Below are positions 1 through 60,740 of a stretch of 60,740 nucleotides of DNA, piece after piece (position 1 is the stretch's first letter; each line of letters starts with the position of its first letter). The notes below the pieces were generated by a model. The model had not been told where the DNA came from and ran no database searches. It saw nothing but the letters and a program-made list of their open reading frames with translations. The translations under genes were made by a program, and so were the position numbers. The stretch is from Minisyncoccota bacterium (GTDB lineage: Bacteria > Patescibacteriota > Minisyncoccia > Phycocordibacterales > UBA9973), in the NCBI GenBank assembly GCA_041663185.1, contig JBAZQY010000003.1, forward strand, positions 1 to 60,740. The letters run 5' to 3'.

Positions 1-1213
1 TACCAGGAGTTGTTCCGGTACTGGCTACCGGAGTGACTTCGAATTTCAGAGTGGTTCCGACGTCAGCTTGGACTGTGGTGTAAGTGAGAGATGTGGCTCC
101 GTCGATGGCGACATCGTCCCTGAGCCAACGAAATGTAGAAGTTCCTTCTGGGTCAGAGTCGGCATCGGTGTAGGTGTAGGTACCGGTGAGAGTTTGGCTG
201 ATGTTTGGGGTGCCGGAGATGGTGACGGAGGAGGCTACGGGAGCGACATTGGACACTGAGGTGTAAATATAACCATTACTAACTACCGCTCCCAATTTTG
301 TACCATCAGAAGAAGAGGTAATGCCACGCCAAGCCCTCAAACCAGCTTCGGTCTGTTGTGTCCAATTTACTCCACTGTCAGTGGAAACATATATATAACC
401 ACCATCAACTGTAGCTGCTAATTTTGTACCATCAGATGAGGAAGTAATGGAATACCAATTTCGTGAACCAGCTCCAGTTTGTTCTGTCCAATTTACTCCG
501 CTGTCAGTAGAAGTATAAATGTAACCACCATTAACGATTGCTGCTAATTTCACTCCATCAGAAGAAGATGCGATGCCAAACCAAAAACGTGAACCAGCCC
601 CAGTTTGTTCTGTCCAATTTACTCCGCTATCGGTTGAAGTGTAAATATAACCATTCACAACCGGAGATGCCAACTTAACGCCGTCAGAAGAAGAAGTGAT
701 GCCATGCCAATATCTAGAACCAGATCCAGTCTGTTGTGTCCAGTTTGCTCCACTGTTTGCAGAGGTATAAATATAACCACTACCATCAACTACTCCTGCC
801 AATTTAACACCATCAGAAGAGGAAGTAAGACCATACCACCAACGTGAACCAGCTCCAGTTCGTTCTGTCCAATTTACTCCACTATTAATAGAAGTAAAAA
901 CACTACCTCCATATTCGGCAATTGCTAATTTTACACCATCAGAAGAAGATGCGATGGGCCACCAATCGAACGCACTAAGTGCTGTTTGCGCTGTCCAATT
1001 TACTCCACTATCTACAGATGTATAGACGTATGAACCAGCAACGGTTGCTGCTAATTTTACGCCATCAGACGATGAAGCAATTTCACGCCAAGCTCTTGAA
1101 CCAGAACCGGTTTGTTCTGTCCATCCGGCTGAAACATTTTGGGTAAATGTTAAACAAAATAAACTTAACAATAAAACTAATAATATACTATTGGGGTTAA
1201 AAAATTTTTGCAT
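1..1213 (-). CDS. Secreted/surface protein (3'-partial): signal peptide + seven ~42-aa BNR/Asp-box-like repeats (probable 7-bladed beta-propeller) + Ig-like domain
   Basis: Absent from the ORF track because it runs off the window. Hand translation from ATG at 1213: MQKFFNPNSILLVLLLSLFCLTFTQNVSAGWTEQTGSGSRAWREIASSSDGVKLAA...; the motif SSSDG(V/T)KL...YTSxDSGVNWT recurs 7 times at ~126-129 bp spacing, then TLTGTYTYTDADSDPEGTSTFRWLRD. Open frame to position 2. Confidence 0.85.
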   Translation of the reverse strand, partial: MQKFFNPNSILLVLLLSLFCLTFTQNVSAGWTEQTGSGSRAWREIASSSDGVKLAATVAGSYVYTSVDSGVNWTAQTALSAFDWWPIASSSDGVKLAIAEYGGSVFTSINSGVNWTERTGAGSRWWYGLTSSSDGVKLAGVVDGSGYIYTSANSGANWTQQTGSGSRYWHGITSSSDGVKLASPVVNGYIYTSTDSGVNWTEQTGAGSRFWFGIASSSDGVKLAAIVNGGYIYTSTDSGVNWTEQTGAGSRNWYSITSSSDGTKLAATVDGGYIYVSTDSGVNWTQQTEAGLRAWRGITSSSDGTKLGAVVSNGYIYTSVSNVAPVASSVTISGTPNISQTLTGTYTYTDADSDPEGTSTFRWLRDDVAIDGATSLTYTTVQADVGTTLKFEVTPVASTGTTPG

Positions 1214-1271
1214 AATATTAAAGATTAAAAAATTAATTAAATAAAATAAACCAATATTATGATAACATGAA

Positions 1272-2672
1272 TTAATTTAAAATAATATTAATTTCCTCTG
1301 GATTGTTTGGTATGTATGGACGCCATGGAGGAAAGATTCTGACCATGGCTCCTGCAATTCCTGGGTCTTGTCTAAAGATTGATAAAACATCATCCTTATG
1401 AACCCCCAATAATTTTGCTTTAAGTACTTCTATGTTGGGTTTCCAAATAGCATCAATATTTCCATTTAATAAAAACTGGACCGATGTCGTCTCTTTATTG
1501 ATTACTTGGTCTTTATTTAGAAAATTAAAAGACAGAGCGCTTAAATCTGGAATTGTTATTTCCTTTAATTCTTCTTTTTCTATTTCAGGAAAAGAAACGT
1601 TTAGAATATTTTTAACTAAACTTTCTTCTTTTAATAAAATAGCTGACAATTCACCATTGATTTCAATTGGAGCCTCTGGAGTCTTGAATAAAACATTATC
1701 ATTTATTGTGTAAGAAAAAGTAAAAGCTCCTGGATACAAAATATATCCTGGTGGAACAAGAGCTTTAACTTTTTTAATCATATCTTCTTTGAAAGAAGTT
1801 TGGGCAATAGTATCAACTGTATTTTTATCTAAATCATTCATTACATAAATCAATCCTGAGGCACCACCAATCAGTGGACTTTTTAATTTACCGTAGATTT
1901 TATTATATTTGGTGGTTCCCTTAAAAGCAGTTACGTTAAAATCTGAAGGCGCACCATTGTAAGCTTCTCCGGGAAGAAAAGCACTGATTTTAACAATTAC
2001 CTGGCCAGGAACAATTTTTTTATTAACTAATTTATAACCTGGAATAGTCACCGTATTATCTGTTTTATATGATTTACCTTCATTATCCGCTAGAAAAGTT
2101 CCGGCGGAAATTTTTTGAGTAGTTGTGCTAAATTCGTTATATAACGTCACACTGCCTTGTGCTTTAATCGAAACATCTTGCGTTTCAGTTAAAATTATAT
2201 TTTTATTTTTTGTATCACTAGTTATCATTATTTCAAAATCAACAGTTTTGCTTGTCTGATCTCCAGAAGCGAGAAATTGTTTATTGGTGAAAGGAATCGA
2301 TTGGTGTTTTGAAGTGATAGTGATATTTGCTTTTTGAAAAACATTACCAGCCCAATAAATACCACCCAAAAAGACAATGAGAACAAAAAGAATCAGAGTC
2401 AATCGGCTAATAACACGTTTTTTAATTTTAACTTGCGGAGTATTTTGTAATCTTTTTATTTTAGATTTATCTTTGGATAAATTTCTAAAATATTCTTCTA
2501 TTTTAGATTCTTTAACTACTTCCTTGTTGATTATCTTACTCTCATCTTCTATTGTAGATTGATTAGGATCAATGGAAATTGGTTGACGAGCAACAACTCC
2601 CTCTGTTTTTTTGGGGATTATTGTTTTTTTGTTTTCTTTTCTCTTTATATCTTCTATAATAATCCTAATCAT
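1272..2672 (-). CDS. Single-pass membrane protein with large extracytoplasmic beta-rich domain (resembles CPR proteins commonly labelled baseplate J/gp47-like)
   Basis: 466 aa; Lys/Glu-rich N-terminus, one TM helix (LTLILFVLIVFLGGIYWAG), then G-x-VTLYN / V-x-PG motifs. Family call is from recollection only. Confidence 0.45.
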   Translation of the reverse strand: MIRIIIEDIKRKENKKTIIPKKTEGVVARQPISIDPNQSTIEDESKIINKEVVKESKIEEYFRNLSKDKSKIKRLQNTPQVKIKKRVISRLTLILFVLIVFLGGIYWAGNVFQKANITITSKHQSIPFTNKQFLASGDQTSKTVDFEIMITSDTKNKNIILTETQDVSIKAQGSVTLYNEFSTTTQKISAGTFLADNEGKSYKTDNTVTIPGYKLVNKKIVPGQVIVKISAFLPGEAYNGAPSDFNVTAFKGTTKYNKIYGKLKSPLIGGASGLIYVMNDLDKNTVDTIAQTSFKEDMIKKVKALVPPGYILYPGAFTFSYTINDNVLFKTPEAPIEINGELSAILLKEESLVKNILNVSFPEIEKEELKEITIPDLSALSFNFLNKDQVINKETTSVQFLLNGNIDAIWKPNIEVLKAKLLGVHKDDVLSIFRQDPGIAGAMVRIFPPWRPYIPNNPEEINIILN

Positions 2673-2673
2673 A

Positions 2674-3855
2674 TTACTTAATTTTTTTTCTTGTTAAAGC
2701 AATAGCTTCAATCATCAAAAATGGATCGCAATCTCCATTTTTAATATCGCATTGATTTAAAAATTCTGGCCCATCTAAATTTACTACAATACATTTATGC
2801 CCTGAGACCATTGATTGAATATTTTCTTCGTCTTGTAAAACATTTACAAACCAATTTCTAATATCATTATCCGCTGTTAAAAATATTGTATTGGGTAAAA
2901 TAAGAATTCTCGGTAAAGTACTTAAACATTTACTAAAAGCTTCTCCCCAGGAATTTTCGATTGATTTAAAGAGTGGTTCAACTTTCTGCTTAAAAGCCGA
3001 TGACAAATTGTTCGTACTATAGAGTTTGAATAATTCTTTAGCATCTCGTAACTCAATTTCTAATTTAGTACACATATACTTGAAAAAAGTTTTCTTACCA
3101 AAAGGAAAAGACAGGACTGATTTCAGGACACCCTTAGTGACAATACCAACATCAGTTATTTCTCCACTAATATCAAGAAGTAAATATGAATCTGGAGTTA
3201 CATATTTATCCCTAACTGCAAAATAAGTATCCACAGTAAAAGAAGAGAAACTCACATTTTTATGATGATAAATTTTAGATAATATTTTACGAATTTCATC
3301 TAAACATAATTTAGGAACTAAAGATATAATCATATCCATTTCGAGCAGTTTACATTTTCTCCCAAATGGATCATTGACGGCATAGCCATTGAGTGATACA
3401 GACATAATGTGTTGTTCAATCAATTCGGGGATACTATCTAAACTACCATATTTATTTTTATACATATCTTTAAAACCAGAAATTTCTTTTTGAATTAATT
3501 CATCGGCTAAACGTTTATTAAAAATAAAAGATTTAGTATCTGACATTTTTACAACTCTGGTTTCTGATAAATACCAAGGAGAAGCAAGCACACAAAATAT
3601 CTCATCAGGAACTCCGGCTTTTTGCTGATAAAGATCGTCCGCTGTTTGATAAAGAGCCGAGAGCATATTCTTCATAAATATACTAAAATTGAAATCTTTT
3701 TCTGTCTTAATCTCATGACGAACAGATTTAAGGATAACTGGTATGCTATTTTCACTAGATGGAAGACGCACGACGGCACCACCGATACTTCCTGAGCCAA
3801 TATCAAAAATTGCGACAGTTCGTTCTTTTTTATGTAATCCAAATAAAAATCCCAT
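2674..3855 (-). CDS. Divergent actin-like ATPase fold protein (FtsA/PilM-like)
   Basis: Phosphate-1 motif AIFDIGSGSIGG and phosphate-2-like motif LLLDISGEITDVG; 393 aa; stop lies 1 bp from the start of the downstream membrane protein. Confidence 0.65.
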   Translation of the reverse strand: MGFLFGLHKKERTVAIFDIGSGSIGGAVVRLPSSENSIPVILKSVRHEIKTEKDFNFSIFMKNMLSALYQTADDLYQQKAGVPDEIFCVLASPWYLSETRVVKMSDTKSFIFNKRLADELIQKEISGFKDMYKNKYGSLDSIPELIEQHIMSVSLNGYAVNDPFGRKCKLLEMDMIISLVPKLCLDEIRKILSKIYHHKNVSFSSFTVDTYFAVRDKYVTPDSYLLLDISGEITDVGIVTKGVLKSVLSFPFGKKTFFKYMCTKLEIELRDAKELFKLYSTNNLSSAFKQKVEPLFKSIENSWGEAFSKCLSTLPRILILPNTIFLTADNDIRNWFVNVLQDEENIQSMVSGHKCIVVNLDGPEFLNQCDIKNGDCDPFLMIEAIALTRKKIK

Positions 3856-3909
3856 AGTACATATATTATACTATAGAATTAGTAAAATACTTAACTATTT
3901 GTGGAAAAA

Positions 3910-5724
3910 TTAAACGAAAACCGCTTTAATCCGACGAATACCCGAAGCGACAGCTTCTTCTTTTTGAATTTTAAATACACCCAATTCACTAGTGTTTGAA
4001 ACGTGTGGCCCGCCACAAAATTCTTTTGAAATATAATTACCATTCTCGTCTTCAATAAAATAGACAGAAACAGTTTCTGGGTATTTTGCTCCAAATTCCA
4101 TCTCGGCACCAATCATTTTGGCTTCAGTTAGAGGCATATCTTTATGAATTACTTTCAAATTTCTTTTTATTTTATCATTTACCCAGTCTTCCACTTTTTT
4201 CTTTTCCTCATCTGTAAGTTTATGGTCGCACATAAAATCCATACGTAAACGTTCTTCGGTGATATTACTACCCCTTTGTTTGATATTTCCATCAATAACA
4301 TTTTGTAATCCAGCCAAAAGTAAATGATGCGCGGTGTGAAGTCGAACAGTTTTCTCATTGTGGTCCGCTAGTCCGCCTTTAAATGTCCCCGCACTAGATG
4401 TGCGGGAAAGCTCTTGGTGCTCTTTTAATTTTTGATTAAAATCTTCTAAATCAACAGTTTTACCTTTTTCTTTGGCTAATTCAACAATAAGTTCAATCGG
4501 AAATCCATATGTCGTAAACAAAATAAATGGATCGGCCCCCTTTTCAAATTCGCGAATTCCATGTTCGAGTGTTAGGCGAAACTTACTTTCTTCCACATCA
4601 ATTTCTTTTTGAATAATTTCTTTATTTTTTAAAAGCTCTGGATATGTATTTTTATATTTTTCTATTACTATTTCTGAAAGAGCCAGTAAAGACCCATGTT
4701 TAAGAGAAATAAGATCCGAATGCCTGACTGCTCGACGAAGAACTCGACGTAAGATATATCCACGGCCTGTATTTGATGGTAAAACCCCATCAGCAATTAT
4801 AAAAACCGCCGTGCGGATGTGGTCAGCGACAATTCTAATTTGGCGTCTGGTGTCAACAAAATATTGTTTACCATCATTAATATATTCTTCATCTGATTTG
4901 TCTCCATAAGAAAGTCCTGAAAGTTCCTCTATCTTTTCTATAATCGGTAAAAATAAATCTGTCTCATAAGTACTTCTTTTACCTTGGACCATAGTTGTCA
5001 CCCGCTCTAGCCCTGCTCCAGTATCAATATTTTTTTGTGGAAGTTCTCCAACAATTTCGCCATTGACTTGATTGTAAGTCATAAAAACATCATTCCAAAT
5101 CTCTACAACTTTTTGTTCATCTTCAGCCAGATTGAATTCTTCTGCTGTTAAATCACCAAGCTTGCCAGTGACATCATAGAACATTTCTGTACTTGGGCCA
5201 GCTGGTGAATTGAGCCCAGCACTCCACCAATTTGATTTTGAATTTTTATAATAAATACGATGCTCTGGTATACCAAGTGATTTCCAAATTTCTACTGATT
5301 CCTTATCGGCTTCGAGTTTTTCATTTCCAGAAAAAACAGTCACATATAATCTTGCAACATCCAAGCCCAATCCTTCTTCTTTTCCCGTTAGAAATTCATA
5401 ACTCCACGAAATAGCTTCTTTTTTAAAATAATCACCAAGCGACCAATTCCCCATCATTTCAAAAAAAGTGTTGTGGGTATTGTCTCCGACTTCACTTAAA
5501 TCTATTGTTCTTAAACATTTTTGAAAATTGACTAGTCGGACTCCCTGTGGATGTGGCTCACCTAAAAGATAAGGAACAAATGGTTGCATCCCAGCTGTGT
5601 TAAAAAGTGTGGCATCCATAGCCCCAGCTATCGTTGTGGTCACAAGCGAAGCTGAGGGAACATAGGCATGTCCTCTTTTTTCAAAAAACTTTAAAAATCG
5701 TGATCTAATTTCATCTGACTGCAT
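3910..5724 (-). CDS. alaS: Alanine--tRNA ligase, short form (catalytic + editing domains, no C-Ala)
   Basis: TLFNTAGMQPF, HNTFFEMMGNWSLGDYFK, IDTGAGLER, editing motifs HTAHH and EFCGGPH. Start moved to MQSDEIRSRF (5724). Confidence 0.97.
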   Translation of the reverse strand: MQSDEIRSRFLKFFEKRGHAYVPSASLVTTTIAGAMDATLFNTAGMQPFVPYLLGEPHPQGVRLVNFQKCLRTIDLSEVGDNTHNTFFEMMGNWSLGDYFKKEAISWSYEFLTGKEEGLGLDVARLYVTVFSGNEKLEADKESVEIWKSLGIPEHRIYYKNSKSNWWSAGLNSPAGPSTEMFYDVTGKLGDLTAEEFNLAEDEQKVVEIWNDVFMTYNQVNGEIVGELPQKNIDTGAGLERVTTMVQGKRSTYETDLFLPIIEKIEELSGLSYGDKSDEEYINDGKQYFVDTRRQIRIVADHIRTAVFIIADGVLPSNTGRGYILRRVLRRAVRHSDLISLKHGSLLALSEIVIEKYKNTYPELLKNKEIIQKEIDVEESKFRLTLEHGIREFEKGADPFILFTTYGFPIELIVELAKEKGKTVDLEDFNQKLKEHQELSRTSSAGTFKGGLADHNEKTVRLHTAHHLLLAGLQNVIDGNIKQRGSNITEERLRMDFMCDHKLTDEEKKKVEDWVNDKIKRNLKVIHKDMPLTEAKMIGAEMEFGAKYPETVSVYFIEDENGNYISKEFCGGPHVSNTSELGVFKIQKEEAVASGIRRIKAVFV

Positions 5725-5759
5725 TTTTTTATCATACAACAAAAAGGTGAAATTAAAAA

Positions 5760-5795
5760 GCCCCGCACTAAATTGTTTACAATTTAGTGCGGGGC
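5760..5795 (-). terminator. Intrinsic terminator after the MgtC-family gene
   Basis: Perfect 17-bp arms gccccgcactaaattgt/acaatttagtgcggggc followed by a U-tract on the minus strand. Confidence 0.8.
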
Positions 5796-5812
5796 AATTC
5801 ATCTCAACTTTT

Positions 5813-6295
5813 TTAACTCAAATCTTGTATATCTTTACCTCTAAAATATTTAGTTTTTTTCAATTGTTCTTCAACAAACCACAATACAATAAAAATAAAT
5901 AATGTCAGAATGGTAGCTATAATAGCTATATCAAAAAGTTTAAATCCAGCTGCCATTCCGATTCCAGCTGAAACCCAGAGCCCAGTCGCTGTTGTCAGCC
6001 CCATCAATTTTGTTTCTTTAGCAAAAATAAGTCCAGTACCAATAAAACCAATCCCAACAATAATTTGAGAAGCCATTCTTGTTGGGTCAAAACCCCCGAT
6101 ACCTAAATAACGAACGGAAATCATTTCTGAAATAATAATAAATAATGCCGCCCCCATAGCAACAAGTGCATATGTTCGCATCCCAGCTGTCTTGTGCGCC
6201 CAAACACGTTCAACTCCAATAATCATCCCAAGTAGTAATGCAACCAGTAAACGAATAACGATATCCATTGTTGTTATATTTAAAATATTTTCCAT
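5813..6295 (-). CDS. MgtC/SapB family membrane protein
   Basis: GMIIGVER...KTAGMRTYALV, DPTRMASQIIVGIGFIGTG, GLTTATGLW. Confidence 0.93.
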   Translation of the reverse strand: MENILNITTMDIVIRLLVALLLGMIIGVERVWAHKTAGMRTYALVAMGAALFIIISEMISVRYLGIGGFDPTRMASQIIVGIGFIGTGLIFAKETKLMGLTTATGLWVSAGIGMAAGFKLFDIAIIATILTLFIFIVLWFVEEQLKKTKYFRGKDIQDLS

Positions 6296-6331
6296 AGGTT
6301 TATTGTAACAAATAATTTGATAATAATGAAA

Positions 6332-7306
6332 CTAATTTAAAATTCGTATTCTATTAAAATTTTTTCCAGATAAACCATTAATCGAAATTGGTACTATCTC
6401 AAATTTAGCGTTTTCTAGTTGAGATGGAGAGAAGATATATTCTATAAAATTAGTATCTAATTTTTTCAAAGCTCCTACCCCCACCCAAAATTTAGCAACT
6501 GAAGTTTTTGTGGTTCCTACAGCCATAACTTTGCCATCCTTAACAGGCGTAGGAAATACCAAGATTTTATCTTTTGCTCTATTGTATGGTCTTCTTTTAT
6601 CAACTGCATAATATGATTGGTGAATTAGTTCTACTTTTTCTTTCCATAATGGATCATTATCTTGTCCTGGATTTAATTTAACGTTAAGTTCAACCATCCG
6701 TTTTTCTTTATCCCCTAAACTAGGCAAACCTCCAAACTCTATTTTTTTCTTTTCTATCTTATCGGCTAAATCTTTTTCAAATTCTTCTTTTTCATAGAAA
6801 GACGAAACGGGAGTAAACGTGAATTTAATATTTTTGGGTATATAATTTTCAAGAAATTTAACTAATTCTTCAAAACTACTTTTATATTTTTCTGTGTCTT
6901 TTTTGGGAATATTGTTCATTCTTTCGACAATCATATCGTCAGAAACAAAATCAAAAATGATTCCTGGTGTGTATACTTCAGCAATAGATTTTAGCCATTT
7001 TGTATAATACATCAAAGTAAATAACTCAGCCCAATCAACTTCTGGAGTTTCTTCTAACCTCCATAGTTTATATCCACCAAAAGGAAAAGAGAACTTAATT
7101 GGCAAATTATTTTTAATACTTTCATTGATAACCTGTTTTATGTAACTTTGATATTCAGAGATAACCATGTATTTTCTGAATTTTTTAGACATAATTGTCT
7201 TAAAAATAAAATCCGCTAAATCTTTTTCTGAATTGAAAATATCTACTTTGGGGGAAGTAGACTTTAGTTCGTTTAGTTTTTTTTCTATAAATTCCTGTGC
7301 TGTCAT
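6332..7306 (-). CDS. Hypothetical protein, distantly PvcA/DIT1 (isonitrile synthase)-like
   Basis: Motif spacing PIKFSFP...VDWAELFTL...IAEVYTPG...VSDD matches my recollection of the DIT1_PvcA family. Confidence 0.5.
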   Translation of the reverse strand: MTAQEFIEKKLNELKSTSPKVDIFNSEKDLADFIFKTIMSKKFRKYMVISEYQSYIKQVINESIKNNLPIKFSFPFGGYKLWRLEETPEVDWAELFTLMYYTKWLKSIAEVYTPGIIFDFVSDDMIVERMNNIPKKDTEKYKSSFEELVKFLENYIPKNIKFTFTPVSSFYEKEEFEKDLADKIEKKKIEFGGLPSLGDKEKRMVELNVKLNPGQDNDPLWKEKVELIHQSYYAVDKRRPYNRAKDKILVFPTPVKDGKVMAVGTTKTSVAKFWVGVGALKKLDTNFIEYIFSPSQLENAKFEIVPISINGLSGKNFNRIRILN

Positions 7307-7312
7307 ACAATG

Positions 7313-7383
7313 AGATGTGGGTAGGAATTGAACCTACGATATATCTCTTGCGGAGATATGCCTTACCACTTGGCTACCACATC
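7313..7383 (-). tRNA. tRNA-Cys(GCA)
   Basis: Cloverleaf GATGTGG/CCACATC acceptor stem, U73 discriminator, T-loop TTCAATT, anticodon loop CC-GCA-AG (C at position 33). Confidence 0.9.
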
Positions 7384-7410
7384 AATTTCATCCTACAACA
7401 AAATTATTAT

Positions 7411-8538
7411 TTATTCAACAATTCCGCCCCCTAAACAAACGTCATCATCATAAATAACAATTGACTGACCCTTATCAACCAAAACTTCTTTTTCAAAAAT
7501 AATTTTTGCTTCATTTTGCCCCTTAACTTCAATCCGACAACTTAATAATTCTCCATGATAACGAATCTGGACTTGATACCCGCCTTGACTCGTAGGCGAG
7601 GCAGGTCTTTTTTCATTTTCTGGAACATTTAAAATCCAATTCACATTATTAATTTTTACTTTATTACTACCCCCTAGGTCTTGCCTAGTGGGTTGTCTGG
7701 TTGTAACAGTAATCGTATTTTTTTCTATGTTTTTTGAAATTATATACAAAGGTTCTTCCTTCTCTGATTTTTGGGTTATTGTAAAACCATGTCGTTCACC
7801 AAGCGTAAAAAATACTGCTCCATCGTGGGTTCCAATAATGTCCCCTTTTTCATCTAAAACATCTCCTTTTTCCGACTTAATATAATGTTTCAAAAAATCT
7901 TTCATATCAAGTGGACCCAAGAAACAAACCCCTTGACTGTCTTTTTTCTCGGCAACTGGGATTTTGTATTTGTTGGCAAGTTTACGAACCTCTGTTTTCT
8001 TTAAATGTCCAATAGGAAAAAGAACGTGGACTAAATCATCTTGATTTAGTGTCCAAAGAAAATATGATTGATCTTTTGAAGCATCTACTCCTTTCTTTAA
8101 TTCGTAATTCTTAACCCGCCTTGCGTCGTGGCAGGTTCCTAATTCGTAATTATTTATTGCGTAATGCCCCGTAGCAATAAAATCAGCCCCGTGAGCTTTT
8201 GCAAAATTCCAAAATACTCCGAACTTCACTTCACGATTGCACATTACATCTGGATTTGGAGTGTTGCCCTTTTTATATTCTAGAATCATATAATCCGCCA
8301 CTCCTTTTTTATATTCTTCTTCAGCGTCACATTCTAAAAATGGAATACCGAGATGAGCACATACTCGCATTGCATCACGTCGCTCGTCTTGCCAAGTACA
8401 CTTTATAAAATCTGGCGTCCAAGTACGTATAAAAACCCCAACAACGTCATATCCTTGGTCTTTCAAAAGTGCGACAGAGACAGAGCTATCTACCCCGCCC
8501 GATACACCAACAAATACAGTTTTGTTTATTTTATTCAT
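7411..8538 (-). CDS. mnmA: tRNA 2-thiouridine(34) synthase MnmA
   Basis: GVSGGVDSSV, PNPDVMCNREVKF, ATGHYA, KDQSYFL, KKDSQGVCF, GQSIVIY. Start moved to MNKINK (8538). Confidence 0.97.
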   Translation of the reverse strand: MNKINKTVFVGVSGGVDSSVSVALLKDQGYDVVGVFIRTWTPDFIKCTWQDERRDAMRVCAHLGIPFLECDAEEEYKKGVADYMILEYKKGNTPNPDVMCNREVKFGVFWNFAKAHGADFIATGHYAINNYELGTCHDARRVKNYELKKGVDASKDQSYFLWTLNQDDLVHVLFPIGHLKKTEVRKLANKYKIPVAEKKDSQGVCFLGPLDMKDFLKHYIKSEKGDVLDEKGDIIGTHDGAVFFTLGERHGFTITQKSEKEEPLYIISKNIEKNTITVTTRQPTRQDLGGSNKVKINNVNWILNVPENEKRPASPTSQGGYQVQIRYHGELLSCRIEVKGQNEAKIIFEKEVLVDKGQSIVIYDDDVCLGGGIVE

Positions 8539-8568
8539 AAATTTATTAAAAATAGGTTGTGGAATATT

Positions 8569-8618
8569 AATTTTATGAGTCGTGTCGGAGCCCTTTAGGG
8601 TAAAGCGCGAATAAAATT
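8569..8618. repeat. Hairpin element, core family A (copy 1, degenerate arms)
   Basis: Core cgtgtcggagccctttagggtaaagcg at 8581-8607, one mismatch to the cores at 9633 and 29305. Confidence 0.85.
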
Positions 8619-8647
8619 GATATGCCACAACCTATTTCATTCACTAT

Positions 8648-9595
8648 TTATCTCATACTCTCCCACTTCGCAAATATACCACAAGGAAGTAACCTTTCGC
8701 TATCACTTTCTTCAATAGCTAGCTCACCAATCTCTATCTGCCCTTTATAATCTTTCATCATTTCCTTTAAATTATTCTCGTAAACAATCGGGGAATATCC
8801 GGCCGTATACCCATTAATTAAAACAAAAAGAGGTTTATCGGAAAGTAACCCTCGGCATAATTTCATTAATTCTAAAAAATTCTCTTCGATTTTCCAAAGT
8901 TCATCATGTGGCCCATGCCCAAAAGACGGTGGGTCCATTATTATAGCGTCATATTTTCTTCCCCTTTTCACTTCTCTTTTAAGAAAAGAAATAACGTCAT
9001 CAACAATCCATCTGATTGGGGCATCTTCTAGCCCCGACAATTTTGCATTCTCTTTGGCCCATTCTACTGCAGTTTTGGACCCGTCAACATGACAAACTTC
9101 CGCCCCAGCTTTAGCGCAAGCAAGAGTCGCTCCGCCTGTATAAGCAAATAAATTCAAAACTGATATTTTTTTAGAGGCAGAATTCCTAAACAATTTTTCA
9201 TGGTCTGGCCCCTCGTCCTCCCTCGTCCGAGGACCTGACAAATTGTTTAGGAATTCTGCCTTTTTAATTATTTCCTCCATCCATTTCCAATTAGGAAGTT
9301 GTTCAGGAAAAAGACCAGTATGCTTGAAGGATGATGGTTTAATTGAAAAATTTAAATCGCCATATGAAATATTCCAACTTTTAGGAATACCATTTTTCAC
9401 AATCCATTTCGTCTTGGTACCCTCACGTACAAATTTTAATTCAGCTTTTTCCCATATTAAAGAATCTTTTGATTTCTCCCAAAGAGCTTCGGGATCAGGA
9501 CGTCTTAAAAAATAAGAACCATATCGTTCTAACTTTTCTCCATTACCCGAATCAATTAACTCGTATTCTTTTTGTTTTGCTGTTTTTAAAATCAT
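8648..9595 (-). CDS. Class I SAM-dependent methyltransferase (RlmI/RlmK-like), with an in-frame palindromic insert
   Basis: HTGLFPEQ, VLNLFAYTGGAT, HVDGSK, DAIIMDPPSFG. Confidence 0.9.
   Translation of the reverse strand: MILKTAKQKEYELIDSGNGEKLERYGSYFLRRPDPEALWEKSKDSLIWEKAELKFVREGTKTKWIVKNGIPKSWNISYGDLNFSIKPSSFKHTGLFPEQLPNWKWMEEIIKKAEFLNNLSGPRTREDEGPDHEKLFRNSASKKISVLNLFAYTGGATLACAKAGAEVCHVDGSKTAVEWAKENAKLSGLEDAPIRWIVDDVISFLKREVKRGRKYDAIIMDPPSFGHGPHDELWKIEENFLELMKLCRGLLSDKPLFVLINGYTAGYSPIVYENNLKEMMKDYKGQIEIGELAIEESDSERLLPCGIFAKWESMR
9175..9261. repeat. 87-bp palindromic element inserted in frame in the methyltransferase
   Basis: Perfect 22-bp inverted arms aggcagaattcctaaacaattt / aaattgtttaggaattctgcct; GC-rich loop. 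Confidence 0.9.
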
Positions 9596-9603
9596 ATTTG
9601 CCT

Positions 9604-9687
9604 AGATCTGCATGATCATTAAAATTTTTATCCGTGTCGGAGCCCTTTAGGGTTAAGCGGGAAAAATTTTAATGATTATGCAGATCT
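9604..9687. repeat. Hairpin element, core family A (copy 2)
   Basis: ~26-bp near-perfect arms (agatctgcatgatcattaaaattttt) around core 9633-9659. Confidence 0.9.
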
Positions 9688-9690
9688 TCC

Positions 9691-10608
9691 TTATTTTAAA
9701 TAATTATCTATATTGCGCTTATGTTCTGTATAAGTTGTTGCAAAATGCACTTTACCATTTTTATCATGAAGATAATAGAGGTAAGATGAAGTGTTAGGAT
9801 AAATTGCCGCATTAATTGATTGTAACCCTGGATTATTAAGTGGTTTAGCTGGTAATCCTTTCTCTTGATAAGTTGATTTATCAATATCCACTTGAAGAGG
9901 CATACCAATAGAAATTCTTTTCCATAAAATTCCAGAAATTATTTCAATATCTTCTTTCCCCCCTGCTTCACCTTCCAAAATTGAGGCCATTGTTATAATT
10001 TCATTTAAGCTATACTGACTTGCATTTATCGATGGTAAAAGATTTTTAATTTGATTTTCAAAACTATTTGTCAATTTATCAACAATCTCTCTTCCTGTAT
10101 CTAATGGAAAGAAAAAATAAGTATCCGGGAATAAATATCCCTGTTTAGCTTTTTCATTTGTTAAAAATAAATCTTTTCGAAATCCCGCTAATTTATCCGC
10201 TAGTAAATCTGCTATTTCTTCATTGGTTAAACCTTCACGAATAGTTACTTTGATAGGTTCAATATTGTGATGCCCTCGACTAAGTTGCCAAGCGATAACC
10301 CAAACAGGTGAATTTTTTTTAATCAAATAATCCCCAGTAATTATACCTTTCCCTGATTTAAGTAATTTAATAAAAACCTTTAAAGCAAGATCATGCCTGA
10401 CGGCATTCTTAGTTTCTAATTCTTCGGTAACAGAATTAATTGATTGGCCAGAAGCCACGTGGATAATAATATCTTTATTGGAAAATGGTGCTGACAAAAA
10501 GTAATAAGCAAACAAACCCAAAAAACCAATAATTAAAATCAGGTTAGGAATTAACTTAATAATTTTTCTTGTTGAAGGCAAATTTGTGCCAGTGTTATTC
10601 TCATCCAT
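9691..10608 (-). CDS. mltG: Endolytic transglycosylase MltG
   Basis: N-terminal TM helix, TIREG, GYLFPDTY, MASILEGE, GMPLQVD, LNNPG, YLYYLHD. Confidence 0.92.
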   Translation of the reverse strand: MDENNTGTNLPSTRKIIKLIPNLILIIGFLGLFAYYFLSAPFSNKDIIIHVASGQSINSVTEELETKNAVRHDLALKVFIKLLKSGKGIITGDYLIKKNSPVWVIAWQLSRGHHNIEPIKVTIREGLTNEEIADLLADKLAGFRKDLFLTNEKAKQGYLFPDTYFFFPLDTGREIVDKLTNSFENQIKNLLPSINASQYSLNEIITMASILEGEAGGKEDIEIISGILWKRISIGMPLQVDIDKSTYQEKGLPAKPLNNPGLQSINAAIYPNTSSYLYYLHDKNGKVHFATTYTEHKRNIDNYLK

Positions 10609-10617
10609 AGACGTAAA

Positions 10618-11916
10618 CTATATAGGTAAATTGGAAGGTGGTTTGGCAATCTTTGATTCGATACGCTTGAAACTTGGTGTCTCTGAGACCATACCTGGGA
10701 AATGAAATAGGGTGGCTAATTCTTCATTCGAAAGAACAAAAATTTGCGGTTTACCTGAAGGGAAAAACATATTAAAGACTGCTGGATATTTTACCGCATA
10801 TTGAATAGGTGGATGGAAGAAAGTCCTCATTCGATAAAAATTAAGCATACGTTTTTTGAGTTTAGTTAAAGCCAGTCCGGTTGGGTCAGACCAGGGTGCA
10901 TCGAACTGAGTAGGACTAATACGATTTAATTCATTTGAATATGGTTGAGCAAATTGACGAAACACCAGACGAGAGTTACGCCTGAGATTATTAAATTGAT
11001 CTTCTGAAATTAATTTTTTATCTGATAGTGTCACAAGTCGAATTCCACAATCAAAGTGAATCTGTTGTAAATTTATAACCATCTGTTTGATTATCGGATC
11101 AAGGAAACTTGGAGCACGAACTTCGAGAGAATTCCCTCCACCAAGACCTTGCCCCACTCCGACTTTGGTATATGGTTTAAGAAGGTCTTTGATGTGTTCT
11201 TCAGCAAAAGTATCAAAGTTTACATGTTTACCTGTAGCATGACTGTGATACTTTTTGATACTTTGTCGAATAACAATTTGAATCCACATTTGTTGACCTT
11301 TAGCGAGAGAGCCCATAAATTCAATAGTCGGAGTTAGTGGATCAATTTTATATTCTTCTTTTGTTCCAGATTTTAATTCATCAATTTGTTTATAAGTTCT
11401 AAATGGTTGGACATCGTGCTTTAATTTAGTAAATTCACATCCCCAGACGTTCCAATCTCCATCTTTGGTATATTGAGGAACATTTAGAGTATAATCTTCT
11501 GACTCGACAACTTTGGCTTGTGGATATTGAGCATAGATTTGTGTCTCGACTAAATCTCTAATACGTGATGGTGTTCGAACAAAAAAACGAACTCGTCCAT
11601 CAATCGAAACAATTTCAAGTGAAAACCAAAGCCAAGGGGCACCGATCATGAACTCTTCCCAGAACCCTTTTATACTTTTATGATAAAAAGCGTTCGAGAA
11701 AATAAGTTCCATCGCTGCTGGAGTTTTGATAACTTCACGAGGAACTTGAATTTCAAGTAAAACCCATTTGATACCCATAATAAAACGTTCTTGTCGGTAA
11801 TGATGCCAAAAATGAAAAGCAACATAAGCCAAAGGAATCGGCATCAAATAACCTATTGCCACAATAAGAAACTGGATTAAATTGAAATTATGAGTATTTA
11901 AAAAATCTTGTATCAT
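10618..11916 (-). CDS. Conserved CPR-type membrane-anchored hypothetical protein
   Basis: N-terminal TM, LLEIQVPRE, FSLEIVS, QIYAQYP, EELATLFHFP, C-terminal PPSNLP. Resembles from memory the N-terminal region found with CPR VirD4/TraG-like ATPases. Confidence 0.55.
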   Translation of the reverse strand: MIQDFLNTHNFNLIQFLIVAIGYLMPIPLAYVAFHFWHHYRQERFIMGIKWVLLEIQVPREVIKTPAAMELIFSNAFYHKSIKGFWEEFMIGAPWLWFSLEIVSIDGRVRFFVRTPSRIRDLVETQIYAQYPQAKVVESEDYTLNVPQYTKDGDWNVWGCEFTKLKHDVQPFRTYKQIDELKSGTKEEYKIDPLTPTIEFMGSLAKGQQMWIQIVIRQSIKKYHSHATGKHVNFDTFAEEHIKDLLKPYTKVGVGQGLGGGNSLEVRAPSFLDPIIKQMVINLQQIHFDCGIRLVTLSDKKLISEDQFNNLRRNSRLVFRQFAQPYSNELNRISPTQFDAPWSDPTGLALTKLKKRMLNFYRMRTFFHPPIQYAVKYPAVFNMFFPSGKPQIFVLSNEELATLFHFPGMVSETPSFKRIESKIAKPPSNLPI

Positions 11917-11922
11917 ATAATA

Positions 11923-12012
11923 TTATGATCTAGTGAAAAAGCCAATCAAAATAGCAATAATAATAAAACCTGCTACAATGATAATAATATTTACAATGAA
12001 ACCTTTCTGCAT
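11923..12012 (-). CDS. 29-aa membrane peptide (MQKGFIVNIIIIVAGFIIIAILIGFFTRS)
   Basis: Hand-translated; extended -10 TGATATAAT 8 nt upstream; ends 6 nt before the next gene. Confidence 0.55.
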   Translation of the reverse strand: MQKGFIVNIIIIVAGFIIIAILIGFFTRS

Positions 12013-12067
12013 ACCATTTTATTATATCATATCCAAAAGAAAATCCCGACAACTGTCGGGATTTTCT

Positions 12068-13099
12068 TTAAGCTATAGTGTAAAGACCAGCTTTATTCTT
12101 TTTAAAATATTTAGAGTTTTGAAGATTAACTAAAATTGTGTTCTTTTTTAGATATCTTTCTTTCATTACTTGATCAATGATATCTTCTTTTTTCATTGGA
12201 CCATTTTTCTTCAAAAGTTCTTTGATAACATCTCGGACTACGCCAGTTTTATAACCCCATTCAGACAAAGCATAAATACCTCGGCCAACAAGGACAAATC
12301 TAGGATCTTTAATGAGTTCGTTGTGACAAGTCGCTACATGACATTTCTTGTCGAAAGTATTCGCAACTGCTTTTGCCACTTCTCGAAAATGCATTGGGCT
12401 ACCATGTTTCCTCATCATTAAGAAAGCGTAATCCTTGACTCCGCGAGTTTTGATAGAAGATGATGTTGACTTTCCCCATTCGCCAAGTGGATTCTTATTA
12501 ATCTTCTTTGACATTGAAAGCCAGCGTTTAGCAATTTCTTCATTCTTGTATTCTTCAGATAAATCTTTGACTTCTTCAAGAAATCGAGAAATAAGTTCTG
12601 CTTCAGAAACTAATTCATCGTCAGAAAGATTTTCAAAAAGATTTTTTAATGATTTATGAATTTGTTCAGCGATATCAGCATCAACACTCCAACGAGTCTT
12701 AAAGTGATCATCTTCTTTGTGTTTTATAAAATCATCTCCTAGAGTGAGATATAAATGAATGTGATTCTGGGTTAATTTGTCTTTAGAAAAATGATTGAGT
12801 AATTCTTGTTCTTCAACTACAGCACCAAGAGTGTGCATTAACTTTTTTAATTCTTCGAAAACCTGCTTTTCATTTTTAAAAGTTTCTGATTTACGAATAA
12901 AGCCAAGGGCTGAATTTTCTATTTGGCGAACACGCTCACGAGTGATCCCGTATTTTTGACCAATTGCTTCTAATGTTTTGCGTTGAACATCATCAGTGAT
13001 GCCGAAACGATTAACTATCACTTCATAAGCACGAGGTGATAGACCTGAGAGCATACGCTTGGTAACTTGTTTTGGTTTAAATGAAACTGTGCTTGTCAT
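12068..13099 (-). CDS. Sigma-70 region-4-like HTH + HARE-HTH (RNAP delta-like) DNA-binding protein
   Basis: TLEAIGQKYGITRERVRQIE; PMHFREVA...HNELIKDPRFVLVGRGIYALSEWG. Confidence 0.8.
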   Translation of the reverse strand: MTSTVSFKPKQVTKRMLSGLSPRAYEVIVNRFGITDDVQRKTLEAIGQKYGITRERVRQIENSALGFIRKSETFKNEKQVFEELKKLMHTLGAVVEEQELLNHFSKDKLTQNHIHLYLTLGDDFIKHKEDDHFKTRWSVDADIAEQIHKSLKNLFENLSDDELVSEAELISRFLEEVKDLSEEYKNEEIAKRWLSMSKKINKNPLGEWGKSTSSSIKTRGVKDYAFLMMRKHGSPMHFREVAKAVANTFDKKCHVATCHNELIKDPRFVLVGRGIYALSEWGYKTGVVRDVIKELLKKNGPMKKEDIIDQVMKERYLKKNTILVNLQNSKYFKKNKAGLYTIA

Positions 13100-13141
13100 T
13101 TGAATTAAAAAATTAATCTACTAATTTAACTTACTGGTACC

Positions 13142-13170
13142 ATAATATCATTACTATTAAATAAAGTCAA
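13142..13170 (-). promoter_or_regulatory. Sigma70-type promoter
   Basis: TTGACT-17 bp-TATTAT, with an extended TG. Confidence 0.65.
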
Positions 13171-13191
13171 CTAAATTTACAGCACATAATT

Positions 13192-15015
13192 TTAACCTTG
13201 TAAAATATCGCTTTTTTTCGGTGATTTAGATTTTGACCTATCCATTTCTGTTAATAACTTTTTTCTCAAACGGACACTTTTGGGGGTAATTTCTAGATAT
13301 TCATCGTCAGCCATAACTTCAAGACCGCGTTCAATTGAGAGTTTATAGGGGGGCTTCACATTTATCGCTTCATCAGTACCCGATGAGCGCATGTTTGAAA
13401 GTTGTTTACTTTTTGTTGGATTCACAGCAAGTTCATCCCCCTTTATAACATTCCCAATAACCATACCTTCGTAAACTTCATCTCCATGTTCTACATATAA
13501 AGTTCCACGTTCTTGAAGCGTCCAGAGAGAGAATGCTATAACCTTACCAGTTACTATTGAAGTCATCGAGCCAACATCTCGTTTTTTGATTTCTCCAGCA
13601 TAATTTTTAAATCCGATAAATCGTGAGGCTAAAATTCCTTCACCTTTTGTATCGACAACAAATTGCCCTCGATACCCAAGAAGTCCACGTGTCGGTATCT
13701 CTATCAACATTCGTACAATTCCTTCTTTCTCATGCATACTTGTAATCATCCCTCTGCGAGCAGTTAATTTTTCAATAACTGCACCAGAATATTCATTGCG
13801 AACATCAATAGTTGCTTCTTCGTATGGTTCCAACTTTTCACCATTTTCTTCTTTGATGATTACATGTGGCTGAGAAACTTGCAGTTCATATCCTTCACGT
13901 CGCATATTCTCAAGTAAAACCGCGATGTGCAATTCGCCACGGCCATAAACAAGAAATCCTTCTTGAACTTCTTCGTCGTCAGGAGTATCGAAATTTATTC
14001 TAAGTCCAACATTCATTTCAAGTTCTTTCTCGAGTCTTTCTCGTATTTGACGACTTGTGACATATTTACCTTCGCGCCCACAAAAAGGAGAATCGTTGAC
14101 TAAAAAGTTTAGCGAAATAGTTGGCTCGTCAATATCAATAGATGGTAAAGGTAGAGTATTTGGATTATCACATATTGTCTCACCAATATATACATCTGGA
14201 ATACCCGCAATCAGTGCAATATCTCCAGTATTGAGTTCGGTTACTTCCTTTCTATTAATTCCTTCGAATGTGAACATTTTAGAAATTTTTGCATTTCTCA
14301 TTTTTCCACTTGAATCTTTTACAATAATCTTAGAGCTTGTTTTTATTGATCCCGAATATGCACGAACAATGGCAAGGCGTCCCATAAAATTGTCATAGCC
14401 CAGATTGAAAACTTGAGCACGAAATGGATCATCTTTGTTAATTGATGCTTCTTTAACTTCAGCAAGAATTAAATCAAATAAGGGGGTAAGGTCTTTTGAT
14501 TCATCCTCTAAATGAAGCTTGGCAATTCCTTGTCTACTGATGGCATACAAATATTTAAAATCAATTTGTTCTTGTGTTGCTCCAAGTTCCAAGAAAAGTT
14601 CTAAAATCTCATCGTGAACTCGATCAGGATTTGCTGCGGGCTTATCTATTTTATTTATGACAACAATTGGTTTAAGACCAAGCTCAAGTGACTTTTTTAA
14701 AACGAAACGAGTTTGAGGCATTGGACCTTCCTGAGCATCAACAAGTAATAAAACTGAGTCAATCGCCCGAAGAACTCGCTCCACTTCCGAACCAAAATCC
14801 GCGTGGCCTGGAGTATCGACAATATTTATTTTCGTTCCCTTATAAACAACCGAAGTGTTTTTGGAATATATAGTAATACCCCGCTCAAGTTCAAGAGCGT
14901 TTGAATCCATCGTGACCCCTTCTTCCACCATTCCGCACTGCTTCATCATCTGGTCAGTCAAAGTGGTCTTCCCATGGTCCACGTGTGCTATTATTGCTAT
15001 ATTTCTAATTTCCAT
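13192..15015 (-). CDS. typA: Translational GTPase TypA/BipA
   Basis: AHVDHGKTT, ERGITI, DTPGHADF, NKID, GRGELH, LEITPKSVRLRK. Confidence 0.98.
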   Translation of the reverse strand: MEIRNIAIIAHVDHGKTTLTDQMMKQCGMVEEGVTMDSNALELERGITIYSKNTSVVYKGTKINIVDTPGHADFGSEVERVLRAIDSVLLLVDAQEGPMPQTRFVLKKSLELGLKPIVVINKIDKPAANPDRVHDEILELFLELGATQEQIDFKYLYAISRQGIAKLHLEDESKDLTPLFDLILAEVKEASINKDDPFRAQVFNLGYDNFMGRLAIVRAYSGSIKTSSKIIVKDSSGKMRNAKISKMFTFEGINRKEVTELNTGDIALIAGIPDVYIGETICDNPNTLPLPSIDIDEPTISLNFLVNDSPFCGREGKYVTSRQIRERLEKELEMNVGLRINFDTPDDEEVQEGFLVYGRGELHIAVLLENMRREGYELQVSQPHVIIKEENGEKLEPYEEATIDVRNEYSGAVIEKLTARRGMITSMHEKEGIVRMLIEIPTRGLLGYRGQFVVDTKGEGILASRFIGFKNYAGEIKKRDVGSMTSIVTGKVIAFSLWTLQERGTLYVEHGDEVYEGMVIGNVIKGDELAVNPTKSKQLSNMRSSGTDEAINVKPPYKLSIERGLEVMADDEYLEITPKSVRLRKKLLTEMDRSKSKSPKKSDILQG

Positions 15016-15176
15016 TATATTAATACGTCTGATTAAATAATAAGTTATAATTTAGATAAATCACTTCGCGCCCCGTATAAAACTTTATATGCATTCGATT
15101 TAAAGTTTTTGTACTGGGGTTGCTATACTTGTCCCGTAGCGAGCTTTGCTCTGCTACTGGGATTTCTAATTTCCAT
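15016..15176. repeat. 161-bp hairpin-rich segment with a duplicated typA 5' end
   Basis: 15-bp direct repeat at 15001-15015 and 15162-15176; two hairpins with CCCAGTA...TACGGG termini. Confidence 0.7.
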
Positions 15177-15252
15177 AAAATAAAAACGCCCCGAGGCGAA
15201 AAACTATTTGTATAATATCATATATTTTGTAAATTGTAAAACATACAAATAT

Positions 15253-15283
15253 AAAAGGGAGAGTCAAGATTGAGACCCTCCCT
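15253..15283 (-). terminator. Intrinsic terminator
   Basis: agggag-ggtc...gact-ctccct followed by a U-tract on the minus strand. Confidence 0.6.
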
Positions 15284-15576
15284 TATTTAATGTAAATGTT
15301 TGATATCGTTAATTGGGGAAATCTAAAAAATAATCTTTCAACTGAATATCCCAATCCTATATAAAACAAAATGATATCATCCCGTGTAATTTTCTTATCG
15401 ATAAATTTTCTTTCTATTTGATTTACATCGATAACGCCAATATCAACAAGATGATATAGCAACTCATTAGAAATAAATCGTTGCGTTTTATTCTCATCGA
15501 TTATTGTTTCAAGTTCACGTCCAAGAACCATTACCATAATCTTAGTTCCCGGTTTCAAATTTTTTATCTCTTCCAT
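15283..15576 (-). CDS. Hypothetical protein
   Basis: ORF with own terminator; start moved to MEEIKNL (15576). Confidence 0.6.
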   Translation of the reverse strand: MEEIKNLKPGTKIMVMVLGRELETIIDENKTQRFISNELLYHLVDIGVIDVNQIERKFIDKKITRDDIILFYIGLGYSVERLFFRFPQLTISNIYIK

Positions 15577-15826
15577 AATTAAGATTTTCTTCACCCTACC
15601 ACCATAAATAAAATCTGTCAAACTAAATTTAATAATAAAAAACTGGCTCACCAAAATTGGAAGCCAGCCATTATTCATTCAATATTTTTTGAATCTTCTT
15701 TCTTGGTAGCATTGCGAGCTATCATTATTCCAGATTCAGTGATTTAAAATGGAACTTACTCCTCGTTCAGAACCACCCCTCATCACTTCATTATAGTATA
15801 TCATATTTACTATACTTTGTCAATAC

Positions 15827-16933
15827 CTATAAAAGCTTTACAATATCGTGATAAGTTATGACAACCATCAGAACCATTAACAATCCAAAACCAATCATAT
15901 TCACCACATTTGCAATTTGAGGTTTGATCCTTGAACCCTTAATTTTTTCTATCAATACAAATAAGAGTCGTCCCCCATCAAGAGCCGGGAATGGTAGTAA
16001 ATTTATAACTGCAAGATTTATAGAAATGAGTGCTGTAAATGACAACAAATAAATAAAACCAAATTCCGCTGCATCACCAACAACTCCAACAATTCCGACA
16101 GGACCAGTCAGAGTATTCATATCAGCCTGACCCAAAAGTGCATCGTGAATCAAATTATAAAACCCAACTACAGTTGCCACAAAAACATCGGCCGATAATT
16201 TCAAACCTTCCCAGACCGCCCGATGAATTGGTAATTTGAGAGTACCAATTATATCCATTGAAATACCAATCATCACACTATTACTTTTATTACTTTCTTC
16301 TGGCACAACCATGACTTCCACCTGTTCTCCTTTTCGAATTAACGAAATTGTTACTTCCTCACCACTATGAGCTTTGATGAATGATTGGACGGTTGAAGCA
16401 GAAAAATTAGAAGATAAAAGTTTTGTTGAATCAGTGCTTGTTTCAAGCGATAAAATTTTATCACCAGTTTTAATTCCGCCAACTTCAGCTGGAGAATCAG
16501 GTAATACGCTTGTAATCGTCAAAGCTTGATTATTCACAATTGCTCCTTTGGGAACACTGCCGACAGAAGTTGGGAGCCCTGAAATAAATCCGACAGAAAA
16601 AAGAAGCCAGGCCACTAAAAAATTCATCAAGACACCTGCCAATAAAACTCCGGCTTGGATATACCTTGGTTTGTTTACAAAACTTCTTTTGCTATCTGGA
16701 CCATTGATCGAATCTTCATCTGGATTTTCTCCAAAAATTTTCACATACCCTCCAAACGGCAAAGCATTAAAATTATAAGTTGTCTCTCCAATTTTTTTCC
16801 CAAAAAGTTTCGGCGGAAAACCAAAAGAAAATTCATCGACACGTATACCTGACTTCTTGGCAACAAAAAAATGCCCAAATTCATGGGAGATAACTAGAAC
16901 CAATAAAATTACAAGAAAAATTAATATATTCAT
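15827..16933 (-). CDS. rseP: RIP metalloprotease RseP (M50, PDZ)
   Basis: HEFGH, LPFGGYVKI, PDZ segment, NLLPFPALDGG. Confidence 0.96.
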   Translation of the reverse strand: MNILIFLVILLVLVISHEFGHFFVAKKSGIRVDEFSFGFPPKLFGKKIGETTYNFNALPFGGYVKIFGENPDEDSINGPDSKRSFVNKPRYIQAGVLLAGVLMNFLVAWLLFSVGFISGLPTSVGSVPKGAIVNNQALTITSVLPDSPAEVGGIKTGDKILSLETSTDSTKLLSSNFSASTVQSFIKAHSGEEVTISLIRKGEQVEVMVVPEESNKSNSVMIGISMDIIGTLKLPIHRAVWEGLKLSADVFVATVVGFYNLIHDALLGQADMNTLTGPVGIVGVVGDAAEFGFIYLLSFTALISINLAVINLLPFPALDGGRLLFVLIEKIKGSRIKPQIANVVNMIGFGLLMVLMVVITYHDIVKLL

Positions 16934-16936
16934 TTT

Positions 16937-17470
16937 TTAATTCATTATTTCAGTTTCCTTTTTATTAAAAATAGTTTCAAGGTTTTGATTCCCTTCATCA
17001 ACACATTTCTGGATGTCTTCTTTCCCCCTTTTCTTTTCGTCTTCTGATAAATCATTTAATTTATCTATTTCATTCTGGCGCTCTTTACGAACACTGATTC
17101 GAGCATCTTCGAGCTTTTCTTTTAAAACTTTCACGAGCTTAGTACGATTTTCGGTTGTTAACATTGGGAAAATTACTCTTACTCCGTCACTATCTGAAAC
17201 AACAGAAAGACCAAGATTCGAGGCATTGATTGCATTCTCAATATCTTTAATCTGATTTTTATCCCAAGGAGCAATTCGAAGCGTCTTTGGGTCTTCAATC
17301 GTCACCCCGGCGACATTTTTAATCGGCATCCGACTCCCATAACTTTCAACCGTAATACTATCGAGCACCGCCGGCGTCGCTCGCCCAGTGTGAATCTGAG
17401 AATATTCTTTCCCGAGCCACTCTTCAATTTTCTTCAATTCCATTTTAAAATTTTGTGTATTGTATGCCAT
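16937..17470 (-). CDS. frr: Ribosome recycling factor
   Basis: IHTGRATPAVLD, LRIAPWD, PMLTTENR, ARISVR. Confidence 0.97.
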   Translation of the reverse strand: MAYNTQNFKMELKKIEEWLGKEYSQIHTGRATPAVLDSITVESYGSRMPIKNVAGVTIEDPKTLRIAPWDKNQIKDIENAINASNLGLSVVSDSDGVRVIFPMLTTENRTKLVKVLKEKLEDARISVRKERQNEIDKLNDLSEDEKKRGKEDIQKCVDEGNQNLETIFNKKETEIMN

Positions 17471-17555
17471 ATATATATTCTACTATATAAATGTATTTTT
17501 AAAAAGCGCTGAGATTAAGACAATATTAAAATAAATATAAATAAAACAAAAAATA

Positions 17556-18209
17556 TTATGTCTCGGCTTTAATGGCAGTTACAATAAGACGCTTATCGTG
17601 AGTTCGCAAATCTGGCATCCACTTCCCTGTGCATGTAATAATTTTTAAATATGCTCCATCATTTTGATTAAATACTTCTTCGGCCGATGAATTATAATCA
17701 TAAATAGCAGTAGAAGTAACAACGAAATGAATTTTCTCTCCCAATTCTTTTTCTATATAAATATCATCGCCCTCTTTTATATTTTTTAAATTCCCAAATA
17801 CTGCTTTCAACCCAAGTCCATTCTCTACATGCCCAGCTATTACCGCACTACCAATCTCTCCTGGCGGTGTCCCATATTTATAAAGTCCAACATCAAAAAA
17901 ATTAGTTGGGGTAGACATGTTCCCCTTCTTTGTTATACCAACATTTTGTATTTTGGCATTTATTTTTAGAGCAGGAATAATGAGGCGCTCGGTAAATACC
18001 GGCATATTTTCTGTATCTATCTTCTTTTCTACTTCCATATCTACGCCTACATTCGTGGGGAGAACTCTGTCTATTAATTTTTCCTCAATAAATGGCGGAA
18101 CTGCCATATCGTCTGTCGGTGCATAATATATTTTATTAACCAAAATAATCATCATTATTATAATGAGAGAAAAAATTATTATAAAAATTGTTTTTTTATT
18201 CTTTTTCAT
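17556..18209 (-). CDS. Class F sortase
   Basis: N-terminal TM, IAGHV, FGNL, LKIITC, DKRLIV (His-Cys-Arg triad). Confidence 0.88.
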   Translation of the reverse strand: MKKNKKTIFIIIFSLIIIMMIILVNKIYYAPTDDMAVPPFIEEKLIDRVLPTNVGVDMEVEKKIDTENMPVFTERLIIPALKINAKIQNVGITKKGNMSTPTNFFDVGLYKYGTPPGEIGSAVIAGHVENGLGLKAVFGNLKNIKEGDDIYIEKELGEKIHFVVTSTAIYDYNSSAEEVFNQNDGAYLKIITCTGKWMPDLRTHDKRLIVTAIKAET

Positions 18210-18217
18210 ATAACAAT

Positions 18218-18245
18218 AAAAACGGATACAGATGCACCCGTTTTT
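18218..18245 (-). terminator. Possible terminator between the LPxTG gene and the sortase
   Basis: aaaaacgggtgca-tc-tgtatccgttttt on the minus strand. Confidence 0.45.
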
Positions 18246-18256
18246 ACTTTCTACTA

Positions 18257-18739
18257 TTAAGCCGATTTTGCTTTACGAGTAGCATAAACTACACCCCCAA
18301 TAGCAAGCAATCCGAGTAATGACATAAAAGCTATATTCATCGAACTTATCGGAGCTACTCCTGTTGTGGGTAAATAAGGAGTAATAATAGGTGCATAGTA
18401 AAACTCAGCAAGGAGTTCTCCATTACAAGGATTTCCATTGGTCAAACTATACCCAAACATTGAAGTACATCCTTCAATAGACAATATTGCTTCAGATGTT
18501 CCACTGCAAGCATTTCCATTTGAAGTACTATAACCTATAACACTTGGGCAACCTGCCAATCTTTCTGTAGCATTTGATGTTCCATTACAAGGATCTCCAT
18601 TTGTAATACTGTAACCAATAGCAGAAGAACATCCAGTAGGAAATGTTTGAGCTGCTTGTACTTTTGATGCGGTATAACCTGAAAAAGTTATTACGAATGC
18701 AAATACAAATGCAAATGAAACTATTTTTTTAATAATCAT
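18257..18739 (-). CDS. Secreted LPxTG-anchored protein with three Cys-bracketed repeats
   Basis: Signal peptide; CxSxxGYSxxNGxxC three times; LPTTG + hydrophobic helix + RKAKSA tail. Confidence 0.8.
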   Translation of the reverse strand: MIIKKIVSFAFVFAFVITFSGYTASKVQAAQTFPTGCSSAIGYSITNGDPCNGTSNATERLAGCPSVIGYSTSNGNACSGTSEAILSIEGCTSMFGYSLTNGNPCNGELLAEFYYAPIITPYLPTTGVAPISSMNIAFMSLLGLLAIGGVVYATRKAKSA

Positions 18740-18951
18740 AAATTTTATATAAATTAAGATTCTTTAATAAACAATAAGAGATTAACCTAGCAATACGACC
18801 AATTTACGCAAAATAAGCATAAAAGACTGCAAAAGATATAGTCTCTTACTTATTTATGCCGTTTCAAATAAAAAATTATTACATAAATTTTATTTATCTG
18901 GTTCATTAAATATTCTCCTCTTTAATTAGTTTACAGTAATTAGAACCCATC

Positions 18952-19656
18952 CTATATTATAAGTGCTAGATGTTCTAAAATCATTTTGACCGATGCTCCG
19001 GGGGTACTCAAGTATCCACGAGCTTTTTGTAATTCACTTAAAATAAATTGCGTCTTTTCATTTTTTTTATCTTTTTTAAATTTTTGGTAGAAAACATTTT
19101 CGAGTTCATTTACAAATGTCGTTGCATAAAATCGTAATTGGCCACTATTATCTTCATCTTTGTTTTCTTTTACAATTTGAGCAACTTGATCAATTCTCTC
19201 TTTGGGAGTAGCTGTTAAAAATATAGTGACAGATTTTTGTAAATCTTTACCAGTTAATTGTTCTGTTTTGACAACATGAGTTCTTGATAAAATCGTTCCC
19301 GCTAATCGAGATGCATCTGGAACTACAATAAAAAAATGGGTATTTTCTGTTGGTTCTTCTATTATTTTTAAAAGTGTTTGCTCAGCTTCACGATTTATAA
19401 ATTTGGTCGCGACAATACAAACTTTTTTACCTCCACTAATTCCTCGTCGATTATGCCAATCTTTTATTTCACCATTATCATTCATCGTGAACGATTCATA
19501 AACTTGAAATAAAACATCGGGGCTCTGACTTTTAATTTCGCCGCGCACCTCCAAAAACTTCAACAACTCTACTCCTGTTGTTTCCGGCTCTCCTTCTACT
19601 ACATAACTATGATATAAATTTTGTGGAAATAGTTCTTCAAAAATGTTTTTTGTCAT
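18952..19656 (-). CDS. holB: DNA polymerase III delta' subunit-like protein
   Basis: YHSYVVEG, SPDV, AEQTLLKIIEEP, LAGTILSR. Confidence 0.8.
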   Translation of the reverse strand: MTKNIFEELFPQNLYHSYVVEGEPETTGVELLKFLEVRGEIKSQSPDVLFQVYESFTMNDNGEIKDWHNRRGISGGKKVCIVATKFINREAEQTLLKIIEEPTENTHFFIVVPDASRLAGTILSRTHVVKTEQLTGKDLQKSVTIFLTATPKERIDQVAQIVKENKDEDNSGQLRFYATTFVNELENVFYQKFKKDKKNEKTQFILSELQKARGYLSTPGASVKMILEHLALII

Positions 19657-19663
19657 ATATTCT

Positions 19664-19690
19664 TCTCCGCTAGGACTTTCCTAGCGGAGA
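19664..19690. repeat. REP-like 27-bp palindrome, copy 1
   Basis: tctccgctagga-ctt-tcctagcggaga. Confidence 0.95.
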
Positions 19691-19704
19691 TCTTAATAAA
19701 TAAT

Positions 19705-20289
19705 TTACGAACTTATACCTTTTTTATTTAAATAACTAATAAACTCATTATAACTTTTTACATTCTCTTTTATGACTGCATTATAAATATCGGTGCTAAA
19801 AATCGTCTTCCTATATTCAGGATGAACTGCCATTTGATTTTTGATTATTAAAATACTTTTTCTCTTTTCTTCATTTATATTGTTATTAAGCCATTCAACA
19901 TCGTCCTTGCCACTATGCTGTTTTTCATTATGAATAAACCAAATATCAATCTTCCAAAGTTCTTGATCTTTAAATTGAAATCCTAAATATAAACCATCGG
20001 GATTTTCTGCTCGTATTCTACCTCCAATATTATTATTTAGTTGTATATTCTTTATATTATCAATTTCGAATAAATAGCTCACTGTATCAAATATATTTTG
20101 AAATGATTTGGTTTCATCTACTAGCTCAATATCAATATCCCTCCAAGTCATTAGACTTGTAGCTAAACTACCTGTTATAAATGGTTGGCCATATTTTGAA
20201 ATAAATTGAATGAGTTGTAATTTTTCTAAAACATCACTCCCTTCTTTTTGTAATTTATTCTGTTGTAGAACTAAGTCGTTATAATCCAT
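19705..20289 (-). CDS. Pol-beta-superfamily nucleotidyltransferase-like protein
   Basis: ITGSLATSLMTWRDIDI (GS...DxD) and WKIDIW. Confidence 0.65.
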   Translation of the reverse strand: MDYNDLVLQQNKLQKEGSDVLEKLQLIQFISKYGQPFITGSLATSLMTWRDIDIELVDETKSFQNIFDTVSYLFEIDNIKNIQLNNNIGGRIRAENPDGLYLGFQFKDQELWKIDIWFIHNEKQHSGKDDVEWLNNNINEEKRKSILIIKNQMAVHPEYRKTIFSTDIYNAVIKENVKSYNEFISYLNKKGISS

Positions 20290-20325
20290 ATTTTTATTAT
20301 ATATTAATTTAATCTAAAATCATTT

Positions 20326-20352
20326 TCTCCGCTAGGACTTTCCTAGCGGAGA
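20326..20352. repeat. REP-like 27-bp palindrome, copy 2
   Basis: Identical to copy 1; abuts the RAYT stop codon. Confidence 0.95.
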
Positions 20353-21009
20353 TTAATTTTTAAAAGATAACCATTCAAATATTTCCTTTTTAAAATATTT
20401 TTCCGTGGAAAAATACTGAGGAAAATTATCTATATTTAAAACTTTGTTCTGAACTCTATTTTCTCCTAAATAATCAGCATAACTAGAATATTTATACTCA
20501 TTTAAAAATTTAAGGGCTTGATTTTTATTTTTAATCCCTTCTTCTTTCCATTTTTTATCTATAAGTTTTATTGGATTAAGATGTATGTAAGAATATAAAT
20601 ATTTTAAATATCTATCATGATCTACATGCTCTGCTTTAAACTTACCCTCAAAAAGACTTCCTGTTCTTTCGTATTTTTTATTAAAATACATTACATAAGC
20701 AGTTAAAAGCTTTTTCATAAACTTACTAATTCCTTCATCTTCTTTTTGTATAATTAAAATATGAAAATGGTTAGGCATTAAACAATATGCTCCTATACTA
20801 ACTAAAAGATTTTTTCTTTTTACATTAAAAAGACCCTCATCTTTCTGTAAATTATCAGATTTAAAATTTTCAATTTGATTACAAGCATACATTAAGCCGA
20901 CAAAACGCTTATAATCTTCTTTATCTTTAAAAATAACTTTTTTATCATTTCCACGATTGTAAAGATGAAAATATTCACCTTGAATAAATTTTATTTTTCG
21001 TAGTGCCAT
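20353..21009 (-). mobile_element. REP-associated tyrosine transposase (RAYT, Y1 HUH family)
   Basis: HLYNRG, AYCLMPNHFHIL (HUH), YFNKKYERTGSLFEGKF, catalytic YIHLNP; flanked by inverted REP copies. Start moved to MALRK (21009). Confidence 0.93.
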
Positions 21010-21030
21010 GTTTATATTATATAACAATAT

Positions 21031-21057
21031 TCTCCGCTAGGAAAGTCCTAGCGGAGA
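21031..21057. repeat. REP-like 27-bp palindrome, copy 3 (opposite orientation)
   Basis: tctccgctagga-aag-tcctagcggaga, the reverse complement of copies 1 and 2. Confidence 0.95.
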
Positions 21058-21068
21058 ATTCATAAATG

Positions 21069-21953
21069 CTATTGTACCTCAATTTCAAAAATATCCGAAA
21101 GCTCATCTGAATAATAAAATTCATGGCCCAAATCACCAAAAGTATATTCCGTATTATTTATATTAATCACTGCTCCACCAATTAATGGATTTTCCTTTGG
21201 AACTGAGTAATAAAAACCAAGGTTGTAAAGGGTTGATAATATTCCTGCATTTTTACTTATGTCATAGCCTGACGCTTCCCACTGAGCAATAATTTCTTTC
21301 ATATAAAGACCAACATATAAATAGGAGTAGTAGGGGTCTTTCGCATTGGTTATTCTATTCATTCTTTCCACTTCAATGTTTACCCCATCTTTATAATCAA
21401 CAATATGCTCCATCTCAGGACCTAGATAAAATGGCGAATCTATATCTTTTAAATTATTTTCAATAATACTGACTGTTTTAGGTTTTAATCCGGCTATCCC
21501 AAAAGAAGTATTTGATAGAGAGGCTAAAATTTTTAGTGGTTCAAAATAATTTTTAAAAGATTCCCTTCTATTTCCAAAAAATCGAAACTGCTCACCAATT
21601 ACTCCACTTAATATTAATCTTGGAGAAATTTGTGCGTCCCTACCAGCTTTTTTTATAATTTCTTGATCGCGAGTAAAAACTTCTTTCATAAGATTCCACT
21701 CGTCTGTATTTGCCCAGGGGTATGGAGAGATTTGAGGATTTAGTTTGTTTTGAATGATATCATCGTTATTATTTTTTATCCCCATTTTATTCATATTAAA
21801 ATACGAATTTCTTTCTGAAACAGAACCTTTCACGTTTAGCCAGCCATACTGCATTGCCACATAAACACCACAAAAAATAAAACCAACTAAAGCAAATCCA
21901 AACAGAAGGACGCGAAAGATATTTCGTTTTAATTTTTTAAAATTATTTATCAT
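21069..21953 (-). CDS. Membrane-anchored protein with possible lysozyme/lytic-transglycosylase-like fold
   Basis: N-terminal TM; VIGEQ, SFGIAGLKPKT and TLYNLG echo SLT motifs I-III. Confidence 0.5.
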   Translation of the reverse strand: MINNFKKLKRNIFRVLLFGFALVGFIFCGVYVAMQYGWLNVKGSVSERNSYFNMNKMGIKNNNDDIIQNKLNPQISPYPWANTDEWNLMKEVFTRDQEIIKKAGRDAQISPRLILSGVIGEQFRFFGNRRESFKNYFEPLKILASLSNTSFGIAGLKPKTVSIIENNLKDIDSPFYLGPEMEHIVDYKDGVNIEVERMNRITNAKDPYYSYLYVGLYMKEIIAQWEASGYDISKNAGILSTLYNLGFYYSVPKENPLIGGAVININNTEYTFGDLGHEFYYSDELSDIFEIEVQ

Positions 21954-22966
21954 TATTTTTTACTTAAAATACTTTTTTTATAAGTGTCTAAATGATTTAA
22001 TGCTTCCCCCGTACCCTTGGCAACACAAAGAAGTGGTTCATCGGCGACTCTGGCTTTTACTCCAGTTCGACGATAAATCAAATCGGCTAAATTACGAAGT
22101 AGAGATGATCCACCAGTCATAATAATTCCGTCATCAATAATATCAGCCGCAAGTTCTGGAGGAGTTTGTGATAAAACATCTTTAATTGCAGTAATCATTG
22201 CACGGAGTTCTTTGTCTATGGCTCTGACTATTTCATTTGTTGAAATTTGGGCTGTCCTTGGTAAACCTTGAATATAATCACGGCCTTTAATTGTAATTGT
22301 TAATTCTTCTTCAAGTGGTATTGCCGCGCCAATTTTTATTTTGATTGCTTCAGCAGTTCTATCGCCGATCGCTAAGTTAAAAGTTTTCTTTATGTAGTCG
22401 GTAATTGCCTGGTCGATTTTATCACCTGCACACTTAACGGAAGTCGAGGCCACAATTCCTCCGAGAGCGATCACTGCAATATCAGTCGTCCCACCACCAA
22501 TATCCATAATCATATATCCACGTGAATCTTGAATATGAACACCAGCTCCAATAGCAGCGAGTATTGGCTCTTTAACAACGTAAGCATTTTTTGCTCCAGC
22601 CCGGATTGCCGCTTCTACTACCGCTCGACGTTCAGTTGAGGTAATTCCTGCTGGAACCGAGACCATAACGTCTGGTTTAAATAAATTATATTTACCAAGA
22701 GTTTTACTAATGAAATATCGAAGCATCGCTTCGGTCACACGGTAATCAGCAATCACCCCATCTTTCATCGGCCGATAAACAATTATATTTTCAGGAGTTT
22801 TCCCAATCATTTCTTTAGCTTCAATACCAATGGCCATGATTGTATTATCTTGTTCAGAAACGGCTACTACTGAGGGTTCATTTAAAACAATACCCTTACC
22901 TGGAAGATACACCAAGGTATTAGCTGTGCCTAAATCTATTCCCAATTTTTTAGAAAAAATAGCCAT
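21953..22966 (-). CDS. mreB: Rod shape-determining protein MreB
   Basis: GIDLGTANT, EPSVVA, RPMKDGVIAD, DIGGGTTD, MTGGSSLL. Confidence 0.97.
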   Translation of the reverse strand: MAIFSKKLGIDLGTANTLVYLPGKGIVLNEPSVVAVSEQDNTIMAIGIEAKEMIGKTPENIIVYRPMKDGVIADYRVTEAMLRYFISKTLGKYNLFKPDVMVSVPAGITSTERRAVVEAAIRAGAKNAYVVKEPILAAIGAGVHIQDSRGYMIMDIGGGTTDIAVIALGGIVASTSVKCAGDKIDQAITDYIKKTFNLAIGDRTAEAIKIKIGAAIPLEEELTITIKGRDYIQGLPRTAQISTNEIVRAIDKELRAMITAIKDVLSQTPPELAADIIDDGIIMTGGSSLLRNLADLIYRRTGVKARVADEPLLCVAKGTGEALNHLDTYKKSILSKK

Positions 22967-23071
22967 AAATAAGTGATTACAAATCCACTATAGCATAAAA
23001 TTATAAATTTTTAAATTTATAATTTTATGCTATTAATTCTTGATTTTGTATCTATGTGATACGATATTAGT

Positions 23072-25024
23072 ATGTATATCGCGACAGTTATACCACTTAC
23101 AAAAGGAGCTTACCAGAAAGAATATCTTTCTTATTTTTCTATCAACGACATCCCACTTGGTAGCATTGTCACAATCCCGGTCAGGTCTAAAACACAAGAT
23201 GCTATTGTTATCAATATAGAAGAAGCCAGAGATATAAAATCTGATTTAAAGAATGCTGATTTTCAATTAAAAAAAATAATCAAAGTGAAAGGTGAATCAC
23301 CTTTTTCTAAAAGTTTTTTTATTGCTTGCCAAAAATTAAAAATTTATACTGTAAGTAACATCGGTGCAATTATTAAATCTCTTTTGCCTTCTATTTTTAT
23401 TGAAAATATTAGTAAATTAAAAAAATTTCCCATTCAAGAAGAATTCGAAACTGAAAACATTACACATGAGAAATTAATTTTTCAAGCAATCTTGCCTGAT
23501 CGTTTAGCTTTTTATCGAACTCTTATTCGTGAAGCTTTTGCCAAAAAAGAATCTGTTTTCATTTGTGTCCCTACTCTCTATGATATCGACCATTTTCATA
23601 AAGAATTAGCTCGTGGTATTGAACAATATGTTTTTACTTTTCATTCCGACTTAACAAAAAAAGCCTTAATTGATACATATAATTCATCCCTGCATGAAAT
23701 CCACCCAATCCTCATTATTGGAACGGGAATATTTCTTTCTAACCCTCGACACGATATTAAAACCATTATTCTTGAACATGAAAGTTCGGACGTTTACAAA
23801 CAAATAGGACGACCCTATATAGATATTCGAACTTTCGCCGAAATTTTATCTTCGATTCAAAAAACAAAATTAATTATAGGTGATACACTTTTGCGTCCGG
23901 AGACACTATACAGACATGACACGGGAGAATTCGGAGAAATAGCTTCACCATTATATCGCCTACCACAAACTGAAAATCAAATCTTAGTTGATATGAAAAA
24001 TGAAATCAGTGACACCGGTAAAAAAATTTTCAAAACAATCTCACAAACAACAAAAGAGGCCATAGATAAAACTCTAGCAAACAATAAATCAATTTTTCTA
24101 TTTTCTGTTCGTAAGGGACTTGCTCCGATCACTGTCTGTAGTGATTGTGGAAAAACTCTCTTGTGCCCTGATTGTGCTACTCCGATTGTTCTTTACGGGA
24201 CCAAGCAATTAACTGCCAATAAATCCACCACCCCAAGAATTTTTATGTGTAATAAATGTGGCCGAAAAGAAAAAACGGAAATTCGTTGCCCTCATTGCTC
24301 CAGTTGGAATTTGACTCCTCTTGGAGTTGGGACTGATAAGGTTTATGAAGAAATTATAAATTTATATCCTACAACAAAAGTTATTCAGATAGACAAAGAA
24401 GCCACTCCAACTCAAAAAGAAGCAAAAAATGCTATTGCTTTATTTAACAAAAATCCTGGCATTATTTTAATTGGAACTGAAATGGCTTTTTCTTATATAA
24501 AAGAACAAATCGATAGTAGCGCAATTATTTCCCTTGATGGACTCTTCTCTGTCCCGAGTTTTAATATTACTCAAAAAATTCTACACATTATCGAAAAATT
24601 ACATTTCATCACATTAAATAATCTAATTATTCAAACGCGTATTCCTGAAAACAAAATCTTGCAATATATTTTAAGTGGTAATGTTTTGCCTCTTTGTCGA
24701 GAAGATTTAGCGGAAAGAAAAGATTTCGGCTATCCTCCATTTAAACGGCTTATTAAAATTACCTTTGAAGGCTCAGCCTCTGATACAGAGAAAGCTCGGG
24801 CTTTCATTGAAAATATTTTAGGAAATTATGAACCACAAATATTTTCGGCGTTTGTTAGTCGTGTTAGAGGTCAGTATATTACAAATACTGTTATCAAAGT
24901 TGATCCAAAAATTTGGCCTCTGCCAACTGATGAAAAAAAATTACTAGACAATGATTTGGCTCAAAATCTCGCCAAACTTCCTCCATCATTTTCTATAAAT
25001 GTTGACCCGGAAGATTTGTTATGA
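23072..25024 (+). CDS. priA: Primosomal protein N' (PriA)-like, helicase motifs degenerate
   Basis: N-terminal 3' DNA-binding-like region, two Zn-knuckle pairs (CSDC/CPDC/CNKC/CPHC), GVGTDKV, ERKDFGYPPF; no GxTGSGKT. Confidence 0.85.
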   Translation: MYIATVIPLTKGAYQKEYLSYFSINDIPLGSIVTIPVRSKTQDAIVINIEEARDIKSDLKNADFQLKKIIKVKGESPFSKSFFIACQKLKIYTVSNIGAIIKSLLPSIFIENISKLKKFPIQEEFETENITHEKLIFQAILPDRLAFYRTLIREAFAKKESVFICVPTLYDIDHFHKELARGIEQYVFTFHSDLTKKALIDTYNSSLHEIHPILIIGTGIFLSNPRHDIKTIILEHESSDVYKQIGRPYIDIRTFAEILSSIQKTKLIIGDTLLRPETLYRHDTGEFGEIASPLYRLPQTENQILVDMKNEISDTGKKIFKTISQTTKEAIDKTLANNKSIFLFSVRKGLAPITVCSDCGKTLLCPDCATPIVLYGTKQLTANKSTTPRIFMCNKCGRKEKTEIRCPHCSSWNLTPLGVGTDKVYEEIINLYPTTKVIQIDKEATPTQKEAKNAIALFNKNPGIILIGTEMAFSYIKEQIDSSAIISLDGLFSVPSFNITQKILHIIEKLHFITLNNLIIQTRIPENKILQYILSGNVLPLCREDLAERKDFGYPPFKRLIKITFEGSASDTEKARAFIENILGNYEPQIFSAFVSRVRGQYITNTVIKVDPKIWPLPTDEKKLLDNDLAQNLAKLPPSFSINVDPEDLL

Positions 25025-25030
25025 TAATAT
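25002..25030 (+). promoter_or_regulatory. Promoter for rpsU (near-leaderless)
   Basis: TTGACC-17 bp-TAATAT, 7 nt before the ATG at 25038. Confidence 0.55.
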
Positions 25031-25037
25031 ACTGTTT

Positions 25038-25289
25038 ATGATAACAGTTATAGAAGTTAAGAAAAATGCAAATGAAAGCAATATGAATCTAATTCGTCGA
25101 TTCAGTCGCAAAGTACAAGAATCAGGAATTATTCAAAAAGTTAAAAGTAAGCGTTATAATCAAAGAACCGAGTCTAGAGTAAAAATTAAAGCTGGAACGT
25201 TAAAACGCTTAGCAAATAAAAAAAAGCAAGAAAAACTCTTTAAGCTTGGTAAAGCAACCAAAACTTTTAAAAAGAAAGGACATAGATAA
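25038..25289 (+). CDS. rpsU: 30S ribosomal protein S21
   Basis: IEVKKNANES...LIRRFSRKVQESGII...KRY; start moved to 25038. Confidence 0.85.
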   Translation: MITVIEVKKNANESNMNLIRRFSRKVQESGIIQKVKSKRYNQRTESRVKIKAGTLKRLANKKKQEKLFKLGKATKTFKKKGHR

Positions 25290-25682
25290 TTGCTTATGCT
25301 AAATACGGGTTATTGCACTATTACAAATAGAACAAAAGGGCATCTTCCACGATGCCCTTTTGAAACTATTAAAAATAAAATTTTGGGTAAAAATTATGAA
25401 TTAGGAATAATTTTTTTACCTGCCTCAAAACAAAAACAAATCAACTTAACTTACCGCGGGAAAAATGAAACGACAAATATTCTCTCTTTTCCTTTCTCAA
25501 AAACCTCTGGTGAAATTACTTTCGATTTATTGAGAGTTAAAAAAGATTCTAGTTTATTTGAGATGAGTTATCCAGAATTCTTAAAATATCTACTTATCCA
25601 CGGGTGCTTGCATTTGAAAGGTTTCGAACATAGTAGTACAATGGAGGAACAAGAAAGGAAGTATCTTAAAATGTTTTCATAG
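25290..25682 (+). CDS. ybeY: rRNA maturation RNase YbeY
   Basis: NLTYRGKNETTNILSFP, HGCLHLKGFEH. Confidence 0.92.
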   Translation: MLMLNTGYCTITNRTKGHLPRCPFETIKNKILGKNYELGIIFLPASKQKQINLTYRGKNETTNILSFPFSKTSGEITFDLLRVKKDSSLFEMSYPEFLKYLLIHGCLHLKGFEHSSTMEEQERKYLKMFS

Positions 25683-25706
25683 CCACCTTCTTTCTTCCCC
25701 CAACTC

Positions 25707-26882
25707 ATGTTAAAAAATAATTACACTTGCGGTATTGATATTGGTACACATTCTACAAAAGTCGTAGTGATGGGTTTTGATAAAGGTAAAAAAGATCCGA
25801 TGGTCCTTGCCACTGGTATCGCTGAAACAAAAGGTATGCGTTTTGGTTATATCAAAAACGTAGATGAAGTTGCCTTAAGTATCAAAAAAGCCGTTAAACA
25901 AACCGAAAATATTCTTGGGATAAAGATTCGTCAAGCTTATATTTCTGTCGGAGGAATTAGCCTTAGCTCAACGGTCTCTTCCGGTTCAGTCATCATTTCA
26001 AAAGCTGATCAAGAAATTACAAATCTGGATGTTACTAAAGCAATCGCCAACAGCGAAGAAAATCTTGATATTGTCAACAAAAAAATTATTCACAGCATCC
26101 CACTTGGTTTTAAATTAGATGGCAAAGATATCTACGTACGACCCGAAGGATTACGTGGTATCAAGCTAGAAGTTAAAACTCTTTTTATAACTTGTTTAAA
26201 GCAAAATATTGATGATCTAATAACAGCACTCGCTTTAGCTAAAATAGATATTGAAGAAATTATCGCTTCACCGCTTGTTACCGGAAATACTCTTTTAGGT
26301 AATAAACAAAAAATAGCAGGTTGTGTTCTTGTTGATATTGGAGCCGAAACTGTTGCTACTATTGTTTTTGAAAATAACTTACCTATTTCTGTTCAAGTTT
26401 TCCCTATTGGCAGTATGGATATTACAAAAGATATCGCCTTGGGTCTGAAAATTTCTCTCGAAGAAGCCGAAAGTATTAAGCTCGGGAGTGTTATTGGTGG
26501 AGATTATTCAAAGAAAAAAATTGATGAAATCATTGAAGCCCGTTTGGGAGATATATTTGAACTTGTCGGCAATCATTTGAAGCGTTTGAAGCGTAATGAA
26601 CTTTTGCCAGCAGGTATTGTGATTACAGGGGGAGGTTCTCTAATAAATAATATTACTGATATCGCGCGAGGGCAACTTAAACTTCCCGCACGAACAGAAC
26701 CAACCGATTCAACTTTTAAAAATAAATTTAAACTTCGAGATGCTTCTTGGTACACAGCACTCGGACTCGCATTATCGACTAGTGATGATTATGCTATTAA
26801 TCAATCTGATAGTTCCATCGGTGGAAATATAAAAGAAGTAAAAAGTTTCTTTAAATCTATCTTGTCTCAGCTCTTACCATAG
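25707..26882 (+). CDS. ftsA: Cell division protein FtsA
   Basis: GIDIGTHSTK, DIGAETV, ITKDIA, VITGGGS; directly upstream of ftsZ. Confidence 0.95.
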   Translation: MLKNNYTCGIDIGTHSTKVVVMGFDKGKKDPMVLATGIAETKGMRFGYIKNVDEVALSIKKAVKQTENILGIKIRQAYISVGGISLSSTVSSGSVIISKADQEITNLDVTKAIANSEENLDIVNKKIIHSIPLGFKLDGKDIYVRPEGLRGIKLEVKTLFITCLKQNIDDLITALALAKIDIEEIIASPLVTGNTLLGNKQKIAGCVLVDIGAETVATIVFENNLPISVQVFPIGSMDITKDIALGLKISLEEAESIKLGSVIGGDYSKKKIDEIIEARLGDIFELVGNHLKRLKRNELLPAGIVITGGGSLINNITDIARGQLKLPARTEPTDSTFKNKFKLRDASWYTALGLALSTSDDYAINQSDSSIGGNIKEVKSFFKSILSQLLP

Positions 26883-26995
26883 TTCTATAAGGAAATGGAA
26901 AGCATTTTTGTCAAATCTTCCCTTTTTTTTAACTTCTGGTATGATATACATACGAAAATTTATTATTAATAAAGGGCTCAAACCTTATAAATTAT

Positions 26996-28177
26996 ATGCC
27001 TAAAATAAACCCGGAGATCGAATCATTTGCAAGAATTAAAGTTATTGGTATTGGTGGTTCTGGAAAGAATGCACTCAACCATATGATTAATTCGAAAGTT
27101 CGAGGAGTTGAATTCATTGTAATGAATACCGACACTCAGGACTTACACAATTCATTAGCAGAAAAAAAAGTCCATCTAGGAAAAAATCTAACTCACGGAT
27201 TGGGAGCTGGAATGAATCCAGAAGTTGGTCGTCGCGCTGCTGAAGAAACAAAAGCCGAAATACAAGATGTCATCAAAGGAGCTGATATGGTCTTCATTGC
27301 TTGCGGTATGGGTGGAGGAACAGGAACAGGAGCCGCTCCGATTGTTGCTCAAGCGGCAAAAGAACAAGGGATACTTACTGTCGCCGTTGTTACTAAACCA
27401 TTTTCTTTTGAAGGAAATCAAAGAATGAAAATCGCAGACTTGGGTTTAGCTGATCTTGAAAAAGAAGTTGATGCAATCCTTGTTATTCCAAACGATAGAT
27501 TAATTGTTATCTCTGGTAAAGAAGTAGGATTCCGACAGGCTTTTGCAATGTGTGATGAAGTTTTGAAACAAGCCGTTGAAGGAATCTCTGAACTAATTAC
27601 AACTCCGGGAATGATTAACGTCGACTTTGCTGATATTAAAGCTGTGATGTTTGATGCTGGAAGTGCCTTGATGGGTATCGGTATTGCTGCTGGTGAAGGA
27701 CGTGCAGAAAAAGCAGCTCTTCAAGCTATCAATTCCCCACTTCTCGACCTTTCTATCTCAGGCGCAAAAGGAGTATTATTTGCAATTTCAGGTGGTGAAG
27801 ATTTAACAATTCATGAAATTCAAGAAGCGGCAAAAGTCATAACTGAATCCATCGACAAAGATGCTAAAGTTATTTTTGGAACAATTCGTGATGATAAACT
27901 CAAAAAAGGAGAAATGAAAGTTACGGTTATCGCCACAGGATTCCCTACCGATATGCCAAAGCGTTCTCTTTTCCAAATTGGCCAAAAAGCAAACGAACAA
28001 ACTGTTGCCAATTCTACTAAAGAAGAAATATTGCAGGCTGTCGTCAAAGATACCAAAAATGGTTCTTCTGATTACATGAAAAAAACTGAGAAAGAAAAAG
28101 TTGAAGATGATTTATTTATTGACGATACTGATGATTGGAGCACCGTTCCAGCATTTCTAAGACGAAATAAAAAATAG
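26996..28177 (+). CDS. ftsZ: Cell division protein FtsZ
   Basis: [20 protein letters not shown]-terminal VPAFLRR. Confidence 0.99.
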
Positions 28178-28187
28178 CAGAAAAAAG

Positions 28188-28280
28188 CAGGCTATATATA
28201 AAATTTTTTGAGTAGGTGTGGGCGCGCGCCGAGGCGAAGCCGAGGTAGGGATAAGCGAGAAAAATTTTATATATAGCCTG
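28188..28280. repeat. Hairpin element, family A-related (expanded core)
   Basis: Perfect 21-bp arms caggctatatataaaattttt; 51-nt core shares GTGTnGGnGC...TAGGGnTAAGCG with family A. Confidence 0.85.
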
Positions 28281-28343
28281 TTTTTCTATTATTATTAAGA
28301 ATTTTTTATATTATTATGACCTATTTTATGTTAGAATATCTAT

Positions 28344-29270
28344 ATGTACGATTTAATAATATTAGGGGGAGGACCAGCAGGAGCTGCAAGTGCCGTCTAC
28401 TCTGCCCGCAAGCAATTAAAAACAGCAATTATAACGAGCGAGTTTGGGGGACAATCGGTTGTTTCAGAAACAATTTATAATTGGATAGGAACACCAGAGA
28501 TTTCTGGAGCTAATTTAGCAGAAAATTTAAAAAAGCATACTCTCTATTACAAGGGGCCATTTTTGGATATTATTGAGGGTGAAAAAATAGTGGAAATTAC
28601 TAAAAATGATAATGGATTTTCTACAAAATCTGAATCAGGAAAAATATATGAGAGTAAAGCAATTTTGATTACGACAGGTAGTGGTCGTCGTAAATTAGAA
28701 GCCACCAATGCAGATACTTTTGAGCACAAAGGTATCACCTACTGTGCTTCGTGTGATGGACCAATGTTTGCCGATCAAGATGTGCTAGTGATTGGTGGAG
28801 GCAATGCCGCTTTTGAAACATCTATGCAATTAGTTGCTTATTGTAAAAGTGTAACTCTGATACACAGGAGTGAAGAATTTAGAGCCGATCAGATAACCGT
28901 AAAAAAAATTTTAGAAAATCCTAAATTCAAGACGATTACTAATGCTGAAATATTAAGAGTTGACGGCGAACAATTTGTTAGTTCACTTACATATAAAGAT
29001 AAAATTTCAGGCGGAGAAAAAACAATTCCTGCAACTGGGATATTTGTCGAAATTGGACAAACGCCTAATACAGATTTTGTAAAAAATATAGTTGAATTAG
29101 ATAAAATTGGAAAAATTGTCGTTGATCCAATGACCCAAATGTCATCAGTCCCCGGAATCTGGGCCGCTGGTGACTGTACAAACGGTAGATACCACCAAAA
29201 CAACATCGCCGCCGGCGACGCCGTCAAAGCTCTCGAAGACGCCTATATTTGGATACATAAAAATAAATAG
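28344..29270 (+). CDS. trxB: Thioredoxin reductase-like FAD/NAD(P)-dependent oxidoreductase
   Basis: GGGPAG, CASCDG, GGGNAA, GIWAAGD. Confidence 0.88.
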   Translation: MYDLIILGGGPAGAASAVYSARKQLKTAIITSEFGGQSVVSETIYNWIGTPEISGANLAENLKKHTLYYKGPFLDIIEGEKIVEITKNDNGFSTKSESGKIYESKAILITTGSGRRKLEATNADTFEHKGITYCASCDGPMFADQDVLVIGGGNAAFETSMQLVAYCKSVTLIHRSEEFRADQITVKKILENPKFKTITNAEILRVDGEQFVSSLTYKDKISGGEKTIPATGIFVEIGQTPNTDFVKNIVELDKIGKIVVDPMTQMSSVPGIWAAGDCTNGRYHQNNIAAGDAVKALEDAYIWIHKNK

Positions 29271-29287
29271 CGGTTGCCAAAAAATAA

Positions 29288-29347
29288 ACACTAAAATTAT
29301 TTTTCGTGTCGGAGCCCTTTAGGGTTAAGCGAAAATAATTTTAGTGT
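29288..29347. repeat. Hairpin element, core family A (copy 3)
   Basis: Arms acactaaaattatttt around core 29305-29331, which is identical to 9633-9659. Confidence 0.9.
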
Positions 29348-29377
29348 ATATTTTTTAGCTAAAATTATTCTTATTTT

Positions 29378-30139
29378 TTACAAATTTTGATTAGCGAGTA
29401 TTCCTTCTAGAATTTCTAGTTCTGCTTTAGAGTTTGGTTGGAAAATTTCCATCATATTTACAAGTGGCACTCCTTCCACTTTTTCTTCATCTCGGAAAGC
29501 CATTTTAATCAAATCCGGCAGATAATACTCCCCAGCCGCATTGTTATTTTTTATTTTATCAATATTCTCCCAGAGCCAATTTGCATCAAAAGCGTAGATA
29601 GCAGGATTTATTTCTTTTATTTTTCTTTCTTCTTCATTTGCATCTTTATATTCAATAACCTCAACAACTTCTCCTTTTTCATTACGGACAATTCTCCCTA
29701 AAAAATAGGCTCCAGCACGCCAATCTTTAAAATCTGGTAAAATAACAGTTCCCATAGTTATAACCGCTCCACTGTTTTTATGAGCTTCAATAATACTTTC
29801 AATTGTATCTCTTGAAATTAAAGGTTGATCGTTCGACAGAACAAGGACTGTTTTATGGTCAGGGTGAGTTGAACTCTTAGCAGACATAACGGCATGGCCG
29901 GTTCCTAATTGTTCTTCTTGATGAGCATAATTATAATCTTTACCAATGACTTCAAAAATTCTTTCTTTTTTGTGTCCAACAACAATCACTGGATCAATTG
30001 ATAGATTTAAATGAGAAATTGTATCTAAAATATGTTGCAAGAATGGCTTCCCCTGAAGCATAGCAAGAGCCTTAGGATCATCAGACTCCATTCTCTTTCC
30101 CTTCCCTGCTGCTAAAATTATTATTTGTGTATTTTGCAT
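29378..30139 (-). CDS. GlmU-like N-acetylglucosamine-1-phosphate uridyltransferase domain (no acetyltransferase domain)
   Basis: [38 protein letters not shown]; 253 aa. Confidence 0.85.
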
Positions 30140-30159
30140 AAATTTCTAAATGTGATAGA

Positions 30160-30287
30160 GGATTCGGCTATTACATAGCCAGGTACTTTTCCACCTCACT
30201 TCGCTCGTAAGGAAAAATCTTTCGAATCCCTTACACAAGCAAAGCAGTTTGCTTGCTATCGCGAATAAAATTACTGTCGTAATTTTG
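30160..30287 (-). repeat. Structured module downstream of tRNA-Val
   Basis: Several hairpins, two of which recur with compensatory changes downstream of tRNA-Glu. Confidence 0.65.
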
Positions 30288-30360
30288 TGCGCGATAAGGG
30301 ATTCGAACCCCTGGCCTACCCCACGTCAAGGGGTCGCTCTACCAACTGAGCTAACCGCGC
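30288..30360 (-). tRNA. tRNA-Val(GAC)
   Basis: GCGCGGT/ATCGCGC acceptor stem, anticodon loop TT-GAC-GT, T-loop TTCGAAT. Confidence 0.95.
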
Positions 30361-30376
30361 GTATCTAATTTGGTTG

Positions 30377-30463
30377 CGGAGGGTACAGGATTTGAACCTG
30401 TGATCCTCTTTCGAAGATTCCGCTTTTCGAAAGCGGTGCATTCAACCTCTCTGCCAACCCTCC
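30377..30463 (-). tRNA. tRNA-Ser(CGA)
   Basis: GGAGGGT/ACCCTCC acceptor stem, G73, loop TT-CGA-AA, long variable arm. Confidence 0.95.
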
Positions 30464-30508
30464 GCGCCAAGTATACAAAAATAAGGACCAAAAATCAATT
30501 TAACAAAC

Positions 30509-32017
30509 CTAATCAAACAGACAGATTCCCGTCATTTCAGATGGTTTTGGAATTTCAAACAATTTTAAAATAGTAGGAGCAACATCCGCCAAAGTCCCTT
30601 CATGTAGAGGTTTTGTTATTTCTGTAATGATAAATGGAACTAGACTTGTCGTATGTGATGTATGTCTTAATCCAGTTTCTGGGTCAATATTTATTTCCGC
30701 ATTTCCGTGATCAGCAGTTATACATGCTATTCCATTATTAAACTTAAGAGCTTCTAATATTCTACCTATTTGCTTGTCTGTTTCTTCTATTGCAGTAATT
30801 ATTGCTGGAACATTAGAAGTATGCCCAACCATATCTGGATTCGCAAAATTCACAAAAATAAAATCGGTTCCTTTTTCTATCTGTTTAATTGCTTCATCTG
30901 CAACCCCTTCCGCTGACATTCTGGGAGCAAGGTCGTATGTTAGGACACCCTTGGGACTTTGAATAAGTATTTGATCTTCTTTCTCATATGGAGTTTCTTC
31001 CCCGCAATTAAGAAAATATGTTGCATGTGCAAATTTTTCGGTTTCAGCAATGTGAGCTTGGGACATACCATTTTCACTGATTACCTTTCCTAAAGTTATT
31101 TCAAATTTCAATGGAGGAAAAACGACATGACTTTGAAACTCTTTTCCGTAATTCGTCATTGTTGCCAAAAAGATATTATCAGCTTTTGATCTCTCAATAA
31201 TTTTTTGTGTTAACATTCTCATTCGATCAGCCCGAAAATTAAACAAGAAGAATCCATTATTCTTACTCAGTGTATAAGTGCCACCATTTTTATTTAGACA
31301 AACAAATGGCTCTAAGTATTCATCTGATTTAACCTCATCTTTATATAAATCCTCAAGAAAATTAGAGGCCCTTGTATCACAAATCCTCCCCTTACCCTCA
31401 AACATTACTTCTTCTGTTTTAGCTAGACGTTCCCAGCGCTTATCTCTATCCATCGAATATAATCTTCCGGAAACTGACGCAATTTCACCAACACCTAACT
31501 TATTAATAAAATCTTCTAATTCTTTAATATATTTTGCTCCGTCTTGAGGTGGAGTATCTCGCCCGTCAGTAATAACATGAATGGCTATTTTCTTAATATT
31601 ATTTTCTTTTGCTACTTCTAAAAAAGAAAATAAGTGCGATATGTGACTATGAATACCTCCTGGAGAAACAAGCCCTCCAACATGCAAAACTGAATCATAT
31701 TTTTTAACATGATTAAATAAATTTTGAAGAATGAGATTATTCTTAAATTCTCCACTAGAAATAGATTTATTTATTCTGATTAAATCTTGATCTAAAACTC
31801 TTCCTGCCCCAATTGTCATATGCCCCACCTCACTATTACCCATTTGTCCCTCGGGTAGTCCTACCGCTTCCCCAGAAGCCTTAAGAGTAGTATGAGAATA
31901 CTTATCCCAAAGATTATCAAAAACAGGTTTATTGGCTTGCGCAATTGCATTGTCTTTAGTTTCTTCTCTATATCCCCAACCATCAAGAACAATCAAGGCA
32001 ATTTGTTTTTTCTCCAT
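30509..32017 (-). CDS. gpmI: 2,3-bisphosphoglycerate-independent phosphoglycerate mutase
   Basis: LIVLDGWG, GQMGNSEVGH, DGRDT, NFRADR, NPDMVGHT, TADHGN. Confidence 0.98.
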   Translation of the reverse strand: MEKKQIALIVLDGWGYREETKDNAIAQANKPVFDNLWDKYSHTTLKASGEAVGLPEGQMGNSEVGHMTIGAGRVLDQDLIRINKSISSGEFKNNLILQNLFNHVKKYDSVLHVGGLVSPGGIHSHISHLFSFLEVAKENNIKKIAIHVITDGRDTPPQDGAKYIKELEDFINKLGVGEIASVSGRLYSMDRDKRWERLAKTEEVMFEGKGRICDTRASNFLEDLYKDEVKSDEYLEPFVCLNKNGGTYTLSKNNGFFLFNFRADRMRMLTQKIIERSKADNIFLATMTNYGKEFQSHVVFPPLKFEITLGKVISENGMSQAHIAETEKFAHATYFLNCGEETPYEKEDQILIQSPKGVLTYDLAPRMSAEGVADEAIKQIEKGTDFIFVNFANPDMVGHTSNVPAIITAIEETDKQIGRILEALKFNNGIACITADHGNAEINIDPETGLRHTSHTTSLVPFIITEITKPLHEGTLADVAPTILKLFEIPKPSEMTGICLFD

Positions 32018-32120
32018 ATTTTAATTATATCATATCATTTGAAAGAAAAATTGTTTGACAAAATATGATTTTGGTACTAAAGTGAAGAAAACGTAAGTCA
32101 AATCTTTAAAAATAAAAGCC

Positions 32121-32744
32121 ATGAAAAAAATTCTTTGGACAATGATTATCTTAGCGATATTGTCCTTTACTGCGCTTTGCTTGGGTATTTGTAATGTTAT
32201 TGGGCAAACAAGTATTGTGCCTGATCTCTTTAATTCCAATGTTCATCTCCAATTCACAAGGGCTGAACAAGATTCTATCCTTAAATCAAGAACGTACCTC
32301 ATAAAAAACCTGCTTCCAAAAGACCCTAGTAGAAAACTTTGGTGCCAGGATAGCGGATTCCATAACGGGAATGAATATAAGATATCGTTTAAATTCGGGA
32401 AAAAGGATACTTCTATAAATTTTTTCTATTTTTATTTGGTGCAAAACGATCTTCACACGGCCATACGTTATTGGCCGAAGAAAAATGCAACGGTAATTCT
32501 CATTTTTACCTTCAAGGAACCCTGTGAGTATTGTGTGGGCTTTGATGAAATGAGATTTGGTGAATTTAAAGAAGCCTACACTGAAGCTGATTATTTTGAT
32601 TTCTCGCGACGGGAAAAGCCAAAATATGTCTGGCTCAGAATCCCGGAGATAAGCACAATCCAGCCATCGGTCCTCAATGATTTTATAGAAATAACTGACA
32701 ACATTATTGAGGGTGGAAATGATGTATATGTAATTAAAGAATGA
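32121..32744 (+). CDS. Hypothetical secreted protein
   Basis: 207-aa ORF with a signal-peptide-like N-terminus. Confidence 0.6.
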   Translation: MKKILWTMIILAILSFTALCLGICNVIGQTSIVPDLFNSNVHLQFTRAEQDSILKSRTYLIKNLLPKDPSRKLWCQDSGFHNGNEYKISFKFGKKDTSINFFYFYLVQNDLHTAIRYWPKKNATVILIFTFKEPCEYCVGFDEMRFGEFKEAYTEADYFDFSRREKPKYVWLRIPEISTIQPSVLNDFIEITDNIIEGGNDVYVIKE

Positions 32745-32763
32745 ACCTTAAAAAATTAATGCG

Positions 32764-33282
32764 ATGACACAGCAAGCCAAAATTATGTCAAATTATCCAG
32801 TAGCAAGTAGAGTAATCGTATTTGCTTCAGCTGGAGTTGTTTATGAGGGGGTTGTTTCCTATCATTTACCAGCATCGCGTGTTCGTCCACACGTTTTGGT
32901 TATTGAAAATGGAAATCAGAACTTGCTGACTTTCATTTTCTTTACAAGATTAGATGGAACAAAAGGCTGGGTCTTGGTACCCAACGAGTCTACTTCTGGG
33001 CAATCAATTGCACAGACAGACCCGATTTACTCAATCAAAAAAGTTGAGTTACCTGCCGGTAAAAAAAGGTTTTCTTTCGTTGAATGTACTTGCCCTGAAC
33101 TTGAAAACAAAAAACATGGGCATATATTTGACCACATTGAGGGTAAAAATGCTACACCTCACATTTATAACCCCAAAGACGCAAGGAATTATTTTAAATT
33201 CCTTAAAAGCCTTGGTCGTATCTTCTGTGAAGATAAAGACAGTATAAAATGTGTTCTGTTAGAAGTCAGAAATTATTTCTGA
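32764..33282 (+). CDS. Hypothetical protein
   Basis: 172-aa ORF followed by a terminator. Confidence 0.6.
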   Translation: MTQQAKIMSNYPVASRVIVFASAGVVYEGVVSYHLPASRVRPHVLVIENGNQNLLTFIFFTRLDGTKGWVLVPNESTSGQSIAQTDPIYSIKKVELPAGKKRFSFVECTCPELENKKHGHIFDHIEGKNATPHIYNPKDARNYFKFLKSLGRIFCEDKDSIKCVLLEVRNYF

Positions 33283-33300
33283 TCTTCTGTAAGATATAAT

Positions 33301-33330
33301 AAAGGGTCTCACATCGTGGGCCCCTTTTTT
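33301..33330 (+). terminator. Intrinsic terminator
   Basis: aaagggtctcac-atc-gtgggccc followed by a U-tract. Confidence 0.65.
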
Positions 33331-33445
33331 GTTTATAGTATTGATTGGCTGGGCAAGACTTAGTCATTTTCTATTGAGGACTGTCTTTACTAGCCCATCT
33401 TGCAAAAATAGTAAATTGGGGGTAATGTGTAGAAAAAAGAATAAG

Positions 33446-33886
33446 ATGAAAGAAATTACTAATTTTATTTTTCCGTTTAATCCTCGGGTGTTTAAAGTGG
33501 GAGATCGAGTAAAAATATATTTTAAAGATAAATGGTGGAAAGGAATAATTGATCATTTTACTCCAGCAAGAGAAGAGATGTTTAAAGTTTGGTTCAATTC
33601 ATTTTTAAAAAAAGATCCTAAAATAGAAATAGTTGGAGAAGGAATTTCTTGTGGATTAAAATCAGTTATTTATAATGATTACCATAATGCCCGAATGCAC
33701 ATAAAAACGGATGAAAAAGTAGATGACGAAGATGGTGCACTTTTTGATGGTTATGGAATAAGATCAAGTTGGGGAGGGAAAGATATACTTTTTGAAGATG
33801 AACTTGAGTATATTCCAAAACCAGAATTTATTTTCTTAGATGAAACATCTGAAGAAAATTATGAAGGAGATGATTTACCTTTTTAG
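33446..33886 (+). CDS. Hypothetical protein (SH3/Tudor-like N-terminal signature FKVGDRV...WWKGII)
   Basis: Start moved to MKEITNF; acidic C-terminus; followed by a terminator. Confidence 0.55.
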   Translation: MKEITNFIFPFNPRVFKVGDRVKIYFKDKWWKGIIDHFTPAREEMFKVWFNSFLKKDPKIEIVGEGISCGLKSVIYNDYHNARMHIKTDEKVDDEDGALFDGYGIRSSWGGKDILFEDELEYIPKPEFIFLDETSEENYEGDDLPF

Positions 33887-33887
33887 A

Positions 33888-33920
33888 AGCCACTAGAATT
33901 TATTCTGGTGGTCTTTTTTT
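33888..33920 (+). terminator. Intrinsic terminator
   Basis: agccactagaat-tt-attctggtggt followed by a U-tract. Confidence 0.65.
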
Positions 33921-33992
33921 CTATAGCCATAAGAAATTCAAATTGGCATCAGATTGTGGAGAATATATTTGAATTTAAAAATTAATATATAC

Positions 33993-34076
33993 TTAGCAAG
34001 GACAGTCCTTGCTAATTTCTTGCTAATTTTAGGACAGTCCTTGCTAATTTGTTGCTAATTTGACTGTCCTTGCGAA
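33993..34076. repeat. REP-like palindrome plus 32-bp tandem repeat cluster
   Basis: ttagcaaggac-a-gtccttgctaa, then units starting at 33999 and 34031, then a half copy. Confidence 0.85.
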
Positions 34077-34658
34077 TCTTAATTTTATCCAATCTTGCTC
34101 CTGTTGTTTTTTGTTTCGAGTTTTTTGAGCAAGACCAGATGTGTGATAAACTGGAAATATATTTATAGAACAATCTTTAATGGGCGTCCCAATATTATTT
34201 TTAAGTTTATATTTTCTAAGAGTTTTAGATTCAGGATATGTTTTCTTAATTGAATATAATGCACTGTTACCTAATGGAACTATTAATTCCGGATTTGCTA
34301 ATTTTATTTGTTTTTTTAATATAGATAAATTGTTTTTTTGAGCCAATTCTTTTTGAAGTGGAGCATAATTCCTACGTTTTCCTGTTGGTACCCATATAAT
34401 TGCATTAGTTATAAATATATATTTTCGGAAATTTATCCCGAATGTTTTTATGAATAAGTGTTTAAAAAGTTTTGCTGAAGGATCACAATTTTCAAAAGAA
34501 ACAATTTCAGCTTTTGGTCCTGGACGTTCATTTATAAATAAAATTTTTATTCTATTTTTTCCTGGTATACCATTTTTAAGATCATTACTAGGTATAATGA
34601 CCTTTTTATTCCTGTTACATTTTTCACATTGTTTTCTATACTTTTCAAAAAAATTCAT
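34044..34658 (-). CDS. Uracil-DNA glycosylase superfamily protein
   Basis: CEKC, ILFINERPG, FITNAI, IVPLG, VYHTS. Confidence 0.8.
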   Translation of the reverse strand: MNFFEKYRKQCEKCNRNKKVIIPSNDLKNGIPGKNRIKILFINERPGPKAEIVSFENCDPSAKLFKHLFIKTFGINFRKYIFITNAIIWVPTGKRRNYAPLQKELAQKNNLSILKKQIKLANPELIVPLGNSALYSIKKTYPESKTLRKYKLKNNIGTPIKDCSINIFPVYHTSGLAQKTRNKKQQEQDWIKLRFARTVKLATN

Positions 34659-34676
34659 ATTTTTTCAATAATTTAC

Positions 34677-35044
34677 ATGCTTCGCATTCATAATCTATGT
34701 GAGCCACAAGTTACTAAATATACCAGGACCGCGAGTACGCTTATCGGTCATTACATGACCAGTATACCTTTTCAAAATATTTTTACAAGATAAAAATATT
34801 TAATGAAAAGCTTTTCGCTTCCCGGACATGAGCAAAGCAGTTTGCTCACTTAGGGTAATTGGAGTGCTTCGCACACTAGACTGTTGTGGTCACAAGTTAC
34901 TAAATATTTTGCTCCAAGTATTCTCAAAATATGTAAGTACTCGCGACCCCAGCTCGGCAATTTTTCTGCTGAAAAATTATGCCTGCGTCTTCACAAAAGC
35001 GAAAAAGACTGGAGCAGTCCAGTCTTTTTGCATTCGCGCTTTTG
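34677..35044 (-). repeat. Highly structured region downstream of tRNA-Glu
   Basis: At least 7 hairpins, a 17-bp direct repeat (34705 and 34891) and the module shared with the tRNA-Val downstream region. Confidence 0.65.
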
Positions 35045-35116
35045 TGACCCTACCGGGAATCGAACCCGGATTACCGGCTTGAAAAGCCGATGTCCTAACC
35101 GTTAGACGATAGGGCC
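35045..35116 (-). tRNA. tRNA-Glu(TTC)
   Basis: GGCCCTA/TAGGGTC acceptor stem, loop TT-TTC-AA, T-loop TTCGATT. Confidence 0.95.
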
Positions 35117-35273
35117 AGATTAATTAATAATTATCAATTACGAATTAGGAATTGGAAATACAATTAATCTTAATTCTTAATTAATTCCCGAAGTATAGCA
35201 TTTTTGTCGTAAAAATCAAATTAATTATTCCAATAAGCCCTTAAATATAGGCCATTTTGCCTATATATTTTAC

Positions 35274-35303
35274 TTGACAAATGCATACTATATGTGATAT
35301 AAT
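35274..35303 (+). promoter_or_regulatory. Consensus sigma70 promoter
   Basis: TTGACA-18 bp-TATAAT with an extended TG. Confidence 0.75.
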
Positions 35304-35467
35304 ACAAGAAAATTCGAACTCTTTGACATATGGTTATTAATGAAATTGATTTGTTTATTTTGAAAGCGATCAATCCCCTACTTCTTTCCGTTGGCTTTTA
35401 AAATAAACAAATCAATTCATAAAAAATAATAACTTAAAAAACAAAATAGGCCTGGAGGGCCTCGAAA

Positions 35468-36700
35468 ATGAACTATAAAGAATATTGGTTAAAACCATTA
35501 TGGATGAGTATGATAGTAATTTTTGTTGTGTGGATAGTAATTCTTTTACTACCACTCAAACCTACTATCACTCTTTGGTTTTCTATTTCTCTGGGAATAG
35601 TATTTGTAATACCAGGATCATTATTAATACAGTCATTATTTACTATTCCTAGTGATCCACAGCATTTTGGAATGATCACAGAATTCGATAAAATGGACTG
35701 GATAAAACCTGGAGAGATTGTGTTTGTTGGTCCGGGGTTACATTCATTGTTACTTAGAGGATTGTTTAGAAAAGTTGTCCTAGTAGATATTTCACAAAGA
35801 CAACCAGAATTCACCCCTCAAGATGTACTTACCCCTGATAATGTAAATGAAGAAATTCCTATTTCAGTGGGTTATATTCCTGACAAATATAATTACATTA
35901 CCTTCATCAACTTAAAAAAAGACCCTGGCGTTCTTATTTCAATGAAAGAAATTATTGAATCTGAAGTCCGTAAGTGGTCAAGACATCCAACAGAGGGCCC
36001 ACAAAGCTGGGAGGAAATTATCAAATCATCCTTGAAGGCAATTAATTTTTTAATTAAATCTCTTGGACAATACCTGTCGGAAAACTCGGACGATATTGTC
36101 CCTGGATATGATTATCTAAAAACGATTGAATCTTCAATTCCAACCGAAATCCTAATAGATTGGTATGATGGAAATAATCCTTCTAATTCAATTGTCCGTA
36201 AAGAATACGGTGATGGAGAAGAAGATTTTGAAAAACCATTTATCCAAGCTACTAGGTGGCAAAAACTTGAGCAAATGATCCCAGGATCACTGCAAAATAA
36301 TTGTACCGAGGCGAATCTGAAACAACAAATCAAAGAGAGAAAACAACTCTTGATTAAACTACGCGACGGTAAGGCTATGCTCCCGACGATTTCATTGGGG
36401 ATTGTTCTATGCCGGCTAAGTATCACCCAGATAAAACCTTTCGGACCAATTTATGAAGCTTCTGTCGCCCTTCAAAAAGAACAGAAAGAGAGGATATCCG
36501 AGGTTTATGAAATAACAACAGAGCTTGAAAAGGCAAAAATTCTCAGAGATGAATTAGCTAAGAGTGGAGTAACTGTGACTATACAAGAAGCTCTTCAAAA
36601 AATGATGAGCTGGAAGATTGAAAGAGAAGCGAACAAATTAGTTTCTGTATCCGCTTTAGCAAAAATTATTACTGATTCAACGAAAGGAGGCCCCAAATGA
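35468..36700 (+). CDS. Membrane protein, divergent SPFH/band-7-like
   Basis: Two N-terminal TM helices, VDISQR...PQDVLTPDNV segment, C-terminal coiled-coil-like stretch. Confidence 0.55.
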   Translation: MNYKEYWLKPLWMSMIVIFVVWIVILLLPLKPTITLWFSISLGIVFVIPGSLLIQSLFTIPSDPQHFGMITEFDKMDWIKPGEIVFVGPGLHSLLLRGLFRKVVLVDISQRQPEFTPQDVLTPDNVNEEIPISVGYIPDKYNYITFINLKKDPGVLISMKEIIESEVRKWSRHPTEGPQSWEEIIKSSLKAINFLIKSLGQYLSENSDDIVPGYDYLKTIESSIPTEILIDWYDGNNPSNSIVRKEYGDGEEDFEKPFIQATRWQKLEQMIPGSLQNNCTEANLKQQIKERKQLLIKLRDGKAMLPTISLGIVLCRLSITQIKPFGPIYEASVALQKEQKERISEVYEITTELEKAKILRDELAKSGVTVTIQEALQKMMSWKIEREANKLVSVSALAKIITDSTKGGPK

Positions 36701-37107
36701 CACCAACCTGGATAAAATGGTTATGGATTGGATTAATCTTAATAATTGTTATTCCTCTATTAATATGGGGGATAAGAAGTATTAATGATAATAATAATCC
36801 TAAAAAATCCGGCGATTCTGGGAAAAACAATCGTGGTACTGGATATGTACAGATTGAAGACCCGGCACCTCATGACACTACCTATTTCTTGGAAAAAGGA
36901 AAAGTGTTTCTTGTGGATGTTCCGTCAGATTACACTTCTTCCTGCTCAAGTGGTGGTAAAAAATACTACAAACGACCACAAAATGGAAAATGGGAAGTTC
37001 GTGGAGATGGTGGAAACCATCGTGATCGTTACACTTCATTTTTTGAGCTCAAATTCTACGAAGAAGAAATCATCGTAACGGTAGAGTTCAATAAAATAGT
37101 TAAATAA
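36697..37107 (+). CDS. Single-pass membrane hypothetical protein
   Basis: ATGA overlap with the upstream gene; N-terminal TM. Confidence 0.65.
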   Translation: MTPTWIKWLWIGLILIIVIPLLIWGIRSINDNNNPKKSGDSGKNNRGTGYVQIEDPAPHDTTYFLEKGKVFLVDVPSDYTSSCSSGGKKYYKRPQNGKWEVRGDGGNHRDRYTSFFELKFYEEEIIVTVEFNKIVK

Positions 37108-37116
37108 CACAACCGC

Positions 37117-37148
37117 AAAGGCGCGCCCTGATGGGACGCGCCTTTTTT
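37117..37148 (+). terminator. Intrinsic terminator (convergent genes)
   Basis: aaaggcgcgccc-tgat-gggacgcgcc followed by a U-tract. Confidence 0.75.
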
Positions 37149-37164
37149 CATTTCAATTTTTATG

Positions 37165-37488
37165 TTATTGCAGATTACCAATAGTATAATTTCCGTTATC
37201 TTGTATTTGAATTCTATCTTCACCAATGGTGTTTAAAATAATATTCATAATTCCAAAAACGGCAACCATGATAAACATTCCAACTACTCCCCAGAGCATA
37301 TGTGATTTACTTGATTTACGAACTTCTTCATTATCTGGAGATAATAAATATTTTATTAATCCATAAACGAAAATCACAACCGCTAGAGCAAATATCAATA
37401 TAATGATAGGGTTGATAACTACCCTATTGATACTCATCATTAGAGTCGCCACACTGGCTTCAGCTACTGGTATAATCGAAAACATCAT
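37165..37488 (-). CDS. TrbC/VirB2-like pilin-family protein 5
   Basis: VINPII...FVYGLIKYL...E...K..MLWGVVGMFIM. Confidence 0.75.
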   Translation of the reverse strand: MMFSIIPVAEASVATLMMSINRVVINPIIILIFALAVVIFVYGLIKYLLSPDNEEVRKSSKSHMLWGVVGMFIMVAVFGIMNIILNTIGEDRIQIQDNGNYTIGNLQ

Positions 37489-37493
37489 AATAA

Positions 37494-37877
37494 TTATTGT
37501 GGACAGTTAATACCGGCTGCAGGATTATCAATACAAGGAATTGCATTTGGATCTAATTGTTCAGGCCCAACTCCGAATGTATTTGTAATAAGAGCAATGA
37601 TTCCCCAGAAAGCCACGATAACAAACAAACCAATGAGACCAGTAATTATTTTACCTCGAGCTTTCTTTTTGGCCTCTTCGTCTTGTGATACAGTGTATTG
37701 AATAACTCCCCAAATAAAGTAAACAACAGCTAGGGTGATTAATATAGGAATAACAAACTGCAATAGATTTGCTAGGGTTGCAAGAATACCAAATGCATTT
37801 GGTCCATCAACATCAGCAAACACAAACATTGGAGACATTGCTCCTAGAACAGCACTGATTGAAACAATTTTTTTCAT
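37494..37877 (-). CDS. TrbC/VirB2-like pilin-family protein 4
   Basis: Signal peptide, VIPILITLAVVYFIWGVIQY...AKKKARGKIITGLIGLFVI. Confidence 0.8.
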   Translation of the reverse strand: MKKIVSISAVLGAMSPMFVFADVDGPNAFGILATLANLLQFVIPILITLAVVYFIWGVIQYTVSQDEEAKKKARGKIITGLIGLFVIVAFWGIIALITNTFGVGPEQLDPNAIPCIDNPAAGINCPQ

Positions 37878-37999
37878 AAATATTTCTTATAATCTTACTA
37901 ATAATCTTTATAATATTGTCTTCTCAACCGACCAGAGTGGAAAAGACGCTGAACTTTATACCCCTTATTGTAACAACAAACAATAAAACTAGCAATATA

Positions 38000-38410
38000 T
38001 TATTGCCCTGGAAGCTGTGGAACAGTATTTGAAAGCTGGAAAGTCCCCGTCAGAATACCCACCAATCCCCAGATTGATAACATGACAAACAAAGCAATTA
38101 ATCCTCCGATTATAAAAGCTTTCCCTTTTTTACGCTTTTCTTCATTCTCGGGATTCAAGTAAAATTGAATTACTCCCCAGATAAAGGCAACTGTCGCCAA
38201 AGCAAACAAAAAAGGAACAATAACTTTATACAAAAAACAACTAGCCCAATTCACAATACCTGTGACATCTTTCATGGAGTTATCAGAACAAACTTGATTG
38301 ACAGAGACCACAGGGTCACCATTCGCATCTAGTGTCGTAACAGCTCCAACAGAGGAAAACATAAACATACCAACTAAAATCAATGTACCAATTAAAATAT
38401 TTTTCTTCAT
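38000..38410 (-). CDS. TrbC/VirB2-like pilin-family protein 3
   Basis: IVPFLFALATVAFIWGVIQF...KGKAFIIGGLIALFVM. Confidence 0.8.
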   Translation of the reverse strand: MKKNILIGTLILVGMFMFSSVGAVTTLDANGDPVVSVNQVCSDNSMKDVTGIVNWASCFLYKVIVPFLFALATVAFIWGVIQFYLNPENEEKRKKGKAFIIGGLIALFVMLSIWGLVGILTGTFQLSNTVPQLPGQ

Positions 38411-38526
38411 CCCGTTAGAGATAGGAAGTCCTAGACTTCCGTATCTGATTAATTATAATAAAATCTAAACTTCATAATCATTTGAAACTATCCCTTAGAT
38501 TATAACATACACATCTCTAACGGGAT
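38409..38526. repeat. 118-bp segment bounded by perfect 14-bp inverted repeats (MITE-like)
   Basis: atcccgttagagat / atctctaacgggat; internal hairpin ggaagtc-cta-gacttcc. Confidence 0.7.
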
Positions 38527-38540
38527 TCATAATCCAATAA

Positions 38541-39029
38541 CTATGTTGTACTCTTAATTTCTTCGACCGTTTTACCAATTGCTTGCGCTATGACAAATGC
38601 TCCAAGTAACAGTGCTGCTCCTATCAAAGTATAAAGAAGGGCTTTCTTGGCTTTAGTAATTTTTTCTGAATTACCCTGAGCAGTCACGAATAGAAAACCC
38701 GTATAGATAATCGCTAGAGCCACAATCGGAATACCGACGATGAGAACTATTTCAACTAGAGCTTGTATGAAAGAAGGGATATCTGTAATGTTTGGTCCAA
38801 GAGGATTATTTATTTTGGTGTCTATAGTTAGACCAGTTTCATTACTTGAAACATCTGATTCTTCATTTGAACTTATATCACTACCTTCAGGACAAGGTGG
38901 TTCATTAAGTCCCCCACAAGCATTTACAAAGATAACTGGAGTAGTTAACATGATTACAAACATTATTACAAAACTAAACTTTAAAATATTCGATAAAATA
39001 CTGTATTTTTTTGTCTTGAAAATTTTCAT
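38541..39029 (-). CDS. TrbC/VirB2-like pilin-family protein 2
   Basis: INNPLG...IIYTGFLFVTAQGNSEKITKAKKALLYTLIGAALL. Confidence 0.82.
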   Translation of the reverse strand: MKIFKTKKYSILSNILKFSFVIMFVIMLTTPVIFVNACGGLNEPPCPEGSDISSNEESDVSSNETGLTIDTKINNPLGPNITDIPSFIQALVEIVLIVGIPIVALAIIYTGFLFVTAQGNSEKITKAKKALLYTLIGAALLLGAFVIAQAIGKTVEEIKSTT

Positions 39030-39058
39030 ATTTTCTTTTATGTTAAATGATAATTAAT

Positions 39059-39526
39059 TTATAAAAAGTTAAACGCTCCATGGAATCCAAGGCTTGCAAG
39101 TATCGATTTAACTATCAGCCACGCAGCCAGTGCGATAATATAACCAATAAAGGCATTCTTGAGGATTGTCTTGGCCTTTTTAACATTTTCCGAACTCCCC
39201 TGATCACTTAGATACAACCAGCCAACATAAACTAGAATAAGAGCAAAGAGAGGCGTCGCTAAGGTAACAACCAAAAAGTTAATAACTGTATTAATCAATT
39301 TAAGAACCATGTTAAAATCGCACGGATTTGCGTATTCATATCTTTCTGGAGACCCTGGAGTAGTCACTACTACACCATCTACCACTTCTGTTTTTGGTTT
39401 TACTTCTGGAATAGTGTAAACTTTTCCCGTATTACAATCAGGCACTAATCCGGCACCTAGAACTAGGAAAGTCGGAGTAAAAATTATCATAAATGCTAAG
39501 ATGAATGGTACGATTTTTCTAGACAT
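39059..39526 (-). CDS. TrbC/VirB2-like pilin-family protein 1
   Basis: GLVPDC...PCDF...VYVGWLYLSDQGSSENVKKAKTILKNAFIG. Confidence 0.8.
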   Translation of the reverse strand: MSRKIVPFILAFMIIFTPTFLVLGAGLVPDCNTGKVYTIPEVKPKTEVVDGVVVTTPGSPERYEYANPCDFNMVLKLINTVINFLVVTLATPLFALILVYVGWLYLSDQGSSENVKKAKTILKNAFIGYIIALAAWLIVKSILASLGFHGAFNFL

Positions 39527-39531
39527 AATAT

Positions 39532-40836
39532 TTATTTAACTAGAAGCTCAAGTTGGCCTTCCGCTTTATTTATAGCTTCATAAACCGACAAATTATTTGA
39601 TAATATATTCTCTACCAAATCTCTAAAAACTGCATCTGTCTTTACTCGATCAGGGTCAAGCCATGATCTGGCGACAACCGCTCCATTAAAAAATGTATAC
39701 AAATATGGATTAGTTGGTCTAGTGGAAAGTAAAGCTCGTGAAGCTGGTGGTAGAGAAGCTCCCATACTTAGAACATTCGCTACTTCTCCTTGGCTTAGTA
39801 ACCCAGCGACCGCAAAAGCTGAGGTTGTATTCGTCGAACGTTTATTAATGGCGATAGCATAGATATCCCCTCCGGTGCGCTTAGTTTGAGTATTTTTAAT
39901 TTGGGGAATTGCTGTCACATCAAAACTCAAATTAGGGTTTATGGATTCAATAGTGAATAGTTCGCTGGCTTTACCTAAGTAGAAAGCCAGTTTCCCTCCA
40001 GTGAACATGTCACGTGAGTCAGGCAGTGAGCGATTCCAAGAATAAGCGGTCTTTGTTGGATTTGAAAATTCAATGAAGAATTGTAATACCGCGACTAGTG
40101 GTGAAATAGAGAGGTTAGATGGGTTACTGTTTAACCTAGCAACATATTTGGAATCTGCCCCTCTTTCAACTATATTGTTACCATTTTGTAGAAGTAGGGT
40201 TGCAAGAATATCTTTACTATTGTTGACATTACCATACTGACCAAGAGCAATCATACTTTGTGAAATTGTCCCGATATTATCTCTTTTAGTTAAAGAAGAA
40301 TTCAAAGTTAATAATTCATCCCAAGAGCTAGGTGGAGATACCATTCCCTCATTTGCAAGTATGTCTTTGTTGTAGTATAGAACCATCGGATCAACAAGCA
40401 CAGGAAAACCAAGAAATCCATCCGCTTCTAAATAAATATCCGCTCCATCAACGAACGCATCGCGGAATGTCTTTTCTGGATAGCTAGCATAAGGAATCTT
40501 ATAAATAAAATTAATATTCTTCTTGAGCATATCAGGGGTCACAATGAAAAGATCGGGGCCAGCGCCATTTGCAAATGCTTCGATTAAATCTTGCTGATAA
40601 GTGGATACTTCTTTTTTTACATAACTTATATTTAAATCTCGATTGTCAGCTTTCATTTTACTAATAGCATCCGACAAAAAAGAACTAGGAAAAACTCCCC
40701 AGATTACAACTTTCCCTGCTGGTTTCCCATCACCACCATTTAAACCACCTATTTTTATAATTCCAGAAAATATTAAAACCGCAAAAACAAAAAATGCTAG
40801 AAAGATGGCGACAAAAATTGTTTGGAAATTACTCAT
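39532..40836 (-). CDS. Extracellular solute-binding protein (family 1, ABC-type fold)
   Basis: N-terminal TM, VVIWG, GPDLF, PVLVDPMVLYYNKD, PPSSWDEL, FTGGKLAFY. Confidence 0.85.
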   Translation of the reverse strand: MSNFQTIFVAIFLAFFVFAVLIFSGIIKIGGLNGGDGKPAGKVVIWGVFPSSFLSDAISKMKADNRDLNISYVKKEVSTYQQDLIEAFANGAGPDLFIVTPDMLKKNINFIYKIPYASYPEKTFRDAFVDGADIYLEADGFLGFPVLVDPMVLYYNKDILANEGMVSPPSSWDELLTLNSSLTKRDNIGTISQSMIALGQYGNVNNSKDILATLLLQNGNNIVERGADSKYVARLNSNPSNLSISPLVAVLQFFIEFSNPTKTAYSWNRSLPDSRDMFTGGKLAFYLGKASELFTIESINPNLSFDVTAIPQIKNTQTKRTGGDIYAIAINKRSTNTTSAFAVAGLLSQGEVANVLSMGASLPPASRALLSTRPTNPYLYTFFNGAVVARSWLDPDRVKTDAVFRDLVENILSNNLSVYEAINKAEGQLELLVK

Positions 40837-41356
40837 GTGTAAAAATTATACCATAATGATGAGCACTTGTGGAAATTTTCTCTACAAATTTAAACCCGCG
40901 TTTTTCAAATAAATCACGAGCTGCTCCCTCGGGTATGACACTCTCTGTGGCGGGCCCCATACCACCAAAAGATTCACTCCAATCTATTAAAAGCACCCTG
41001 CCGCCTTTTTTAAGGATGCGCAGAGCCTCATCTATTATTCCTAGCTTGTCTTCTGCCTGGAATAAAACATTCGAAATGATAACGGCGTCCATAGAATGAT
41101 CTACTATTTTGGTTCCCCCACGACGTTCTATATCTCCCCAGATACAATCTATATTTGATATTCCCCAATTTTTAATATCAGCTTCAAGTTTCTTAACTAA
41201 ATTTTTTTGTACTTCCACCGCAAAGACCTTACCAGTATATCCGACGCGAACACTTGCTGCTTTGGAATAAAAACCCGTTCCGGCTCCAAAATCAGCGACT
41301 CGCATTCCTTCTTTTAAACCTAAATGTAAAATATTTTGCTCTGGATTAGTAAACAT
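40829..41356 (-). CDS. Class I SAM-dependent methyltransferase
   Basis: VADFGAGTG, AVEVQ, LKKGGRVLLIDW. Confidence 0.88.
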   Translation of the reverse strand: MFTNPEQNILHLGLKEGMRVADFGAGTGFYSKAASVRVGYTGKVFAVEVQKNLVKKLEADIKNWGISNIDCIWGDIERRGGTKIVDHSMDAVIISNVLFQAEDKLGIIDEALRILKKGGRVLLIDWSESFGGMGPATESVIPEGAARDLFEKRGFKFVEKISTSAHHYGIIFTHE

Positions 41357-41403
41357 ATATATGTTTATATTATACCATAATTAAAACAAGAAATGACAAC
41401 AAA

Positions 41404-43857
41404 CTATAAACAAGTAATTGAGGCGATGCTGTCTCCTGGTCTGAGCTTCATAACTGTCACTCCTTGAGTCTGGCGTCCTGATGTCGGAATCGATTTTAAC
41501 TCAACTCGAATGACTTGACCTTTTTGTGAGACAGCGATAATTTCATTTTCTTCACCGACTATTTTCCCAACAATTAATTTACCAGTTTTGGGAGTAACTT
41601 TAGCAGTTTTTATTCCTGAACCTCCTCTTTTTTGAGTTTTATATTCTTTAATATTTGTCTTTTTGCCAAGACCATTCGCACTTAAAGTTAATATTGAAAG
41701 ATTGGTTTCTCCTTTTGATATTTTATCAACTCCAATAACAAAATCTCCCTTGCCAAGCTTAATTGCTCTGACTCCGCCAGCATTTCGGCCCATGACCCTC
41801 GCATCTGATTCTTTAAACCTGATTGATTGACCGAGGGTTGTAGCCAGCATGATATCGTCTCCTTTTGAGACATCAAGCACAGCCTGAAGTTCATCTCCTT
41901 TATCGAGTTTAATCGCAATCAAACCACTACGTCTAACATCTTTGAAACTTTCGGCTCCAACTTTTTTGGCCACACCCATTTTAGTAACAAGCATCAAACT
42001 TTCAATTGTCTTTTTCGTCTCTTTATCAATTGGTAAAATCGAAGTAACTTTTTCTTCTCCATCTAAAGAAATAAAATTCATTATTGACTTACCTTTTGTC
42101 GCCCGACGTCCTTCTGGGATATCATACATTTTGATCTGGTAAGCCTTACCCAAATTCGTGAAGAATAACAAATCAGAGTGAGTATTGGCTGTCACTAACA
42201 TTGTGACAAAGTCTTCTTCCTTTGGCTCAATATCTATTACTCCAACTCCACCGCGTTTCTGAGTTCGATACTCACTTGGATCAGTTCGTTTAACGTATCC
42301 CCCTTTCGTGAAAACAAGGACAGATTCTTTCTCTGGGATTAAATCTTCTTCGTTAATGGCTTTAACGCCACCTTTAATAATTCGAGTTCGCCTAATATCA
42401 GAATATTTTTCTTTAATATCTTTTAGTTCGCTAGAAATAACCCCCATCATTTTCTTTGGACTAGCCAATAATGATTCTAATTCTTTGATTAGTTCTTGTT
42501 TTTCCTTTAATTCAAGTTCAACATTTTTACGTTCCAATCCGGCAAGCTTTTGAAGCTTCATTTCAAGAATTGCTGTCGCCTGTATATCTGAAAATTTAAA
42601 TTCTTTCATTAAGTTTACCTTAGCCGTCATTGTATCTTTGGAGGCTCGAATAACCGCAATGACTCTATCTATATGATCAAGAGCTTTTTTCAAGCCCAAG
42701 AGGATATGCTCTCTTTCTTTGGCTTTCCGCAGGTCATATTCTGTACGACGACGGACAACAACTACTCGATGAGAAATAAATTCCCCAAGCAAACTTTTTA
42801 ATGAGAGAGTTTGTGGAACTCCATCAACTAATGCCACGATATTAAAATTAAAAGATTGTTCAAGTTGAGTATGTTTATAAATATAATTTAAAACTTTTTG
42901 TGGAATAACTCCGTTCTTTAAATCGATAACAACGCGAATGTCTTTAGTTGACTCATCTCGAAGACCTTTTATTCCTTCAAGTTTTTTTTCTTGAATAAGC
43001 GCAGCAATTGATTCGATTAGAGCTGACTTGTTTACGCGATAAGGAATTGAAGTAATTATGATTTGAAAAGTTTCACTTTTTTGCTCAACGATTTCTGCTT
43101 CCCCACGAGTTACTACCCCTCCACGCCCCGTCGAGTAAGCATGCAGTAAATCTGCTTGCCCGTAAACAATTCCTCCAACAGGAAAATCAGGACCTTTTAT
43201 AAATTCCATTAGGTCTTCGGTTGTAGCATCTTTATTATCAATCAAGTGAATCGTCGCATCTATCACTTCAGATAAATTGTGAGGTGGAATATTTGTCGCC
43301 ATTCCAACTGCAATACCAAGCGTTCCATTTAAAAGCAAACTCGGCACTGCCGTTGGTAAAACAATTGGCTCTTTCCTTGTTTGATCATAGTTGGGTCTGA
43401 AATCAACAGTTTCTTTTTCTAAATCTAAAAGTAGAAGTGAAGCAATTTTTGACATTTTGGCTTCGGTATAACGCATCGCTGCTGCTCCGTCTCCATCAAT
43501 GGAGCCAAAGTTACCTTGTCCATGAATAAGTGGATACCTATAAGAGAAATCCTGGGCCATCCCAACCATTGAGTCATATACAGCCACATCGCCATGAGGA
43601 TGATATCTTCCCAAAACATCTCCGACTACCGCCGCACTTTTACGAAAACGAGCCGATGAAGTTAGCCCCATTTCATACATCGCAAATAATATCCGACGAT
43701 GAACTGGTTTTAATCCATCTCGCACATCAGGAAGTGCTCGATCAGTAATAACCGACATCGCATAATCGATGAACGATTCTTTCATCTCTGTGCTTATATC
43801 AACCGAGACAACATTAATGTGATTATTTGTGATTTCCTCTTCTTCTTTTTTAACCAT
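41404..43857 (-). CDS. gyrA: DNA gyrase subunit A
   Basis: [30 protein letters not shown], GyrA-box QKRGGVG, beta-pinwheel repeats. Confidence 0.99.
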
Positions 43858-43860
43858 AAA

Positions 43861-44187
43861 TTATTGATTTTCTACTGGAATTAAATCTACTTGTTTTTCT
43901 ATTTTTAATTCTTCTTCCATTTTTTGTTCATCCTCTTTGGTTTTAGTAGAAAGATTCCCAACACTTGCTGTGACATTACTATATGTATTGGTAAGAGTTT
44001 GACCAAAAAGAGCAAACGGCTTTATATCTTCTTCAACTTGGGCAGAGGTATTATTATTAAATTTATAACCCAAACTACTTATCCAAATTAGAAACACAAA
44101 CACCATACAAACCGCTAGTGTTCCAGCAAATATTTGTTTGCGAGTATTCTCTGATTTTGATTGTAACTTTTTTATATATGTACGCAT
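43861..44187 (-). CDS. Single-pass membrane hypothetical protein
   Basis: 108 aa, one TM, in operon with gyrA. Confidence 0.7.
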   Translation of the reverse strand: MRTYIKKLQSKSENTRKQIFAGTLAVCMVFVFLIWISSLGYKFNNNTSAQVEEDIKPFALFGQTLTNTYSNVTASVGNLSTKTKEDEQKMEEELKIEKQVDLIPVENQ

Positions 44188-44202
44188 AAATAAATTAAAA
44201 AA

Positions 44203-44829
44203 TTATGATGATAATACGACGATTTCACCTTCACGGCCTATTAACTCTTTGGCCTTTATTGTTAGCTTATCAATTGGAACTACCTTCTCTTGCCCACCTT
44301 CTTTCAAGAAAATTTTAAGTGTTTTCTCGTCATAATCCATTGGAATAATTATTTTTGGTTCAAGTGTTACTGCAAGTTTATAAGCTTCAATCGGACTAAG
44401 CAAATCATTATTACCAATTGGGACAAATAATATATCTGGAGACTCTATCTGCCCACGAATACTAGAATTTAATTTATCGTCAGACACCGCTCCCAAAAAA
44501 CACAAAGAAATATTTTCAATTGTTAATGAATAAATTGTATTAATATATTTTTTACCGCCGAGTTCTGTCTCGGTCATTATTCCTTTAATAAAAATATCTT
44601 TAATTTCATAATCTCCGGGCCCTTTAACTTCAAAAGGAACATTCTCTCCGTGAGCTACCATTTCAAGTCCATTATAATCAGGATGATTAACTGTTGAGAG
44701 AGCAATATCGGAGCCAAAACGAGAAGCCAATTTAGAAAATTGAGAGTCTTTACTGATGGGATTAAAAGCTAGGACTAAATTGCCTTGTCCGATTTTAAAG
44801 AATTGTTTTCCTAAATATGTGATAATCAT
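44203..44829 (-). CDS. MBL-fold protein with degenerate metal-binding motif
   Basis: IITYLG, GPGDYEIKDIFI, DILFVPIG, LEPKIIIPM; STVNHPDYN in place of HxHxDH. Confidence 0.75.
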   Translation of the reverse strand: MIITYLGKQFFKIGQGNLVLAFNPISKDSQFSKLASRFGSDIALSTVNHPDYNGLEMVAHGENVPFEVKGPGDYEIKDIFIKGIMTETELGGKKYINTIYSLTIENISLCFLGAVSDDKLNSSIRGQIESPDILFVPIGNNDLLSPIEAYKLAVTLEPKIIIPMDYDEKTLKIFLKEGGQEKVVPIDKLTIKAKELIGREGEIVVLSS

Positions 44830-44873
44830 GAGTATATTATAGCAAATTTTATGAAAATTTGAAAGTGTTTCCA

Positions 44874-44910
44874 GCTCAAAAAACCCACTATTCTAGTGGG
44901 TTTTTTGAGC
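44874..44910. terminator. Bidirectional intrinsic terminator
   Basis: Perfect 17-bp arms gctcaaaaaacccacta/tagtgggttttttgagc. Confidence 0.85.
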
Positions 44911-44915
44911 TCTTA

Positions 44916-47696
44916 TTAAACTTCAAACTTTTTATTAATATATCCTTTCTTTACCTCAATGGATCCAGAGGTATGGACCAGAGAATAACTCTCATCAGCA
45001 TTTTTATTTTCAATTTTAATATAGTAAGTTCCATTAGGAATCAAACAATAATATTTTCCGGTTTTGTCGGCAACTTTATGGGTAATTTCATTCTGACTCC
45101 CCGAAAAGAAAACCCGCAACACTGCAAACGACAATGGATTCGCTGAAATCTTTTCTTTAATACTTCCATATGTTCTTGGCTTTAATATTGTATTTTTCAA
45201 TATATACATTAATCCATAAAGAGCCAGAATTACAATATTATAAGTAATTGGTGAAGTAATAACCGCAATAATTGTTACAATAAAACCTGAATAAAAAATT
45301 ATATTTGAAATTCTTGATAACCAAAGCTGTTTTTTGGAAAAGAAATTCATCAACTTTTTTTCTTTTTTCTCAAATTCATTCCAATCAAACTTGATCGGAT
45401 CCATTGGAATGTTTTTAGTAATCACTTCGTCTTTTCTAACTTCAATAACATCATTAAAATACAAATTCTGATAAAGTTCATCTTCTGTCTGTCCTTTTAA
45501 TTTATTTGATGGAAATTTATAATTTGTCTTACTAGCAATCATTTTGTATTTACCGGGTGGAACAAGAAAACCGTAACGCCCATCGAGATCTGTAATAGAA
45601 GTTGCTATTTCTTTACCATCTAAATTCTGTAACACAATATATGCTGGATCTAATGGTTGTTTGGTCACAGAGTCATAAACTGTCCCCCAAGGATTTTGAA
45701 GTTTTTTCATTCCGAAAAAGGCTAAAAGCATACTCCAAAGTCGCATTGGGATAAAATATATTTCTTTAAATGAAATTGGATTAACAAAAAGAATTTTTGA
45801 AAAACTAGAAAAAGCTCCTATCAATAAAGCCGTAAAAGCAAAGGCCATTACTATAAAATTATTACGGGGTTCTGGAACAACTTCTACAGGAGCAATAACA
45901 CAATAACCATTCTGGTTTAATTCCATTCCTTCAGGAATTATTTCTTGGATATCATTTATATTTGGACAAACATCAATCGGTGGATTAATCACCACAATAT
46001 TTACACAATCACCTTGATCATTTAATTCCATTCCATCGGGAATTGTTTCTTGAAGATCATCTATATTTTTACAAAGATCAACTGGCACGGTGGTTAAAAT
46101 TATTTTGACACAATTACCATTATTATCTATTTTCATTCCATTTGGAATTATTGTTTGCTCTCCATTTATATTTGGACAAACATCAATCGGTGGATTAATC
46201 ACCACAATATTTACACAATCACCTTGATCATTTAATTCCATTCCATCGGGGATAGCAATTTGCGCTCCATTTATATTTCTACATAAATCCGGATCAGTTC
46301 TTATAACTGTTATAATATTCCCTGTATTAGATGGGCATCTATCTGTAGTTAATGTTTGGTCTGCCCCATAACCAGTACCAGCACTATTAGTTGCATAGGC
46401 ACGGTAGTGATATGTTGTATCACAAGTTAATTCAGAAATTCCAGTATTAAAAGATTCAGCTCCAAAAGAACCAGTTGCTGTAGTGGTTGTACCATAACTA
46501 TCGGTTAAGCCATATTGGAAACCGACAGTTGTTGCATTTTCCCCACCAGTACTTGAAATTGTTCCATTTAGAGTGGCAGTGGTTCTTTCAATTGATGTCG
46601 CCGAAAGAGTAGTTACTGATGGAACAGTAATTGGACTGGCTATTAAAAATGTTTGATCGGCTCCATAACTTGTAGCCGTGCTATTTGTCGCATAAGCTCG
46701 ATAATGATACGTCGTGTCTAGAGACAAAGAAGAAAGATCCGACGAATATGATTCAACACCTAAAGTTCCTACTGGTATTGTGCCTCCAGTATAAGTAATG
46801 TCTGTTCCATATTGAAAACCAGCAACAGGATTTTCTCCTCCAGTGTCAAGAATATTACCATTTAATCTAATGACTGCATCTCCTGGGGCGGCCATCGCTA
46901 CTTGAATAATATTCATAAATGTTTTTCTTATGGGTCCTTGTGCTATCGGTGCTACTATCAACACAGCTGGATCAGTTTCTACGACAGGTGGATTACAAGA
47001 TAAGGTATCAAAAGATACATTTCCACCATCAGCTCCACCATAAGCATGATAAGTATAAGTAGTACTACAACTTAGATTATTCATCGTTAGAGAAAATGCT
47101 CCAACTCCATACGGTTGGCCGTCAGTTTCTGTAGAAGTATATGATAAGATTCCCCCATTTGGATTAGTCCCAGAAATTACAAATCCTCTTTGGGAAATAG
47201 GAGCTCCAACAGAGTCAATTGATCCATTTAAAGTTGCTGAGTTTAAACCAATTCCTGTTGCAGCGTTGGTTGTCACAACAGTTGGAGACGGACAAGCTGT
47301 TGTAGTAAACGTCATATCTTCTCCATACCCAAAAAGTCCGGCCTCATTTTTAGCATAAGCTCGATAATGATACAGAGTTCCACAAGTTCCCAGAAGCCCA
47401 CCTATACTTTCTGAGTATACTCCAGTTGGTAAACCAAAAGGATCATCGCCAATAAAAATTAAATCACTAATTTCATAGGCTATAGTTTCTCCGTATTCAA
47501 AATATCTTAGAACAATAGGACTATCGCCACTATTTGTAATATTCCCAGTTAAGGTAACTGAATCATTTGTAATATCTGAAGACCCAACAGTAATAACCGT
47601 CGGAGGAGTAGCTGCTGAAATTAATGTAAAAACCAAGAAGACAGATATTCCTGTAAAAAAACACAAAAAGATAGTCAGTTTTTTCTTATTTGACAT
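44916..47696 (-). CDS. Large surface/membrane protein: FN3-like repeats, DxCxNI Cys-repeats, carboxypeptidase-regulatory-like domain
   Basis: Four ATLNG...YHYRAYA...GYG repeats; five D(L/V)CxNIxxxQxxIPxGM...GxCV repeats; TM helices; GTVYDSVTKQPL...TDLDGRYGF. Confidence 0.75.
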   Translation of the reverse strand: MSNKKKLTIFLCFFTGISVFLVFTLISAATPPTVITVGSSDITNDSVTLTGNITNSGDSPIVLRYFEYGETIAYEISDLIFIGDDPFGLPTGVYSESIGGLLGTCGTLYHYRAYAKNEAGLFGYGEDMTFTTTACPSPTVVTTNAATGIGLNSATLNGSIDSVGAPISQRGFVISGTNPNGGILSYTSTETDGQPYGVGAFSLTMNNLSCSTTYTYHAYGGADGGNVSFDTLSCNPPVVETDPAVLIVAPIAQGPIRKTFMNIIQVAMAAPGDAVIRLNGNILDTGGENPVAGFQYGTDITYTGGTIPVGTLGVESYSSDLSSLSLDTTYHYRAYATNSTATSYGADQTFLIASPITVPSVTTLSATSIERTTATLNGTISSTGGENATTVGFQYGLTDSYGTTTTATGSFGAESFNTGISELTCDTTYHYRAYATNSAGTGYGADQTLTTDRCPSNTGNIITVIRTDPDLCRNINGAQIAIPDGMELNDQGDCVNIVVINPPIDVCPNINGEQTIIPNGMKIDNNGNCVKIILTTVPVDLCKNIDDLQETIPDGMELNDQGDCVNIVVINPPIDVCPNINDIQEIIPEGMELNQNGYCVIAPVEVVPEPRNNFIVMAFAFTALLIGAFSSFSKILFVNPISFKEIYFIPMRLWSMLLAFFGMKKLQNPWGTVYDSVTKQPLDPAYIVLQNLDGKEIATSITDLDGRYGFLVPPGKYKMIASKTNYKFPSNKLKGQTEDELYQNLYFNDVIEVRKDEVITKNIPMDPIKFDWNEFEKKEKKLMNFFSKKQLWLSRISNIIFYSGFIVTIIAVITSPITYNIVILALYGLMYILKNTILKPRTYGSIKEKISANPLSFAVLRVFFSGSQNEITHKVADKTGKYYCLIPNGTYYIKIENKNADESYSLVHTSGSIEVKKGYINKKFEV

Positions 47697-47778
47697 GAGA
47701 TTAATTCAGATTAATAAATGTTAAGCCTTGTAATATACAATATATCACATCTCACATAAAAATAATACCTGAGATGAT

Positions 47779-47807
47779 TTGCATTATTTTGGAAAATATA
47801 GTACAAT
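47779..47807 (+). promoter_or_regulatory. Promoter of the S1 gene
   Basis: TTGCAT-17 bp-TACAAT, about 100 nt upstream of the ATG. Confidence 0.55.
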
Positions 47808-47914
47808 CGACCTATTATAAGTTCAGTTTGAAGGTTAATCCTTTTTGTGTTTAGTTTTGTAAACAAAAAGATCTTCAACTGCGCCGCAAGATGCGGTTTT
47901 TTTAGTACAAAATT

Positions 47915-49042
47915 ATGAAAAAAGAAGATAAAGATATTGTTGATAATATAGCCGAATTTGCAAAAATAGAACTTTCGAGTATCGGCAAAATGTTAGATAA
48001 AGCTGAGCTTCCTCCTCAAGTCGAAGCTTTGGTTGAAGGTCCTGTAATTTCAATTCAAAAATCATCTGTCTATATTGATCTGACTCCGTTTGGAACAGGG
48101 ATTATTTATGGTAGAGAATTTATAAATGCGAAAGATATTATCAAAAAGATAAATATTGGTGACGTTGTTAAAGCCAAGGTTGTCGAAATTGATAATGAAG
48201 AAGGTTACATTGAATTATCTTTGAAAGAAGCCAAGCAAGCTCTCATTTGGAGTGAGGCCGAGAAAGCTATCAAATCAAAAGTACCTCTTGAATTAACTGT
48301 TAAAGAAGCAAATAAGGGCGGATTGATATTGGAATGGCAAGGAATTGTTGGATTTCTTCCAGCTTCTCAATTAAAGAGTGAACACTATCCAAGAGTTGAA
48401 GATTCCGATAAAGATAAAATATTAAAAGCTCTCAAGTTACTCATCGGCAAACGCATCAATGTTGTGATGATTTCTGCTCTACCTAAAGAAGGAAAATTAA
48501 TTTTCTCTGAAAAAGATAATAATCCCGAGGAAAGACAAGAAATTGTCGGCAAGTATGCTGTCGGGGATGAGCTTGAATGTACTGTTGCTGGAATTGTGGA
48601 CTTCGGTATTTTCTTAAAATTAGAAGAAGGTCTCGAGGGGTTAGTCCATATCTCAGAAATTGATTGGGGCTTAGTAGAAGACCCAAGGTCAATGTTTAAA
48701 GTTGGAGATAAAATTAAAGCTAAAATAATTGAAATTAAGGATGGAAAAATTTCACTTTCTGTTAAAGCTCTTAAAGAAAATCCATGGAATGAATTTAGTG
48801 AGACACTCAAGAAGGGGGACATCATTTCAGGAGTAGTTATCAAATACAACAAACACGGAGCTCTTGTTTCTATCAAACAAGGAGTCGCAGGATTAGTTCA
48901 CAATTCAGGATTTGGCTCGGAAGAAAAATTAAAGAAAACATTGGAATTAGGTAAGACATATAATTTCCAAATAACATTATTTGAGGCCAAAGAACAAAAG
49001 ATGACTCTCGTTTACTTAGATGATAATAAAAAACCAGAATAA
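47915..49042 (+). CDS. rpsA: 30S ribosomal protein S1-like (four S1 domains)
   Basis: Repeated S1 motifs (LSLK, ANKGGL, GFLPASQ, FGIFL...GLVHISEIDW, ISLSVKAL). Confidence 0.88.
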   Translation: MKKEDKDIVDNIAEFAKIELSSIGKMLDKAELPPQVEALVEGPVISIQKSSVYIDLTPFGTGIIYGREFINAKDIIKKINIGDVVKAKVVEIDNEEGYIELSLKEAKQALIWSEAEKAIKSKVPLELTVKEANKGGLILEWQGIVGFLPASQLKSEHYPRVEDSDKDKILKALKLLIGKRINVVMISALPKEGKLIFSEKDNNPEERQEIVGKYAVGDELECTVAGIVDFGIFLKLEEGLEGLVHISEIDWGLVEDPRSMFKVGDKIKAKIIEIKDGKISLSVKALKENPWNEFSETLKKGDIISGVVIKYNKHGALVSIKQGVAGLVHNSGFGSEEKLKKTLELGKTYNFQITLFEAKEQKMTLVYLDDNKKPE

Positions 49043-49043
49043 T

Positions 49044-49079
49044 AATTAAAAAACTCCCCAAATGGGGAGTTTTTTAATT
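49044..49079. terminator. Bidirectional terminator between rpsA and pth
   Basis: aattaaaaaactcccca-aa-tggggagttttttaatt. Confidence 0.9.
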
Positions 49080-49084
49080 TGCTT

Positions 49085-49666
49085 TTAATTATACAAACTC
49101 ATAGCCTTTTCTTTGCTTTCAGTAACTATGATTTCTAGGGCTTCGGCAACTTTTTTAGAAACTTTTTTTAATTCTTTTAATTCAGCTTCTTTATATTGGC
49201 CTAGTAAGAATTTTAGTATCGCTTGCTCCCCTTTTGGTTTCTTAATTTTACCCGATGGTGTTACGGGTGATATGCCTATACGGATACGGACAAACTCACG
49301 TGATTTAATTTTTTTAATTATTGACTCGAGTCCATTATGCCCTCCAGAAGAACGATTAAAAGAAATTTTAAAGCTACCGATTGGTAAATCTATATCATCA
49401 TATATGACAATAACATTTTGTGACTTTATTTTATGTTTTGTTTGAGCAAAAGAAACTGCCACCCCAGAATTATTCATAAATGTTTGCGGTTTAAAATATT
49501 CAACTTCTTTTTTACCGATAGTATCTTTATAATAACACGCTTTTGTTCCAGAAGATTGTTTCCATTCAACTTTTCCTAAAATATTATCAAGCACAATAAA
49601 TCCTGTATTATGCCGACTTGTTTTATATTCTTCTCCTGGATTTCCTAATCCTACAATTAATATCAT
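49085..49666 (-). CDS. pth: Peptidyl-tRNA hydrolase
   Basis: IVGLGNPG, RHNTGF, PQTFMNNSG, YDDIDL, GGHNGL, RIRIGI; start moved to 49666. Confidence 0.97.
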   Translation of the reverse strand: MILIVGLGNPGEEYKTSRHNTGFIVLDNILGKVEWKQSSGTKACYYKDTIGKKEVEYFKPQTFMNNSGVAVSFAQTKHKIKSQNVIVIYDDIDLPIGSFKISFNRSSGGHNGLESIIKKIKSREFVRIRIGISPVTPSGKIKKPKGEQAILKFLLGQYKEAELKELKKVSKKVAEALEIIVTESKEKAMSLYN

Positions 49667-49687
49667 AAATCTATAATAACACAAGAA

Positions 49688-49806
49688 GGGTTAAGTCTGA
49701 AATAGTCTTATCAGAGGGGCTTGTGAGCGCGACGGCGCGAACACTGATAAAATTTCTAGTAAGAAATTTTAGTACCCGATGAGAAGAGCTATTTCAGATT
49801 TAACCC
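49688..49806 (-). repeat. Hairpin element, family B (copy 1)
   Basis: Arms gggttaagtctgaaatag / ctatttcagatttaaccc; core homologous in reverse complement to 57292-57415. Confidence 0.9.
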
Positions 49807-49905
49807 AAAATATTTTTTGAGCAAGATTTGTTTCGGAATTATTCTATATAGAACACACTAAGCTCTATTCTGTCAATACTATTTGTGTGATAAAATAAAG
49901 TTTAT

Positions 49906-50508
49906 ATGGAAAATAATAACAATCAAGGAAATATTAACAATTCAGAAAAACTAACGTCGAAGAAGTGGTTTCAGAATATTTGGGATTTAATTAAATACGC
50001 TATCATCGCTCTTATTATCGTCATCCCTATTAGAACTTTTATTGTTCAGCCATTTGTAGTTAGTGGTGATTCAATGGTCCCAACTTTCCACGATGGTGAA
50101 TATCTTATTGTTGATGAATTATCATACCTAATTGGTAATCCAGAACGAGGCGAAGTTATAATTTTCCGTTATCCTAATGACACAAAAAGATTTTTTATTA
50201 AAAGAATCATCGGTCTTCCAAATGAGGAAATAAAAATACAAGGTGATCAAATCACAGTTATTAATAAAGAAAATCCGAAAGGATTTCAATTAACAGAACC
50301 ATATATTAGTGAGAAGTTTGATACAACCATTTCTCTCAAAACTGGAGATAATGAATACTTTGTACTCGGAGATAATCGAAATAGAAGTTCTGATTCTCGT
50401 GTATGGGGAGTATTACCTGGTAAATTAATAATTGGCAGAGCTTATCTACGACTCCTCCCATTTAAGGAAGCTTCATATTTGCCCGGATATTATCAAGAAA
50501 ATAAATAA
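49906..50508 (+). CDS. lepB: Signal peptidase I
   Basis: VSGDSMVPT, FIKRIIGLP, GDNRNRSSDSR. Confidence 0.97.
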   Translation: MENNNNQGNINNSEKLTSKKWFQNIWDLIKYAIIALIIVIPIRTFIVQPFVVSGDSMVPTFHDGEYLIVDELSYLIGNPERGEVIIFRYPNDTKRFFIKRIIGLPNEEIKIQGDQITVINKENPKGFQLTEPYISEKFDTTISLKTGDNEYFVLGDNRNRSSDSRVWGVLPGKLIIGRAYLRLLPFKEASYLPGYYQENK

Positions 50509-50513
50509 TAAAT

Positions 50514-51806
50514 ATGGAAAAGAAAAAAACAAATAAAAATCCCCTGTCTTCAGTGAAAGGAATGCGAGACATTATAGATAGCCAGTACTATCAATATCAG
50601 GGATTTTTTGAAAAAGCTCAAGAGGTTGCAGTCTATTATGGGTTTAAACCGATTGAAACTCCAATGGTGGAATACGAAGATGTTTTCACTTCTTCAATTG
50701 GAATAGGAACTGATATTATCGATAAAGAAATGTATACCTTAAAAACAAAAGGTGGAGATCATTTAGCTCTTCGCCCTGAACACACAGCTGGTTTAATGCG
50801 CAGTTATATTGAACATGGGATGCAAGCTCTTCCTCAGCCAGTGATGTTTTATAGTTACGGTCCATCATTCCGTCACGACAATCCCCAGAAAGGACGTTAC
50901 CGACAATTTTATCAATTCGATATGGATGTTATCGGTAGTGAAAAAAGTATCTTAGACGCACTAGTCATTAAAACTGCTTGGACAATTCTAAAAGAAGCTG
51001 GTGCAGAAAATCTTTCAGTTGATATCAATTCAATTGGAGATAAAGAATGTCGAGCTTCATATATTAGAGAATTGGTTGCTTTTTACAAAAAAAATATCAA
51101 TGTCTTACCAGGAATAGATAGAGAAAGATTAAAAACAAATCCTCTTCGAATCCTTGATTCAAAAGAAGAAAAAACTATTGAATTAAATCAAAGTGCACCT
51201 GAAGCTCTTTCACATCTTTGTCCTTCGTGTAAAAAACATTTCAAAGAGGTTTTAGAATACTTGGAACAAATGGAAATACCTTATAATCTAAATAAATGTT
51301 TAGTTCGTGGTTTGTCTTATTACACCAGGACGGTTATTGAAATAATTCAAGAAGATAAAGAGACTGGCAAAAATATTACAATTGCCGGTGGTGGACGTTA
51401 TGATTATTTAGGAAAACAGCTTGGTAGCAAAAAAGATGTCCCAGCTATTGGAATTTCTATTGGAGTTGATCGGGTTGTTGAATCACCTTGGTTTGCAAAG
51501 TTATCTCCACGCATCATTAAAAAACCAAAAATCTATTTCATCCAACTTGGTTTTGACGCTAAATTAAAATCATTAAATGTAATCGAGATATTACGAAAAG
51601 GAAAAGTGCCTATTGCTCAATCAATCTCTAAAGATAATCTAGGTGCTCAACTTGCTATTGCTGAGAAGCTTGGTATGGAATACGCAATTATTTTTGGACA
51701 AAAAGAAGCCCTCGAAAATTCGGCTATTGTTCGTGATATGAGTAATCGTTCTCAAGAAACAATTAAACTTCCAAAGTTGTTAGAATATATAAAAAATCTA
51801 AAATAA
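50514..51806 (+). CDS. hisS: Histidine--tRNA ligase
   Basis: KGMRD, LRPEHTA, FRHDNPQKGRYRQFYQ, VRGLSYYT, GGGRYD. Confidence 0.98.
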   Translation: MEKKKTNKNPLSSVKGMRDIIDSQYYQYQGFFEKAQEVAVYYGFKPIETPMVEYEDVFTSSIGIGTDIIDKEMYTLKTKGGDHLALRPEHTAGLMRSYIEHGMQALPQPVMFYSYGPSFRHDNPQKGRYRQFYQFDMDVIGSEKSILDALVIKTAWTILKEAGAENLSVDINSIGDKECRASYIRELVAFYKKNINVLPGIDRERLKTNPLRILDSKEEKTIELNQSAPEALSHLCPSCKKHFKEVLEYLEQMEIPYNLNKCLVRGLSYYTRTVIEIIQEDKETGKNITIAGGGRYDYLGKQLGSKKDVPAIGISIGVDRVVESPWFAKLSPRIIKKPKIYFIQLGFDAKLKSLNVIEILRKGKVPIAQSISKDNLGAQLAIAEKLGMEYAIIFGQKEALENSAIVRDMSNRSQETIKLPKLLEYIKNLK

Positions 51807-51813
51807 AAATAAT

Positions 51814-52350
51814 ATGGTAGTTATCGTTCAAAATGGGGATAAGACCTTACGTAAAATCTCAAAAGAGGTTCCTATTCTAGATATCAAAAAACCAAAAATA
51901 CAACAAATCATTAAAGACATGAGCGATGCTCTGGATTCGCAATATGACGGAGTAGCTATTGCCGCTCCACAGATTGGAGTTTCGTTGCGAATCTTTGTTG
52001 TTTCTGGAAAAATATTTGATGAAAATTTTGTCAGAGGTGAAAAACCTAATGGAAAAAATAGTTATGATAAAAAACAGTGGCCTAATTTAGTTTTCATAAA
52101 TCCAGTTTTTAAAAAAATTTCAAAAGATAGAAAATTAATGACTGAGGGTTGTCTTTCTGTTAGGCCATTATATGGAAAAGTTCGCCGTGCGACCAGAGCA
52201 ACTATCGAAGCATATGATGAACATGGGAAGAAATTTGTTCAAGAAGGAGCTGGATTACTTGCTCATATTTTTCAACATGAGACAGATCACCTAGATGGCA
52301 TACTTTTTATCGATAAAGCAAAAAATCTTCAAGAAGTTTTTAATGAATAA
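51814..52350 (+). CDS. def: Peptide deformylase
   Basis: GVAIAAPQIG, EGCLS, QHETDHLDG. Confidence 0.98.
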   Translation: MVVIVQNGDKTLRKISKEVPILDIKKPKIQQIIKDMSDALDSQYDGVAIAAPQIGVSLRIFVVSGKIFDENFVRGEKPNGKNSYDKKQWPNLVFINPVFKKISKDRKLMTEGCLSVRPLYGKVRRATRATIEAYDEHGKKFVQEGAGLLAHIFQHETDHLDGILFIDKAKNLQEVFNE

Positions 52351-53227
52351 AATGAATGAAAAATTAAAATTTATTTTCTTTGGAACACCCCAAATAGCTA
52401 GCCAAACACTTGATATTCTAACTAGTTGTGGATATATACCTTCAATAATAGTAACTTCACCAGATAAACCCGCTGGGCGTGGTTTACATTTAACTCCTAG
52501 CCCAGTTTCCATTTGGGCCGAAAAACACAATATTCCTTGTTTGAAACCCGAAAAAATAACCCCTGAGTTTATAGAAAAATTAAAATCACCACCAGTCGGA
52601 CTGGTGGCCAGCCACCAGTCCGACTGGTGGCTGGATCTTTTTGTGGTTGTCGCTTACGGGAAAATCTTGCCTGAATCACTTATTAAAACTCCTAAATTAG
52701 GCACAATTAATATTCATTATTCTCTATTACCTAGATGGAGGGGCGCTTCTCCGCTTGAGGCAACATTATTAAATGGAGATACTGTAACCGGAGTAAGTAT
52801 TCAACAAATGGCTTTCAAATTAGATAGTGGACCAATTCTCGCCAAAGAAGAAATTCCGATTGAATTAAACGAAACCAAGGAAGAACTAAAAAACAAATTA
52901 ATAAAATTGGGAGGAGATTTACTTTGTAAAATAATTCCAGAAATTCTTGAAAATAAAATTACTCCAGAGGATCAAGATGAAACAAAAGTAACTTATTGCA
53001 TAAAAATAAAGAAAGAAGATGGCCAGATAGACCCGAGTGGTGATCCTATCCTAAACTGGAATAAATACCGAGCATTTTATGGTTGGCCGGGTATTTTTTT
53101 CTTCAAAAACGAAAAGCGAATTAAAATTACTAAAGCTAAATATGAAAATGATTCATTCATTATCGAAAGAGTGATCCCTGAAGGAAAGAAAGAGATTAAT
53201 TATAGTGAATTATTAAAACAAAATTAA
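52343..53227 (+). CDS. fmt: Methionyl-tRNA formyltransferase, with an in-frame palindromic insert
   Basis: FFGTP, DKPAGRG, VVAYG, NIHYSLLPRWRGASP, LDSGPI. Confidence 0.96.
   Translation: MNKMNEKLKFIFFGTPQIASQTLDILTSCGYIPSIIVTSPDKPAGRGLHLTPSPVSIWAEKHNIPCLKPEKITPEFIEKLKSPPVGLVASHQSDWWLDLFVVVAYGKILPESLIKTPKLGTINIHYSLLPRWRGASPLEATLLNGDTVTGVSIQQMAFKLDSGPILAKEEIPIELNETKEELKNKLIKLGGDLLCKIIPEILENKITPEDQDETKVTYCIKIKKEDGQIDPSGDPILNWNKYRAFYGWPGIFFFKNEKRIKITKAKYENDSFIIERVIPEGKKEINYSELLKQN
52589..52634. repeat. Inverted REP-like doublet inside fmt
   Basis: ccaccagtc-g-gactggtgg followed by ccagccaccagtc-c-gactggtggctgg. Confidence 0.9.
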
Positions 53228-53613
53228 TATTTTGAAGTGAATGGATTTCTGTCTGAAATTCCTTTTAACATTTTCTTTACACTCTTTGCTCCCCTTTTAA
53301 AGAGAGTTTGTTTGCGATCTTTATTACTTGCTATCTGGCGTACTATTTCTTTTTTTGCATCATCGATTGCTATATATAAATCTTCTTTTTCGGTGACCGT
53401 GTAAAATTTAGCCCCTCCGATTTCTATATTAAATTCAGCTCTAAAAACATCGCCTTGTTTATGATGATTTGTTGTTTTCCCAACTTCAATATAAGCAATC
53501 ACTTTTTCTCCACTTTTTACAAATTTCTCAATTCCCGATAAACGTTTATTCACGTAATCACTAATTGCTCTTGTTAACTCCATATTCGTGGCTTTTATAT
53601 TTGTGTTTATCAT
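53224..53613 (-). CDS. hpf: Ribosome hibernation factor HPF/RaiA
   Basis: NIKATNMELT, FRAEFNI, EDLYIAID. Confidence 0.9.
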   Translation of the reverse strand: MINTNIKATNMELTRAISDYVNKRLSGIEKFVKSGEKVIAYIEVGKTTNHHKQGDVFRAEFNIEIGGAKFYTVTEKEDLYIAIDDAKKEIVRQIASNKDRKQTLFKRGAKSVKKMLKGISDRNPFTSKY

Positions 53614-53646
53614 GGTTTATTTTAAGCTAAATTAATAATACTTCCA

Positions 53647-53883
53647 TTATACCAAATTTTCGGGTAAATTAATCGACAAAATTTTGCTTGGACTCTGGTG
53701 ACCATTTATTATTCTAACCTGTTTGACAGAAACACCCAATAACAAGGCCATAATCTCGCAAACCCTTTTATTAGCCATATTTCTTTCAGCTTTTTCTTTA
53801 ACTGAAATAATATAGCTATCTTTGCTTTTCTTTTTTATTTCTTCTTTTTTTGCTCCAGCTTGAACTTTAACTTTGATATACAT
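53647..53883 (-). CDS. DUF167/YggU family protein
   Basis: IKVKVQAGAK, VKEKAERNMAN, IINGHQSPSK. Confidence 0.88.
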   Translation of the reverse strand: MYIKVKVQAGAKKEEIKKKSKDSYIISVKEKAERNMANKRVCEIMALLLGVSVKQVRIINGHQSPSKILSINLPENLV

Positions 53884-53927
53884 AATTATATCTAGATTAT
53901 AACAAAATAATGGTTTATACTATAACC

Positions 53928-54797
53928 ATGGGTAAGATAACAAAGTTTGCAAAAATTTCACTTTCAATATTATATATCGTTGTAATTTTTTTATTAATAT
54001 TTAAAAATGAAAAAATTACACTTTTTTATGATCTTCCCAAATGGCTTATTCCCAGCATATTTTTTATCAGTATTATTTATATTTGTTATAAATATATAAT
54101 TTATATTATTAAAGAGAATAAAACTGAGACAGAAATGATCTCTATCATCAATCACACTTTCCGTACTCCATTGACTGGTATTATTTGGCACACCAAGGAG
54201 TTAGAAAAAAATCTTCCACAAAACGAAAAGCTTTTATATCTGCAAAACATTAATAATTCCGCCAATAAGGTTCTAAATATCCTCGATATTTTAATTGGGA
54301 TAAAAGACATCAAAGATACTTCGAGTTATTTCTTTGAGGCTGTTTCGATTAGAGAAATTATCGAGAAATCAATAAAAAAATATCGAGAAAATATAAACAA
54401 AAAAAATATTACTTTCCAATTTTCTCTTTCTAAAGAAATTCCCTTACTAACTGTTGATCTAAAAAAGATTTCTTTCGTTATTGATACAATTATAGAAAAC
54501 GCAATTTCTTATACAAAAAAAGACGGCAAGATTTTAGTCGATTGCATATCGACTCCTTCTAAACTTACACTTTATATAAGTGATACTGGTATAGGATTAG
54601 GAATGATCGACAAGATGAGAATATTTTCTAAATTTTATCGAAATCATCAAGCCAAGCTTATGAATACTGATGGTATGGGATTGAAATTATATCTAGGAAG
54701 ACAAATCATCAAAAGACATCATGGTAAAATATATGCTAAATCAAATGGCCTCAACGAAGGAACAACCCTCTTTGTTGAATTACCTTTTCAAAAATAA
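53928..54797 (+). CDS. Membrane-bound sensor histidine kinase
   Basis: Two TM helices, H-box NHTFRTPLT, N-box ENAISYT, DTGIG, GMGL; start moved to 53928 (TATACT 6 nt upstream). Confidence 0.9.
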   Translation: MGKITKFAKISLSILYIVVIFLLIFKNEKITLFYDLPKWLIPSIFFISIIYICYKYIIYIIKENKTETEMISIINHTFRTPLTGIIWHTKELEKNLPQNEKLLYLQNINNSANKVLNILDILIGIKDIKDTSSYFFEAVSIREIIEKSIKKYRENINKKNITFQFSLSKEIPLLTVDLKKISFVIDTIIENAISYTKKDGKILVDCISTPSKLTLYISDTGIGLGMIDKMRIFSKFYRNHQAKLMNTDGMGLKLYLGRQIIKRHHGKIYAKSNGLNEGTTLFVELPFQK

Positions 54798-54798
54798 A

Positions 54799-55203
54799 TT
54801 ATTTATTTAAATTTTTGAGAATTTCTTTAATTTCTTTTATGTCCTTTTCTAGGGCCACAATCGCTGTTCTTTCTTTGTGAATTTCTTCTCGTTCTTTATG
54901 AATTTCTTCTTCGGTTTTTTCGTCAATTCTTTTTTCTTTATTTAATCCAGAAATAATGATATTTTCTCCAATAAAAAATGAGACAAATAATCCAGTCAGC
55001 ACAGTAATAGCTAACCCAAAAATCAATGAGCCCCAACTAGATACTCCCCAATCATCGGAAATATGCCAAATCCCTCTCCAAATAGAAACAATTCCAACAC
55101 TTCCAATAAAAGCATAGACAATCGGATGGTGAACTAATTTAATTCTGGCTTTGTCTTCTATACTATCTAAAACTTTATGAATTGCATTAAGTATTTTTCT
55201 CAT
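54799..55203 (-). CDS. Hypothetical membrane protein
   Basis: Two TM helices plus C-terminal coiled coil. Confidence 0.7.
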   Translation of the reverse strand: MRKILNAIHKVLDSIEDKARIKLVHHPIVYAFIGSVGIVSIWRGIWHISDDWGVSSWGSLIFGLAITVLTGLFVSFFIGENIIISGLNKEKRIDEKTEEEIHKEREEIHKERTAIVALEKDIKEIKEILKNLNK

Positions 55204-55218
55204 ACAACCTTAAGTATA

Positions 55219-56724
55219 TCATTTCAAAATTATAATTCCAATTATTCCTACAATAAAAAGACACGTTAGGCAAGGAATTATTACTCCTTTCAATATTTTT
55301 CTCTCAGCATTTTTTTCACCAATCACCGCCTCGGCTGTTAAAATGTCAGCCAAGGCAATCATATTTCCAATTCCTGCTCCAACAACCAAAAGAGCTAAAA
55401 TAATACTTTGATTAAATCCAACACTCAACGCCGTTGTGTTAAACAAAGTTCCAAACATTACATTCGAAGCGGTAACACTACCAGTGAGTAATGCCCCAAA
55501 GGCTCCAGCAAAAGGAGCAAAAAATGGTAGGAAAGTCGACTCAATAGCCTTAGCAATAATATTAATAGCTGATGGTAATCCTGATAAATTATTTCCTGAA
55601 TTTTTCATAATTTCAACCATCGCCAACATAGAAGCAATAACAAAAAATGGGATAATAGCGCCTCGAAAAGCTGATTTGATTGACCGAAAAACAATTTCTT
55701 TTTTACTTTGCCAAAAACCAACTACAACCAGTGTTACAAATATAAAAATAATTCCTGGATTAAATAAATTAAATGTATGTTTAAATCCAATCCCGATAGG
55801 AAAACCAATTTTCCCAATAAGAATTTTCCCAAAAATCAAACAGGCGACTAATATAATATAAGGGAGAAAAGATTTAAACGCTGACATCGTTTTAACATCT
55901 TCTTGATTTTCAGTAATCATCAATTTATTTTTGGGAACAAAAATACCAAGTTTTATAGACAATATAATAACAATCATTCCCGCGAGAGATCCCAAAATAG
56001 AAGGAAATTCTTGACCAAATAACTTTAAAAATAGTAAGGAAAAACCAACAAAAAGGACTCCCGACCAAATGGCAAATGGCAAAGCTTCAATAAATTCTTT
56101 CTTTCTATTCGGCCTACCAGCAGTTATAATCCAAAGCATAAATACTGGGACAATCATTCCAACAATATTAAATAGTGCTGCGTATTGTGGGACAGAAGAA
56201 ACATTCAAGGTTGAAAAACCAACCTTAATTGGTGTTCCAGCCGCACCAAAAATTCCAGGGATACTATTCCCGAGTAATCCGACAACCAAAGCTCGGATAG
56301 GTGGCAAACCAAGACCAATCAAAAGTGGAACTGCGATAGCGGCTGGTGTTCCAAAACCAGCTGTTCCCTCTAAAAAACATTCAAAAAACCAGGCAATTAG
56401 AATAACTTGAATTCTGTAATCTTTAGAAATTCCGGATAAATAATGAGAAATATTTTTTATTATTTTTAAATCTTTTAATATTTCAAGAAAAAATATCGCT
56501 CCAAAAATAATAAGCAAAATATCGACAGCCACAAAAACACCTTTGCCAAAAGATGCATACAAAAAAGTCCCTATGATTTGCCAATAAAAAATCGCCAGGA
56601 GAGTGTAAAGAAAAAGTGTTAAAAGTGAAGCTTTTAGTAAGGTAGTTTTCCTAACAAATAGCAAAAAAAGAAAAACCAGAAATGGTAAGATCGACAACAA
56701 AATTGGCAGATTCTCAATATTCAT
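55219..56724 (-). CDS. lctP: L-lactate permease
   Basis: FLEGTAGFGTP, FGAAGTPI, LTGSVTASNVMF, GAGIGNMI. Confidence 0.88.
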   Translation of the reverse strand: MNIENLPILLSILPFLVFLFLLFVRKTTLLKASLLTLFLYTLLAIFYWQIIGTFLYASFGKGVFVAVDILLIIFGAIFFLEILKDLKIIKNISHYLSGISKDYRIQVILIAWFFECFLEGTAGFGTPAAIAVPLLIGLGLPPIRALVVGLLGNSIPGIFGAAGTPIKVGFSTLNVSSVPQYAALFNIVGMIVPVFMLWIITAGRPNRKKEFIEALPFAIWSGVLFVGFSLLFLKLFGQEFPSILGSLAGMIVIILSIKLGIFVPKNKLMITENQEDVKTMSAFKSFLPYIILVACLIFGKILIGKIGFPIGIGFKHTFNLFNPGIIFIFVTLVVVGFWQSKKEIVFRSIKSAFRGAIIPFFVIASMLAMVEIMKNSGNNLSGLPSAINIIAKAIESTFLPFFAPFAGAFGALLTGSVTASNVMFGTLFNTTALSVGFNQSIILALLVVGAGIGNMIALADILTAEAVIGEKNAERKILKGVIIPCLTCLFIVGIIGIIILK

Positions 56725-56728
56725 TATT

Positions 56729-57271
56729 TTAATGATTTTTCAGCCAGGTAATCATCTTTTTAAATGTCCCGGGCCCAGCTTCCCCATCGACAGTTAAACC
56801 TTCTGCTTTTTGGAAATTTTTGACTGCCGTCGCAGTACTTACTCCATAATCGTTATCTATTTTATTTGAAGTATTATTATAAATATTTAAAAACTTCTGA
56901 ACCGTTCCCACATTTGGACCCTGTGATTTATTCTTCAAATACACATTGGCACTTACCATTTTCTCGAGAGCGCTGATCAGATCTTGATTTTTGGAAACTG
57001 TTGTATTTGTCGAAGTCGGAACCAGAGGAGTATTTGTTTTAGTTTCGGTAACTGTTTCTTCTGGCTGCGTTTCAGTTTCAAGAAGAGCTACTTGCCTTTT
57101 TAGAGAGGCTAACTCTTTTTCAAGATCTTTGTTCTTTTCAACTAATTCTTTTTGTTTCTGATTATCGACATGAGAACTTCCTGATTCTATAGTTGAAAAA
57201 GCCCAGTATCCAGCTAAAGCAAACAATACAATAACAATAATTAAAGATAAAATATATTTAAAATTTTCCAT
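56729..57271 (-). CDS. Membrane-anchored peptidoglycan-binding domain protein
   Basis: N-terminal TM, coiled coil, PGBD (VGTVQKFL...DNDYG..TATAVKNFQ...VDGEAGPGT). Confidence 0.85.
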   Translation of the reverse strand: MENFKYILSLIIVIVLFALAGYWAFSTIESGSSHVDNQKQKELVEKNKDLEKELASLKRQVALLETETQPEETVTETKTNTPLVPTSTNTTVSKNQDLISALEKMVSANVYLKNKSQGPNVGTVQKFLNIYNNTSNKIDNDYGVSTATAVKNFQKAEGLTVDGEAGPGTFKKMITWLKNH

Positions 57272-57291
57272 ATTGTAATTATATCACAAGA

Positions 57292-57415
57292 AAATAAAAA
57301 ATTCTAAATAGCTCTTCACGTAAGGTACAGTAAATTTCTTGGTAGAAATTTACTCAGTTTTCCCGCCGTCGCGGTCAAAAGCCCCTCTGATAAGACTATT
57401 TAGAATTTTTTATTT
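57292..57415 (+). repeat. Hairpin element, family B (copy 2)
   Basis: Perfect 20-bp arms aaataaaaaattctaaatag; core shared with 49688-49806. Confidence 0.9.
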
Positions 57416-57423
57416 AATAAAAT

Positions 57424-58683
57424 TTAATTTACAAATGTCAAAGCTACACCCACTTGGTTAGCTCGACCAGTTCGGCCGATACGGTGGACATAGTCCTCGT
57501 ATGTCGCAGGTACATCAAAATTAATAACATGCGAAACGTTTGGTATATCAAGACCACGAGCTGCGACGTCTGTCGCGACAAGAATTTGACTGTGGTTTTC
57601 TTTAAAGGCCTTAAGAGCATTTTGTCTTTTTGATTGATTTTTATCGCCATGAATTGACTCAGCCTTGAAGCCCTTTTGAATTAAAGTCTGACAAAGTTTC
57701 TCAACTCCATGTTTGGTGCGACCAAAAATAAGAACCTTGGAAAATTCTTTTTTTATTAGTAAACATTCTAGTGATTCGATTTTATCTTCTCCGGGGCGCA
57801 CTCGAATAATGTCTTGCTCAACATTACGAGCTGTCTCCCCTGTTTTGACTGAAATTTTTTCCGGATTGTTTAAAAATTCTTTTATTAATTTATCGATTTC
57901 AGTCGTAATAGTCGCTGAAAATAATAGTGTCTGACGATTTGGAGCCATTCCCGACATAATAAATCTCATATCATTTACAAAACCCATATCGAGCATTCGA
58001 TCAGCCTCATCAAGAACGATGGTTTTAAACTCATTCAAGCGTATAACCTTACGATCAACTAAGTCGCGAAGGCGTCCTGGTGTCCCAATCACAAAATTAT
58101 GATTGCGTCGTAAACTAGAAATTTGATTTGAGATACCCATACCGCCAACGCAACAAACAGAAAAAATTCTAAGTGCCCCCCTGAAGTCTTGCAACTCTTG
58201 ATTGATCTGCATTGCTAACTCTCTAGTTGGAACAATGACTAAAACTTTTTCATTTAGATTATTCAAAATTTTATCAAGAAGTGGAAGCAAGAAGGCCGCG
58301 GTTTTCCCGGTACCAGTGTTGGCAATACCAACAACATCACGCCCTAGAAGTATATGAGGAATTACAATATCTTGAATAGGTGTCGGATTAACATAACCCT
58401 TTTTTGAAATATTTTCTTTAATGACATTATTAATTTTAAATTCACTAAACTGATGTATCGGAATATATGGAGCTGATTCAATAATCGGATCAGCCTTACA
58501 AATAAAACGAGAATGGTGAATGGATTGACCTCCACCATAACGAGACGCACTAGCAAATCGCCCTCGAGAATTTCCTCTACGAGAATTATTTTTTTGACCA
58601 CTAAAACGAGATCCGCCTAGACTCTTGTGTGTTGAGACTGATCGACCAAAGCTAGAGCTTCGGTTATTATTTTTTTTATACAT
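57424..58683 (-). CDS. DEAD-box RNA helicase
   Basis: Q motif PTPIQ, ANTGTGKT, PTRELA, LDEAD, SAT, HRIGRTGR; RS/G-rich N-terminus. Confidence 0.97.
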   Translation of the reverse strand: MYKKNNNRSSSFGRSVSTHKSLGGSRFSGQKNNSRRGNSRGRFASASRYGGGQSIHHSRFICKADPIIESAPYIPIHQFSEFKINNVIKENISKKGYVNPTPIQDIVIPHILLGRDVVGIANTGTGKTAAFLLPLLDKILNNLNEKVLVIVPTRELAMQINQELQDFRGALRIFSVCCVGGMGISNQISSLRRNHNFVIGTPGRLRDLVDRKVIRLNEFKTIVLDEADRMLDMGFVNDMRFIMSGMAPNRQTLLFSATITTEIDKLIKEFLNNPEKISVKTGETARNVEQDIIRVRPGEDKIESLECLLIKKEFSKVLIFGRTKHGVEKLCQTLIQKGFKAESIHGDKNQSKRQNALKAFKENHSQILVATDVAARGLDIPNVSHVINFDVPATYEDYVHRIGRTGRANQVGVALTFVN

Positions 58684-58836
58684 AAAAATTTCTAGTCTAT
58701 ATATTAAAGTAAGACGGACTAGACACCTCTCCTAGTTTCCGAATAATGCTATCACTTAGGATAAGGCGTTATATATAAGCGCTAAAAGCGCGAGAAAACC
58801 AATGAGAATACAACTTACAATTTGATTATATAATTA

Positions 58837-59406
58837 TTAAGTATGTTTGTCAATGATTTGGGCAGTTTTTGTCGATTTATGATATTTTTTAAATAGAATA
58901 CTCCCCCAGACAATAAGTAGTGTTGAATAATTTATAATCATAAACCAAGTATTACTCCAAGCCACTCCAAAAGGAAAACGATATTCAGAAATTGGGAAAA
59001 GAAATGGTGTTGGGAAAAATGCTAAGGCATGAGATGGAATATCAATTAGAATATGAAGTGCCCAACCCAAAAGGACCCAAGGGGGCTTTTTGATTAAAAA
59101 CCATATAACAAGAAAGACAATAATAAAAACTATTAATGAGTGACTATATTGATAAAGGGTATGGGATAGAGTAAAACCATCAGCAATCTGATGACGAGTA
59201 GAAAAAGAACCGAATTGCTGTTGTCCTGATATAACTTTATAAAATGAAAATACAAATGGAAGAGTGAAAGCAAATAAATCAGGAAAAATCCCCCAAAAAG
59301 CCGTCCAGAGAGTACTCATTTGGAATGGTTGACCTTTCTTTTTGGCGATAGCATTCACCTTTATAACACCTGCGGTTGTCCACAGAGTATGAGCTAAAAT
59401 TTCCAT
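58837..59406 (-). CDS. Membrane-bound metal-dependent hydrolase-like protein (YdjM-like)
   Basis: HTLW, GIFPDL, SHSL, LHILIDIPSH. Confidence 0.75.
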   Translation of the reverse strand: MEILAHTLWTTAGVIKVNAIAKKKGQPFQMSTLWTAFWGIFPDLFAFTLPFVFSFYKVISGQQQFGSFSTRHQIADGFTLSHTLYQYSHSLIVFIIVFLVIWFLIKKPPWVLLGWALHILIDIPSHALAFFPTPFLFPISEYRFPFGVAWSNTWFMIINYSTLLIVWGSILFKKYHKSTKTAQIIDKHT

Positions 59407-59427
59407 AAAAATGAATTCTTAAAATAA

Positions 59428-59553
59428 TTATTTAGATTTTTTCTTACTTGCTTTTTTCTCAAGCATAACTTTTTTGATTGCAAGTCTTTTCTTTGTTTTC
59501 TTGGAATGCTTTGACTTTAAATGCGGATGAAGTGATGTTGCTCTTTTGGCCAT
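59428..59553 (-). CDS. 41-aa highly basic small protein
   Basis: Hand-translated MAKRATSLHPHLKSKHSKKTKKRLAIKKVMLEKKASKKKSK; TATAAT upstream; fills the intergenic gap. Confidence 0.6.
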   Translation of the reverse strand: MAKRATSLHPHLKSKHSKKTKKRLAIKKVMLEKKASKKKSK

Positions 59554-59616
59554 ATAAATATTTCTATTAACTAATAATATGATTGCATTATACGCGAAAT
59601 TACAAAATAAACCAAC

Positions 59617-59651
59617 AAAAAAGGTTCTCGGAGCAATTGCCTGAGAACCTT
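59617..59651 (-). terminator. Intrinsic terminator
   Basis: aaggttctc...gagaacctt arms with a U-tract on the minus strand. Confidence 0.7.
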
Positions 59652-59673
59652 GTAATATCGTACACCTGAAATA

Positions 59674-60015
59674 TTATGTGTTTATTTCGGTGAAATTAAA
59701 TACCCTAACCGTATATTTTCGGCTAAGGGTATCAAAAAGAATTTCTTTATTAATATTAAAATGGAAAAAAAGTTCATCTTTATCCATTTCAATATTAACA
59801 TTGAAAAGATTAATCAAATACCTTTTTAAAAAAATAAAAAAGAAAAACACTTCCACTTCTACCTCCCCTGCGGAAAATACGATTATATCGTATGTTTTGT
59901 TGTGCTGGTTGAATATTTCCAGTTTTTTCTTTTGATTCTCCCTTCTATCAATTAGAAGGATGCTGAAATCTTTCTTGACTTCATTTTGCTGTACCATATT
60001 TGTCTTATTTTTCAT
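59674..60015 (-). CDS. Hypothetical protein
   Basis: Start moved to MKNKTN (60015) to limit overlap with the upstream lipoprotein; followed by a terminator. Confidence 0.55.
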   Translation of the reverse strand: MKNKTNMVQQNEVKKDFSILLIDRRENQKKKLEIFNQHNKTYDIIVFSAGEVEVEVFFFFIFLKRYLINLFNVNIEMDKDELFFHFNINKEILFDTLSRKYTVRVFNFTEINT

Positions 60016-60508
60016 AAGCAAAAAAGATGTCATCGCCCCATTTTCCTGGATATTCAAACTTTTCGTATAAACGTATGATTGTGCCATGGTTTAGTTCTAC
60101 TACCGGAAGTTGATGGTATATCTGCTGGTTTGAATCAGTAACTGTAACCAAACGGTCTAGTTTGTTTGGACCCAACACATAGCATTCATCTGGCAGATAT
60201 TTCTGCACAGAGTCTTGTTCCACAATTGTCTGGAGTGAAGATTCGGTAACAAAGTAGCCATTGTTATTAGATACATGCGCATTGATTCCTTCATTAGTCA
60301 TCCCCTTGGCTTTTACAACAATCACACTCACCTTTTCTCCATCAAGAATAACCTCAAACTCTTGGCTAGTTGGCTCTACCGAAATCTCCATAACCGGAGG
60401 AGTGGAAGTGGAAGCAGGGTTTTTATCACCCTGGTTTGCATTGCTATCACAACCAGCAACACAAAACACTAGTGCTATTACAAGCACCAAAAAACTAAAT
60501 TTTTTCAT
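60005..60508 (-). CDS. Putative lipoprotein
   Basis: MKKFSFLVLVIALVFCVAG-C lipobox, followed by a Ser/Thr/Pro linker. Confidence 0.7.
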   Translation of the reverse strand: MKKFSFLVLVIALVFCVAGCDSNANQGDKNPASTSTPPVMEISVEPTSQEFEVILDGEKVSVIVVKAKGMTNEGINAHVSNNNGYFVTESSLQTIVEQDSVQKYLPDECYVLGPNKLDRLVTVTDSNQQIYHQLPVVELNHGTIIRLYEKFEYPGKWGDDIFFAYEK

Positions 60509-60593
60509 CTTTTTTTATTTATTTAGGTTAGACAATATATTTCAAAGAATAATATTTTATTGTCTAGATAATACCATAGCTATATTATTATGT

Positions 60594-60740
60594 CTAGATG
60601 TCAATTTCTTCCCCCATCTCCCCTCGAGTTAAAGGCCCCACAACCCCATCAGGAACTAAATTATTAGCCAATTGAAATCTAATCACAGCTTGTTTAGTTT
60701 TCGGACCAAAGATACCATCAGGATTGCCTGAATTGTAACC
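60594..60740 (-). CDS. C-terminal fragment of a peptidoglycan-binding domain protein (5'-partial)
   Basis: GYNSGNPDGIFGPKTKQAVIRFQLANNLVPDGVVGPLTR. Confidence 0.8.
   Translation of the reverse strand, partial: GYNSGNPDGIFGPKTKQAVIRFQLANNLVPDGVVGPLTRGEMGEEIDI

Follow-up and report, generated by a model that had tools for sequence, protein, structure and literature searches.

The window analyzed here, a stretch of 60,740 nt from a Minisyncoccota bacterium (GCA_041663185.1 JBAZQY010000003.1:1-60740), contains dispersed hairpins in which one core sequence is enclosed by different inverted arms. This arrangement raises the question of whether the core or the hairpin as a whole is the unit that moves. 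The explanation that we prefer, with medium confidence, is that these hairpins, designated family A, are lineage-wide (Paceibacteria/Nomurabacteria) palindromic insertions of ~80 to 100 nt, similar to Rickettsia palindromic elements (RPEs), in which a paired arm scaffold carries an exchangeable core module. Rather than host genes, they are most probably selfish passengers that surface loops tolerate.

Four hairpins in the window

A scan of the window located the 27-nt core CGTGTCGGAGCCCTTTAGGGTTAAGCG on the plus strand without mismatch at 9633–9659 and 29305–29331 and with one mismatch at 8581–8607, exactly as an earlier note on this DNA had reported; the chance expectation is none (no match in 100 shuffles of the window). 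A gapped pattern, GTGTNGGNGC..AGGGNWAAGCG, added a longer core variant at 28216–28257, bearing out the note's fourth hairpin with a related core. All four cores lie at the tip of a 60- to 100-nt hairpin with inverted arms on either side, with folding z-scores of -5.6 to -9.7 on the plus strand, and all four copies are positioned directly 3' of stop codons.

The first copy (8550–8637, plus strand) occupies the whole spacer between the methyltransferase stop (8648, minus strand) and the mnmA start (8538). Its arms, earlier called degenerate on account of a wrong offset, are 27 nt long and 93% complementary (8550–8576 and 8611–8637). Its core has the GGGTAAAGCG form, which had been taken for a mismatch variant but is the majority form of the family, the window's GGGTTAAGCG being the minority form. 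A covariance model scored this copy at 78.1 bits (8550–8639). In the relative L129 the two genes overlap and the spacer is absent, and in L084 the spacer holds a family-B element in place of family A. The second copy (9604–9687, plus strand; 85.3 bits), with arms at 9604–9629 and 9662–9687 (26 nt, 96% complementary) around the core at 9633–9659, separates the yceG stop (9691) from the methyltransferase start (9595).

The longer variant, A2 (28183–28285, plus strand), is found in the ftsZ–trxB intergenic region and, unlike the other window copies, is in the sense orientation to its flanking genes. Its arms (28183–28208 and 28260–28285) are 26 nt long and 96% complementary, in its core (28216–28257) an enlarged apical stem is enclosed by the retained GTGTGGGCGC...AGGGATAAGCG, and its match to the covariance model is weak (28.6 bits, E=0.01); the same variant type also occurs within MnmA of P0081/L130. 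The third copy (29259–29376, plus strand) separates trxB (stop 29270) from a convergent minus-strand gene at 29378–30139. Perfect 16-bp inner arms (29288–29303 and 29332–29347) enclose its core (29305–29331), and imperfect outer arms extend the pairing to 29259 and 29376 (29259–29303 and 29332–29376, 45 nt, 78% complementary); the covariance model scored 29274–29363 at 79.3 bits.

At gathering thresholds, Rfam identified four tRNAs in the window and matched none of the elements, while the E-value mode returned only weak matches to generic hairpins (miRNA precursors; E ~1). A by-eye comparison of the core loop with K-turn, loop-E, and tetraloop-receptor motifs gave no clean fit to any of them. 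An intrinsic terminator of the canonical kind, with a short GC-rich stem, a 3- to 8-nt loop, and a T run 3' of genes, was rejected, since a scan called none of the four window elements and most family members lie inside open reading frames (ORFs). Intergenic copies may nevertheless act secondarily as terminators, as T runs follow the long hairpin in three of the four window copies.

A family spread through Paceibacteria

Scans of public genomes and metagenomes recovered 133 distinct family-A copies, every one in Patescibacteria (Paceibacteria/Nomurabacteria) MAGs or contigs, at a density of ~1 copy per 15 to 50 kb. Together with the negative Rfam and terminator scans, this bears out the earlier proposal of a real dispersed family. 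The 100% core identity among copies is partly ascertainment, since they were found through the core pattern; at the PheT site, sampled without this bias, five cores were intact and six were variants. Viral contigs scanned with a loose core pattern held no family-A copies, and a phage origin was rejected, as none of the 24 loose matches there had flanking repeats and all were regarded as chance matches. Literature searches for an earlier description of such elements in CPR found none, and family A, a large family of palindromic DNA insertions of ~90 bases in Paceibacteria (CPR), has apparently not been described before.

Most copies (91/133; 68%, or about two thirds) lie inside long ORFs and keep the reading frame open. 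Relative to the core, the host ORF runs antisense in 83 copies and in the sense direction in 8; the other 42 copies lie outside ORFs. Hosts identified by Pfam include LigA, UvrA, UvrC, LeuRS, PheS, PheT, and MnmA, and one nucleotide core is read in three frames (RFTLKGSDT, AALPASGLRHG, and PLYPQAGSDT). Stop codons account for only part of the ~10:1 antisense bias (about 2 of 3 frames on the mRNA-sense strand are stop free, compared to 0.6 of 3 in shuffles), and this bias counts against our preferred explanation. Intron-like removal from the mRNA is disfavored, as all intragenic copies can be read through without a stop, each in one of three frames.

The note had described a shared core with locus-specific arms. 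The core is indeed common between loci and the arms differ, but the arms are not unrelated: across 68 to 133 copies they follow one scaffold with an outer GCAG(A/G)AT, a hypervariable middle, and an inner AAAAWTTT, and fall into recognizable subfamilies. The arms are AT rich and paired, with the inner consensus GAAAAATT / AATTTTTC, and the AAAATT..TTT motif previously seen to recur beside the core proved to be this family-wide inner arm. The core module is ~35 nt long, GC rich, and nonpalindromic; its short closing helix includes a U·G pair that is invariant, its internal loop (5'-GUNGGN / 3'-WAA) is asymmetric, and its apical stem varies in length. Conservation peaks in the hairpin center, and the termini seem to be the least conserved part. 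In the family alignment 92% of pairing cells were paired (66% when shuffled), the covariation score was 0.64 (0.16 when shuffled), and double changes were seen in 21 of 28 pairs. New variants showed U·G to C-G changes and a covarying apical stem, and all four pair types were seen at the outermost and middle arm positions. The arms thus keep their complementarity, which may be due to selection, to intrastrand templated (quasi-palindrome) correction, or to both.

The folding is strand specific. Arms folded without their core gave the better fold on the core strand in 59 of 68 copies, and over all copies arm mismatches on the GTGTCGG strand comprised 117 of the G·U type versus 28 of the A·C type (69:20 in antisense copies, 7:2 in sense copies, and 41:6 outside ORFs). 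The GTGTCGG strand is the best-folding strand regardless of host gene orientation. A putative trans-acting factor may recognize the core as a folded single strand.

Gain or loss of whole hairpins and exchange of cores

Empty orthologous sites, a comparison that the earlier note had proposed, were found. The nearest usable relatives of the window genome were fen_1328 (L067 and L084), L129, and L194. Where the window is filled at 9604–9687, L129 reads TAA-TT-ATG, and L084 holds an orthologous filled copy. A second clean pair, L106 and L047, differs by a net 78 nt between flanks that are 86 to 90% identical. The whole hairpin, including both arms, is therefore a unit that is gained or lost, insertion and precise deletion being indistinguishable at such sites. 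A third pair, P0023/P0081 (93% amino acid identity), has an unclean junction at which 17 nt are replaced. The window TrxB product is absent from the records and the best homologue of the window MnmA is only 75% identical, so no strain-level empty sites were available for the window.

Neither clean empty/filled junction showed a clear target site duplication. A GYGNAG motif flanks ~30% of copies and is present on both sides in 19 of 133; it was rejected as a target site duplication given this frequency and its position in a symmetric 3x3 internal loop that RNAalifold predicts, along with additional pairs beyond the loop. No two copies at different loci carried near-identical arms, so that recent transposition of a whole element was never caught, and the 8-kb blocks around the matches revealed neither a mobilizing enzyme nor an autonomous parent element.

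At orthologous sites, the arms persist (~90% identical) while the core is swapped for an unrelated core, scrambled, or inverted. L110 carries an A core and L242 an unrelated 34-nt core within arms that are ~90% identical, in host genes that are 72% identical in nucleotides and 51% identical at third codon positions. L111 and L244 differ at approximately two positions per arm while 16 nt in the middle of the core are rewritten, and at the UvrA site the cores of L070 and L032 differ although the host proteins are 92% identical. The core is inverted in L083 at the LeuRS site, where its orientation is opposite to that in L102, and in L151 at the MnmA site; family B likewise has opposite orientations in the window and in L067. 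Another core family, represented in the window at 9202–9235 and borne on a scaffold of similar type, has eight copies with different arms in each. The inserts at the PheT site belong to at least 8 families, and those at the MnmA site to more than 15 types. Because the core changes at orthologous loci while the arms persist, it behaves as an exchangeable unit. The earlier suggestion that the core is the mobile or recognized unit thus survives in part, but whole hairpins are gained or lost at clean empty sites.

Under our preferred explanation, core modules would be copied between hairpins by means of the shared inner-arm sequence, placing the same core in different arms. This copying would probably proceed through recombination or repair at the tip of the hairpin, as after hairpin or cruciform cleavage or by template switching. 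At 8 to 14 bp, the shared inner arms are short for RecA-type recombination, which counts against core copying. A more far-reaching and rather doubtful reading is that Paceibacteria carry cassette-like hairpin scaffolds, in which long-lived arms in essential genes and spacers serve as docking sites and ~35-nt core families (A, the 9202 type, and those of the PheT and MnmA sites) are inserted, exchanged, and inverted by dedicated, putative machinery that reads one folded strand. If this is true, the hairpin tip would be the unit of mobility in a new kind of mobile element.

Alternative explanations and known elements

Family A could be an ordinary MITE in which the whole hairpin is the sole mobile unit, a transposase binds the central core, and core swaps are separate insertions of different families into one permissive hot spot. 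Entire hairpins are present or absent, the arms have a family consensus with subfamilies, and many families target the same protein loops, all of which would fit. We nonetheless consider this explanation unlikely. L110/L242 and L111/L244 share ~90% identical, locus-specific arms around different cores in a family whose arms vary widely between loci, and independent insertions would not rebuild identical arms; the two clean junctions without a clear target site duplication, and the failure to find identical arms at different loci, likewise speak against it. Family A resembles MITEs (Correia, ERIC, BOX, and RUP) in being small, nonautonomous, hairpin forming, dispersed, and at times intragenic with in-frame fusions. 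MITEs, however, are defined by conserved terminal inverted repeats, target site duplications, and a parent insertion sequence, whereas the termini of family A seem to be its least conserved part (each copy has inverted-repeat arms, but with only a loose consensus between copies), its clean junctions lack an evident duplication, and no parent element was found in the 8-kb blocks around matches.

Synonymous sites are much less conserved than the arms, and the core loop hardly varies across many species, both of which could mean a host-level function instead of a selfish element. On this basis, the GTGTCGG strand might bear a structured RNA or single-stranded DNA (ssDNA) signal kept by the host, e.g., an antisense-strand RNA, an RNA-processing or stability element, or a replication or repair signal. 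Strong covariation, invariant G·U pairs, the conserved asymmetric internal loop, a G·U asymmetry that tracks the element strand also where copies are sense or intergenic, and the stop codon immediately before each window copy agree with such a function. Covariation is also expected of any palindromic insertion, however, and orthologous sites are patchy, often empty or with other cores; unrelated sequences replace cores with no visible consequence, 62% of copies lie inside ORFs in the nontranscribed sense, and the elements have neither an Rfam match nor a canonical terminator shape. A host function of this kind is distinctly improbable.

The earlier note's own model, that the core alone inserts while the arms arise by inverted copying of flanks or by strand switching, is very improbable, although cores are common and arms different between loci. 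Both arms are missing at the two cleanest empty sites, arm similarity to the copy's own flanks is not in excess in direct or inverted orientation (p = 0.11 to 0.59), and the arms have a family-wide scaffold consensus. An A-rich stretch like the inner 5' arm does occur at some empty sites (PheS in L111 and UvrA in L112), and net inserts of 57 to 63 nt at some sites are compatible with a core plus one arm; lysine- and asparagine-rich loops in AT-rich genomes, however, already predict the A-rich resemblance. Least credible is drive without transposition, whereby an uptake-signal-like or conversion-favored core would spread by transformation and biased gene conversion: the same core does occur in many species despite saturated synonymous sites, single ortholog groups contain several variant types, which correlate partially with genome, and CPR bacteria possess competence machinery, but known uptake signals need no hairpin scaffold, strand-specific folding, or ~35-nt structured module and are far denser than one copy per 15 to 50 kb.

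Three further systems share features with family A. REPs, which are associated with RAYT transposases, have a GC-rich imperfect hairpin as their conserved unit, presumably recognized strand specifically as folded ssDNA, and reach dozens of copies per genome. Family A likewise has such a conserved unit with presumed single-strand recognition, but REPs are extragenic whereas 68% of family-A copies are intragenic, and REPINs combine conserved arms (two inverted REPs) with a variable loop, the opposite of a conserved center and variable arms. In integron attC sites, structure instead of sequence is conserved over much of the hairpin, one folded strand is recognized, and modules are exchanged at a fixed site. 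Family A is comparable in its structure-conserved hairpin, presumed one-strand recognition, and module exchange at a fixed site. attC, however, keeps its R''/R' boxes at the ends around a variable center, flanks genes, and needs an integrase with attI, while family A is conserved centrally and its module is a 35-nt noncoding core with no known integrase; GTTRRRY is found only in the minority GGGTTAAGCG core variant. As in Hin/Gin-type switches and shufflons, the family's cores lie between inverted repeats and both orientations occur at one locus, but the segment is only ~35 nt, has no known recombinase or enhancer, and is rarely inverted (8/91 intragenic copies are sense).

The preferred comparison remains that with RPEs, which are short palindromic repeats that lie in frame in unrelated housekeeping genes, where they are translated through, and also between genes (PMC10969869). 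Several RPE families occur per lineage, and their mode of movement is unknown; RPEs are ~150 bp long and encode a conserved peptide in one frame per family (PMC10969869). Family A is similar in behavior: palindromic, in frame in unrelated genes (91/133 copies), also intergenic, and with several families occurring together. Unlike RPEs, it is ~80 to 100 nt long, uses three frames in place of a single-frame conserved peptide, is conserved most centrally with cores exchanged within retained arms, and resides in Patescibacteria/CPR rather than Rickettsia. RPEs have been a Rickettsia curiosity for 25 years, and an unrelated lineage with reduced genomes now shows the same phenomenon at larger scale. 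With hundreds of comparable copies, many families competing for the same protein loops, and core exchange that can be compared directly, the data set makes the mechanism of spread tractable, and the conserved strand-specific structural motif is open to biochemical testing. CPR housekeeping proteins contain element-derived peptide, which is relevant to annotation, phylogenetics, and structure prediction. That most copies are in frame within protein-coding genes, antisense to the core, had gone unremarked in the earlier note.

Distribution of the family A hairpins

On the plus strand, the 27-nt family A core, a GC-rich segment at the tip of an ~80- to 100-nt hairpin, occurs exactly at 9633–9659 and 29305–29331 and with one mismatch at 8581–8607; a gapped pattern made from the motif that the earlier note had described as shared also recovered 28216–28257. 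Inverted arms of 26 to 45 nt, 78 to 96% complementary, enclose the core in all four window copies (8550–8637, 9604–9687, 28183–28285 [variant A2], and 29259–29376). The claim of a repeated core within inverted arms is thus real, with zero core matches in 100 shuffles. Folding z scores of these copies ranged from −5.6 to −9.7 relative to shuffled sequence, and in three of the four the plus strand was ~10 kcal/mol more stable than the minus strand. All four are intergenic, immediately 3′ of stop codons. The possibility that they match a described family was not borne out: Rfam, at gathering and relaxed thresholds, held no family for the window hairpins, and a simple terminator scan called none of the four.

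The wide core search and covariance model proposed in the earlier note revealed a dispersed family. Scanning GTDB (one genome per species) gave 104 loci, about two thirds of which had long flanking inverted repeats, all in Patescibacteria-labelled MAGs (Nomurabacteria, Paceibacterota, and some labelled Saccharibacteria). The remaining loci, repeat-less and in GC-rich genomes, were rejected as chance matches, as were viral-contig matches to a loose core pattern, which had no flanking repeats. A stricter scan yielded at least 111 stretches in metagenome contigs, whose sources include the Hainich and Rifle groundwater data sets, and the GTDB and metagenome scans combined gave at least 133 distinct copies. 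A covariance model trained on 68 copies and run over about 0.5 Mb of family A loci returned 76 matches of at least 56 bits and only two weaker relatives, at locus L070 (40.7 bits) and at 28181–28289 of the window (28.6 bits).

Intragenic copies and the folded strand

The earlier account overlooked that most family A copies lie in frame within genes. Among the 133 copies listed, the core is antisense to the host ORF in 83, sense in 8, and outside long ORFs in 42. Hosts assigned with Pfam include NAD-ligase, UvrA, UvrC, LeuRS, PheS, PheT, and MnmA, as well as an IleRS-like synthetase, an RluA-type pseudouridine synthase, a translational GTPase, and the CCA-adding enzyme. By Pfam, two host synthetases have unusual additional domains: the LeuRS at L059 (2079–5000, minus strand) has an internal NUDIX domain, and the IleRS-like host at L081 (3626–7783, plus strand) is a 1,386-aa protein with His_Phos_1 and HD domains.

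The reading frame is open in every intragenic copy, with KNSAALPASGLRHGQNFS an example of the insert-spanning peptide stretch predicted for PheT or LigA. Because one nucleotide core is read in three frames (..SRFTLKGSDT.., ..AALPASGLRHG.., and ..SPLYPQAGSDT..), the conserved entity is DNA or RNA, not peptide. Of the three frames, about 2 were free of stops on the mRNA-sense strand, whereas the core strand had 1.0 such frame and shuffled sequence 0.6; stop codons account for only part of the ~10:1 antisense orientation bias. Palindromes are unstable in that a stable hairpin on the lagging-strand template is preferentially deleted, and one explanation of the bias, a nonfunctional one, would be such preferential deletion of copies with the hairpin on that template.

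Aligned over 68 sequences, the stretch that begins with the C preceding GTGT and ends with AAGCG varied only in the apical loop and at a single A/T position, an invariance partly imposed by the search pattern. Of the 28 pairs that RNAalifold predicted, 21 showed compensatory changes; paired cells amounted to 92% versus 66% in shuffled alignments, and the covariation score was 0.64 versus 0.16 after shuffling and 0.13 to 0.15 in slid controls. The predicted core fold has three parts: a short helix, in which one U·G pair is invariant; an internal loop (5′-GUCGGA/3′-(A/U)AA); and an apical stem-loop that may be CCC-UUUA-GGG, CCCG-CUUG-CGGG, or longer. In copies detected by the covariance model alone, GUGU has become GCGU, with C-G in place of U·G, and the apical stems covary. 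Covariation alone would be expected in a DNA palindrome of any kind; what is informative is the asymmetry between the strands. When the core was swapped for GAAA, 59 of 68 copies had arms that folded better on the core strand, with a mean difference of −4.9 kcal/mol. On that strand, G·U-type arm mismatches far outnumbered A·C-type ones, at 69:20 where the core is antisense to the host ORF, 7:2 where it is sense, and 41:6 in copies outside ORFs. The asymmetry tracks the element and not the host gene.

The arms, described in the earlier note as differing from copy to copy, are not unrelated: they have a common layout, in which the outer GCAG(A/G)AT is semi-conserved, the middle hypervariable, and the inner AAAAWTTT conserved. 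Arm identity of 0.6 to 0.8 (~0.9 for the pairs L110/L242 and L111/L244) far exceeds the 0.43 to 0.49 at synonymous sites, which argues that pairing, or a dual coding-plus-pairing constraint, is under selection.

Gain, loss, and exchange at fixed loci

The earlier note had suggested comparing the mltG (yceG)-methyltransferase junction with an empty site. Such a site exists at L129, which reads TAA-TT-ATG with no preexisting arm, whereas the window (9604–9687) and L084 have the entire hairpin. The methyltransferase and mnmA genes overlap in L129, and hairpin 8550–8637 lies at that junction in the window. L106 and L047 show a clean net difference of 78 nt, with flanks 86 to 90% identical and an empty site of stop-AT-ATG. 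Both arms are thus missing from clean empty sites. Within genes, filled and empty orthologues differ by 57 to 84 nt, always at loops or beta-hairpin turns. Comparison of arms with their own flanks and with those of other copies, direct and inverted, gave no excess similarity. Taken with the empty sites, this rejects the earlier proposal that arms are generated from flanking DNA.

At the PheT site, L110 has the A core and L242 an unrelated 34-nt core within arms that are ~90% identical, in host genes with 72% nucleotide identity and 51% at third codon positions; between L111 and L244, the central 16 nt of the core are rewritten, with ~2 differences per arm. At the UvrA site, L070 has the A core, whereas the core of L032 is small and of another sequence; their arms are similar, and the proteins are 92% identical. 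The LeuRS site exists as a short-loop variant (L059), a long-loop variant (L102), and with the core in opposite orientation (L083). Cores are thus replaced, rewritten, or inverted within kept arms, in agreement with the earlier view of the core as the shared, exchangeable unit. In an unbiased sample of 120 PheT homologues, the A peptide is intact in 5 and variant or decayed in 6; one PheT loop holds at least eight other recurrent insert peptide families (e.g., LLQPSAGTFR, SPDAFAQSLGSSLRSATPSQKH, FLNGLAGVGDPENRGPEK, and EEYPLGGGGKIIHPG; proteins P0126 to P0240), and KNS/QNFS arm peptides bracket many of the inserts in this loop. Among 120 MnmA homologues, >15 insert types of 13 to 62 residues occur in the beta-hairpin that ATGHYA and KDQSYF flank. 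L151 has a sense-oriented family A copy at the MnmA site, and the window MnmA (8100–8160, minus strand) has a 21- to 27-nt GC-rich mini-hairpin, ggaacctgccacgacgcaaggcgggtt, encoding 7 residues at the tip of the NNYEL..KNYEL beta-hairpin.

Family A is real and not ordinary. MITEs are defined by conserved termini, target site duplication, and a parent IS, and family A probably does not qualify: its arms agree only loosely among copies, and the two clean junctions have no clear duplication. REP/REPIN and attC hairpins have the reverse layout of conservation. Rickettsia palindromic elements (RPEs) are found in frame within housekeeping genes that are not related to one another, with the route of insertion unknown, and their families are ~150 bp long with a conserved peptide from one frame (PMC10969869). 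Family A likewise lies in frame within unrelated housekeeping genes but has the same core in three frames, and by the described behavior of RPEs, it may be classed among RPE-like palindromic insertions. To our knowledge, core exchange is not known for RPE families, and literature searches found no report of elements like these from CPR bacteria.

From locus to locus, the core stays the same and the arms vary; when a single locus is compared across species, it is the arms that stay the same and the core that varies. A two-layer element would explain this contrast most simply: a paired scaffold, gained and lost as an entire hairpin, would carry a core module copied from scaffold to scaffold, probably via the common inner-arm sequence. 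Two known processes could contribute: cleavage of hairpin tips by SbcCD-type nucleases, followed by recombinational repair, and the correction of quasi-palindromes through intrastrand template switching. It is a genuine possibility that the layer of core exchange is new. The strand that carries GTGTCGG is the one that folds, and it is usually antisense to the host gene.

Other hairpins and palindromes

A third core family is represented by hairpin 9162–9274 (core 9202–9235, GGTCTGGCCCCTCGTCCTCCCTCGTCCGAGGACC), in frame within the SAM methyltransferase ORF (8648..9595, minus strand), where it adds ~27 aa. Eight copies of this core were present among the loci compared, each with different arms on the same scaffold type. 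The hairpin is missing from L084 and L129, and L040 has a family A copy at that protein site. Family B, found in the window at 49688–49806 and 57292–57415, in L084 at 5540–5665, and in L067 at 764–860, has locus-specific arms around a conserved core of ~85 nt (GCTCTTC...CGCCGTCGCG...AAGAC) containing two sub-hairpins with compensatory changes, and had no Rfam match. In fen_1328 (loci L067 and L084), a family B element takes the place of the family A copy at the 8581 site (L084), and at the 49.7-kb site family B is in the opposite orientation to that of the window, with an additional family A copy (L067). Intergenic spacers, too, appear to be shared landing sites. Where L211 (~1415) has a family A copy, L030 (5955–6069) has an unrelated GC-rich element (..CCTCCTCCTCCGAAAGGAGGAGAGG..).

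Three further structures lie in the window: a perfect 21-bp AT-rich palindrome with a 2-nt spacer between divergent genes (22990–23033), which resembles a core-less arm scaffold; a hairpin upstream of the ORF at 35468 (35344–35417), with 24-bp arms (96% complementary) around a 26-nt nonpalindromic core, gatcaatcccctacttctttccgttg; and a perfect 20-bp GC-rich palindrome (CCACCAGTCGGACTGGTGGC/GCCACCAGTCCGACTGGTGG; 52589–52630) within coding ORF 52295..53227.

What the first reader, a model, noticed from the sequence alone, without database searches (positions are those of the whole stretch)
9175..9261. 87-bp palindrome inserted in frame into a methyltransferase (RPE-like peptide creation)
Seen: perfect 22-bp arms around a GC-rich loop with tandem cctcgtc; the length is exactly 29 codons. 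It encodes AEFLNNLSGPRTREDEGPDHEKLFRNSA between ...EEIIKK and KKISVLNLFAYTGG, just before SAM-binding motif I. The loop's paired cgagg motif resembles the 28188 core. Established: Rickettsia palindromic elements insert in frame in surface loops of proteins. Inference: the same intergenic hairpin system also invades coding sequence here and adds new peptide segments.
Basis: partly seen in the sequence, partly recalled or inferred. Interest (0 to 1): 0.8.

Follow-up and report, generated by a model that had tools for sequence, protein, structure and literature searches.

The report
In-frame palindromic repeat in methyltransferase gene
An 84-base hairpin-forming repeat, one copy of a family scattered through the small genomes of Patescibacteria, sits in frame inside an intact RNA-methyltransferase-like gene and very probably adds 28 amino acids to a flexible linker, much as the palindromic elements of Rickettsia do.

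Summary
Window 9175-9261 is a perfect 22-bp inverted repeat around a 43-nt GC-rich loop. It is the longest inverted repeat in the window and lies in frame in an intact 315-aa SAM-methyltransferase gene, six residues before motif I.

It is one copy of a dispersed repeat family of low-GC Patescibacteria. The family has a conserved 32-36-nt GC-rich apex (GTCCTCGGAYGAGG...CCAGAC), AT-rich self-complementary arms, and asymmetric termini about 26 nt either side of the apex. A capped metagenome scan gave about 95 distinct copies. About half lie inside long ORFs that read straight through them (Tgt, Dus, LeuRS, PheT, UvrA, UvrB, MnmA and others), in three sense frames and in antisense. At most one possibly splits a gene.

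Insert-free orthologues and the solved homologue 2igt have no residues at this site. The true insert is 84 nt (28 codons). The perfect arms arose because the left end was overwritten by the complement of the right end.

The window's own intergenic hairpins belong to other families, and the supposed resemblance to the 28188 core is not supported.

Verdict: an analogue of Rickettsia palindromic elements in a new phylum. Translation and the mobility mechanism are inferred, not shown.

The parts
9175..9261 (.). 87-nt perfect palindrome: 22-bp arms 9175-9196 and 9240-9261, 43-nt loop
9176..9259 (-). The inserted repeat element proper: 84 nt, 28 codons, residues A113-A140, running from GCA to GCC on the coding strand
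   Evidence: Comparison of filled and empty sites, window and L081 against L207. The length difference is 315 versus 287 aa. Family termini lie about 26-27 nt from the core.
9203..9234 (-). Conserved GC-rich apex of the family, variant a: GTCCTCGGACGAGGGAGGACGAGGGGCCAGAC.
9240..9261 (-). 5' arm on the coding strand (AGGCAGAATTCCTAAACAATTT). Its outer part, GCAGAAT, is not the family's left terminus (GCTNCRY) but the reverse complement of the right terminus, which indicates arm-to-arm conversion.
9175..9196 (-). 3' arm on the coding strand (AAATTGTTTAGGAATTCTGCCT). Its outer part, ATTCTGCC, is close to the family's right terminus (YTYCGC).
8648..9595 (-). Host gene: intact 315-aa class I SAM-dependent methyltransferase (Pfam PF10672; closest structure 2igt; distant from RlmI)
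9131..9160 (-). SAM-binding motif I, VLNLFAYTGG (residues 146-155), starting six residues after the insert

Best explanation
The palindrome is one copy of a dispersed, non-coding, hairpin-forming repeat family of Patescibacteria (Paceibacterota). The element is about 85-90 nt long and has three parts:

- asymmetric termini (GCTNCRY ... YTYCGC);
- AT-rich self-complementary arms;
- a conserved GC-rich apex.

An ancestor of this lineage acquired a copy in the linker between the N-terminal domain and the Rossmann fold of the methyltransferase. The copy survived because it is a multiple of three, has no stop codon in the frame used, and lies in a linker that tolerates extra residues. It is therefore transcribed and translated as 28 extra hydrophilic residues.

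Copies at this site in related genomes descend from the same insertion, because their arms are similar. They have since decayed, lost their tips or been deleted in many lineages.

The two arms are kept complementary by copying one arm from the other (template switching at a quasi-palindrome). In the window's lineage this overwrote the element's left terminus and produced the perfect 22-bp arms.

Shown:
- family membership;
- insertion relative to empty sites;
- read-through in about half of all copies;
- compensatory arm changes.

Inferred:
- translation;
- the selfish nature of the element;
- the conversion mechanism.

The enzyme that moves the element is unknown.
For: 1. It is an insertion.
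- Most close homologues are 285-289 aa and lack the segment.
- L207 has the empty site ATTAAAAAA|GAAAAT.
- 2igt aligns to query residues 2-113 and 139-312 with no chain residues between.
- Firmicutes orthologues have an 11-codon linker.

2. It belongs to a repeat family.
- About 93-96 distinct copies lie on contigs of 30-37% GC, nearly all within long hairpins.
- Terminal motifs sit at fixed distances from the core in 41 and 32 of 92 copies, against 2-5 in controls.
- Copies with the same arms lie between different gene pairs (L081, L088, L207), which shows spread of the whole element.

3. Coding copies are read through.
- 44-47 copies lie in ORFs that span them, and at most one possibly splits a gene.
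- They are read in three sense frames (SGPRTREDE.PDH, RSSDEGGRGARP, VLGRGGREPVPDH) and in antisense.
- Hosts include Tgt, a class-V aminotransferase, Dus, an M1 aminopeptidase, PheT, LeuRS, UvrB, UvrA and MnmA.

4. The gene is intact and the insert lies outside the core fold.
- Invariant residues are kept.
- AlphaFold mean pLDDT is 86.9, with 61 and 52 over residues 121-140.
- The model matches 2igt with TM-score 0.82.

5. The arms co-evolve.
- 10 of 27 pairs show double compensatory changes among 8 orthologous copies.
- Arm complementarity is 0.75 within a copy and 0.44 between copies.
- The window's left terminus is the reverse complement of its right terminus, whereas L081 keeps the canonical GCTTCAC.

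6. The insert does not evolve like codons. Third-position identity equals overall identity (0.79 against 0.80, window versus L081), while the host gene shows 0.51 against 0.75.

7. Copies decay. L082 is drifting towards AT, L085, L087 and L088 have short tips, and the linkers of L006, P0106, P0040 and P0023 look like remnants.
Against: - No expression or protein data exist, so translation is inferred only from frame and stop statistics.
- No target-site duplication is visible at the filled and empty junctions.
- No transposase or other mobilising gene was identified, so mobility rests on distribution alone.
- Carriers of the insert are scattered in a crude neighbour-joining tree of the methyltransferase. 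This needs many losses, recombination between lineages, or repeated insertion.
- The apex is much better conserved than the arms. The 12 unconstrained core bases are near-identical across copies, while arms are only 46% identical. Copies also show about 80% sense-strand bias. A purely neutral selfish element does not predict either pattern.
Confidence: 0.8

Rival explanations
1. The hairpin is a selected cis-acting structure that works at the RNA or DNA level, for example as an mRNA stability, processing or pausing signal, or as the binding site of a host protein. On this reading the peptide is a by-product.
For: - Compensatory arm changes.
- Apex conservation that extends to synonymous positions.
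- Strong sense-strand bias: 38 sense against 7 antisense in genes, and 28 against 6 between co-directional genes, with none between convergent or divergent genes.
- Intergenic copies fill the space between a stop codon and the next start.
Against: - The element is absent from most orthologues, including the closest ones (P0005, P0006), and decayed in others.
- The same element occurs in unrelated genes, at arbitrary positions, in several frames and in antisense.
- No Rfam family matches. Only hairpin-shaped microRNA models score, far below threshold.
- Arm-to-arm conversion can explain the compensatory changes without selection.
- Strand bias may only reflect co-orientation of genes with replication.
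Confidence: 0.1
2. The insert is not translated. It is excised from the mRNA, or skipped by the ribosome as in the translational bypass elements of Magnusiomyces mitochondria or T4 gene 60.
For: A stable hairpin (-49.5 kcal/mol) lies inside a coding sequence. GC-rich palindromic inserts that are bypassed are known in yeast mitochondria (cited in PMC6649704).
Against: All 44-47 intragenic copies keep the reading frame and lack stops, in five different frames. At most one possibly splits a gene. Removal or bypass would impose no such constraint. The insert-encoded peptides are hydrophilic and rich in Gly, Pro, Arg, Asp and Glu, as expected of tolerated loops.
Confidence: 0.03
3. The palindrome arose locally by inverted duplication or template switching of the gene's own sequence, or is an ancestral linker lost elsewhere. 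No repeat element is involved.
For: Arm conversion does operate here. Coding palindromes without mobile elements exist in Nematomorpha mitochondria (PMC6649704).
Against: Neither arm matches any sequence of insert-free orthologues. The apex and termini match about 95 copies at other loci. Distant homologues and 2igt lack the segment.
Confidence: 0.03

Closest known systems
Rickettsia palindromic elements (RPE; Ogata et al. 2000, as summarised in PMC10969869)
   Same: Both are dispersed palindromic repeats of a small, AT-rich, host-dependent bacterial genome. About half of the copies are inserted in frame in unrelated housekeeping genes, adding a peptide without destroying the gene. Neither has a known transposase or a clear target duplication. 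Copies decay with time.
   Different: - The phylum differs and the sequences are unrelated.
- This element is shorter (about 85-90 nt against about 100-150).
- The same element is read in three sense frames and in antisense, rather than giving one conserved peptide per family.
- The arms differ between loci while the GC-rich apex is conserved.
- The arms are actively re-matched. By contrast, the discussion in PMC6649704 says RPEs lose repeat identity over time.
Coding palindromes of Nematomorpha mitochondrial genes (PMC6649704)
   Same: Both are long perfect inverted repeats inside translated genes. In both, the arms appear to be kept perfect by a conversion or template-switch process rather than by selection.
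   Different: In Nematomorpha both arms encode conserved parts of the host protein, and there is no shared core or repeat family. Here the whole hairpin is extra sequence that belongs to a dispersed family.
GC clusters and translational bypass elements ('byps') of yeast mitochondria (own knowledge; cited in PMC6649704)
   Same: Both are short GC-rich palindromic inserts in AT-rich genomes that land inside protein-coding genes.
   Different: Byps are skipped by the ribosome and need not keep the frame. Here every intragenic copy keeps the frame and is free of stops.
Bacterial MITEs found inside genes (ERIC, BOX, Correia, QMITE1; PMC10969869) and REP/REPIN elements (PMC3733652)
   Same: All are small, non-coding, hairpin-forming, multi-copy elements that are often co-transcribed with neighbouring genes.
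   Different: - No target-site duplication was seen.
- No related insertion sequence or RAYT gene was identified.
- REPs are extragenic, and their conserved part is the arm rather than the loop.
- In-frame intragenic copies are the exception in those families but about half of the copies here.

Membership tests
RPE-like in-frame palindromic repeats (functional class) | Multi-copy dispersed repeat | tested here: met
   About 95 distinct copies on low-GC metagenome contigs, several per contig. The same arms occur at different loci.
RPE-like in-frame palindromic repeats (functional class) | Palindromic, folds into a long hairpin | tested here: met
RPE-like in-frame palindromic repeats (functional class) | Many copies lie inside ORFs of unrelated genes, keeping the frame and free of stops | tested here: met
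   44-47 read-through copies and at most one possible split. Hosts include Tgt, Dus, LeuRS, PheT, UvrA, UvrB, MnmA and an M1 peptidase.
RPE-like in-frame palindromic repeats (functional class) | The insert lies at the protein surface and is compatible with the fold | tested here: inconclusive
   The insert falls between the two aligned blocks of 2igt. The AlphaFold fold is confident except over residues 121-140. The model matches 2igt with TM-score 0.82. Solvent exposure was not computed.
RPE-like in-frame palindromic repeats (functional class) | The insert is present in the mature mRNA and protein | not testable with these tools
   No transcript or proteome data. Inferred from frame statistics only.
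Rickettsia RPE families proper | Sequence homology to an RPE consensus, in a Rickettsiales host | tested here: not met
   The host is Patescibacteria/Paceibacterota, from the source names of homologues and conserved gene order. The element was not compared with RPE consensus sequences, because none were available. It is treated as an analogue, not a member.
Classical MITE | Target-site duplication flanking the element | tested here: inconclusive
   No duplication is visible at the filled (window, L081) and empty (L207) junctions. The flanks are A-rich and diverged, so a duplication of 1-3 bp could be hidden.
Classical MITE | Terminal inverted repeats shared with an autonomous IS that encodes the transposase | not tested
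   No candidate IS or transposase was sought beyond the loci in hand. The conserved termini are asymmetric (GCTNCRY ... YTYCGC), not inverted.
REP/REPIN | Extragenic location, with conserved arms and a variable spacer | tested here: not met
   Half of the copies are intragenic. The apex is conserved and the arms vary.
Translational bypass elements | No constraint on frame or stops within the element | tested here: not met
   All intragenic copies keep the frame and are free of stops.
Known structured RNA family (Rfam) | Match at or above a family's gathering score | tested here: not met
   Only tRNAs pass in the window. At the element, only microRNA-precursor models score, far below threshold.

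The most novel reading that the evidence does not exclude
The GC-rich apex may be a module that moves or is rewritten independently of its stem.

- At a given locus the arms are inherited vertically. Methyltransferase copies share 68-100% of the left arm across genomes.
- The apex at that locus comes in variants a, b or c, which match the apex of other copies in the same genome.
- In the window, three copies of a second family share an identical 27-nt core on unrelated arms.

This pattern would mean that Patescibacteria have an activity that recognises hairpin apexes and homogenises or replaces them. It could be gene conversion started at the hairpin tip, or a core that homes into resident hairpins. 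A second process, arm-to-arm conversion, would keep each stem perfect. Together these would form a previously undescribed way of maintaining and spreading hairpin repeats, including inside essential genes.
Probability: 0.25. Interest if true: 0.8.

Novelty: new member of a known kind. Interest (0 to 1): 0.6.

Why it matters
In-frame palindromic repeats that remodel proteins have so far been documented at high frequency mainly in Rickettsia. A 2024 review only speculates that other prokaryotes might do the same (PMC10969869).

This window and its relatives show the same phenomenon in Patescibacteria, whose genomes are among the smallest and most streamlined known. Several hairpin families are involved. 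For the family studied here, about half of the copies sit inside essential genes for translation and DNA repair.

This matters in four ways.

- For annotation, unexplained 8-35-aa inserts in proteins of candidate-phyla-radiation bacteria may be repeat elements.
- For phylogenetics and structure prediction, these segments are not homologous between proteins.
- For protein evolution, they are a natural large-scale insertion experiment in surface loops.
- For genome biology, the conserved apex, the strand bias and the re-matched arms point to an unknown enzymatic activity acting on hairpins.

Tried and rejected
- **Rfam.** The gathering-threshold search of the whole window and the E-value search at the element found only tRNAs and sub-threshold microRNA-like hairpin matches.
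- **Viral contigs.** The scan for the core gave one chance hit on a 62% GC contig with no hairpin.
- **Resemblance to the 28188 element.** blastn-short finds nothing between them. The 28188 element belongs with 8550, 9604 and 29288 in a second family.
- **Further copies in the window.** A profile built from 92 copies finds only the one at 9175-9261.
- **Type B inserts.** The '..NYELRIKNE..' inserts at the same site turned out to be 21-bp tandem duplications, not palindromes.
- **Target-site duplication.** None is visible.
- **One arm derived from host sequence.** Rejected for this locus, because neither arm matches the empty site.
- **Terminator scan.** The palindrome is not called as a terminator.
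- **Species-genome scan.** It gave few close relatives, so most comparative DNA came from contig look-ups.
- **Literature.** Four searches found no paper linking palindromic elements with Patescibacteria. A fifth, on papers citing the Rickettsia study, found none either.
- **Concerted evolution of cores within contigs.** The result is only suggestive. Among 7 within-contig pairs, 4 differ by at most one base, against 28% of between-contig pairs.

Full report
**1. The observation**

Window 9175-9261 is a perfect palindrome. The arms are 9175-9196 and 9240-9261 (22 bp, 32% GC) and the loop is 43 nt (65% GC), with CCCTCGTCC repeated at 9210 and 9220.

It folds far better than shuffled sequence, as DNA at -29.3 kcal/mol and as mRNA at -49.5 kcal/mol. 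The z-score is about -9.7, and none of 200 shuffles folds as well.

It is the longest perfect inverted repeat in the window. Forty Markov simulations of the window never exceeded 16 bp.

It lies in ORF 8648-9595 on the minus strand and encodes residues A113-A140.

**2. The host gene**

- The 315-aa product matches Pfam PF10672.
- Its closest solved relative is the 2igt SAM-dependent methyltransferase of Agrobacterium (E = 9e-64). RlmI, RlmO and RlmKL are distant relatives.
- Thousands of homologues exist. The closest come from Patescibacteria, named by their sources as Paceibacterota or Nomurabacteria.
- The gene order YceG - methyltransferase - MnmA is conserved.
- All invariant residues of the family are present. 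AlphaFold gives mean pLDDT 86.9. The gene is not a pseudogene.

**3. It is an insertion**

- HMMER splits the match to 2igt into query residues 2-113 and 139-312, which meet at chain residues 150/151. The solved protein has nothing at this point.
- Most of the 120 closest homologues are 285-289 aa and read ..IIKK-ENRKISVLNLF...
- At the DNA level, the empty site in L207 is ATT ATT AAA AAA | GAA AAT AGA AAG ATA. The filled sites in the window and L081 carry GCx...GCC between the same flanks.
- The insert is therefore 84 nt, or 28 codons. Three flanking bases that happen to pair make the palindrome 87 nt.
- The insert ends six residues before motif I (VLNLFAYTGG, residues 146-155).
- In the model, residues 113-119 continue the preceding helix. 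Residues 120-141 have low confidence, with mean pLDDT 61 and 52 over residues 121-130 and 131-140.

**4. It belongs to a repeat family**

Nine other homologues carry a related insert at the same site (..LDNFSGPR...PDHEKLSKDSA..). DNA of seven of them shows hairpins with a shared core, TCAGGTCCTCGGAYGAGG...CCAGACCATGA.

A profile of these copies found the same core elsewhere in the same contigs. Some of these copies lie inside MnmA genes and some lie between genes, and their arms are quite different.

Hits on contigs of 50-75% GC are chance matches without hairpins. Those on contigs of 30-37% GC give about 93-96 distinct copies, nearly all within hairpins of 63-134 nt.

The element has defined, asymmetric ends. 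A GCTNCRY-like motif starts about 26 nt before the core in 41 of 92 copies. A YTYCGC-like motif ends about 27 nt after it in 32 of 92 copies. Controls give 2-5.

One intergenic subfamily keeps its arms (..CAAATTATATTCTGAAAAAAG-core-CATTTTTTCATAAAATAATTTG..) at different loci: pol III delta'/RRF in L081, a different spacer in L088, and YceG/methyltransferase in L207. The whole unit has therefore spread.

Only one copy of this family lies in the 60.7-kb window.

**5. Coding copies are read through**

Under three slightly different criteria, 44-47 copies lie in long ORFs that span them, 48-49 do not, and at most one could split a gene.

| Reading | Encoded peptide |
|---|---|
| Sense frame 1 | SGPR[TM]REDE.PDH |
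| Sense frame 2 | RSSDEGGRGARP |
| Sense frame 3 | VLGRGGREPVPDH |
| Antisense | for example WSGPSSSLVRGPE |

Pfam identifies the hosts as Tgt, a class-V aminotransferase, Dus, an M1 aminopeptidase, PheT (two copies), LeuRS, UvrB and UvrA. MnmA also carries copies.

Two M1 aminopeptidase orthologues carry copies in the same loop in opposite orientations and with unrelated arms. These are independent insertions.

If the inserts were spliced out or bypassed, frame and stops would be unconstrained. The data therefore argue strongly that they are translated. The canonical intergenic subfamily has stops in all three sense frames (read directly from the sequence). This fits with coding copies having different arms.

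**6. How the arms behave**

- Among the eight methyltransferase copies, 10 of 27 predicted pairs show compensatory double changes.
- Across the family, arm complementarity is 0.75 within a copy. Between copies, complementarity is 0.44 and identity is 0.46, which is near random.
- Arms cluster by locus: methyltransferase copies 0.68-1.0, MnmA copies 0.77-0.82, and different loci about 0.5-0.6. The methyltransferase copies therefore most likely descend from one insertion.
- In the window, the right terminus (GGAATTCTGCC) is close to the family form. The left terminus (GGCAGAATTCC) is its exact reverse complement, instead of the canonical GCTTCAC kept by L081.
- One arm has been copied from the other. 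This is the known template-switch correction of quasi-palindromes (discussed in PMC6649704), and it explains the perfect 22 bp.

**7. The insert does not evolve like coding sequence**

| Comparison (window against L081) | Overall identity | Third-position identity |
|---|---|---|
| Host gene | 0.75 | 0.51 |
| Insert | 0.80 | 0.79 |

Several other pairs behave the same way. Conservation is at the nucleotide level, or else the cores are younger than the arms.

Other orthologous copies decay. L082 drifts towards AT. L085, L087 and L088 have short tips. The short linkers of L006 (GCTTCA-ACAAT-AAAGAT), P0106, P0040 and P0023 look like deletion remnants.

**8. Unexplained features**

- The 12 unconstrained bases of the core are almost identical across copies whose arms are unrelated.
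- The methyltransferase locus carries core variant a, b or c in different lineages, and each variant also occurs at other loci of the same or related genomes.
- Cores within a contig are somewhat more alike than cores between contigs: 4 of 7 pairs differ by at most one base, against 28%. This sample is small.
- About 80% of copies have the core on the sense strand. None was found between convergent or divergent genes.

These features suggest concerted evolution or replacement of the apex, and a strand-specific process. This is the basis of the 'novel case'. It is not established.

**9. A tolerant site**

The same linker carries several other kinds of insert in other lineages.

- A second, GC-rich hairpin insert (..GKRPCLKGAQGKA..; 13-bp perfect stem in L001).
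- A 21-bp tandem duplication (type B).
- Nested combinations of these.
- In a more distant relative (L003), a different in-frame hairpin of more than 100 nt (-63.8 kcal/mol).
- Small GC hairpins in L004 and L019.

Selection for a tolerant linker is the simplest reason. A preference for A-rich targets cannot be excluded.

**10. Comparison with what is known**

The closest analogue is the Rickettsia palindromic element (PMC10969869). This family works like an RPE but is not a member. The phylum differs, the element is shorter, it is read in several frames, and its conserved part is the apex rather than the whole element.

Arm maintenance resembles that of the Nematomorpha coding palindromes (PMC6649704). 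There, however, the arms encode native protein and no repeat family exists.

Bypass elements, REP/REPIN elements and classical MITEs each fail at least one tested defining feature or remain untested (see the membership table).

Literature searches found no description of such elements in Patescibacteria. This covers the held library only.

**11. Verdict**

Three corrections apply: the insert is 28 codons, the window's intergenic hairpins are different families, and there is no real similarity to the 28188 core.

The finding is best filed as a new family of a known kind of element in a new phylum. The behaviour of the arms and apex deserves follow-up.

Noticed in passing
window 8550-8637, 9604-9687, 29288-29347, 28188-28280: A second hairpin-repeat family has the shared core TCGCTTA[AT]CCCT...GCGC[TG]CC[GC]ACAC. 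Three short-apex copies carry an identical 27-nt core on unrelated AT-rich arms, and two of them flank the methyltransferase gene. The copy at 28188 has a long apex. Relatives occur in L001 (same methyltransferase-MnmA spacer, with similar outer arms AAATAGGT../..ACCTATTT), L130, L176, L105 and L179.
   Followed up: partly
window 52589-52634: A 46-nt GC-rich, nearly perfect palindrome (20-bp arms, -46.6 kcal/mol) lies in frame inside the methionyl-tRNA formyltransferase gene and encodes PPVGLVASHQSDWW. This is about 11 residues more than E. coli Fmt (1fmt) has at this point. It is a second in-frame coding palindrome in the same window.
   Followed up: partly
window 8115-8139 and 7579-7602 (MnmA gene): Two small GC-rich hairpins (AACCTGCC...GGCGGGTT and CCTGCCTCGCC...GGCGGG) lie in frame in MnmA. 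They add 9 and 6 residues relative to the solved MnmA 2hma. The first is flanked by a 12-bp direct repeat, AATTACGAATTA.
   Followed up: partly
window 49696-49798 and 57292-57415: A third intergenic repeat family: the two copies share 89% identity over 70 nt in inverted orientation. Relatives occur in L141, L179 and L192.
   Followed up: partly
window 19664-19690, 20326-20352, 21029-21059: The same small hairpin, TCTCCGCTAGGA-loop-TCCTAGCGGAGA, follows three consecutive minus-strand genes. It may be a repeated terminator or operator between paralogous genes.
   Followed up: no
window 33993-34073: A cluster of inverted and direct copies of TTAGCAAGGAC/GTCCTTGCTAA lies at the end of, and just outside, ORF 34044-34658. 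It looks like an array of operator sites.
   Followed up: no
L003 3001-3978 (methyltransferase orthologue): The same linker carries a different in-frame hairpin insert of more than 100 nt, with 18-bp perfect arms GTGGCAGTTCTGATATAG and fold energy -63.8 kcal/mol. L004 and L019 have small GC hairpins at the site.
   Followed up: partly
L110 and L164 (M1 aminopeptidase orthologues): Copies of the element family lie in the same surface loop but in opposite orientations and with unrelated arms, which indicates independent insertions at one tolerant site.
   Followed up: yes
L081 9579-9715 (YceG-methyltransferase spacer): An antisense copy has the intergenic subfamily's arms but an enlarged, different apex (GTCCTCGGATCTCCTCGCCCATTAG...GGCCAGAC). 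L207 has a sense copy with the standard apex in the same spacer.
   Followed up: no

What the first reader, a model, noticed from the sequence alone, without database searches (positions are those of the whole stretch)
19664..21057. RAYT transposase with three identical REPs: a REPtron-like unit and candidate mobiliser of the palindromes
Seen: an intact HUH/Y1 transposase is bracketed by an inverted pair of the 27-bp palindrome (20326, 21031). A third identical copy at 19664 brackets the nucleotidyltransferase-like gene. Copy 2 abuts the RAYT stop codon. Copy 1 puts GGAG about 8 nt upstream of the holB ATG (cggagaagaatatATG), a possible SD donated by the repeat. Established: RAYTs are flanked by inverted REPs and cleave ssDNA hairpins. 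Inference: this enzyme could also act on the other hairpin families, several of which share GGAC/AGTC-centred palindromes (33993, 38424, 52589, 7674). The REP lacks the GTAG/GGAG 5' tetranucleotide layout I recall for proteobacterial REPs, suggesting a distinct CPR class.
Basis: partly seen in the sequence, partly recalled or inferred. Interest (0 to 1): 0.7.

Follow-up and report, generated by a model that had tools for sequence, protein, structure and literature searches.

The report
RAYT gene flanked by palindromic repeats
A transposase-like gene in a tiny uncultured (CPR) bacterium sits between identical 27-bp hairpin repeats that co-evolve with it and have spread at low copy number into gene ends and, in frame, into essential genes; this extends the REP/RAYT system known from E. 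coli and Pseudomonas to a new lineage and a new repeat type.

Summary
TCTCCGCTAGGA-CTT-TCCTAGCGGAGA occurs exactly three times (19664, 20326, 21031), with none expected by chance. The copies bracket an intact 218-aa HUH/Y1 gene (20353-21009, minus strand) and a Pol-beta-fold nucleotidyltransferase gene.

The protein has the class-2 "RAYT" signature (PNHFH ... YIHLNP). Its model matches E. coli TnpA(REP) bound to a REP hairpin better than it matches the IS608/ISDra2 transposases. It belongs to a very large CPR family.

In 16 related loci, every RAYT has a palindrome about 20 nt before its ATG and another at its stop codon. The stems change by compensatory substitutions along the RAYT tree (11 of 14 pairs). 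CTAGG/CCTAG and the central CTT stay fixed. Two paralogues carry unrelated palindromes of their own.

The REP stems are unchanged between species that differ at 28-46% of four-fold sites. The same palindrome occurs elsewhere in CPR contigs, either terminator-like or in frame inside murD, leuS, recJ, mnmA and truB (peptide SAR[KT][VF]LAE). The window holds two decayed in-frame copies (2084, 7674).

The unit is therefore REPtron-like, but low-copy, without a GTAG tag, and closest by motifs to subclass 2.1. In five synteny groups, extra genes beside the RAYT, here the nucleotidyltransferase, come with extra REPs. The suggested Shine-Dalgarno role is not supported.

The parts
21029..21059 (.). REP copy 3, upstream of the RAYT gene. 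It is a 31-bp perfect palindrome with the 27-mer core at 21031-21057. The loop reads CTT on the RAYT coding (-) strand.
   Evidence: A palindrome occupies the same position (about 20 nt before the ATG) in all 16 related RAYT loci.
21016..21021 (-). TATAAT (-10-like box) between REP copy 3 and the RAYT ATG, 6 nt before the ATG. This suggests a leaderless or near-leaderless transcript (inferred).
   Evidence: Read directly from the sequence. The block AGAATAT..TATAATATAnnnATG is conserved in the window, L003, L004, L005, L013 and L064. The consensus scan did not call a full -35/-10 promoter here.
20353..21009 (-). RAYT-type HUH/Y1 single-strand DNA endonuclease/transposase gene, 218 aa. HUH motif at H81-F82-H83 (PNHFH), catalytic Tyr141 in SYIHLNP, and a C-terminal YSSY/FPxYF/EIFEWL region.
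20326..20352 (.). REP copy 2. It abuts the RAYT stop codon. The loop reads AAG on the RAYT coding strand, so it is inverted relative to copy 3.
   Evidence: In all related loci a palindrome abuts or overlaps the stop codon. The consensus scan flags it as terminator-like on both strands.
19705..20289 (-). Accessory gene bounded by the direct repeats REP2 and REP1. It encodes a Pol-beta-fold nucleotidyltransferase of a small orphan CPR family.
   Evidence: It is absent, together with REP1, from the syntenic L064/L065 and present with three REPs in L038.
19664..19690 (.). REP copy 1, between the nucleotidyltransferase gene and holB. It has the same loop orientation as copy 2.
18952..19656 (-). 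holB (DNA polymerase III delta'), the housekeeping gene that borders the unit.
   Evidence: The synteny mreB / DUF1402-like / RAYT / holB is shown.
2084..2110 (-). Decayed copy of the same REP (21 of 27 nt), in frame inside ORF 1272-2672. It encodes ISAGTFLAD, where an intact REP would encode SARTFLAE.
   Evidence: It is the only further match in the window even when up to 8 mismatches are allowed.
7670..7696 (-). REP-related hairpin ACCCC-CTAGG-TCTTG-CCTAG-TGGGT, in frame in mnmA (7411-8541). It is a sister repeat type: 16 nt are identical to the REP that flanks the L066 RAYT.
   Evidence: It sits at the same codon position as the perfect REP in the L063 mnmA.

Best explanation
The locus is a REPtron-like unit of a CPR (Paceibacteria/Nomurabacteria-type) bacterium. 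It consists of a largely vertically inherited, single-copy RAYT-type Y1 HUH endonuclease and its cognate palindromic repeat.

Proposed mechanism, inferred by analogy with E. coli TnpA(REP) and IS608 TnpA. The enzyme binds the repeat when it folds as a hairpin on single-stranded DNA, for example at the replication fork. It tells the two strands apart by the conserved CTT loop and the CTAGG/CCTAG inner stem. It cleaves near the foot of the hairpin using Tyr141 and the HUH-bound metal, then rejoins strands. Occasional strand transfer copies the 27-31-nt palindrome to new sites. It may also recombine two REPs, adding or removing the segment between them, which here would be the nucleotidyltransferase gene plus REP1.

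Copies survive where they do no harm or are useful. At gene ends they look like terminators. Inside genes they survive only in the one open reading frame, which reads SAR[KT][VF]LAE in either orientation. The two copies at the RAYT gene probably also insulate or terminate its transcription.
For: Shown:
1. The enzyme is intact and conserved. HUH and Tyr are invariant in 25 homologues of 61-84% identity. The family has at least 7,912 clusters. The model (pLDDT 86) matches the TnpA(REP)-REP complex 4er8_A best, at E = 1e-6, against about 3e-4 for IS608/ISDra2 TnpA.
2. Palindromes sit at fixed positions at both gene ends in all 16 loci, and two paralogues have unrelated palindromes of their own.
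3. In 12 RAYT-flanking REPs, 11 of 14 stem pairs show compensatory changes, 88.7% of cells pair, and 0 of 500 shuffles reach this. AGG/CCT is invariant and the central CTT is kept in 9 of the 12. REP type follows the RAYT clade.
4. There are 0 changes in 72 REP stem positions between the window and L038, although 11 of 39 and 14 of 32 four-fold sites differ. The REP inside murD is 89-96% identical between three species, while the flanking codons are 29-64% identical in a crude ungapped comparison.
5. The repeat is dispersed. About 20 solo copies were found in low-GC CPR contigs, 11 of them in frame in murD (three species), leuS, recJ, mnmA, truB, an RT, an AlkD-like gene, a DUF192 gene and an RNase H-like gene. 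The window itself holds two decayed copies.
6. The rare CTG loop variant is shared by the RAYT-flanking copies and the murD copy of the same MAG (L003 + L014), and again within the same sample (L038 + L043).
7. Extra genes beside the RAYT come with extra REPs in five synteny groups.
Against: No biochemical data exist for this clade, and the cleavage site is unknown. Copy number is very low. The window has 3 perfect copies in 60.7 kb, all at the RAYT locus, and the MAGs hold 1-3 exact-core copies each, against tens to hundreds for classical REPs. Present-day mobilisation is therefore unproven, and the conservation could reflect a host function. No GT[AG]G guide-like tag is present. NCBIfam REP_Tyr_transpos scores 40 bits against a cut-off of 80. 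Loop orientation is not universal: L003, L004 and L019 have both flanking loops in the same orientation, and L038 has its upstream and middle loops alike. Whole genomes could not be counted, because only loci of up to 20 kb were available.
Confidence: 0.7

Rival explanations
1. REP-RAYT-REP is an autonomous IS200/IS605-like insertion sequence. The palindromes are simply its ends, and the whole roughly 730-bp cassette transposes.
For: The cassette is compact, with hairpins at both ends and one just upstream of the gene, as in IS200. Cassettes with 85-90% identical RAYTs lie in two different contexts, mreB/holB and rnhB/pepN. The rnhB/pepN site holds two different RAYT/REP types, so the unit has relocated at least occasionally.
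Against: There is one copy in the window, and no near-identical duplicates were seen. The same locus is kept across species with 28-46% four-fold-site divergence. Context tracks the RAYT clade for hisS/rpsB, trmD/rpoB and lysS/mraZ. The protein has the Y---NP signature, not Y---Q, is 218 aa with a conserved C-terminal extension, and has no tnpB partner. The two ends are identical palindromes, usually in inverted loop orientation, rather than distinct left and right ends on one strand. Solo palindromes exist without a transposase.
Confidence: 0.12
2. The palindromes are ordinary transcription terminators or mRNA-stabilising hairpins and have no functional link to the Y1 protein. Their identity reflects selection on RNA structure or local gene conversion.
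For: Two of the three copies are flagged as terminator-like. Each lies in an intergenic gap of a same-strand gene row. Several solo copies carry A-tract and T-tract flanks between convergent genes (L031, L034, L061, L009).
Against: A generic terminator would not be identical at both ends of every RAYT gene. It would not change its sequence with the RAYT clade while keeping CTAGG..CTT..CCTAG. It would not differ for each RAYT paralogue in one genome. It would not lie in frame inside essential genes, where termination would be harmful. Terminator use is compatible with exaptation of REPs, as in other bacteria (PMC3733652).
Confidence: 0.08
3. The RAYT is fully domesticated and no longer disperses anything. 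It processes or binds its few hairpins for a host function, such as replication, chromosome structuring or control of neighbouring genes. The dispersed copies would then be ancient relics.
For: The protein is extremely conserved across thousands of CPR lineages. Copy number is low. The REPs in murD and mnmA sit at orthologous positions in several species. This fits the 'domesticated transposase' view of RAYTs (PMC5581495).
Against: Shared rare loop variants within genomes and lineage-specific gain or loss of REP-bounded genes point to continuing exchange between copies. The mnmA loop carries many different palindrome types in different species, and none in others, which indicates repeated insertions.
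Confidence: 0.1

Closest known systems
E. coli REPtron: TnpA(REP)/RAYT (YafM) with REP/BIME (subclass 2.2, Bertels group 2; PMC3333891, PMC3479197)
   Same: It is a Y1 HUH enzyme with the Y---NP signature and is the best structural match (4er8). It is a single-copy gene flanked by its cognate palindromes in inverted orientation, and the palindromes also occur elsewhere in the genome.
   Different: E. coli REPs have a 5' GTAG tag and a bulged, imperfect stem, and number in the hundreds. Here the palindrome is perfect, has no tag and is present in a handful of copies. Structure-based sequence identity is only 11%, and the NCBIfam equivalog score is below the cut-off. This protein is about 55 aa longer, with a different C-terminal region.
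Group 3 / subclass 2.5 REPtrons of Stenotrophomonas, Pseudomonas and Marinomonas (PMC8266576)
   Same: These have short perfect palindromes. There, single loop positions are essential for recognition and the enzyme co-evolves with its REP. This parallels the invariant CTT loop and the covarying stems seen here.
   Different: Those REPs still carry GTAG and occur in high copy number. The proteins are about 150 aa with DH[LF]H and YI[VI]ANP motifs, not NHFH and YIHLNP.
Subclass 2.1 TnpA(Y1) / TIRYT 'TIRtrons' (Bertels group 1; PMC6006769, PMC3733652)
   Same: The motif signature fits best: NH[YF]H, Y[IV]HLNP, an SS motif in the tail, and a length of about 220-240 aa. Copy number of the flanking repeats is low to moderate. 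Some TIRYT terminal repeats are themselves self-complementary.
   Different: Subclass 2.1 was reported to have no REP-like hairpins, and TIRYT repeats share GGGGWSAS. No HTH/DnaA_C-like C-terminal domain was detected here. CPR was not part of those surveys. The assignment here rests on motifs only, not on a phylogeny.
IS200/IS605 TnpA (IS608, ISDra2)
   Same: They share the HUH/Y1 fold and the recognition of hairpins on single-stranded DNA. The unit is compact, with a hairpin upstream of the gene.
   Different: IS200/IS605 TnpA has a Y---Q motif, is a core-only protein of about 130-150 aa, has distinct left and right ends on one strand with guide tetranucleotides, occurs as multi-copy identical elements, and often has a tnpB partner. 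None of these is seen here.
Rickettsia palindromic elements and intragenic REPs (PMC3733652)
   Same: These palindromic repeats are inserted in frame into functional housekeeping genes, often genes of replication or repair.
   Different: RPEs are about 100-150 bp and have no known cognate transposase. Here the insert is 27 nt (9 codons), and both orientations encode nearly the same peptide.

Membership tests
RAYT / TnpA(REP) (class 2 TnpA-Y1) | HUH motif plus a single catalytic tyrosine on the IS200-like fold | tested here: met
   PNHFH (H81, H83) and Y141 are invariant in 25 homologues. Pfam Y1_Tnp is above its cut-off. Fold matches are 4er8, 2vjv and 2xm3.
RAYT / TnpA(REP) (class 2 TnpA-Y1) | Class-2 tyrosine motif Y---NP, as opposed to Y---Q of IS200 (PMC6006769, Table 1) | tested here: met
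   YIHLNP is present, with N145 and P146 invariant.
RAYT / TnpA(REP) (class 2 TnpA-Y1) | Gene flanked by cognate palindromes (REPtron arrangement), usually inverted | tested here: met
   Met in the window and in 16 related loci. The loop reads CTT upstream and AAG downstream on the coding strand in most of them. The exceptions are L003, L004, L019 and L038.
RAYT / TnpA(REP) (class 2 TnpA-Y1) | REP carries a 5' GT[AG]G tetranucleotide at the foot of the hairpin | tested here: not met
   The flanks read A[T/A]TCT ... AGA[T/A]T. No GT[AG]G occurs at either foot in 33 family members.
RAYT / TnpA(REP) (class 2 TnpA-Y1) | Flanking repeat is abundant genome-wide (tens to hundreds of copies) | tested here: not met
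   The window has 3 perfect and 1 decayed copy in 60.7 kb. Each MAG holds 1-3 exact-core copies. Complete genomes could not be scanned, so the true count is unknown.
RAYT / TnpA(REP) (class 2 TnpA-Y1) | Single copy, mostly vertical inheritance | tested here: inconclusive
   There is one copy in the window. Synteny is kept in the window, L038 and L064, and in three other clade/context pairs. However, the type-A cassette lies in at least two contexts, and some genomes have divergent paralogues.
RAYT / TnpA(REP) (class 2 TnpA-Y1) | NCBIfam NF047646 REP_Tyr_transpos equivalog score | tested here: not met
   40.4 bits against a cut-off of 80.
RAYT / TnpA(REP) (class 2 TnpA-Y1) | Strand-specific binding, cleavage and strand transfer of the REP in vitro | not testable with these tools
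   This needs purified protein and single-stranded oligonucleotides.
Subclass 2.1 / TIRYT | Motifs NH[YF]H, FQ or W[EQ], Y[IV]HLNP, and SS in the proximal tail; median length 238 aa | tested here: inconclusive
   NHFH, YIHLNP, YSSY and a length of 218 aa all fit. The middle motif reads FE, not FQ (PMC6006769 Table 1). The published subclass HMMs and tree were not available.
Subclass 2.1 / TIRYT | C-terminal HTH / DnaA_C-like domain; flanking terminal repeats with GGGGWSAS; no REP hairpins | tested here: not met
   No such Pfam domain was found. The flanks are perfect hairpins without GGGGWSAS.
IS200/IS605 TnpA | Y---Q motif; core-only protein of about 150 aa; distinct left and right subterminal hairpins on one strand; multi-copy; frequent tnpB | tested here: not met
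   The protein has YIHLNP and 218 aa. The two ends are identical palindromes, usually inverted. There is one copy and no tnpB in the window or the loci.

The most novel reading that the evidence does not exclude
The RAYT and its REPs may work as a hairpin-based gene-cassette platform, analogous to an integron but driven by an HUH enzyme. Segments of the form [gene + REP] would be excised between two REP feet as single-stranded circles and re-inserted next to another REP, so accessory genes would accumulate beside the RAYT.

Evidence. In five synteny groups, the extra gene beside the RAYT comes with an extra REP that relatives lack:
- window/L038: a nucleotidyltransferase, absent from L064;
- L066: a CYTH gene, absent from L003/L005;
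- L073: two ORFs, absent from L019;
- L072: an APH gene, absent from L074;
- L075: a LysE-like gene, absent from L071.
The three cassettes downstream of a RAYT are all bounded by direct, AAG-oriented REPs. L013 has a half-REP between two extra genes.

The data fit equally well with local REP hopping into newly created intergenic gaps, or with REP-REP deletion.
Probability: 0.2. Interest if true: 0.85.

Novelty: new variant of a known kind. Interest (0 to 1): 0.6.

Why it matters
REP/RAYT systems have been characterised almost only in Proteobacteria and Cyanobacteria. The Y1 subclass that this protein most resembles was reported to have no hairpin repeats.

This work shows a very large, highly conserved CPR clade whose members all carry cognate, covarying perfect palindromes without the GTAG tag. 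That gives a clean natural data set for how a Y1 enzyme reads a perfect hairpin: an invariant CTAGG/CCTAG and CTT loop, with free outer stems.

It also shows that in gene-dense, reduced genomes these repeats persist mainly as 9-codon in-frame inserts in essential genes and as terminators. This matters for annotating CPR proteins, where hypervariable loops in MnmA, MurD and Fmt are palindrome-encoded.

If the REP-bounded gene gain and loss next to the RAYT is enzyme-mediated, it would be a new route of gene capture.

Tried and rejected
- Shine-Dalgarno donation by copy 1: rejected. Only 3 of 51 ORFs have an SD-like motif, the GGAG lies inside the stem, and the arrangement is not conserved in L038 or L064.
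- Known RNA family: none at gathering score, and only sub-threshold noise over the REPs.
- Sequence search of solved structures: no match for the single RAYT sequence, and only E = 0.47 to ISDra2 with a profile. The fold search was needed.
- Nucleotidyltransferase as a REP-associated cargo elsewhere: homologues in L068, L069 and L070 lie in unrelated contexts with no REP or RAYT nearby, so no evidence of a travelling cassette was found.
- Empty-site test: rnhB, pepN, lysS, mraZ, trmD and hisS of the other contexts are not in this window, so no empty site could be examined.
- Second RAYT in the window: none.
- Annotated relatives on plasmids: only 24-34% identical 'transposase' genes, which is uninformative.
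- The 21-nt core also hits a few non-CPR genomes (Streptococcus, Planctomycetota, Acutalibacteraceae) with other flanks and loops. These were treated as chance or ordinary terminators.
Full report
OBSERVATION. The 27-mer TCTCCGCTAGGA-CTT-TCCTAGCGGAGA is present exactly at 19664, 20326 and 21031. At 21031 the loop is reversed. There are no other matches with up to 3 mismatches, and none are expected in shuffles. The copy at 21031 extends to a 31-bp perfect palindrome, which folds as single-stranded DNA at -14.9 kcal/mol, z = -7.7. The ORF 20353-21009 (-) is intact, at 218 aa from its ATG. Its stop codon abuts copy 2, and copy 1 ends 7 nt before the holB ATG.

THE PROTEIN. It matches Pfam Y1_Tnp at 37 bits (cut-off 23). 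It matches NCBIfam REP_Tyr_transpos at only 40 bits (cut-off 80). A homologue search saturated at 7,912 clusters. The best 120 are 61-86% identical, 179-231 aa long, and are named Nomurabacteria, Paceibacterota or Patescibacteria where a name exists. In 25 homologues of 61-84% identity, the HUH histidines (PNHFH), Tyr141 with N145-P146 (SYIHLNP), and a C-terminal YSSY...FPxYF...EIFEWL region are invariant or nearly so. The AlphaFold model (pLDDT 86) is closest to E. coli TnpA(REP) bound to its REP hairpin (4er8_A, E = 1e-6), ahead of IS608 and ISDra2 TnpA at about 3e-4. Sequence searches of the PDB found nothing useful. In the classification of Quentin et al. (PMC6006769, Table 1), the Y---NP motif places it in class 2, the RAYT side, not with IS200 (Y---Q). 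The combination NHFH, YIHLNP, SS and about 220 aa fits subclass 2.1 (Bertels group 1) best. That subclass was reported to lack REPs. This assignment rests on motifs only.

THE REPEAT BELONGS TO THE GENE. Scanning species-representative genomes and metagenome contigs for the 21-nt core gave 23 + 40 loci, most of them low-GC CPR contigs. Further loci were fetched through RAYT homologues. In every RAYT locus examined (the window plus L003, L004, L005, L013, L019, L038, L047, L064, L066 and L071-L076), a palindrome lies about 20 nt before the ATG, followed by a TATAAT-like box. A second palindrome abuts or overlaps the stop codon, sometimes supplying the TAG. Close RAYTs (at least 75% identity) share the window's repeat. 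More distant ones (62-70%) have variants:
- GCA-CTAGG-TCTTG-CCTAG-TGC (L066)
- CTG-CTAGG-TCTTG-CCTAG-CAG (L071)
- CCG-TAAGG-TCTTG-CCTTA-CGG (L075)
- CCG-CTAGG-CCTTG-CCTAG-CGG (L072)

On an alignment of 12 RAYT-flanking copies, 11 of 14 stem pairs show compensatory changes, 88.7% of cells pair, and no shuffle or slid register comes close. AGG/CCT is invariant. Repeat type follows the RAYT tree. Two divergent paralogues carry entirely different palindromes of their own in the same positions. One is at L066 3082-3822 and has a copy inserted inside the gene. The other is at L071 6112-6798. In most loci the loop reads CTT upstream and AAG downstream on the coding strand, which is an inverted pair. 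In L003, L004 and L019 the two flanking loops read the same way, and in L038 the upstream and middle loops are alike. No Rfam family covers the repeat.

CONSTRAINT AND CONCERTED EVOLUTION. L038 is a syntenic relative (holB 71%, nucleotidyltransferase 85%, RAYT 84% amino-acid identity) with the same three repeats. All 72 stem positions are unchanged, while 11 of 39 and 14 of 32 four-fold sites differ; against L064, 17 of 37 differ. The rare CTG loop variant is found in the RAYT-flanking copies and also in the murD copy of the same MAG (L003 + L014, JAENWX01). It is found again in two contigs of one sample (L038 + L043). Copies within a genome therefore evolve together.

DISPERSAL. About 20 solo copies with the full TCT...AGA flanks occur in CPR contigs that have no RAYT within the fetched stretch. 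Some sit between convergent genes with A-tract and T-tract flanks and look like bidirectional terminators (L031, L034, L061, L009). Eleven lie inside long ORFs:
- MurD, at the same site in three species
- LeuRS
- RecJ
- MnmA
- TruB
- a reverse transcriptase
- an AlkD-like repair enzyme
- a DUF192 protein
- an RNase H-like protein

Two of the three frames of the palindrome contain TAG. The open frame reads SAR[KT][VF]LAE in either orientation, which explains why only in-frame copies are seen. The MnmA loop between NTITVS and NTNWI varies from 13 to about 40 residues among 120 CPR orthologues. It carries several palindrome-type peptides (SARKVLAE, SPRSDLGE, TRQDL., HQSDWW), sometimes two and sometimes none. 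The DNA was checked only for L063 and the window. Its core, CTAGGTCTTGCCTAG, is that of the L066-type repeat. A decayed copy of the window's own repeat (21 of 27 nt) lies in frame at 2084-2110 as ISAGTFLAD. Intragenic REPs and REPs supplying stop codons have been described for GTAG and CGTC REPs (PMC3733652), so this behaviour is known in kind.

THE NUCLEOTIDYLTRANSFERASE AND THE THIRD COPY. L064/L065 (RAYT 84% identical) have mreB / DUF1402-like / REP-RAYT-REP / holB without the nucleotidyltransferase gene and without a third repeat. The gene has a Pol-beta nucleotidyltransferase fold. It belongs to a family of only 36 clusters. More distant homologues lie in unrelated, REP-free contexts.

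The same pattern recurs in other synteny groups:
- L066: RAYT-REP-CYTH-REP, against L003/L005 without CYTH.
- L073: REP-orf-REP-RAYT-REP-orf-REP, against L019.
- L072: REP-APH-REP-RAYT, against L074.
- L075: REP-orf-REP-RAYT, against L071.
- L013: a half-repeat between two extra genes.

REP-bounded segments are thus gained or lost as units next to the RAYT. Whether the enzyme does this is not shown.

HOW IT PROBABLY WORKS. The shown facts are an intact, conserved Y1 enzyme, cognate covarying hairpins at fixed positions, strong constraint, within-genome homogenisation, dispersed copies, and REP-bounded indels. The inferred mechanism draws on E. coli TnpA(REP) and IS608 (PMC3333891, PMC8266576). 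The enzyme would bind the folded single strand. Strand choice would come from the CTT loop, as shown for perfect-palindrome REPs whose loop positions are essential. Cleavage and strand transfer near the foot would occasionally copy the repeat or recombine two repeats. The flanking copies may additionally terminate or insulate transcription.

RIVAL EXPLANATIONS. An autonomous IS is supported by the type-A cassette lying in two contexts and by two RAYT/REP types at rnhB/pepN. Single copy, long-term synteny, the Y---NP signature, identical inverted ends and solo repeats argue against it. Plain terminators cannot explain the covariation with the protein, the paralogue-specific palindromes or the in-frame copies. 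Pure domestication without mobility remains possible given the very low copy number.

The Shine-Dalgarno idea fails. Only 3 of 51 ORFs in the window have any SD-like motif, many have TATAAT a few nt before the ATG, the GGAG is base-paired in the stem, and the relatives do not conserve the arrangement. Of the 'other hairpin families', 7674 belongs to the same superfamily. The palindrome at 52589 is an in-frame insert in fmt. The palindrome at 38424 recurs in frame in L043 murD. The cluster at 33993 resembles the repeat with one compensated pair. All three lack the exact CTAGG...CCTAG core. Because each RAYT paralogue has its own palindrome, a separate cognate enzyme for each is more likely. The absence of a GTAG tag is confirmed.

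LIMITS. No complete genome could be scanned. Per-genome copy numbers come from exact-core matches in MAGs. Contexts are 2-20 kb loci. The subclass assignment rests on motifs. No paper linking RAYT/REP to CPR was found in the searchable library, which does not prove that none exists.

Noticed in passing
window 52589-52634: A nested GC-rich palindrome (CCACCAGTCGGACTGGTGG-CCAG-CCACCAGTCCGACTGGTGG-CTGG) lies in frame inside the fmt gene (52295-53227, +) and encodes PPVGLVASHQSDWWLD. HQSDWW-type peptides also occur in the variable MnmA loop of other CPR genomes (P0127, P0193). This points to a second widespread intragenic palindrome family.
   Followed up: partly
window 38424-38440; L043 (murD): The hairpin GGAAGTC-CTA-GACTTCC lies just upstream of a T4SS-pilin-like ORF (38000-38410, -). 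A palindrome of the same family (GGAAGTC-C-GACTTCC) is in frame in L043 murD, directly before its REP.
   Followed up: partly
window 33993-34060: This cluster lies between the convergent ORFs 33329-33886 and UDG 34044-34658. It holds the full palindrome TTAGCAAGGACAGTCCTTGCTAA, a partial second copy (AGGACAGTCCTTGCTAA) and four TTGCTAATTT units. It resembles the REP with one compensated stem pair, and the partial duplications resemble those next to the REPs in L071-L073.
   Followed up: no
whole window (51 ORFs): Shine-Dalgarno-like motifs are almost absent (3 of 51 ORFs). Many genes have TATAAT 5-8 nt before the ATG, which suggests widespread leaderless mRNAs. Two of the three SD-like motifs lie upstream of 35468-37107, where the G+C content (35.7%) is close to the window average (34.2%).
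   Followed up: partly
L066 3032-3822; L071 6112-6900: These genomes have second, divergent RAYT paralogues (51% and 44% identity over the aligned part), each with its own palindrome. L066 has CCCAAAGGCC-CGG-GGCCTTTGGG, including one copy inserted inside the paralogue's own ORF. L071 has CCAGATAGAG...CTCTATCTGG. The L071 paralogue lies next to mreC/mreB.
   Followed up: partly
L066 9385-9419 and 9484-9512: Two further perfect palindromes of 35 and 29 bp lie inside the RNase HII gene next to the RAYT. Intragenic palindromes of several families seem common in these genomes.
   Followed up: no
L071 10656-10700, L072 10655-10697, L073 10645-10685: Partial duplications of one REP arm lie directly beside the downstream REP, overlapping the RAYT C-terminus (for example ttctccgctaggcaa + a full REP). 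They may be traces of aberrant processing or slippage at the hairpin.
   Followed up: no
L004 (CAYSSZ010000001.1) 1-4500: Here the type-A REP-RAYT-REP cassette sits between a Laminin_G_3/ConA-like gene and unannotated ORFs. This context is unlike the housekeeping contexts elsewhere and may be a mobile or phage-like region.
   Followed up: no

What the first reader, a model, noticed from the sequence alone, without database searches (positions are those of the whole stretch)
30160..34848. Covarying structured module downstream of two different tRNA genes
Seen: downstream of tRNA-Val and of tRNA-Glu the same two hairpins occur in the same order, with compensatory stem changes and invariant loops. 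They are tcggCTattacatAGccag (30166-30180) vs tcggTCattacatGAccag (34746-34760), and CAAgcaaagcagtttgcTTG (30236-30255) vs TGAgcaaagcagtttgcTCA (34829-34848). An AT-armed hairpin lies between them in both copies. Both tRNA 3' ends run directly into a cacaaaa-initiated hairpin. Inference: the covariation implies selection on structure; this is either a tRNA-targeting mobile element or an undescribed ncRNA co-transcribed with tRNAs.
Basis: partly seen in the sequence, partly recalled or inferred. Interest (0 to 1): 0.72.

Follow-up and report, generated by a model that had tools for sequence, protein, structure and literature searches.

The report
tRNA-tailored structured element after tRNA genes
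The two look-alike hairpin modules belong to a large, undescribed family in candidate-phyla-radiation bacteria: a conserved folded element sits just after many different tRNA genes, and its outer arms are cut to match the 3' end of the tRNA it follows.

Summary
Both modules exist at the stated coordinates, with compensatory stem changes. They lie downstream of tRNA-Val and tRNA-Glu, which are on the minus strand.

The modules are two members of a large family. About 150 covariance-model hits were found in about 120 metagenome and MAG loci, and MAGs with informative labels are nearly all Patescibacteria. There is no Rfam match.

On 115 distinct copies, 90.6% of cells pair and 37 of 38 pairs covary. 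G.U outnumbers A.C by 42 to 9, which points to the tRNA-sense strand.

The key new finding concerns the arms. Intact copies end with a direct repeat of the upstream tRNA's last 18-20 nt, starting at T-loop position 56. The 5' arms are the Watson-Crick complement of that tRNA 3' strand. Together they form an acceptor/T-arm-like minihelix around a conserved core. Copies follow tRNAs of 16 amino-acid families. They show presence/absence polymorphism and tandem arrays. Near-identical cores carry different arms.

The closest known analogue is E. coli RtT RNA in the tyrT distal repeats. I verified that it has the same architecture, but it is not the same family.

Best reading: an RtT-like tRNA-trailer RNA that spreads or is lost by recombination at the tRNA 3' repeat. 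Its function is unknown. A purely DNA-level mobile element is not excluded.

The parts
30287..30360 (-). tRNA-Val(GAC). Its 3' end (T loop to discriminator, GAAUCCCUUAUCGCGCA) is the sequence that the Val module's arms are tailored to.
30267..30286 (-). Trailer hairpin AAAAUUAC-GACA-GUAAUUUU directly after tRNA-Val. Its stem is almost all A-U, so it is too weak to score as a terminator.
30150..30264 (-). Val copy of the module (class A), whole unit. It runs from the 5' antisense arm to the decayed repeat of the tRNA 3' end. The nucleotidyltransferase ORF start (30139) follows 10 nt later.
   Evidence: (116.6 bits)
30258..30264 (-). Val P0-5' arm UCGCGAU. It complements the tRNA-Val acceptor 3' strand AUCGCGC at 6 of 7 positions.
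30236..30255 (-). Val P1 hairpin CAAGCAAA-CUGC-UUUGCUUG.
30224..30232 (-). Val P2-5' arm AAGGGAUUC. It complements the tRNA-Val T-stem 3' strand plus the T-loop 3' half.
30185..30218 (-). Val P3 hairpin. The base AUUUUUCC/GGAAAAGU is conserved and the apex is variable.
30166..30180 (-). Val P4 hairpin GGCUAU-GUA-AUAGCC. The loop YGUAR is conserved family-wide.
30150..30165 (-). Val DR2, a decayed direct repeat of the tRNA-Val 3' end: GAAUCCUCUAUCACAU against GAAUCCCUUAUCGCGC. It is cut short by a ~120-nt deletion relative to the syntenic locus L031.
35044..35116 (-). tRNA-Glu(UUC). Its 3' end UCCCGGUAGGGUCA is the sequence that the Glu module's arms are tailored to.
34992..35046 (-). Terminator-like hairpin AAAAAGACUGG-ACUG-CUCCAGUCUUUUU. 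It is nested inside a 10-bp inverted repeat CACAAAAGCG / CGCUUUUGUG that begins in the last bases of tRNA-Glu.
34888..34980 (-). Divergent 'type II' unit of the same superfamily. It has a UUUUUCAGCAGAAAAA hairpin plus a helix GGGGUCGCGAG...ACUUGUGACC with two G.U pairs on the tRNA-sense strand. In this window copy no repeat of the tRNA 3' end follows it.
34721..34857 (-). Glu copy of the module (class B, with the extra P5 hairpin), whole unit.
- P0-5' UACCCUA: 34851-34857
- P1: 34829-34848
- P2-5' CCGGGA: 34820-34825
- P3: 34768-34810
- P4: 34746-34760
- P5 GCG-UACU-CGC: 34731-34740
- P2-3' UCCUGG: 34723-34728
The acceptor part of the repeat is lost.
   Evidence: (55.1 bits)
34865..34907 (-). 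Upstream copy of a ~43-nt imperfect direct repeat (AUAUUUAGUAACUUGUGACCAC...UGCGAAGCA). Together with the copy at 34678-34721 it brackets the Glu class-B module.
34678..34721 (-). Downstream copy of the same ~43-nt direct repeat, just before the UDG-family ORF (start 34658).

Best explanation
This is an RtT-like tRNA-trailer element. It is a structured RNA unit encoded immediately 3' of tRNA genes, on the tRNA strand, in Patescibacteria.

Architecture (shown). Each intact unit has, in order:
- a 5' arm (P0-5') complementary to the acceptor 3' strand of the upstream tRNA;
- a hairpin (P1);
- a second arm (P2-5') complementary to the T-stem 3' strand plus the T-loop 3' half;
- a conserved core: junction CGAAAG, hairpin P3 with base YUUUUC/GAAAAR, junction (Y)AC-CUG, hairpin P4 with loop YGUAR, and an optional mini-hairpin P5;
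- a direct repeat (DR2) of the tRNA's last ~18-20 nt, starting at position 56.
The arms pair with the repeat to rebuild a 7 + 5 bp acceptor/T-arm minihelix. P1 stands where the D and anticodon arms would be, and the core replaces the T loop.

How it works (inferred).
- The unit is transcribed by read-through from the tRNA, or as part of a tRNA cluster.
- The tRNA-like minihelix and the tRNA-identical 3' end let tRNA end-processing enzymes (RNase P, RNase Z or exonucleases) release a discrete ~120-150 nt RNA.
- The conserved junction core of that RNA binds a conserved partner.
- Before or without processing, the antisense arm can instead capture the tRNA's own 3' strand.

Spread and loss (direct repeats, arrays and site polymorphism shown; the mechanism of spread inferred). 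The direct repeats let units be deleted, duplicated into arrays and moved between tRNA genes.

Arm maintenance (inferred). The arms are kept as perfect complements of the local tRNA by hairpin-templated (quasi-palindrome) correction or by selection for pairing.
For: Location and strand.
- 73 pattern copies lie 5-60 nt after a same-strand tRNA.
- 48 of 65 genome-set hits have a same-strand tRNA upstream, covering 25 anticodons. 16 amino-acid families are represented.
- 12 copies are followed by another same-strand tRNA at a median of 47.5 nt, so they sit inside tRNA clusters.

Structure.
- 39 sequences: 89.3% paired.
- 115 distinct copies: 90.6% paired, 37 of 38 pairs covary, 0 of 500 shuffles reach the observed values, and slid controls pair at 32-49%.
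- P5 is fully paired in 28 of 34 copies, with at least 7 pair combinations.
- MFE folds of intact copies reproduce P0-P4.

Strand. G.U against A.C is 42 to 9 in P1+P3+P4 and 41 to 14 in P2.

Arms.
- Where the tRNA's own stems have G.U or a mismatch, the module arm is the perfect complement of the 3' strand: 20 against 2 in the acceptor stem and 20 against 2 in the T stem.
- The exact direct repeat has a mode of 18-20 nt. It starts at position 56 in 34 of 64 copies, or at 60 where P5 is inserted, and ends at 74-77.
- In the syntenic pair window/L031 the core differs at 1 of ~100 nt, while the arm changed at exactly the two positions where tRNA-Val's acceptor 3' strand changed.

Mobility.
- Orthologous sites are empty or filled.
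- Tandem arrays exist.
- Cores >=90% identical link modules behind Arg, Gly, Ile, Leu, Trp, Tyr and Val tRNAs, with arm identity of only 0.52.

Analogue. The E. coli tyrT locus repeats the last 19 nt of tRNA-Tyr six times. Each RtT unit closes with GGGGAAGGAU/AUCCUUCCCC, that is complement:copy of the tRNA 3' end.
Against: - No expression data exist. Transcription, processing and any binding partner are inferred.
- In about half of the copies a terminator-like hairpin with a U run lies between the tRNA and the module. Read-through may therefore be low.
- The acceptor part of DR2 is often decayed, while the 5' arm still matches the true tRNA: 45 against 5 at informative positions. P0 pairs in only 60-70% of cells. 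The tRNA-like closure is therefore not always maintained, including in both window copies.
- Perfect Watson-Crick arms remove tRNA identity features such as G3.U70 in the Ala-linked copy. The RNA is thus not a faithful tRNA mimic.
- G.U/G.T tolerance also fits folded single-stranded DNA.
- Ascertainment is biased: the collection scans fixed 23 nt of sequence, and the large alignment is fitted to the model.
Confidence: 0.5

Rival explanations
1. The module is a purely DNA-level, non-autonomous mobile element or recombination site. It folds as single-stranded DNA, so that arm plus repeat rebuild the duplex sequence of the tRNA gene's 3' end. That would be a mimic of the attachment site, as in the folded attP of CTX phage or integron attC sites. 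A recombinase encoded elsewhere would insert it at the T-loop position. The direct repeats would be the att core, and any RNA would be incidental.
For: - The direct repeats start at a fixed T-loop position (56) and run past the tRNA end by variable lengths. This is typical of tRNA-targeting integrases.
- Empty and filled orthologous sites differ by exactly module + repeat.
- Tandem arrays exist.
- The same core lineage sits behind 7 tRNA families with different arms.
- The arms are exact Watson-Crick complements of the gene sequence, including the gene-encoded trailer rather than CCA: 68 of 84 against 40 of 84.
- The arm matches the functional tRNA copy rather than the displaced repeat, 45 against 5. 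This is expected if the tRNA-proximal repeat and the arm travel together.
- The GCGAAGC motif is known, from memory, as a very stable DNA mini-hairpin. It recurs in the P3 apex and in the Glu-locus repeats.
Against: - No integrase, transposase or other ORF lies within the 110-170 nt units, and the neighbouring genes in the window are housekeeping genes. A conserved neighbour was not searched for in the other loci.
- The sequence next to the repeat on the element side does not resemble a T-stem 5' strand, so no duplex core site exists.
- Copies within one genome are old and divergent (identity 0.2-0.86), while orthologous copies are nearly identical (0.99). This argues against recent bursts and for host-level constraint.
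- Copies have a strict sense orientation and are embedded in tRNA clusters.
Confidence: 0.25
2. The module is a cis-acting switch on the tRNA precursor. Its antisense arm competes with the tRNA's own 5' strands for the tRNA 3' strand, and the downstream repeat acts as a decoy that frees the tRNA. The balance would gate maturation or quality control of read-through tRNA transcripts, or termination at the intervening hairpin. Under this reading there is no trans-acting RNA.
For: - RNAfold of whole tRNA + module transcripts pairs the tRNA acceptor 3' strand with the module arm in 18 of 18 loci.
- In the long-spacer class the complementarity runs continuously through the trailer and around the terminator hairpin.
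- The arm tracks the real tRNA rather than DR2.
- Rfam itself files the analogue RtT as cis-regulatory.
Against: - A conserved three-way-junction core with invariant junction nucleotides is not needed for simple strand competition.
- The short-spacer class has weak acceptor arms (4-6 of 7) but intact repeats.
- MFE predictions ignore co-transcriptional folding, tRNA tertiary structure and processing.
Confidence: 0.15
3. The module is a leader or riboswitch-like regulator (for example T-box-like) of the gene downstream, or merely ordinary terminator hairpins that happen to look alike.
For: - In the window both copies sit 10 and 62 nt upstream of same-strand ORF starts.
- Some hairpins in the region score as terminator-like.
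Against: - The next feature downstream is a convergent gene end in 26 cases, a tRNA in 12 and another module in 6, against 51 same-strand ORFs.
- The downstream genes in the window are unrelated to Val or Glu: a nucleotidyltransferase and a UDG.
- No T-box or other Rfam hit was found.
- P1 and P4 lack U runs, and family-wide covariation excludes chance.
Confidence: 0.03

Closest known systems
RtT RNA (Rfam RF00391; rttR, the 178-bp repeats distal to tyrT/tyrV in E. coli)
   Same: I checked this directly on E. coli K-12.
- The units lie immediately 3' of a tRNA gene on the same strand, and occur as tandem arrays.
- Each unit ends with a direct repeat of the tRNA's last 19 nt, starting in the T loop.
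- The Rfam consensus closes the RNA with a helix between that repeat and an upstream complementary strand (GGGGAAGGAU/AUCCUUCCCC).
- The function is essentially unknown. A paper in the library calls it involved in tyrT transcript processing and possibly in the stringent response (10.1101/2024.07.17.603846).
   Different: - There is no sequence or model similarity. RF00391 does not hit the window even at E<=10.
- The core is different.
- In the E. coli locus checked here RtT accompanies only tRNA-Tyr. This family accompanies tRNAs of 16 amino-acid families with arms re-tailored to each.
- This family has an extra hairpin (P1) between the acceptor-complement and the T-complement, which gives tRNA-like topology.
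- The tRNA genes here lack encoded CCA, and the repeat ends in the gene-encoded trailer.
Integrative elements that target tRNA genes (att core = tRNA 3' end from the T loop or anticodon loop; from established knowledge, e.g. Williams 2002)
   Same: The direct repeat of the tRNA 3' end starts at a fixed T-loop position and extends past the gene end. The tRNA stays intact. Orthologous sites are filled or empty.
   Different: The 'element' is only 110-170 nt. It has no integrase or cargo. It carries a conserved folded core and an internal complement of the repeat.
tRNA-like RNAs released by tRNA-processing enzymes (mascRNA from MALAT1, the tmRNA tRNA-like domain, bacterial YrlA; from established knowledge)
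   Same: The module has an acceptor/T-arm-like coaxial helix of 7 + 5 bp and a tRNA-identical 3' strand and discriminator.
   Different: - It has no T loop, D arm or anticodon arm. ARAGORN and the Rfam tRNA/tmRNA models do not call it.
- The helix sequence is not fixed but copies the neighbouring tRNA.
- Processing is untested.
Folded single-strand DNA recombination sites (integron attC, CTX-phage attP; from established knowledge)
   Same: Two inverted segments, separated by tens of nucleotides, fold to rebuild the duplex sequence of a chromosomal target. Structure is conserved more than stem sequence.
   Different: No associated recombinase is known. The orientation relative to tRNA transcription is strictly sense. 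Copies are embedded in tRNA clusters.

Membership tests
RtT RNA (RF00391) | Lies immediately 3' of a tRNA gene, on the same strand | tested here: met
   The E. coli reference locus was checked.
RtT RNA (RF00391) | The unit ends with a direct repeat of the tRNA's terminal ~19 nt, starting in the T loop | tested here: met
   Family-wide the mode is 18-20 nt from position 56. In the window the repeats are decayed: for Val 11 of the 16 repeat positions still present match, and for Glu only the T part is kept.
RtT RNA (RF00391) | A closing helix forms between that repeat and an upstream complementary strand | tested here: met
   P2 is 88-89% paired and P0 60-70% paired, both with covariation. The RtT consensus is shown.
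RtT RNA (RF00391) | Scores against the RF00391 covariance model (gathering score 45 bits) | tested here: not met
   No RtT hit in the window at gathering threshold, nor at E<=10 on either locus. The same library finds 4 RtT units in E. coli at 133-138 bits.
tRNA / tmRNA | Cloverleaf with anticodon arm and T loop (tRNA), or tRNA-like domain plus tag reading frame (tmRNA) | tested here: not met
   ARAGORN and RF00005 call only the 4 true tRNAs. P1 is an 8-bp hairpin with a 4-nt loop.
tRNA-targeting integrative element | Direct repeats of the tRNA 3' end bracket the insert, and the tRNA is regenerated | tested here: met
tRNA-targeting integrative element | Encodes its own integrase or recombinase | tested here: not met
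   The units are 110-170 nt with no ORF. The window neighbours are a nucleotidyltransferase, iPGM, UDG and three ORFs with no Pfam match.
T-box riboswitch | Specifier/anticodon pairing, the T-box motif, and a location upstream of aminoacyl-tRNA synthetase or amino-acid genes | tested here: not met
   No Rfam hit. The complementarity is to the acceptor/T 3' strand and the gene-encoded trailer, not to the anticodon or NCCA. The downstream features are heterogeneous.
Known small self-cleaving ribozymes (hammerhead, twister, pistol, hatchet, etc.) | Match to the family's conserved core | tested here: not met
   No Rfam hit at E<=10 with permissive filters. The junction lengths (5-6, 4-5 and 0 nt) do not fit the hammerhead core on inspection. 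Cleavage activity itself cannot be tested with these tools.
Retroviral-type primer-binding site (complement of the mature tRNA 3' end) | Complementarity to the mature 3' end including CCA | tested here: not met
   The arm extension pairs with the gene-encoded trailer at 68 of 84 positions. It would pair with CCA at 40 of 84.

The most novel reading that the evidence does not exclude
The element is a self-tailoring, tRNA-templated system. Each time a core lineage lands behind a new tRNA gene, its two arms are re-derived from that tRNA's 3' end.

The resulting RNA would then act as a split guide, with two guide segments flanking hairpin P1. It would address either the pre-tRNA 3' end or the tRNA gene itself.

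This would be a bacterial guide RNA for tRNA 3'-end processing or modification, or a bridge-RNA-like homing device that uses a recombinase encoded elsewhere.
Probability: 0.15. Interest if true: 0.88.

Novelty: new variant of a known kind. Interest (0 to 1): 0.7.

Why it matters
If this reading is right, it defines one of the most abundant structured non-coding elements of Paceibacteria-type CPR genomes, which are tiny and have little spare DNA. Several copies occur per genome, behind tRNAs of most amino-acid families.

It also turns the 40-year-old, single-locus curiosity of E. coli RtT/tyrT repeats into a general architecture: a copy of the tRNA 3' end, its complement and a folded core.

That general architecture gives a comparative handle on three questions:
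- what such tRNA-trailer RNAs do;
- how tRNA 3' ends seed repeat formation;
- how arms can be re-tailored to each tRNA.

The covariance model also gives annotators a way to stop these regions being read as noise, pseudo-tRNAs or integration scars.

Tried and rejected
- Rfam at gathering threshold and at E<=10: only tRNAs and sub-threshold noise (ryfA 20.9 against 80 bits; miRNA and snoRNA models).
- Viral-contig scans: two chance hits in coding sequence and none for the second pattern.
- Exact-protein lookup of the neighbouring gene: not on record.
- The genome-collection pattern scan gave 69 loci. None of the 15 loci labelled as non-Patescibacteria that I checked by name (Weissella, Thiofilum, Neisseria, Chitinophagales, etc.) had a model hit, so I treated them as chance matches. 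Three model-positive loci come from MAGs labelled Burkholderiales, Bacteroidetes or Christensenella. They have 31-38% GC and are probably mis-binned.
- MAFFT of classes A and B together misaligned the 3' end because of the P5 insertion. I therefore built the model on class A only and let the model align the rest.
- Automatic trimming of the 3' repeat by arm complementarity was unreliable.
- 'The module is a degenerate second copy of the whole tRNA': rejected. The arms follow the complement of the 3' strand, not the tRNA's 5' strands.
- 'A primer-binding site for mature tRNA': rejected.
- 'A leader of the downstream gene': rejected.
- 'Recent intragenomic burst or concerted evolution': rejected. 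Copies from one locus are far less alike than copies from different genomes.
- GCGAAGC enrichment in the window: not significant, 4 against 2.3 expected.
- Seven literature search attempts, two of which failed on query syntax, found no description of this family. One candidate paper was read and was irrelevant.

Full report
**1. The observation**

ARAGORN and Rfam place four tRNA genes in the window, all on the minus strand: Cys 7312-7383, Val 30287-30360, Ser 30376-30463 and Glu 35044-35116.

The quoted strings are at the quoted places. The stem changes are compensatory in both hairpins. No third copy is in the window. Rfam 15 has nothing there, even at E<=10 with relaxed filters.

**2. It is a large family**

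I ran a pattern that demands both hairpins in order: AAACTGCTTT, a gap of 50-80 nt, then CTGGNNATGTAATNNCC. It found 69 metagenome loci. A slightly looser pattern found 69 loci in species-representative genomes.

I built a covariance model on 39 copies. It confirmed all metagenome loci, with 83 hits, and 53 of the genome loci, with 66 further hits besides the two window copies. It also found divergent copies that the pattern could not see.

Model-positive genomes with informative labels are nearly all Patescibacteria: Paceibacteria/Paceibacterota, Nomurabacteria, Minisyncoccia, or generic 'Saccharibacteria' or 'Patescibacteria' labels. Pattern hits in Weissella, Thiofilum, Neisseria and similar have no model hit and are chance matches. 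Three model-positive contigs binned as other phyla have 31-38% GC and are probably mis-binned. The window itself has 34% GC.

**3. Anatomy on the tRNA-sense strand**

- **P0-5' arm:** about 7 nt, followed by a 2-nt linker.
- **P1:** an 8-bp hairpin, followed by a 3-nt linker.
- **P2-5' arm:** 5 nt complementary to the T-stem 3' strand, plus about 5 nt complementary to the T-loop 3' half.
- **Junction:** CGAAAG.
- **P3:** conserved base YUUUUC/GAAAAR, with a free apex.
- **Junction:** (Y)AC-CUG.
- **P4:** a 5-6 bp stem with loop YGUAR.
- **3' strand:** follows P4 with no linker and pairs back with P2-5' and P0-5'.
- **P5:** in a subclass, a 3-bp mini-hairpin inserted between tRNA positions 59 and 60 of that strand.

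*Covariation.*
- On 39 sequences, 89.3% of cells pair.
- On 115 distinct copies, 90.6% of cells pair, 37 of 38 pairs covary, no shuffle of 500 reaches the observed values, and slid controls pair at 32-49%.
- P1, P3 and P4 are 98-99.7% paired.
- P5 is fully paired in 28 of 34 copies, as GCG/CGC, GUG/CAC, AUG/CAU, GGC/GCC and others.
- Caveat: 23 nt were fixed by the scans, and the large alignment is fitted to the model.

*Strand.* G.U pairs outnumber A.C mismatches by 42 to 9 in P1+P3+P4 and by 41 to 14 in P2. The structure is therefore read on the tRNA-sense strand.

**4. The arms belong to the neighbouring tRNA**

Nearly every copy lies 5-60 nt after a same-strand tRNA gene. The tRNAs cover 25 anticodons in the genome set alone, and 16 amino-acid families.

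The 3' strand of the module is a direct repeat (DR2) of that tRNA's own 3' end. Exact repeats have a mode of 18-20 nt. They start at tRNA position 56 in 34 of 64 copies, or at 60 where P5 is inserted, and end 1-4 nt past the discriminator. A few run up to 34 nt further.

The 5' arms are the complement of the same tRNA segment. They are not copies of the tRNA's 5' strands. Where the tRNA's own acceptor or T stem has a G.U or a mismatch, the arm carries the Watson-Crick partner of the 3' strand in 20 cases against 2, for each stem.

The arm continues into the complement of the gene-encoded trailer, pairing at 68 of 84 positions. It would pair with CCA at only 40 of 84. The partner is therefore the gene or primary transcript, not mature tRNA.

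In the window:
- Val: UCGCGAU...AAGGGAUUC complements tRNA-Val ...GAAUCCCUUAUCGCGC.
- Glu: UACCCUA...CCGGGA complements tRNA-Glu UCCCGGUAGGGU. This includes an A-U pair where the tRNA itself has G2.U71.

Arm plus repeat give a 7 + 5 bp acceptor/T-arm-like coaxial helix. P1 sits at the place of the D and anticodon arms, and the core sits in place of the T loop. MFE folds of intact copies reproduce this. The window's Val copy does not fold this way, because its repeat has decayed.

**5. Two spacer classes, and which repeat the arm serves**

In about half of the copies the module abuts the tRNA. The acceptor arm is then only 4-6 of 7 complementary, but DR2 is intact.

In the other half a terminator-like hairpin with a U run lies between tRNA and module. 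The arm, the trailer complement and the terminator then form one long perfect palindrome with the tRNA's 3' strand.

Where the true tRNA end (DR1) and DR2 differ, the arm pairs with DR1 in 45 cases against 5 (acceptor part) and 14 against 1 (T part).

RNAfold of whole tRNA + module transcripts pairs the tRNA's acceptor 3' strand with the arm in 18 of 18 loci. This is a prediction only.

**6. Evolutionary behaviour**

*Vertical conservation.* The window and L031 are syntenic: tRNA-Ser, tRNA-Val, hairpin, module, nucleotidyltransferase. In the aligned start of the ORF the two differ at roughly one position in eight. The module core differs at 1 of about 100 nt. tRNA-Val's acceptor 3' strand differs at two positions (67 and 70), and the arm changed at exactly their partner positions.

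*Gain and loss.* Orthologous sites are polymorphic. tRNA-Leu(UAG) is empty in L050 and filled in L066, where the filled site equals the empty site plus module plus an 18-nt repeat. tRNA-Lys(CUU) is empty in L025 and filled in L028, L050 and L066. Tandem arrays occur in L021, L059, L060 and L110.

*Old paralogues.* Copies from one locus are much less alike (0.2-0.86) than best matches in other genomes.

*Movement between tRNAs.* Nearest neighbours share the tRNA's amino acid in 26% of cases, against 8% expected. But cores >=90% identical, including the otherwise free P3 apex at 86% identity, link modules behind Arg, Gly, Ile, Leu, Trp, Tyr and Val tRNAs. Their arms are only 52% identical, close to the 37-40% seen between unrelated copies. 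Core lineages have therefore moved between tRNA genes, and their arms were re-fitted faster than the P3 apex drifts.

*Not a gene leader.* The next feature downstream is a same-strand ORF in 51 cases, a convergent gene end in 26, a tRNA in 12 and another module in 6.

**7. The Glu locus is composite**

After tRNA-Glu come four things:
- a terminator-like hairpin inside a 10-bp inverted repeat (34992-35046);
- a divergent 'type II' unit (34888-34980);
- the class-B module (34721-34857);
- a ~43-nt imperfect direct repeat that brackets the class-B module (34865-34907 and 34678-34721).

The type II unit has a UUUUUCAGCAGAAAAA hairpin and a helix GGGGUCGCGAG.../...ACUUGUGACC with two sense-strand G.U pairs. 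In L003, L025, L042, L108 and L123 this type sits in the same scaffold: arm, then CGAAAG, the core, then the tRNA 3' repeat.

**8. Comparison with what is known**

From memory I recalled the tyrT distal repeats and rtT RNA of E. coli, and then tested the resemblance.

In K-12 the last 19 nt of tRNA-Tyr, from the T loop to CCA, occur six times. Four Rfam RtT units are found at 133-138 bits. The RtT consensus closes with GGGGAAGGAU/AUCCUUCCCC, which is complement:copy of the tRNA-Tyr 3' end.

The architecture is the same. The core, the taxon, the single-tRNA restriction and the absence of P1 differ, and RF00391 does not score on the window. So the module works like RtT but is not a member of that family. 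A paper in the library describes rtT RNA as involved in tyrT transcript processing and possibly the stringent response, with the mode of action unknown.

Resemblances to tRNA-targeting integrative elements, to tRNA-like RNAs released by RNase P/Z, and to folded single-strand recombination sites rest on general knowledge. The membership table gives the details. Seven literature search attempts, two of which failed on query syntax, found no description of this family.

**9. Mechanism: what is shown and what is inferred**

*Shown:*
- position, strand and structure of the module;
- arms tailored to the neighbouring tRNA;
- direct repeats of the tRNA 3' end;
- presence/absence polymorphism at orthologous sites;
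- a core that evolves separately from the arms;
- restriction to Patescibacteria, as far as MAG labels allow.

*Inferred (best reading, about 0.5):*
- The unit is transcribed with the tRNA.
- It folds into a tRNA-minihelix mimic and is released by tRNA end-processing.
- It carries a conserved junction core that binds an unknown partner.
- The repeats mediate loss, arrays and spread.
- The arms stay perfect by hairpin-templated (quasi-palindrome) correction or by selection.

*Rivals:*
- a DNA-only mobile element or att-site mimic (0.25);
- a cis switch on the tRNA precursor (0.15);
- a gene leader or chance similarity (0.03).

The frequent terminator between tRNA and module and the decay of DR2's acceptor part are the main facts that the best reading explains poorly. 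Both apply in the window: both copies have a decayed DR2, and the Glu copy sits behind the scored terminator.

Noticed in passing
window 8560-8627, 9612-9679, 29284-29351 (partial copy at 28246-28269): A second repeated structured element. It has a long A/U-rich stem whose sequence differs between copies but stays paired. The stem is capped by a conserved apical motif CGUGUCGGAGCCCUUUAGGGUUAAGCG. Fold z-scores are -6.5 to -8.9. There is no Rfam hit, and the motif is absent from all 141 fetched loci.
   Followed up: partly
window 19646-19691, 20308-20353, 21013-21058: Three copies of a G+C-rich hairpin, UUCUCCGCUAGGA-CUUU-CCUAGCGGAGA, spaced about 660-700 nt apart. They look like repeated terminator-type hairpins between short genes.
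   Followed up: no
window 33993-34061: Two tandem 32-nt units, AGGACAGTCCTTGCTAATTT(C/G)TTGCTAATTT, each containing the palindrome TTAGCAAGGAC(A/T)GTCCTTGCTAA. It scores as terminator-like on both strands. It lies at the 3' end of the UDG-family ORF, overlapping its last codons, after the convergent unannotated ORF.
   Followed up: no
window 34888-34980; L003, L025, L042, L108, L123, L097, L018, L014, L068, L120: A 'type II' core variant: a UUUUUCAGCAGAAAAA-type hairpin plus a GGGGUCGCGAG/ACUUGUGACC helix. In some loci it sits in the same tRNA-tailored scaffold. In others, including the window, no tRNA 3' repeat follows it. It probably deserves its own covariance model.
   Followed up: partly
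L031 4451-4599 (ortholog of the window's Glu module): In this close relative the Glu-type module has no tRNA within 200 nt upstream. Only a terminator-like hairpin precedes it, and ARAGORN finds no tRNA-Glu in the 12-kb locus. Modules can therefore become separated from their tRNA.
   Followed up: partly
window 30286 and 35043 downward; many loci: Most tRNA genes examined here and in the related loci lack an encoded CCA, and many run into a conserved trailer of the type CA(A)A. The module's terminal repeat usually includes the first 1-4 trailer bases.
   Followed up: partly
window 34679-34685 and 34866-34872 (minus strand); P3 apex of many class-A copies; E. coli RtT units (L141): The heptamer GCGAAGC recurs in both Glu-locus direct repeats, in the P3 apex (GAGCGAAGCGAG) and in RtT. 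It is known from memory as an unusually stable mini-hairpin in DNA. It is not enriched in the window as a whole (4 against 2.3 expected).
   Followed up: partly
window 34761-34788 (minus strand), inside the Glu module: Class-B copies carry GGUAUACUGG at the P3/P4 junction. In the window this gives a promoter-like match TTGTAA-16-TATACT pointing toward the UDG-family gene. It is probably chance: 28 such sites in the region against 22 expected.
   Followed up: no
window 32121-33886 (plus strand): Three consecutive ORFs (207, 172 and 146 aa) have no Pfam match. They lie between the two tRNA-module loci and are oriented opposite to the flanking genes.
   Followed up: no
window 281-1087 and 45898-46289: Tandem repeats with periods of 126 nt and 105 nt (68-82% identity between units), reported by the repeat finder. 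Whether they lie in coding sequence was not checked.
   Followed up: no
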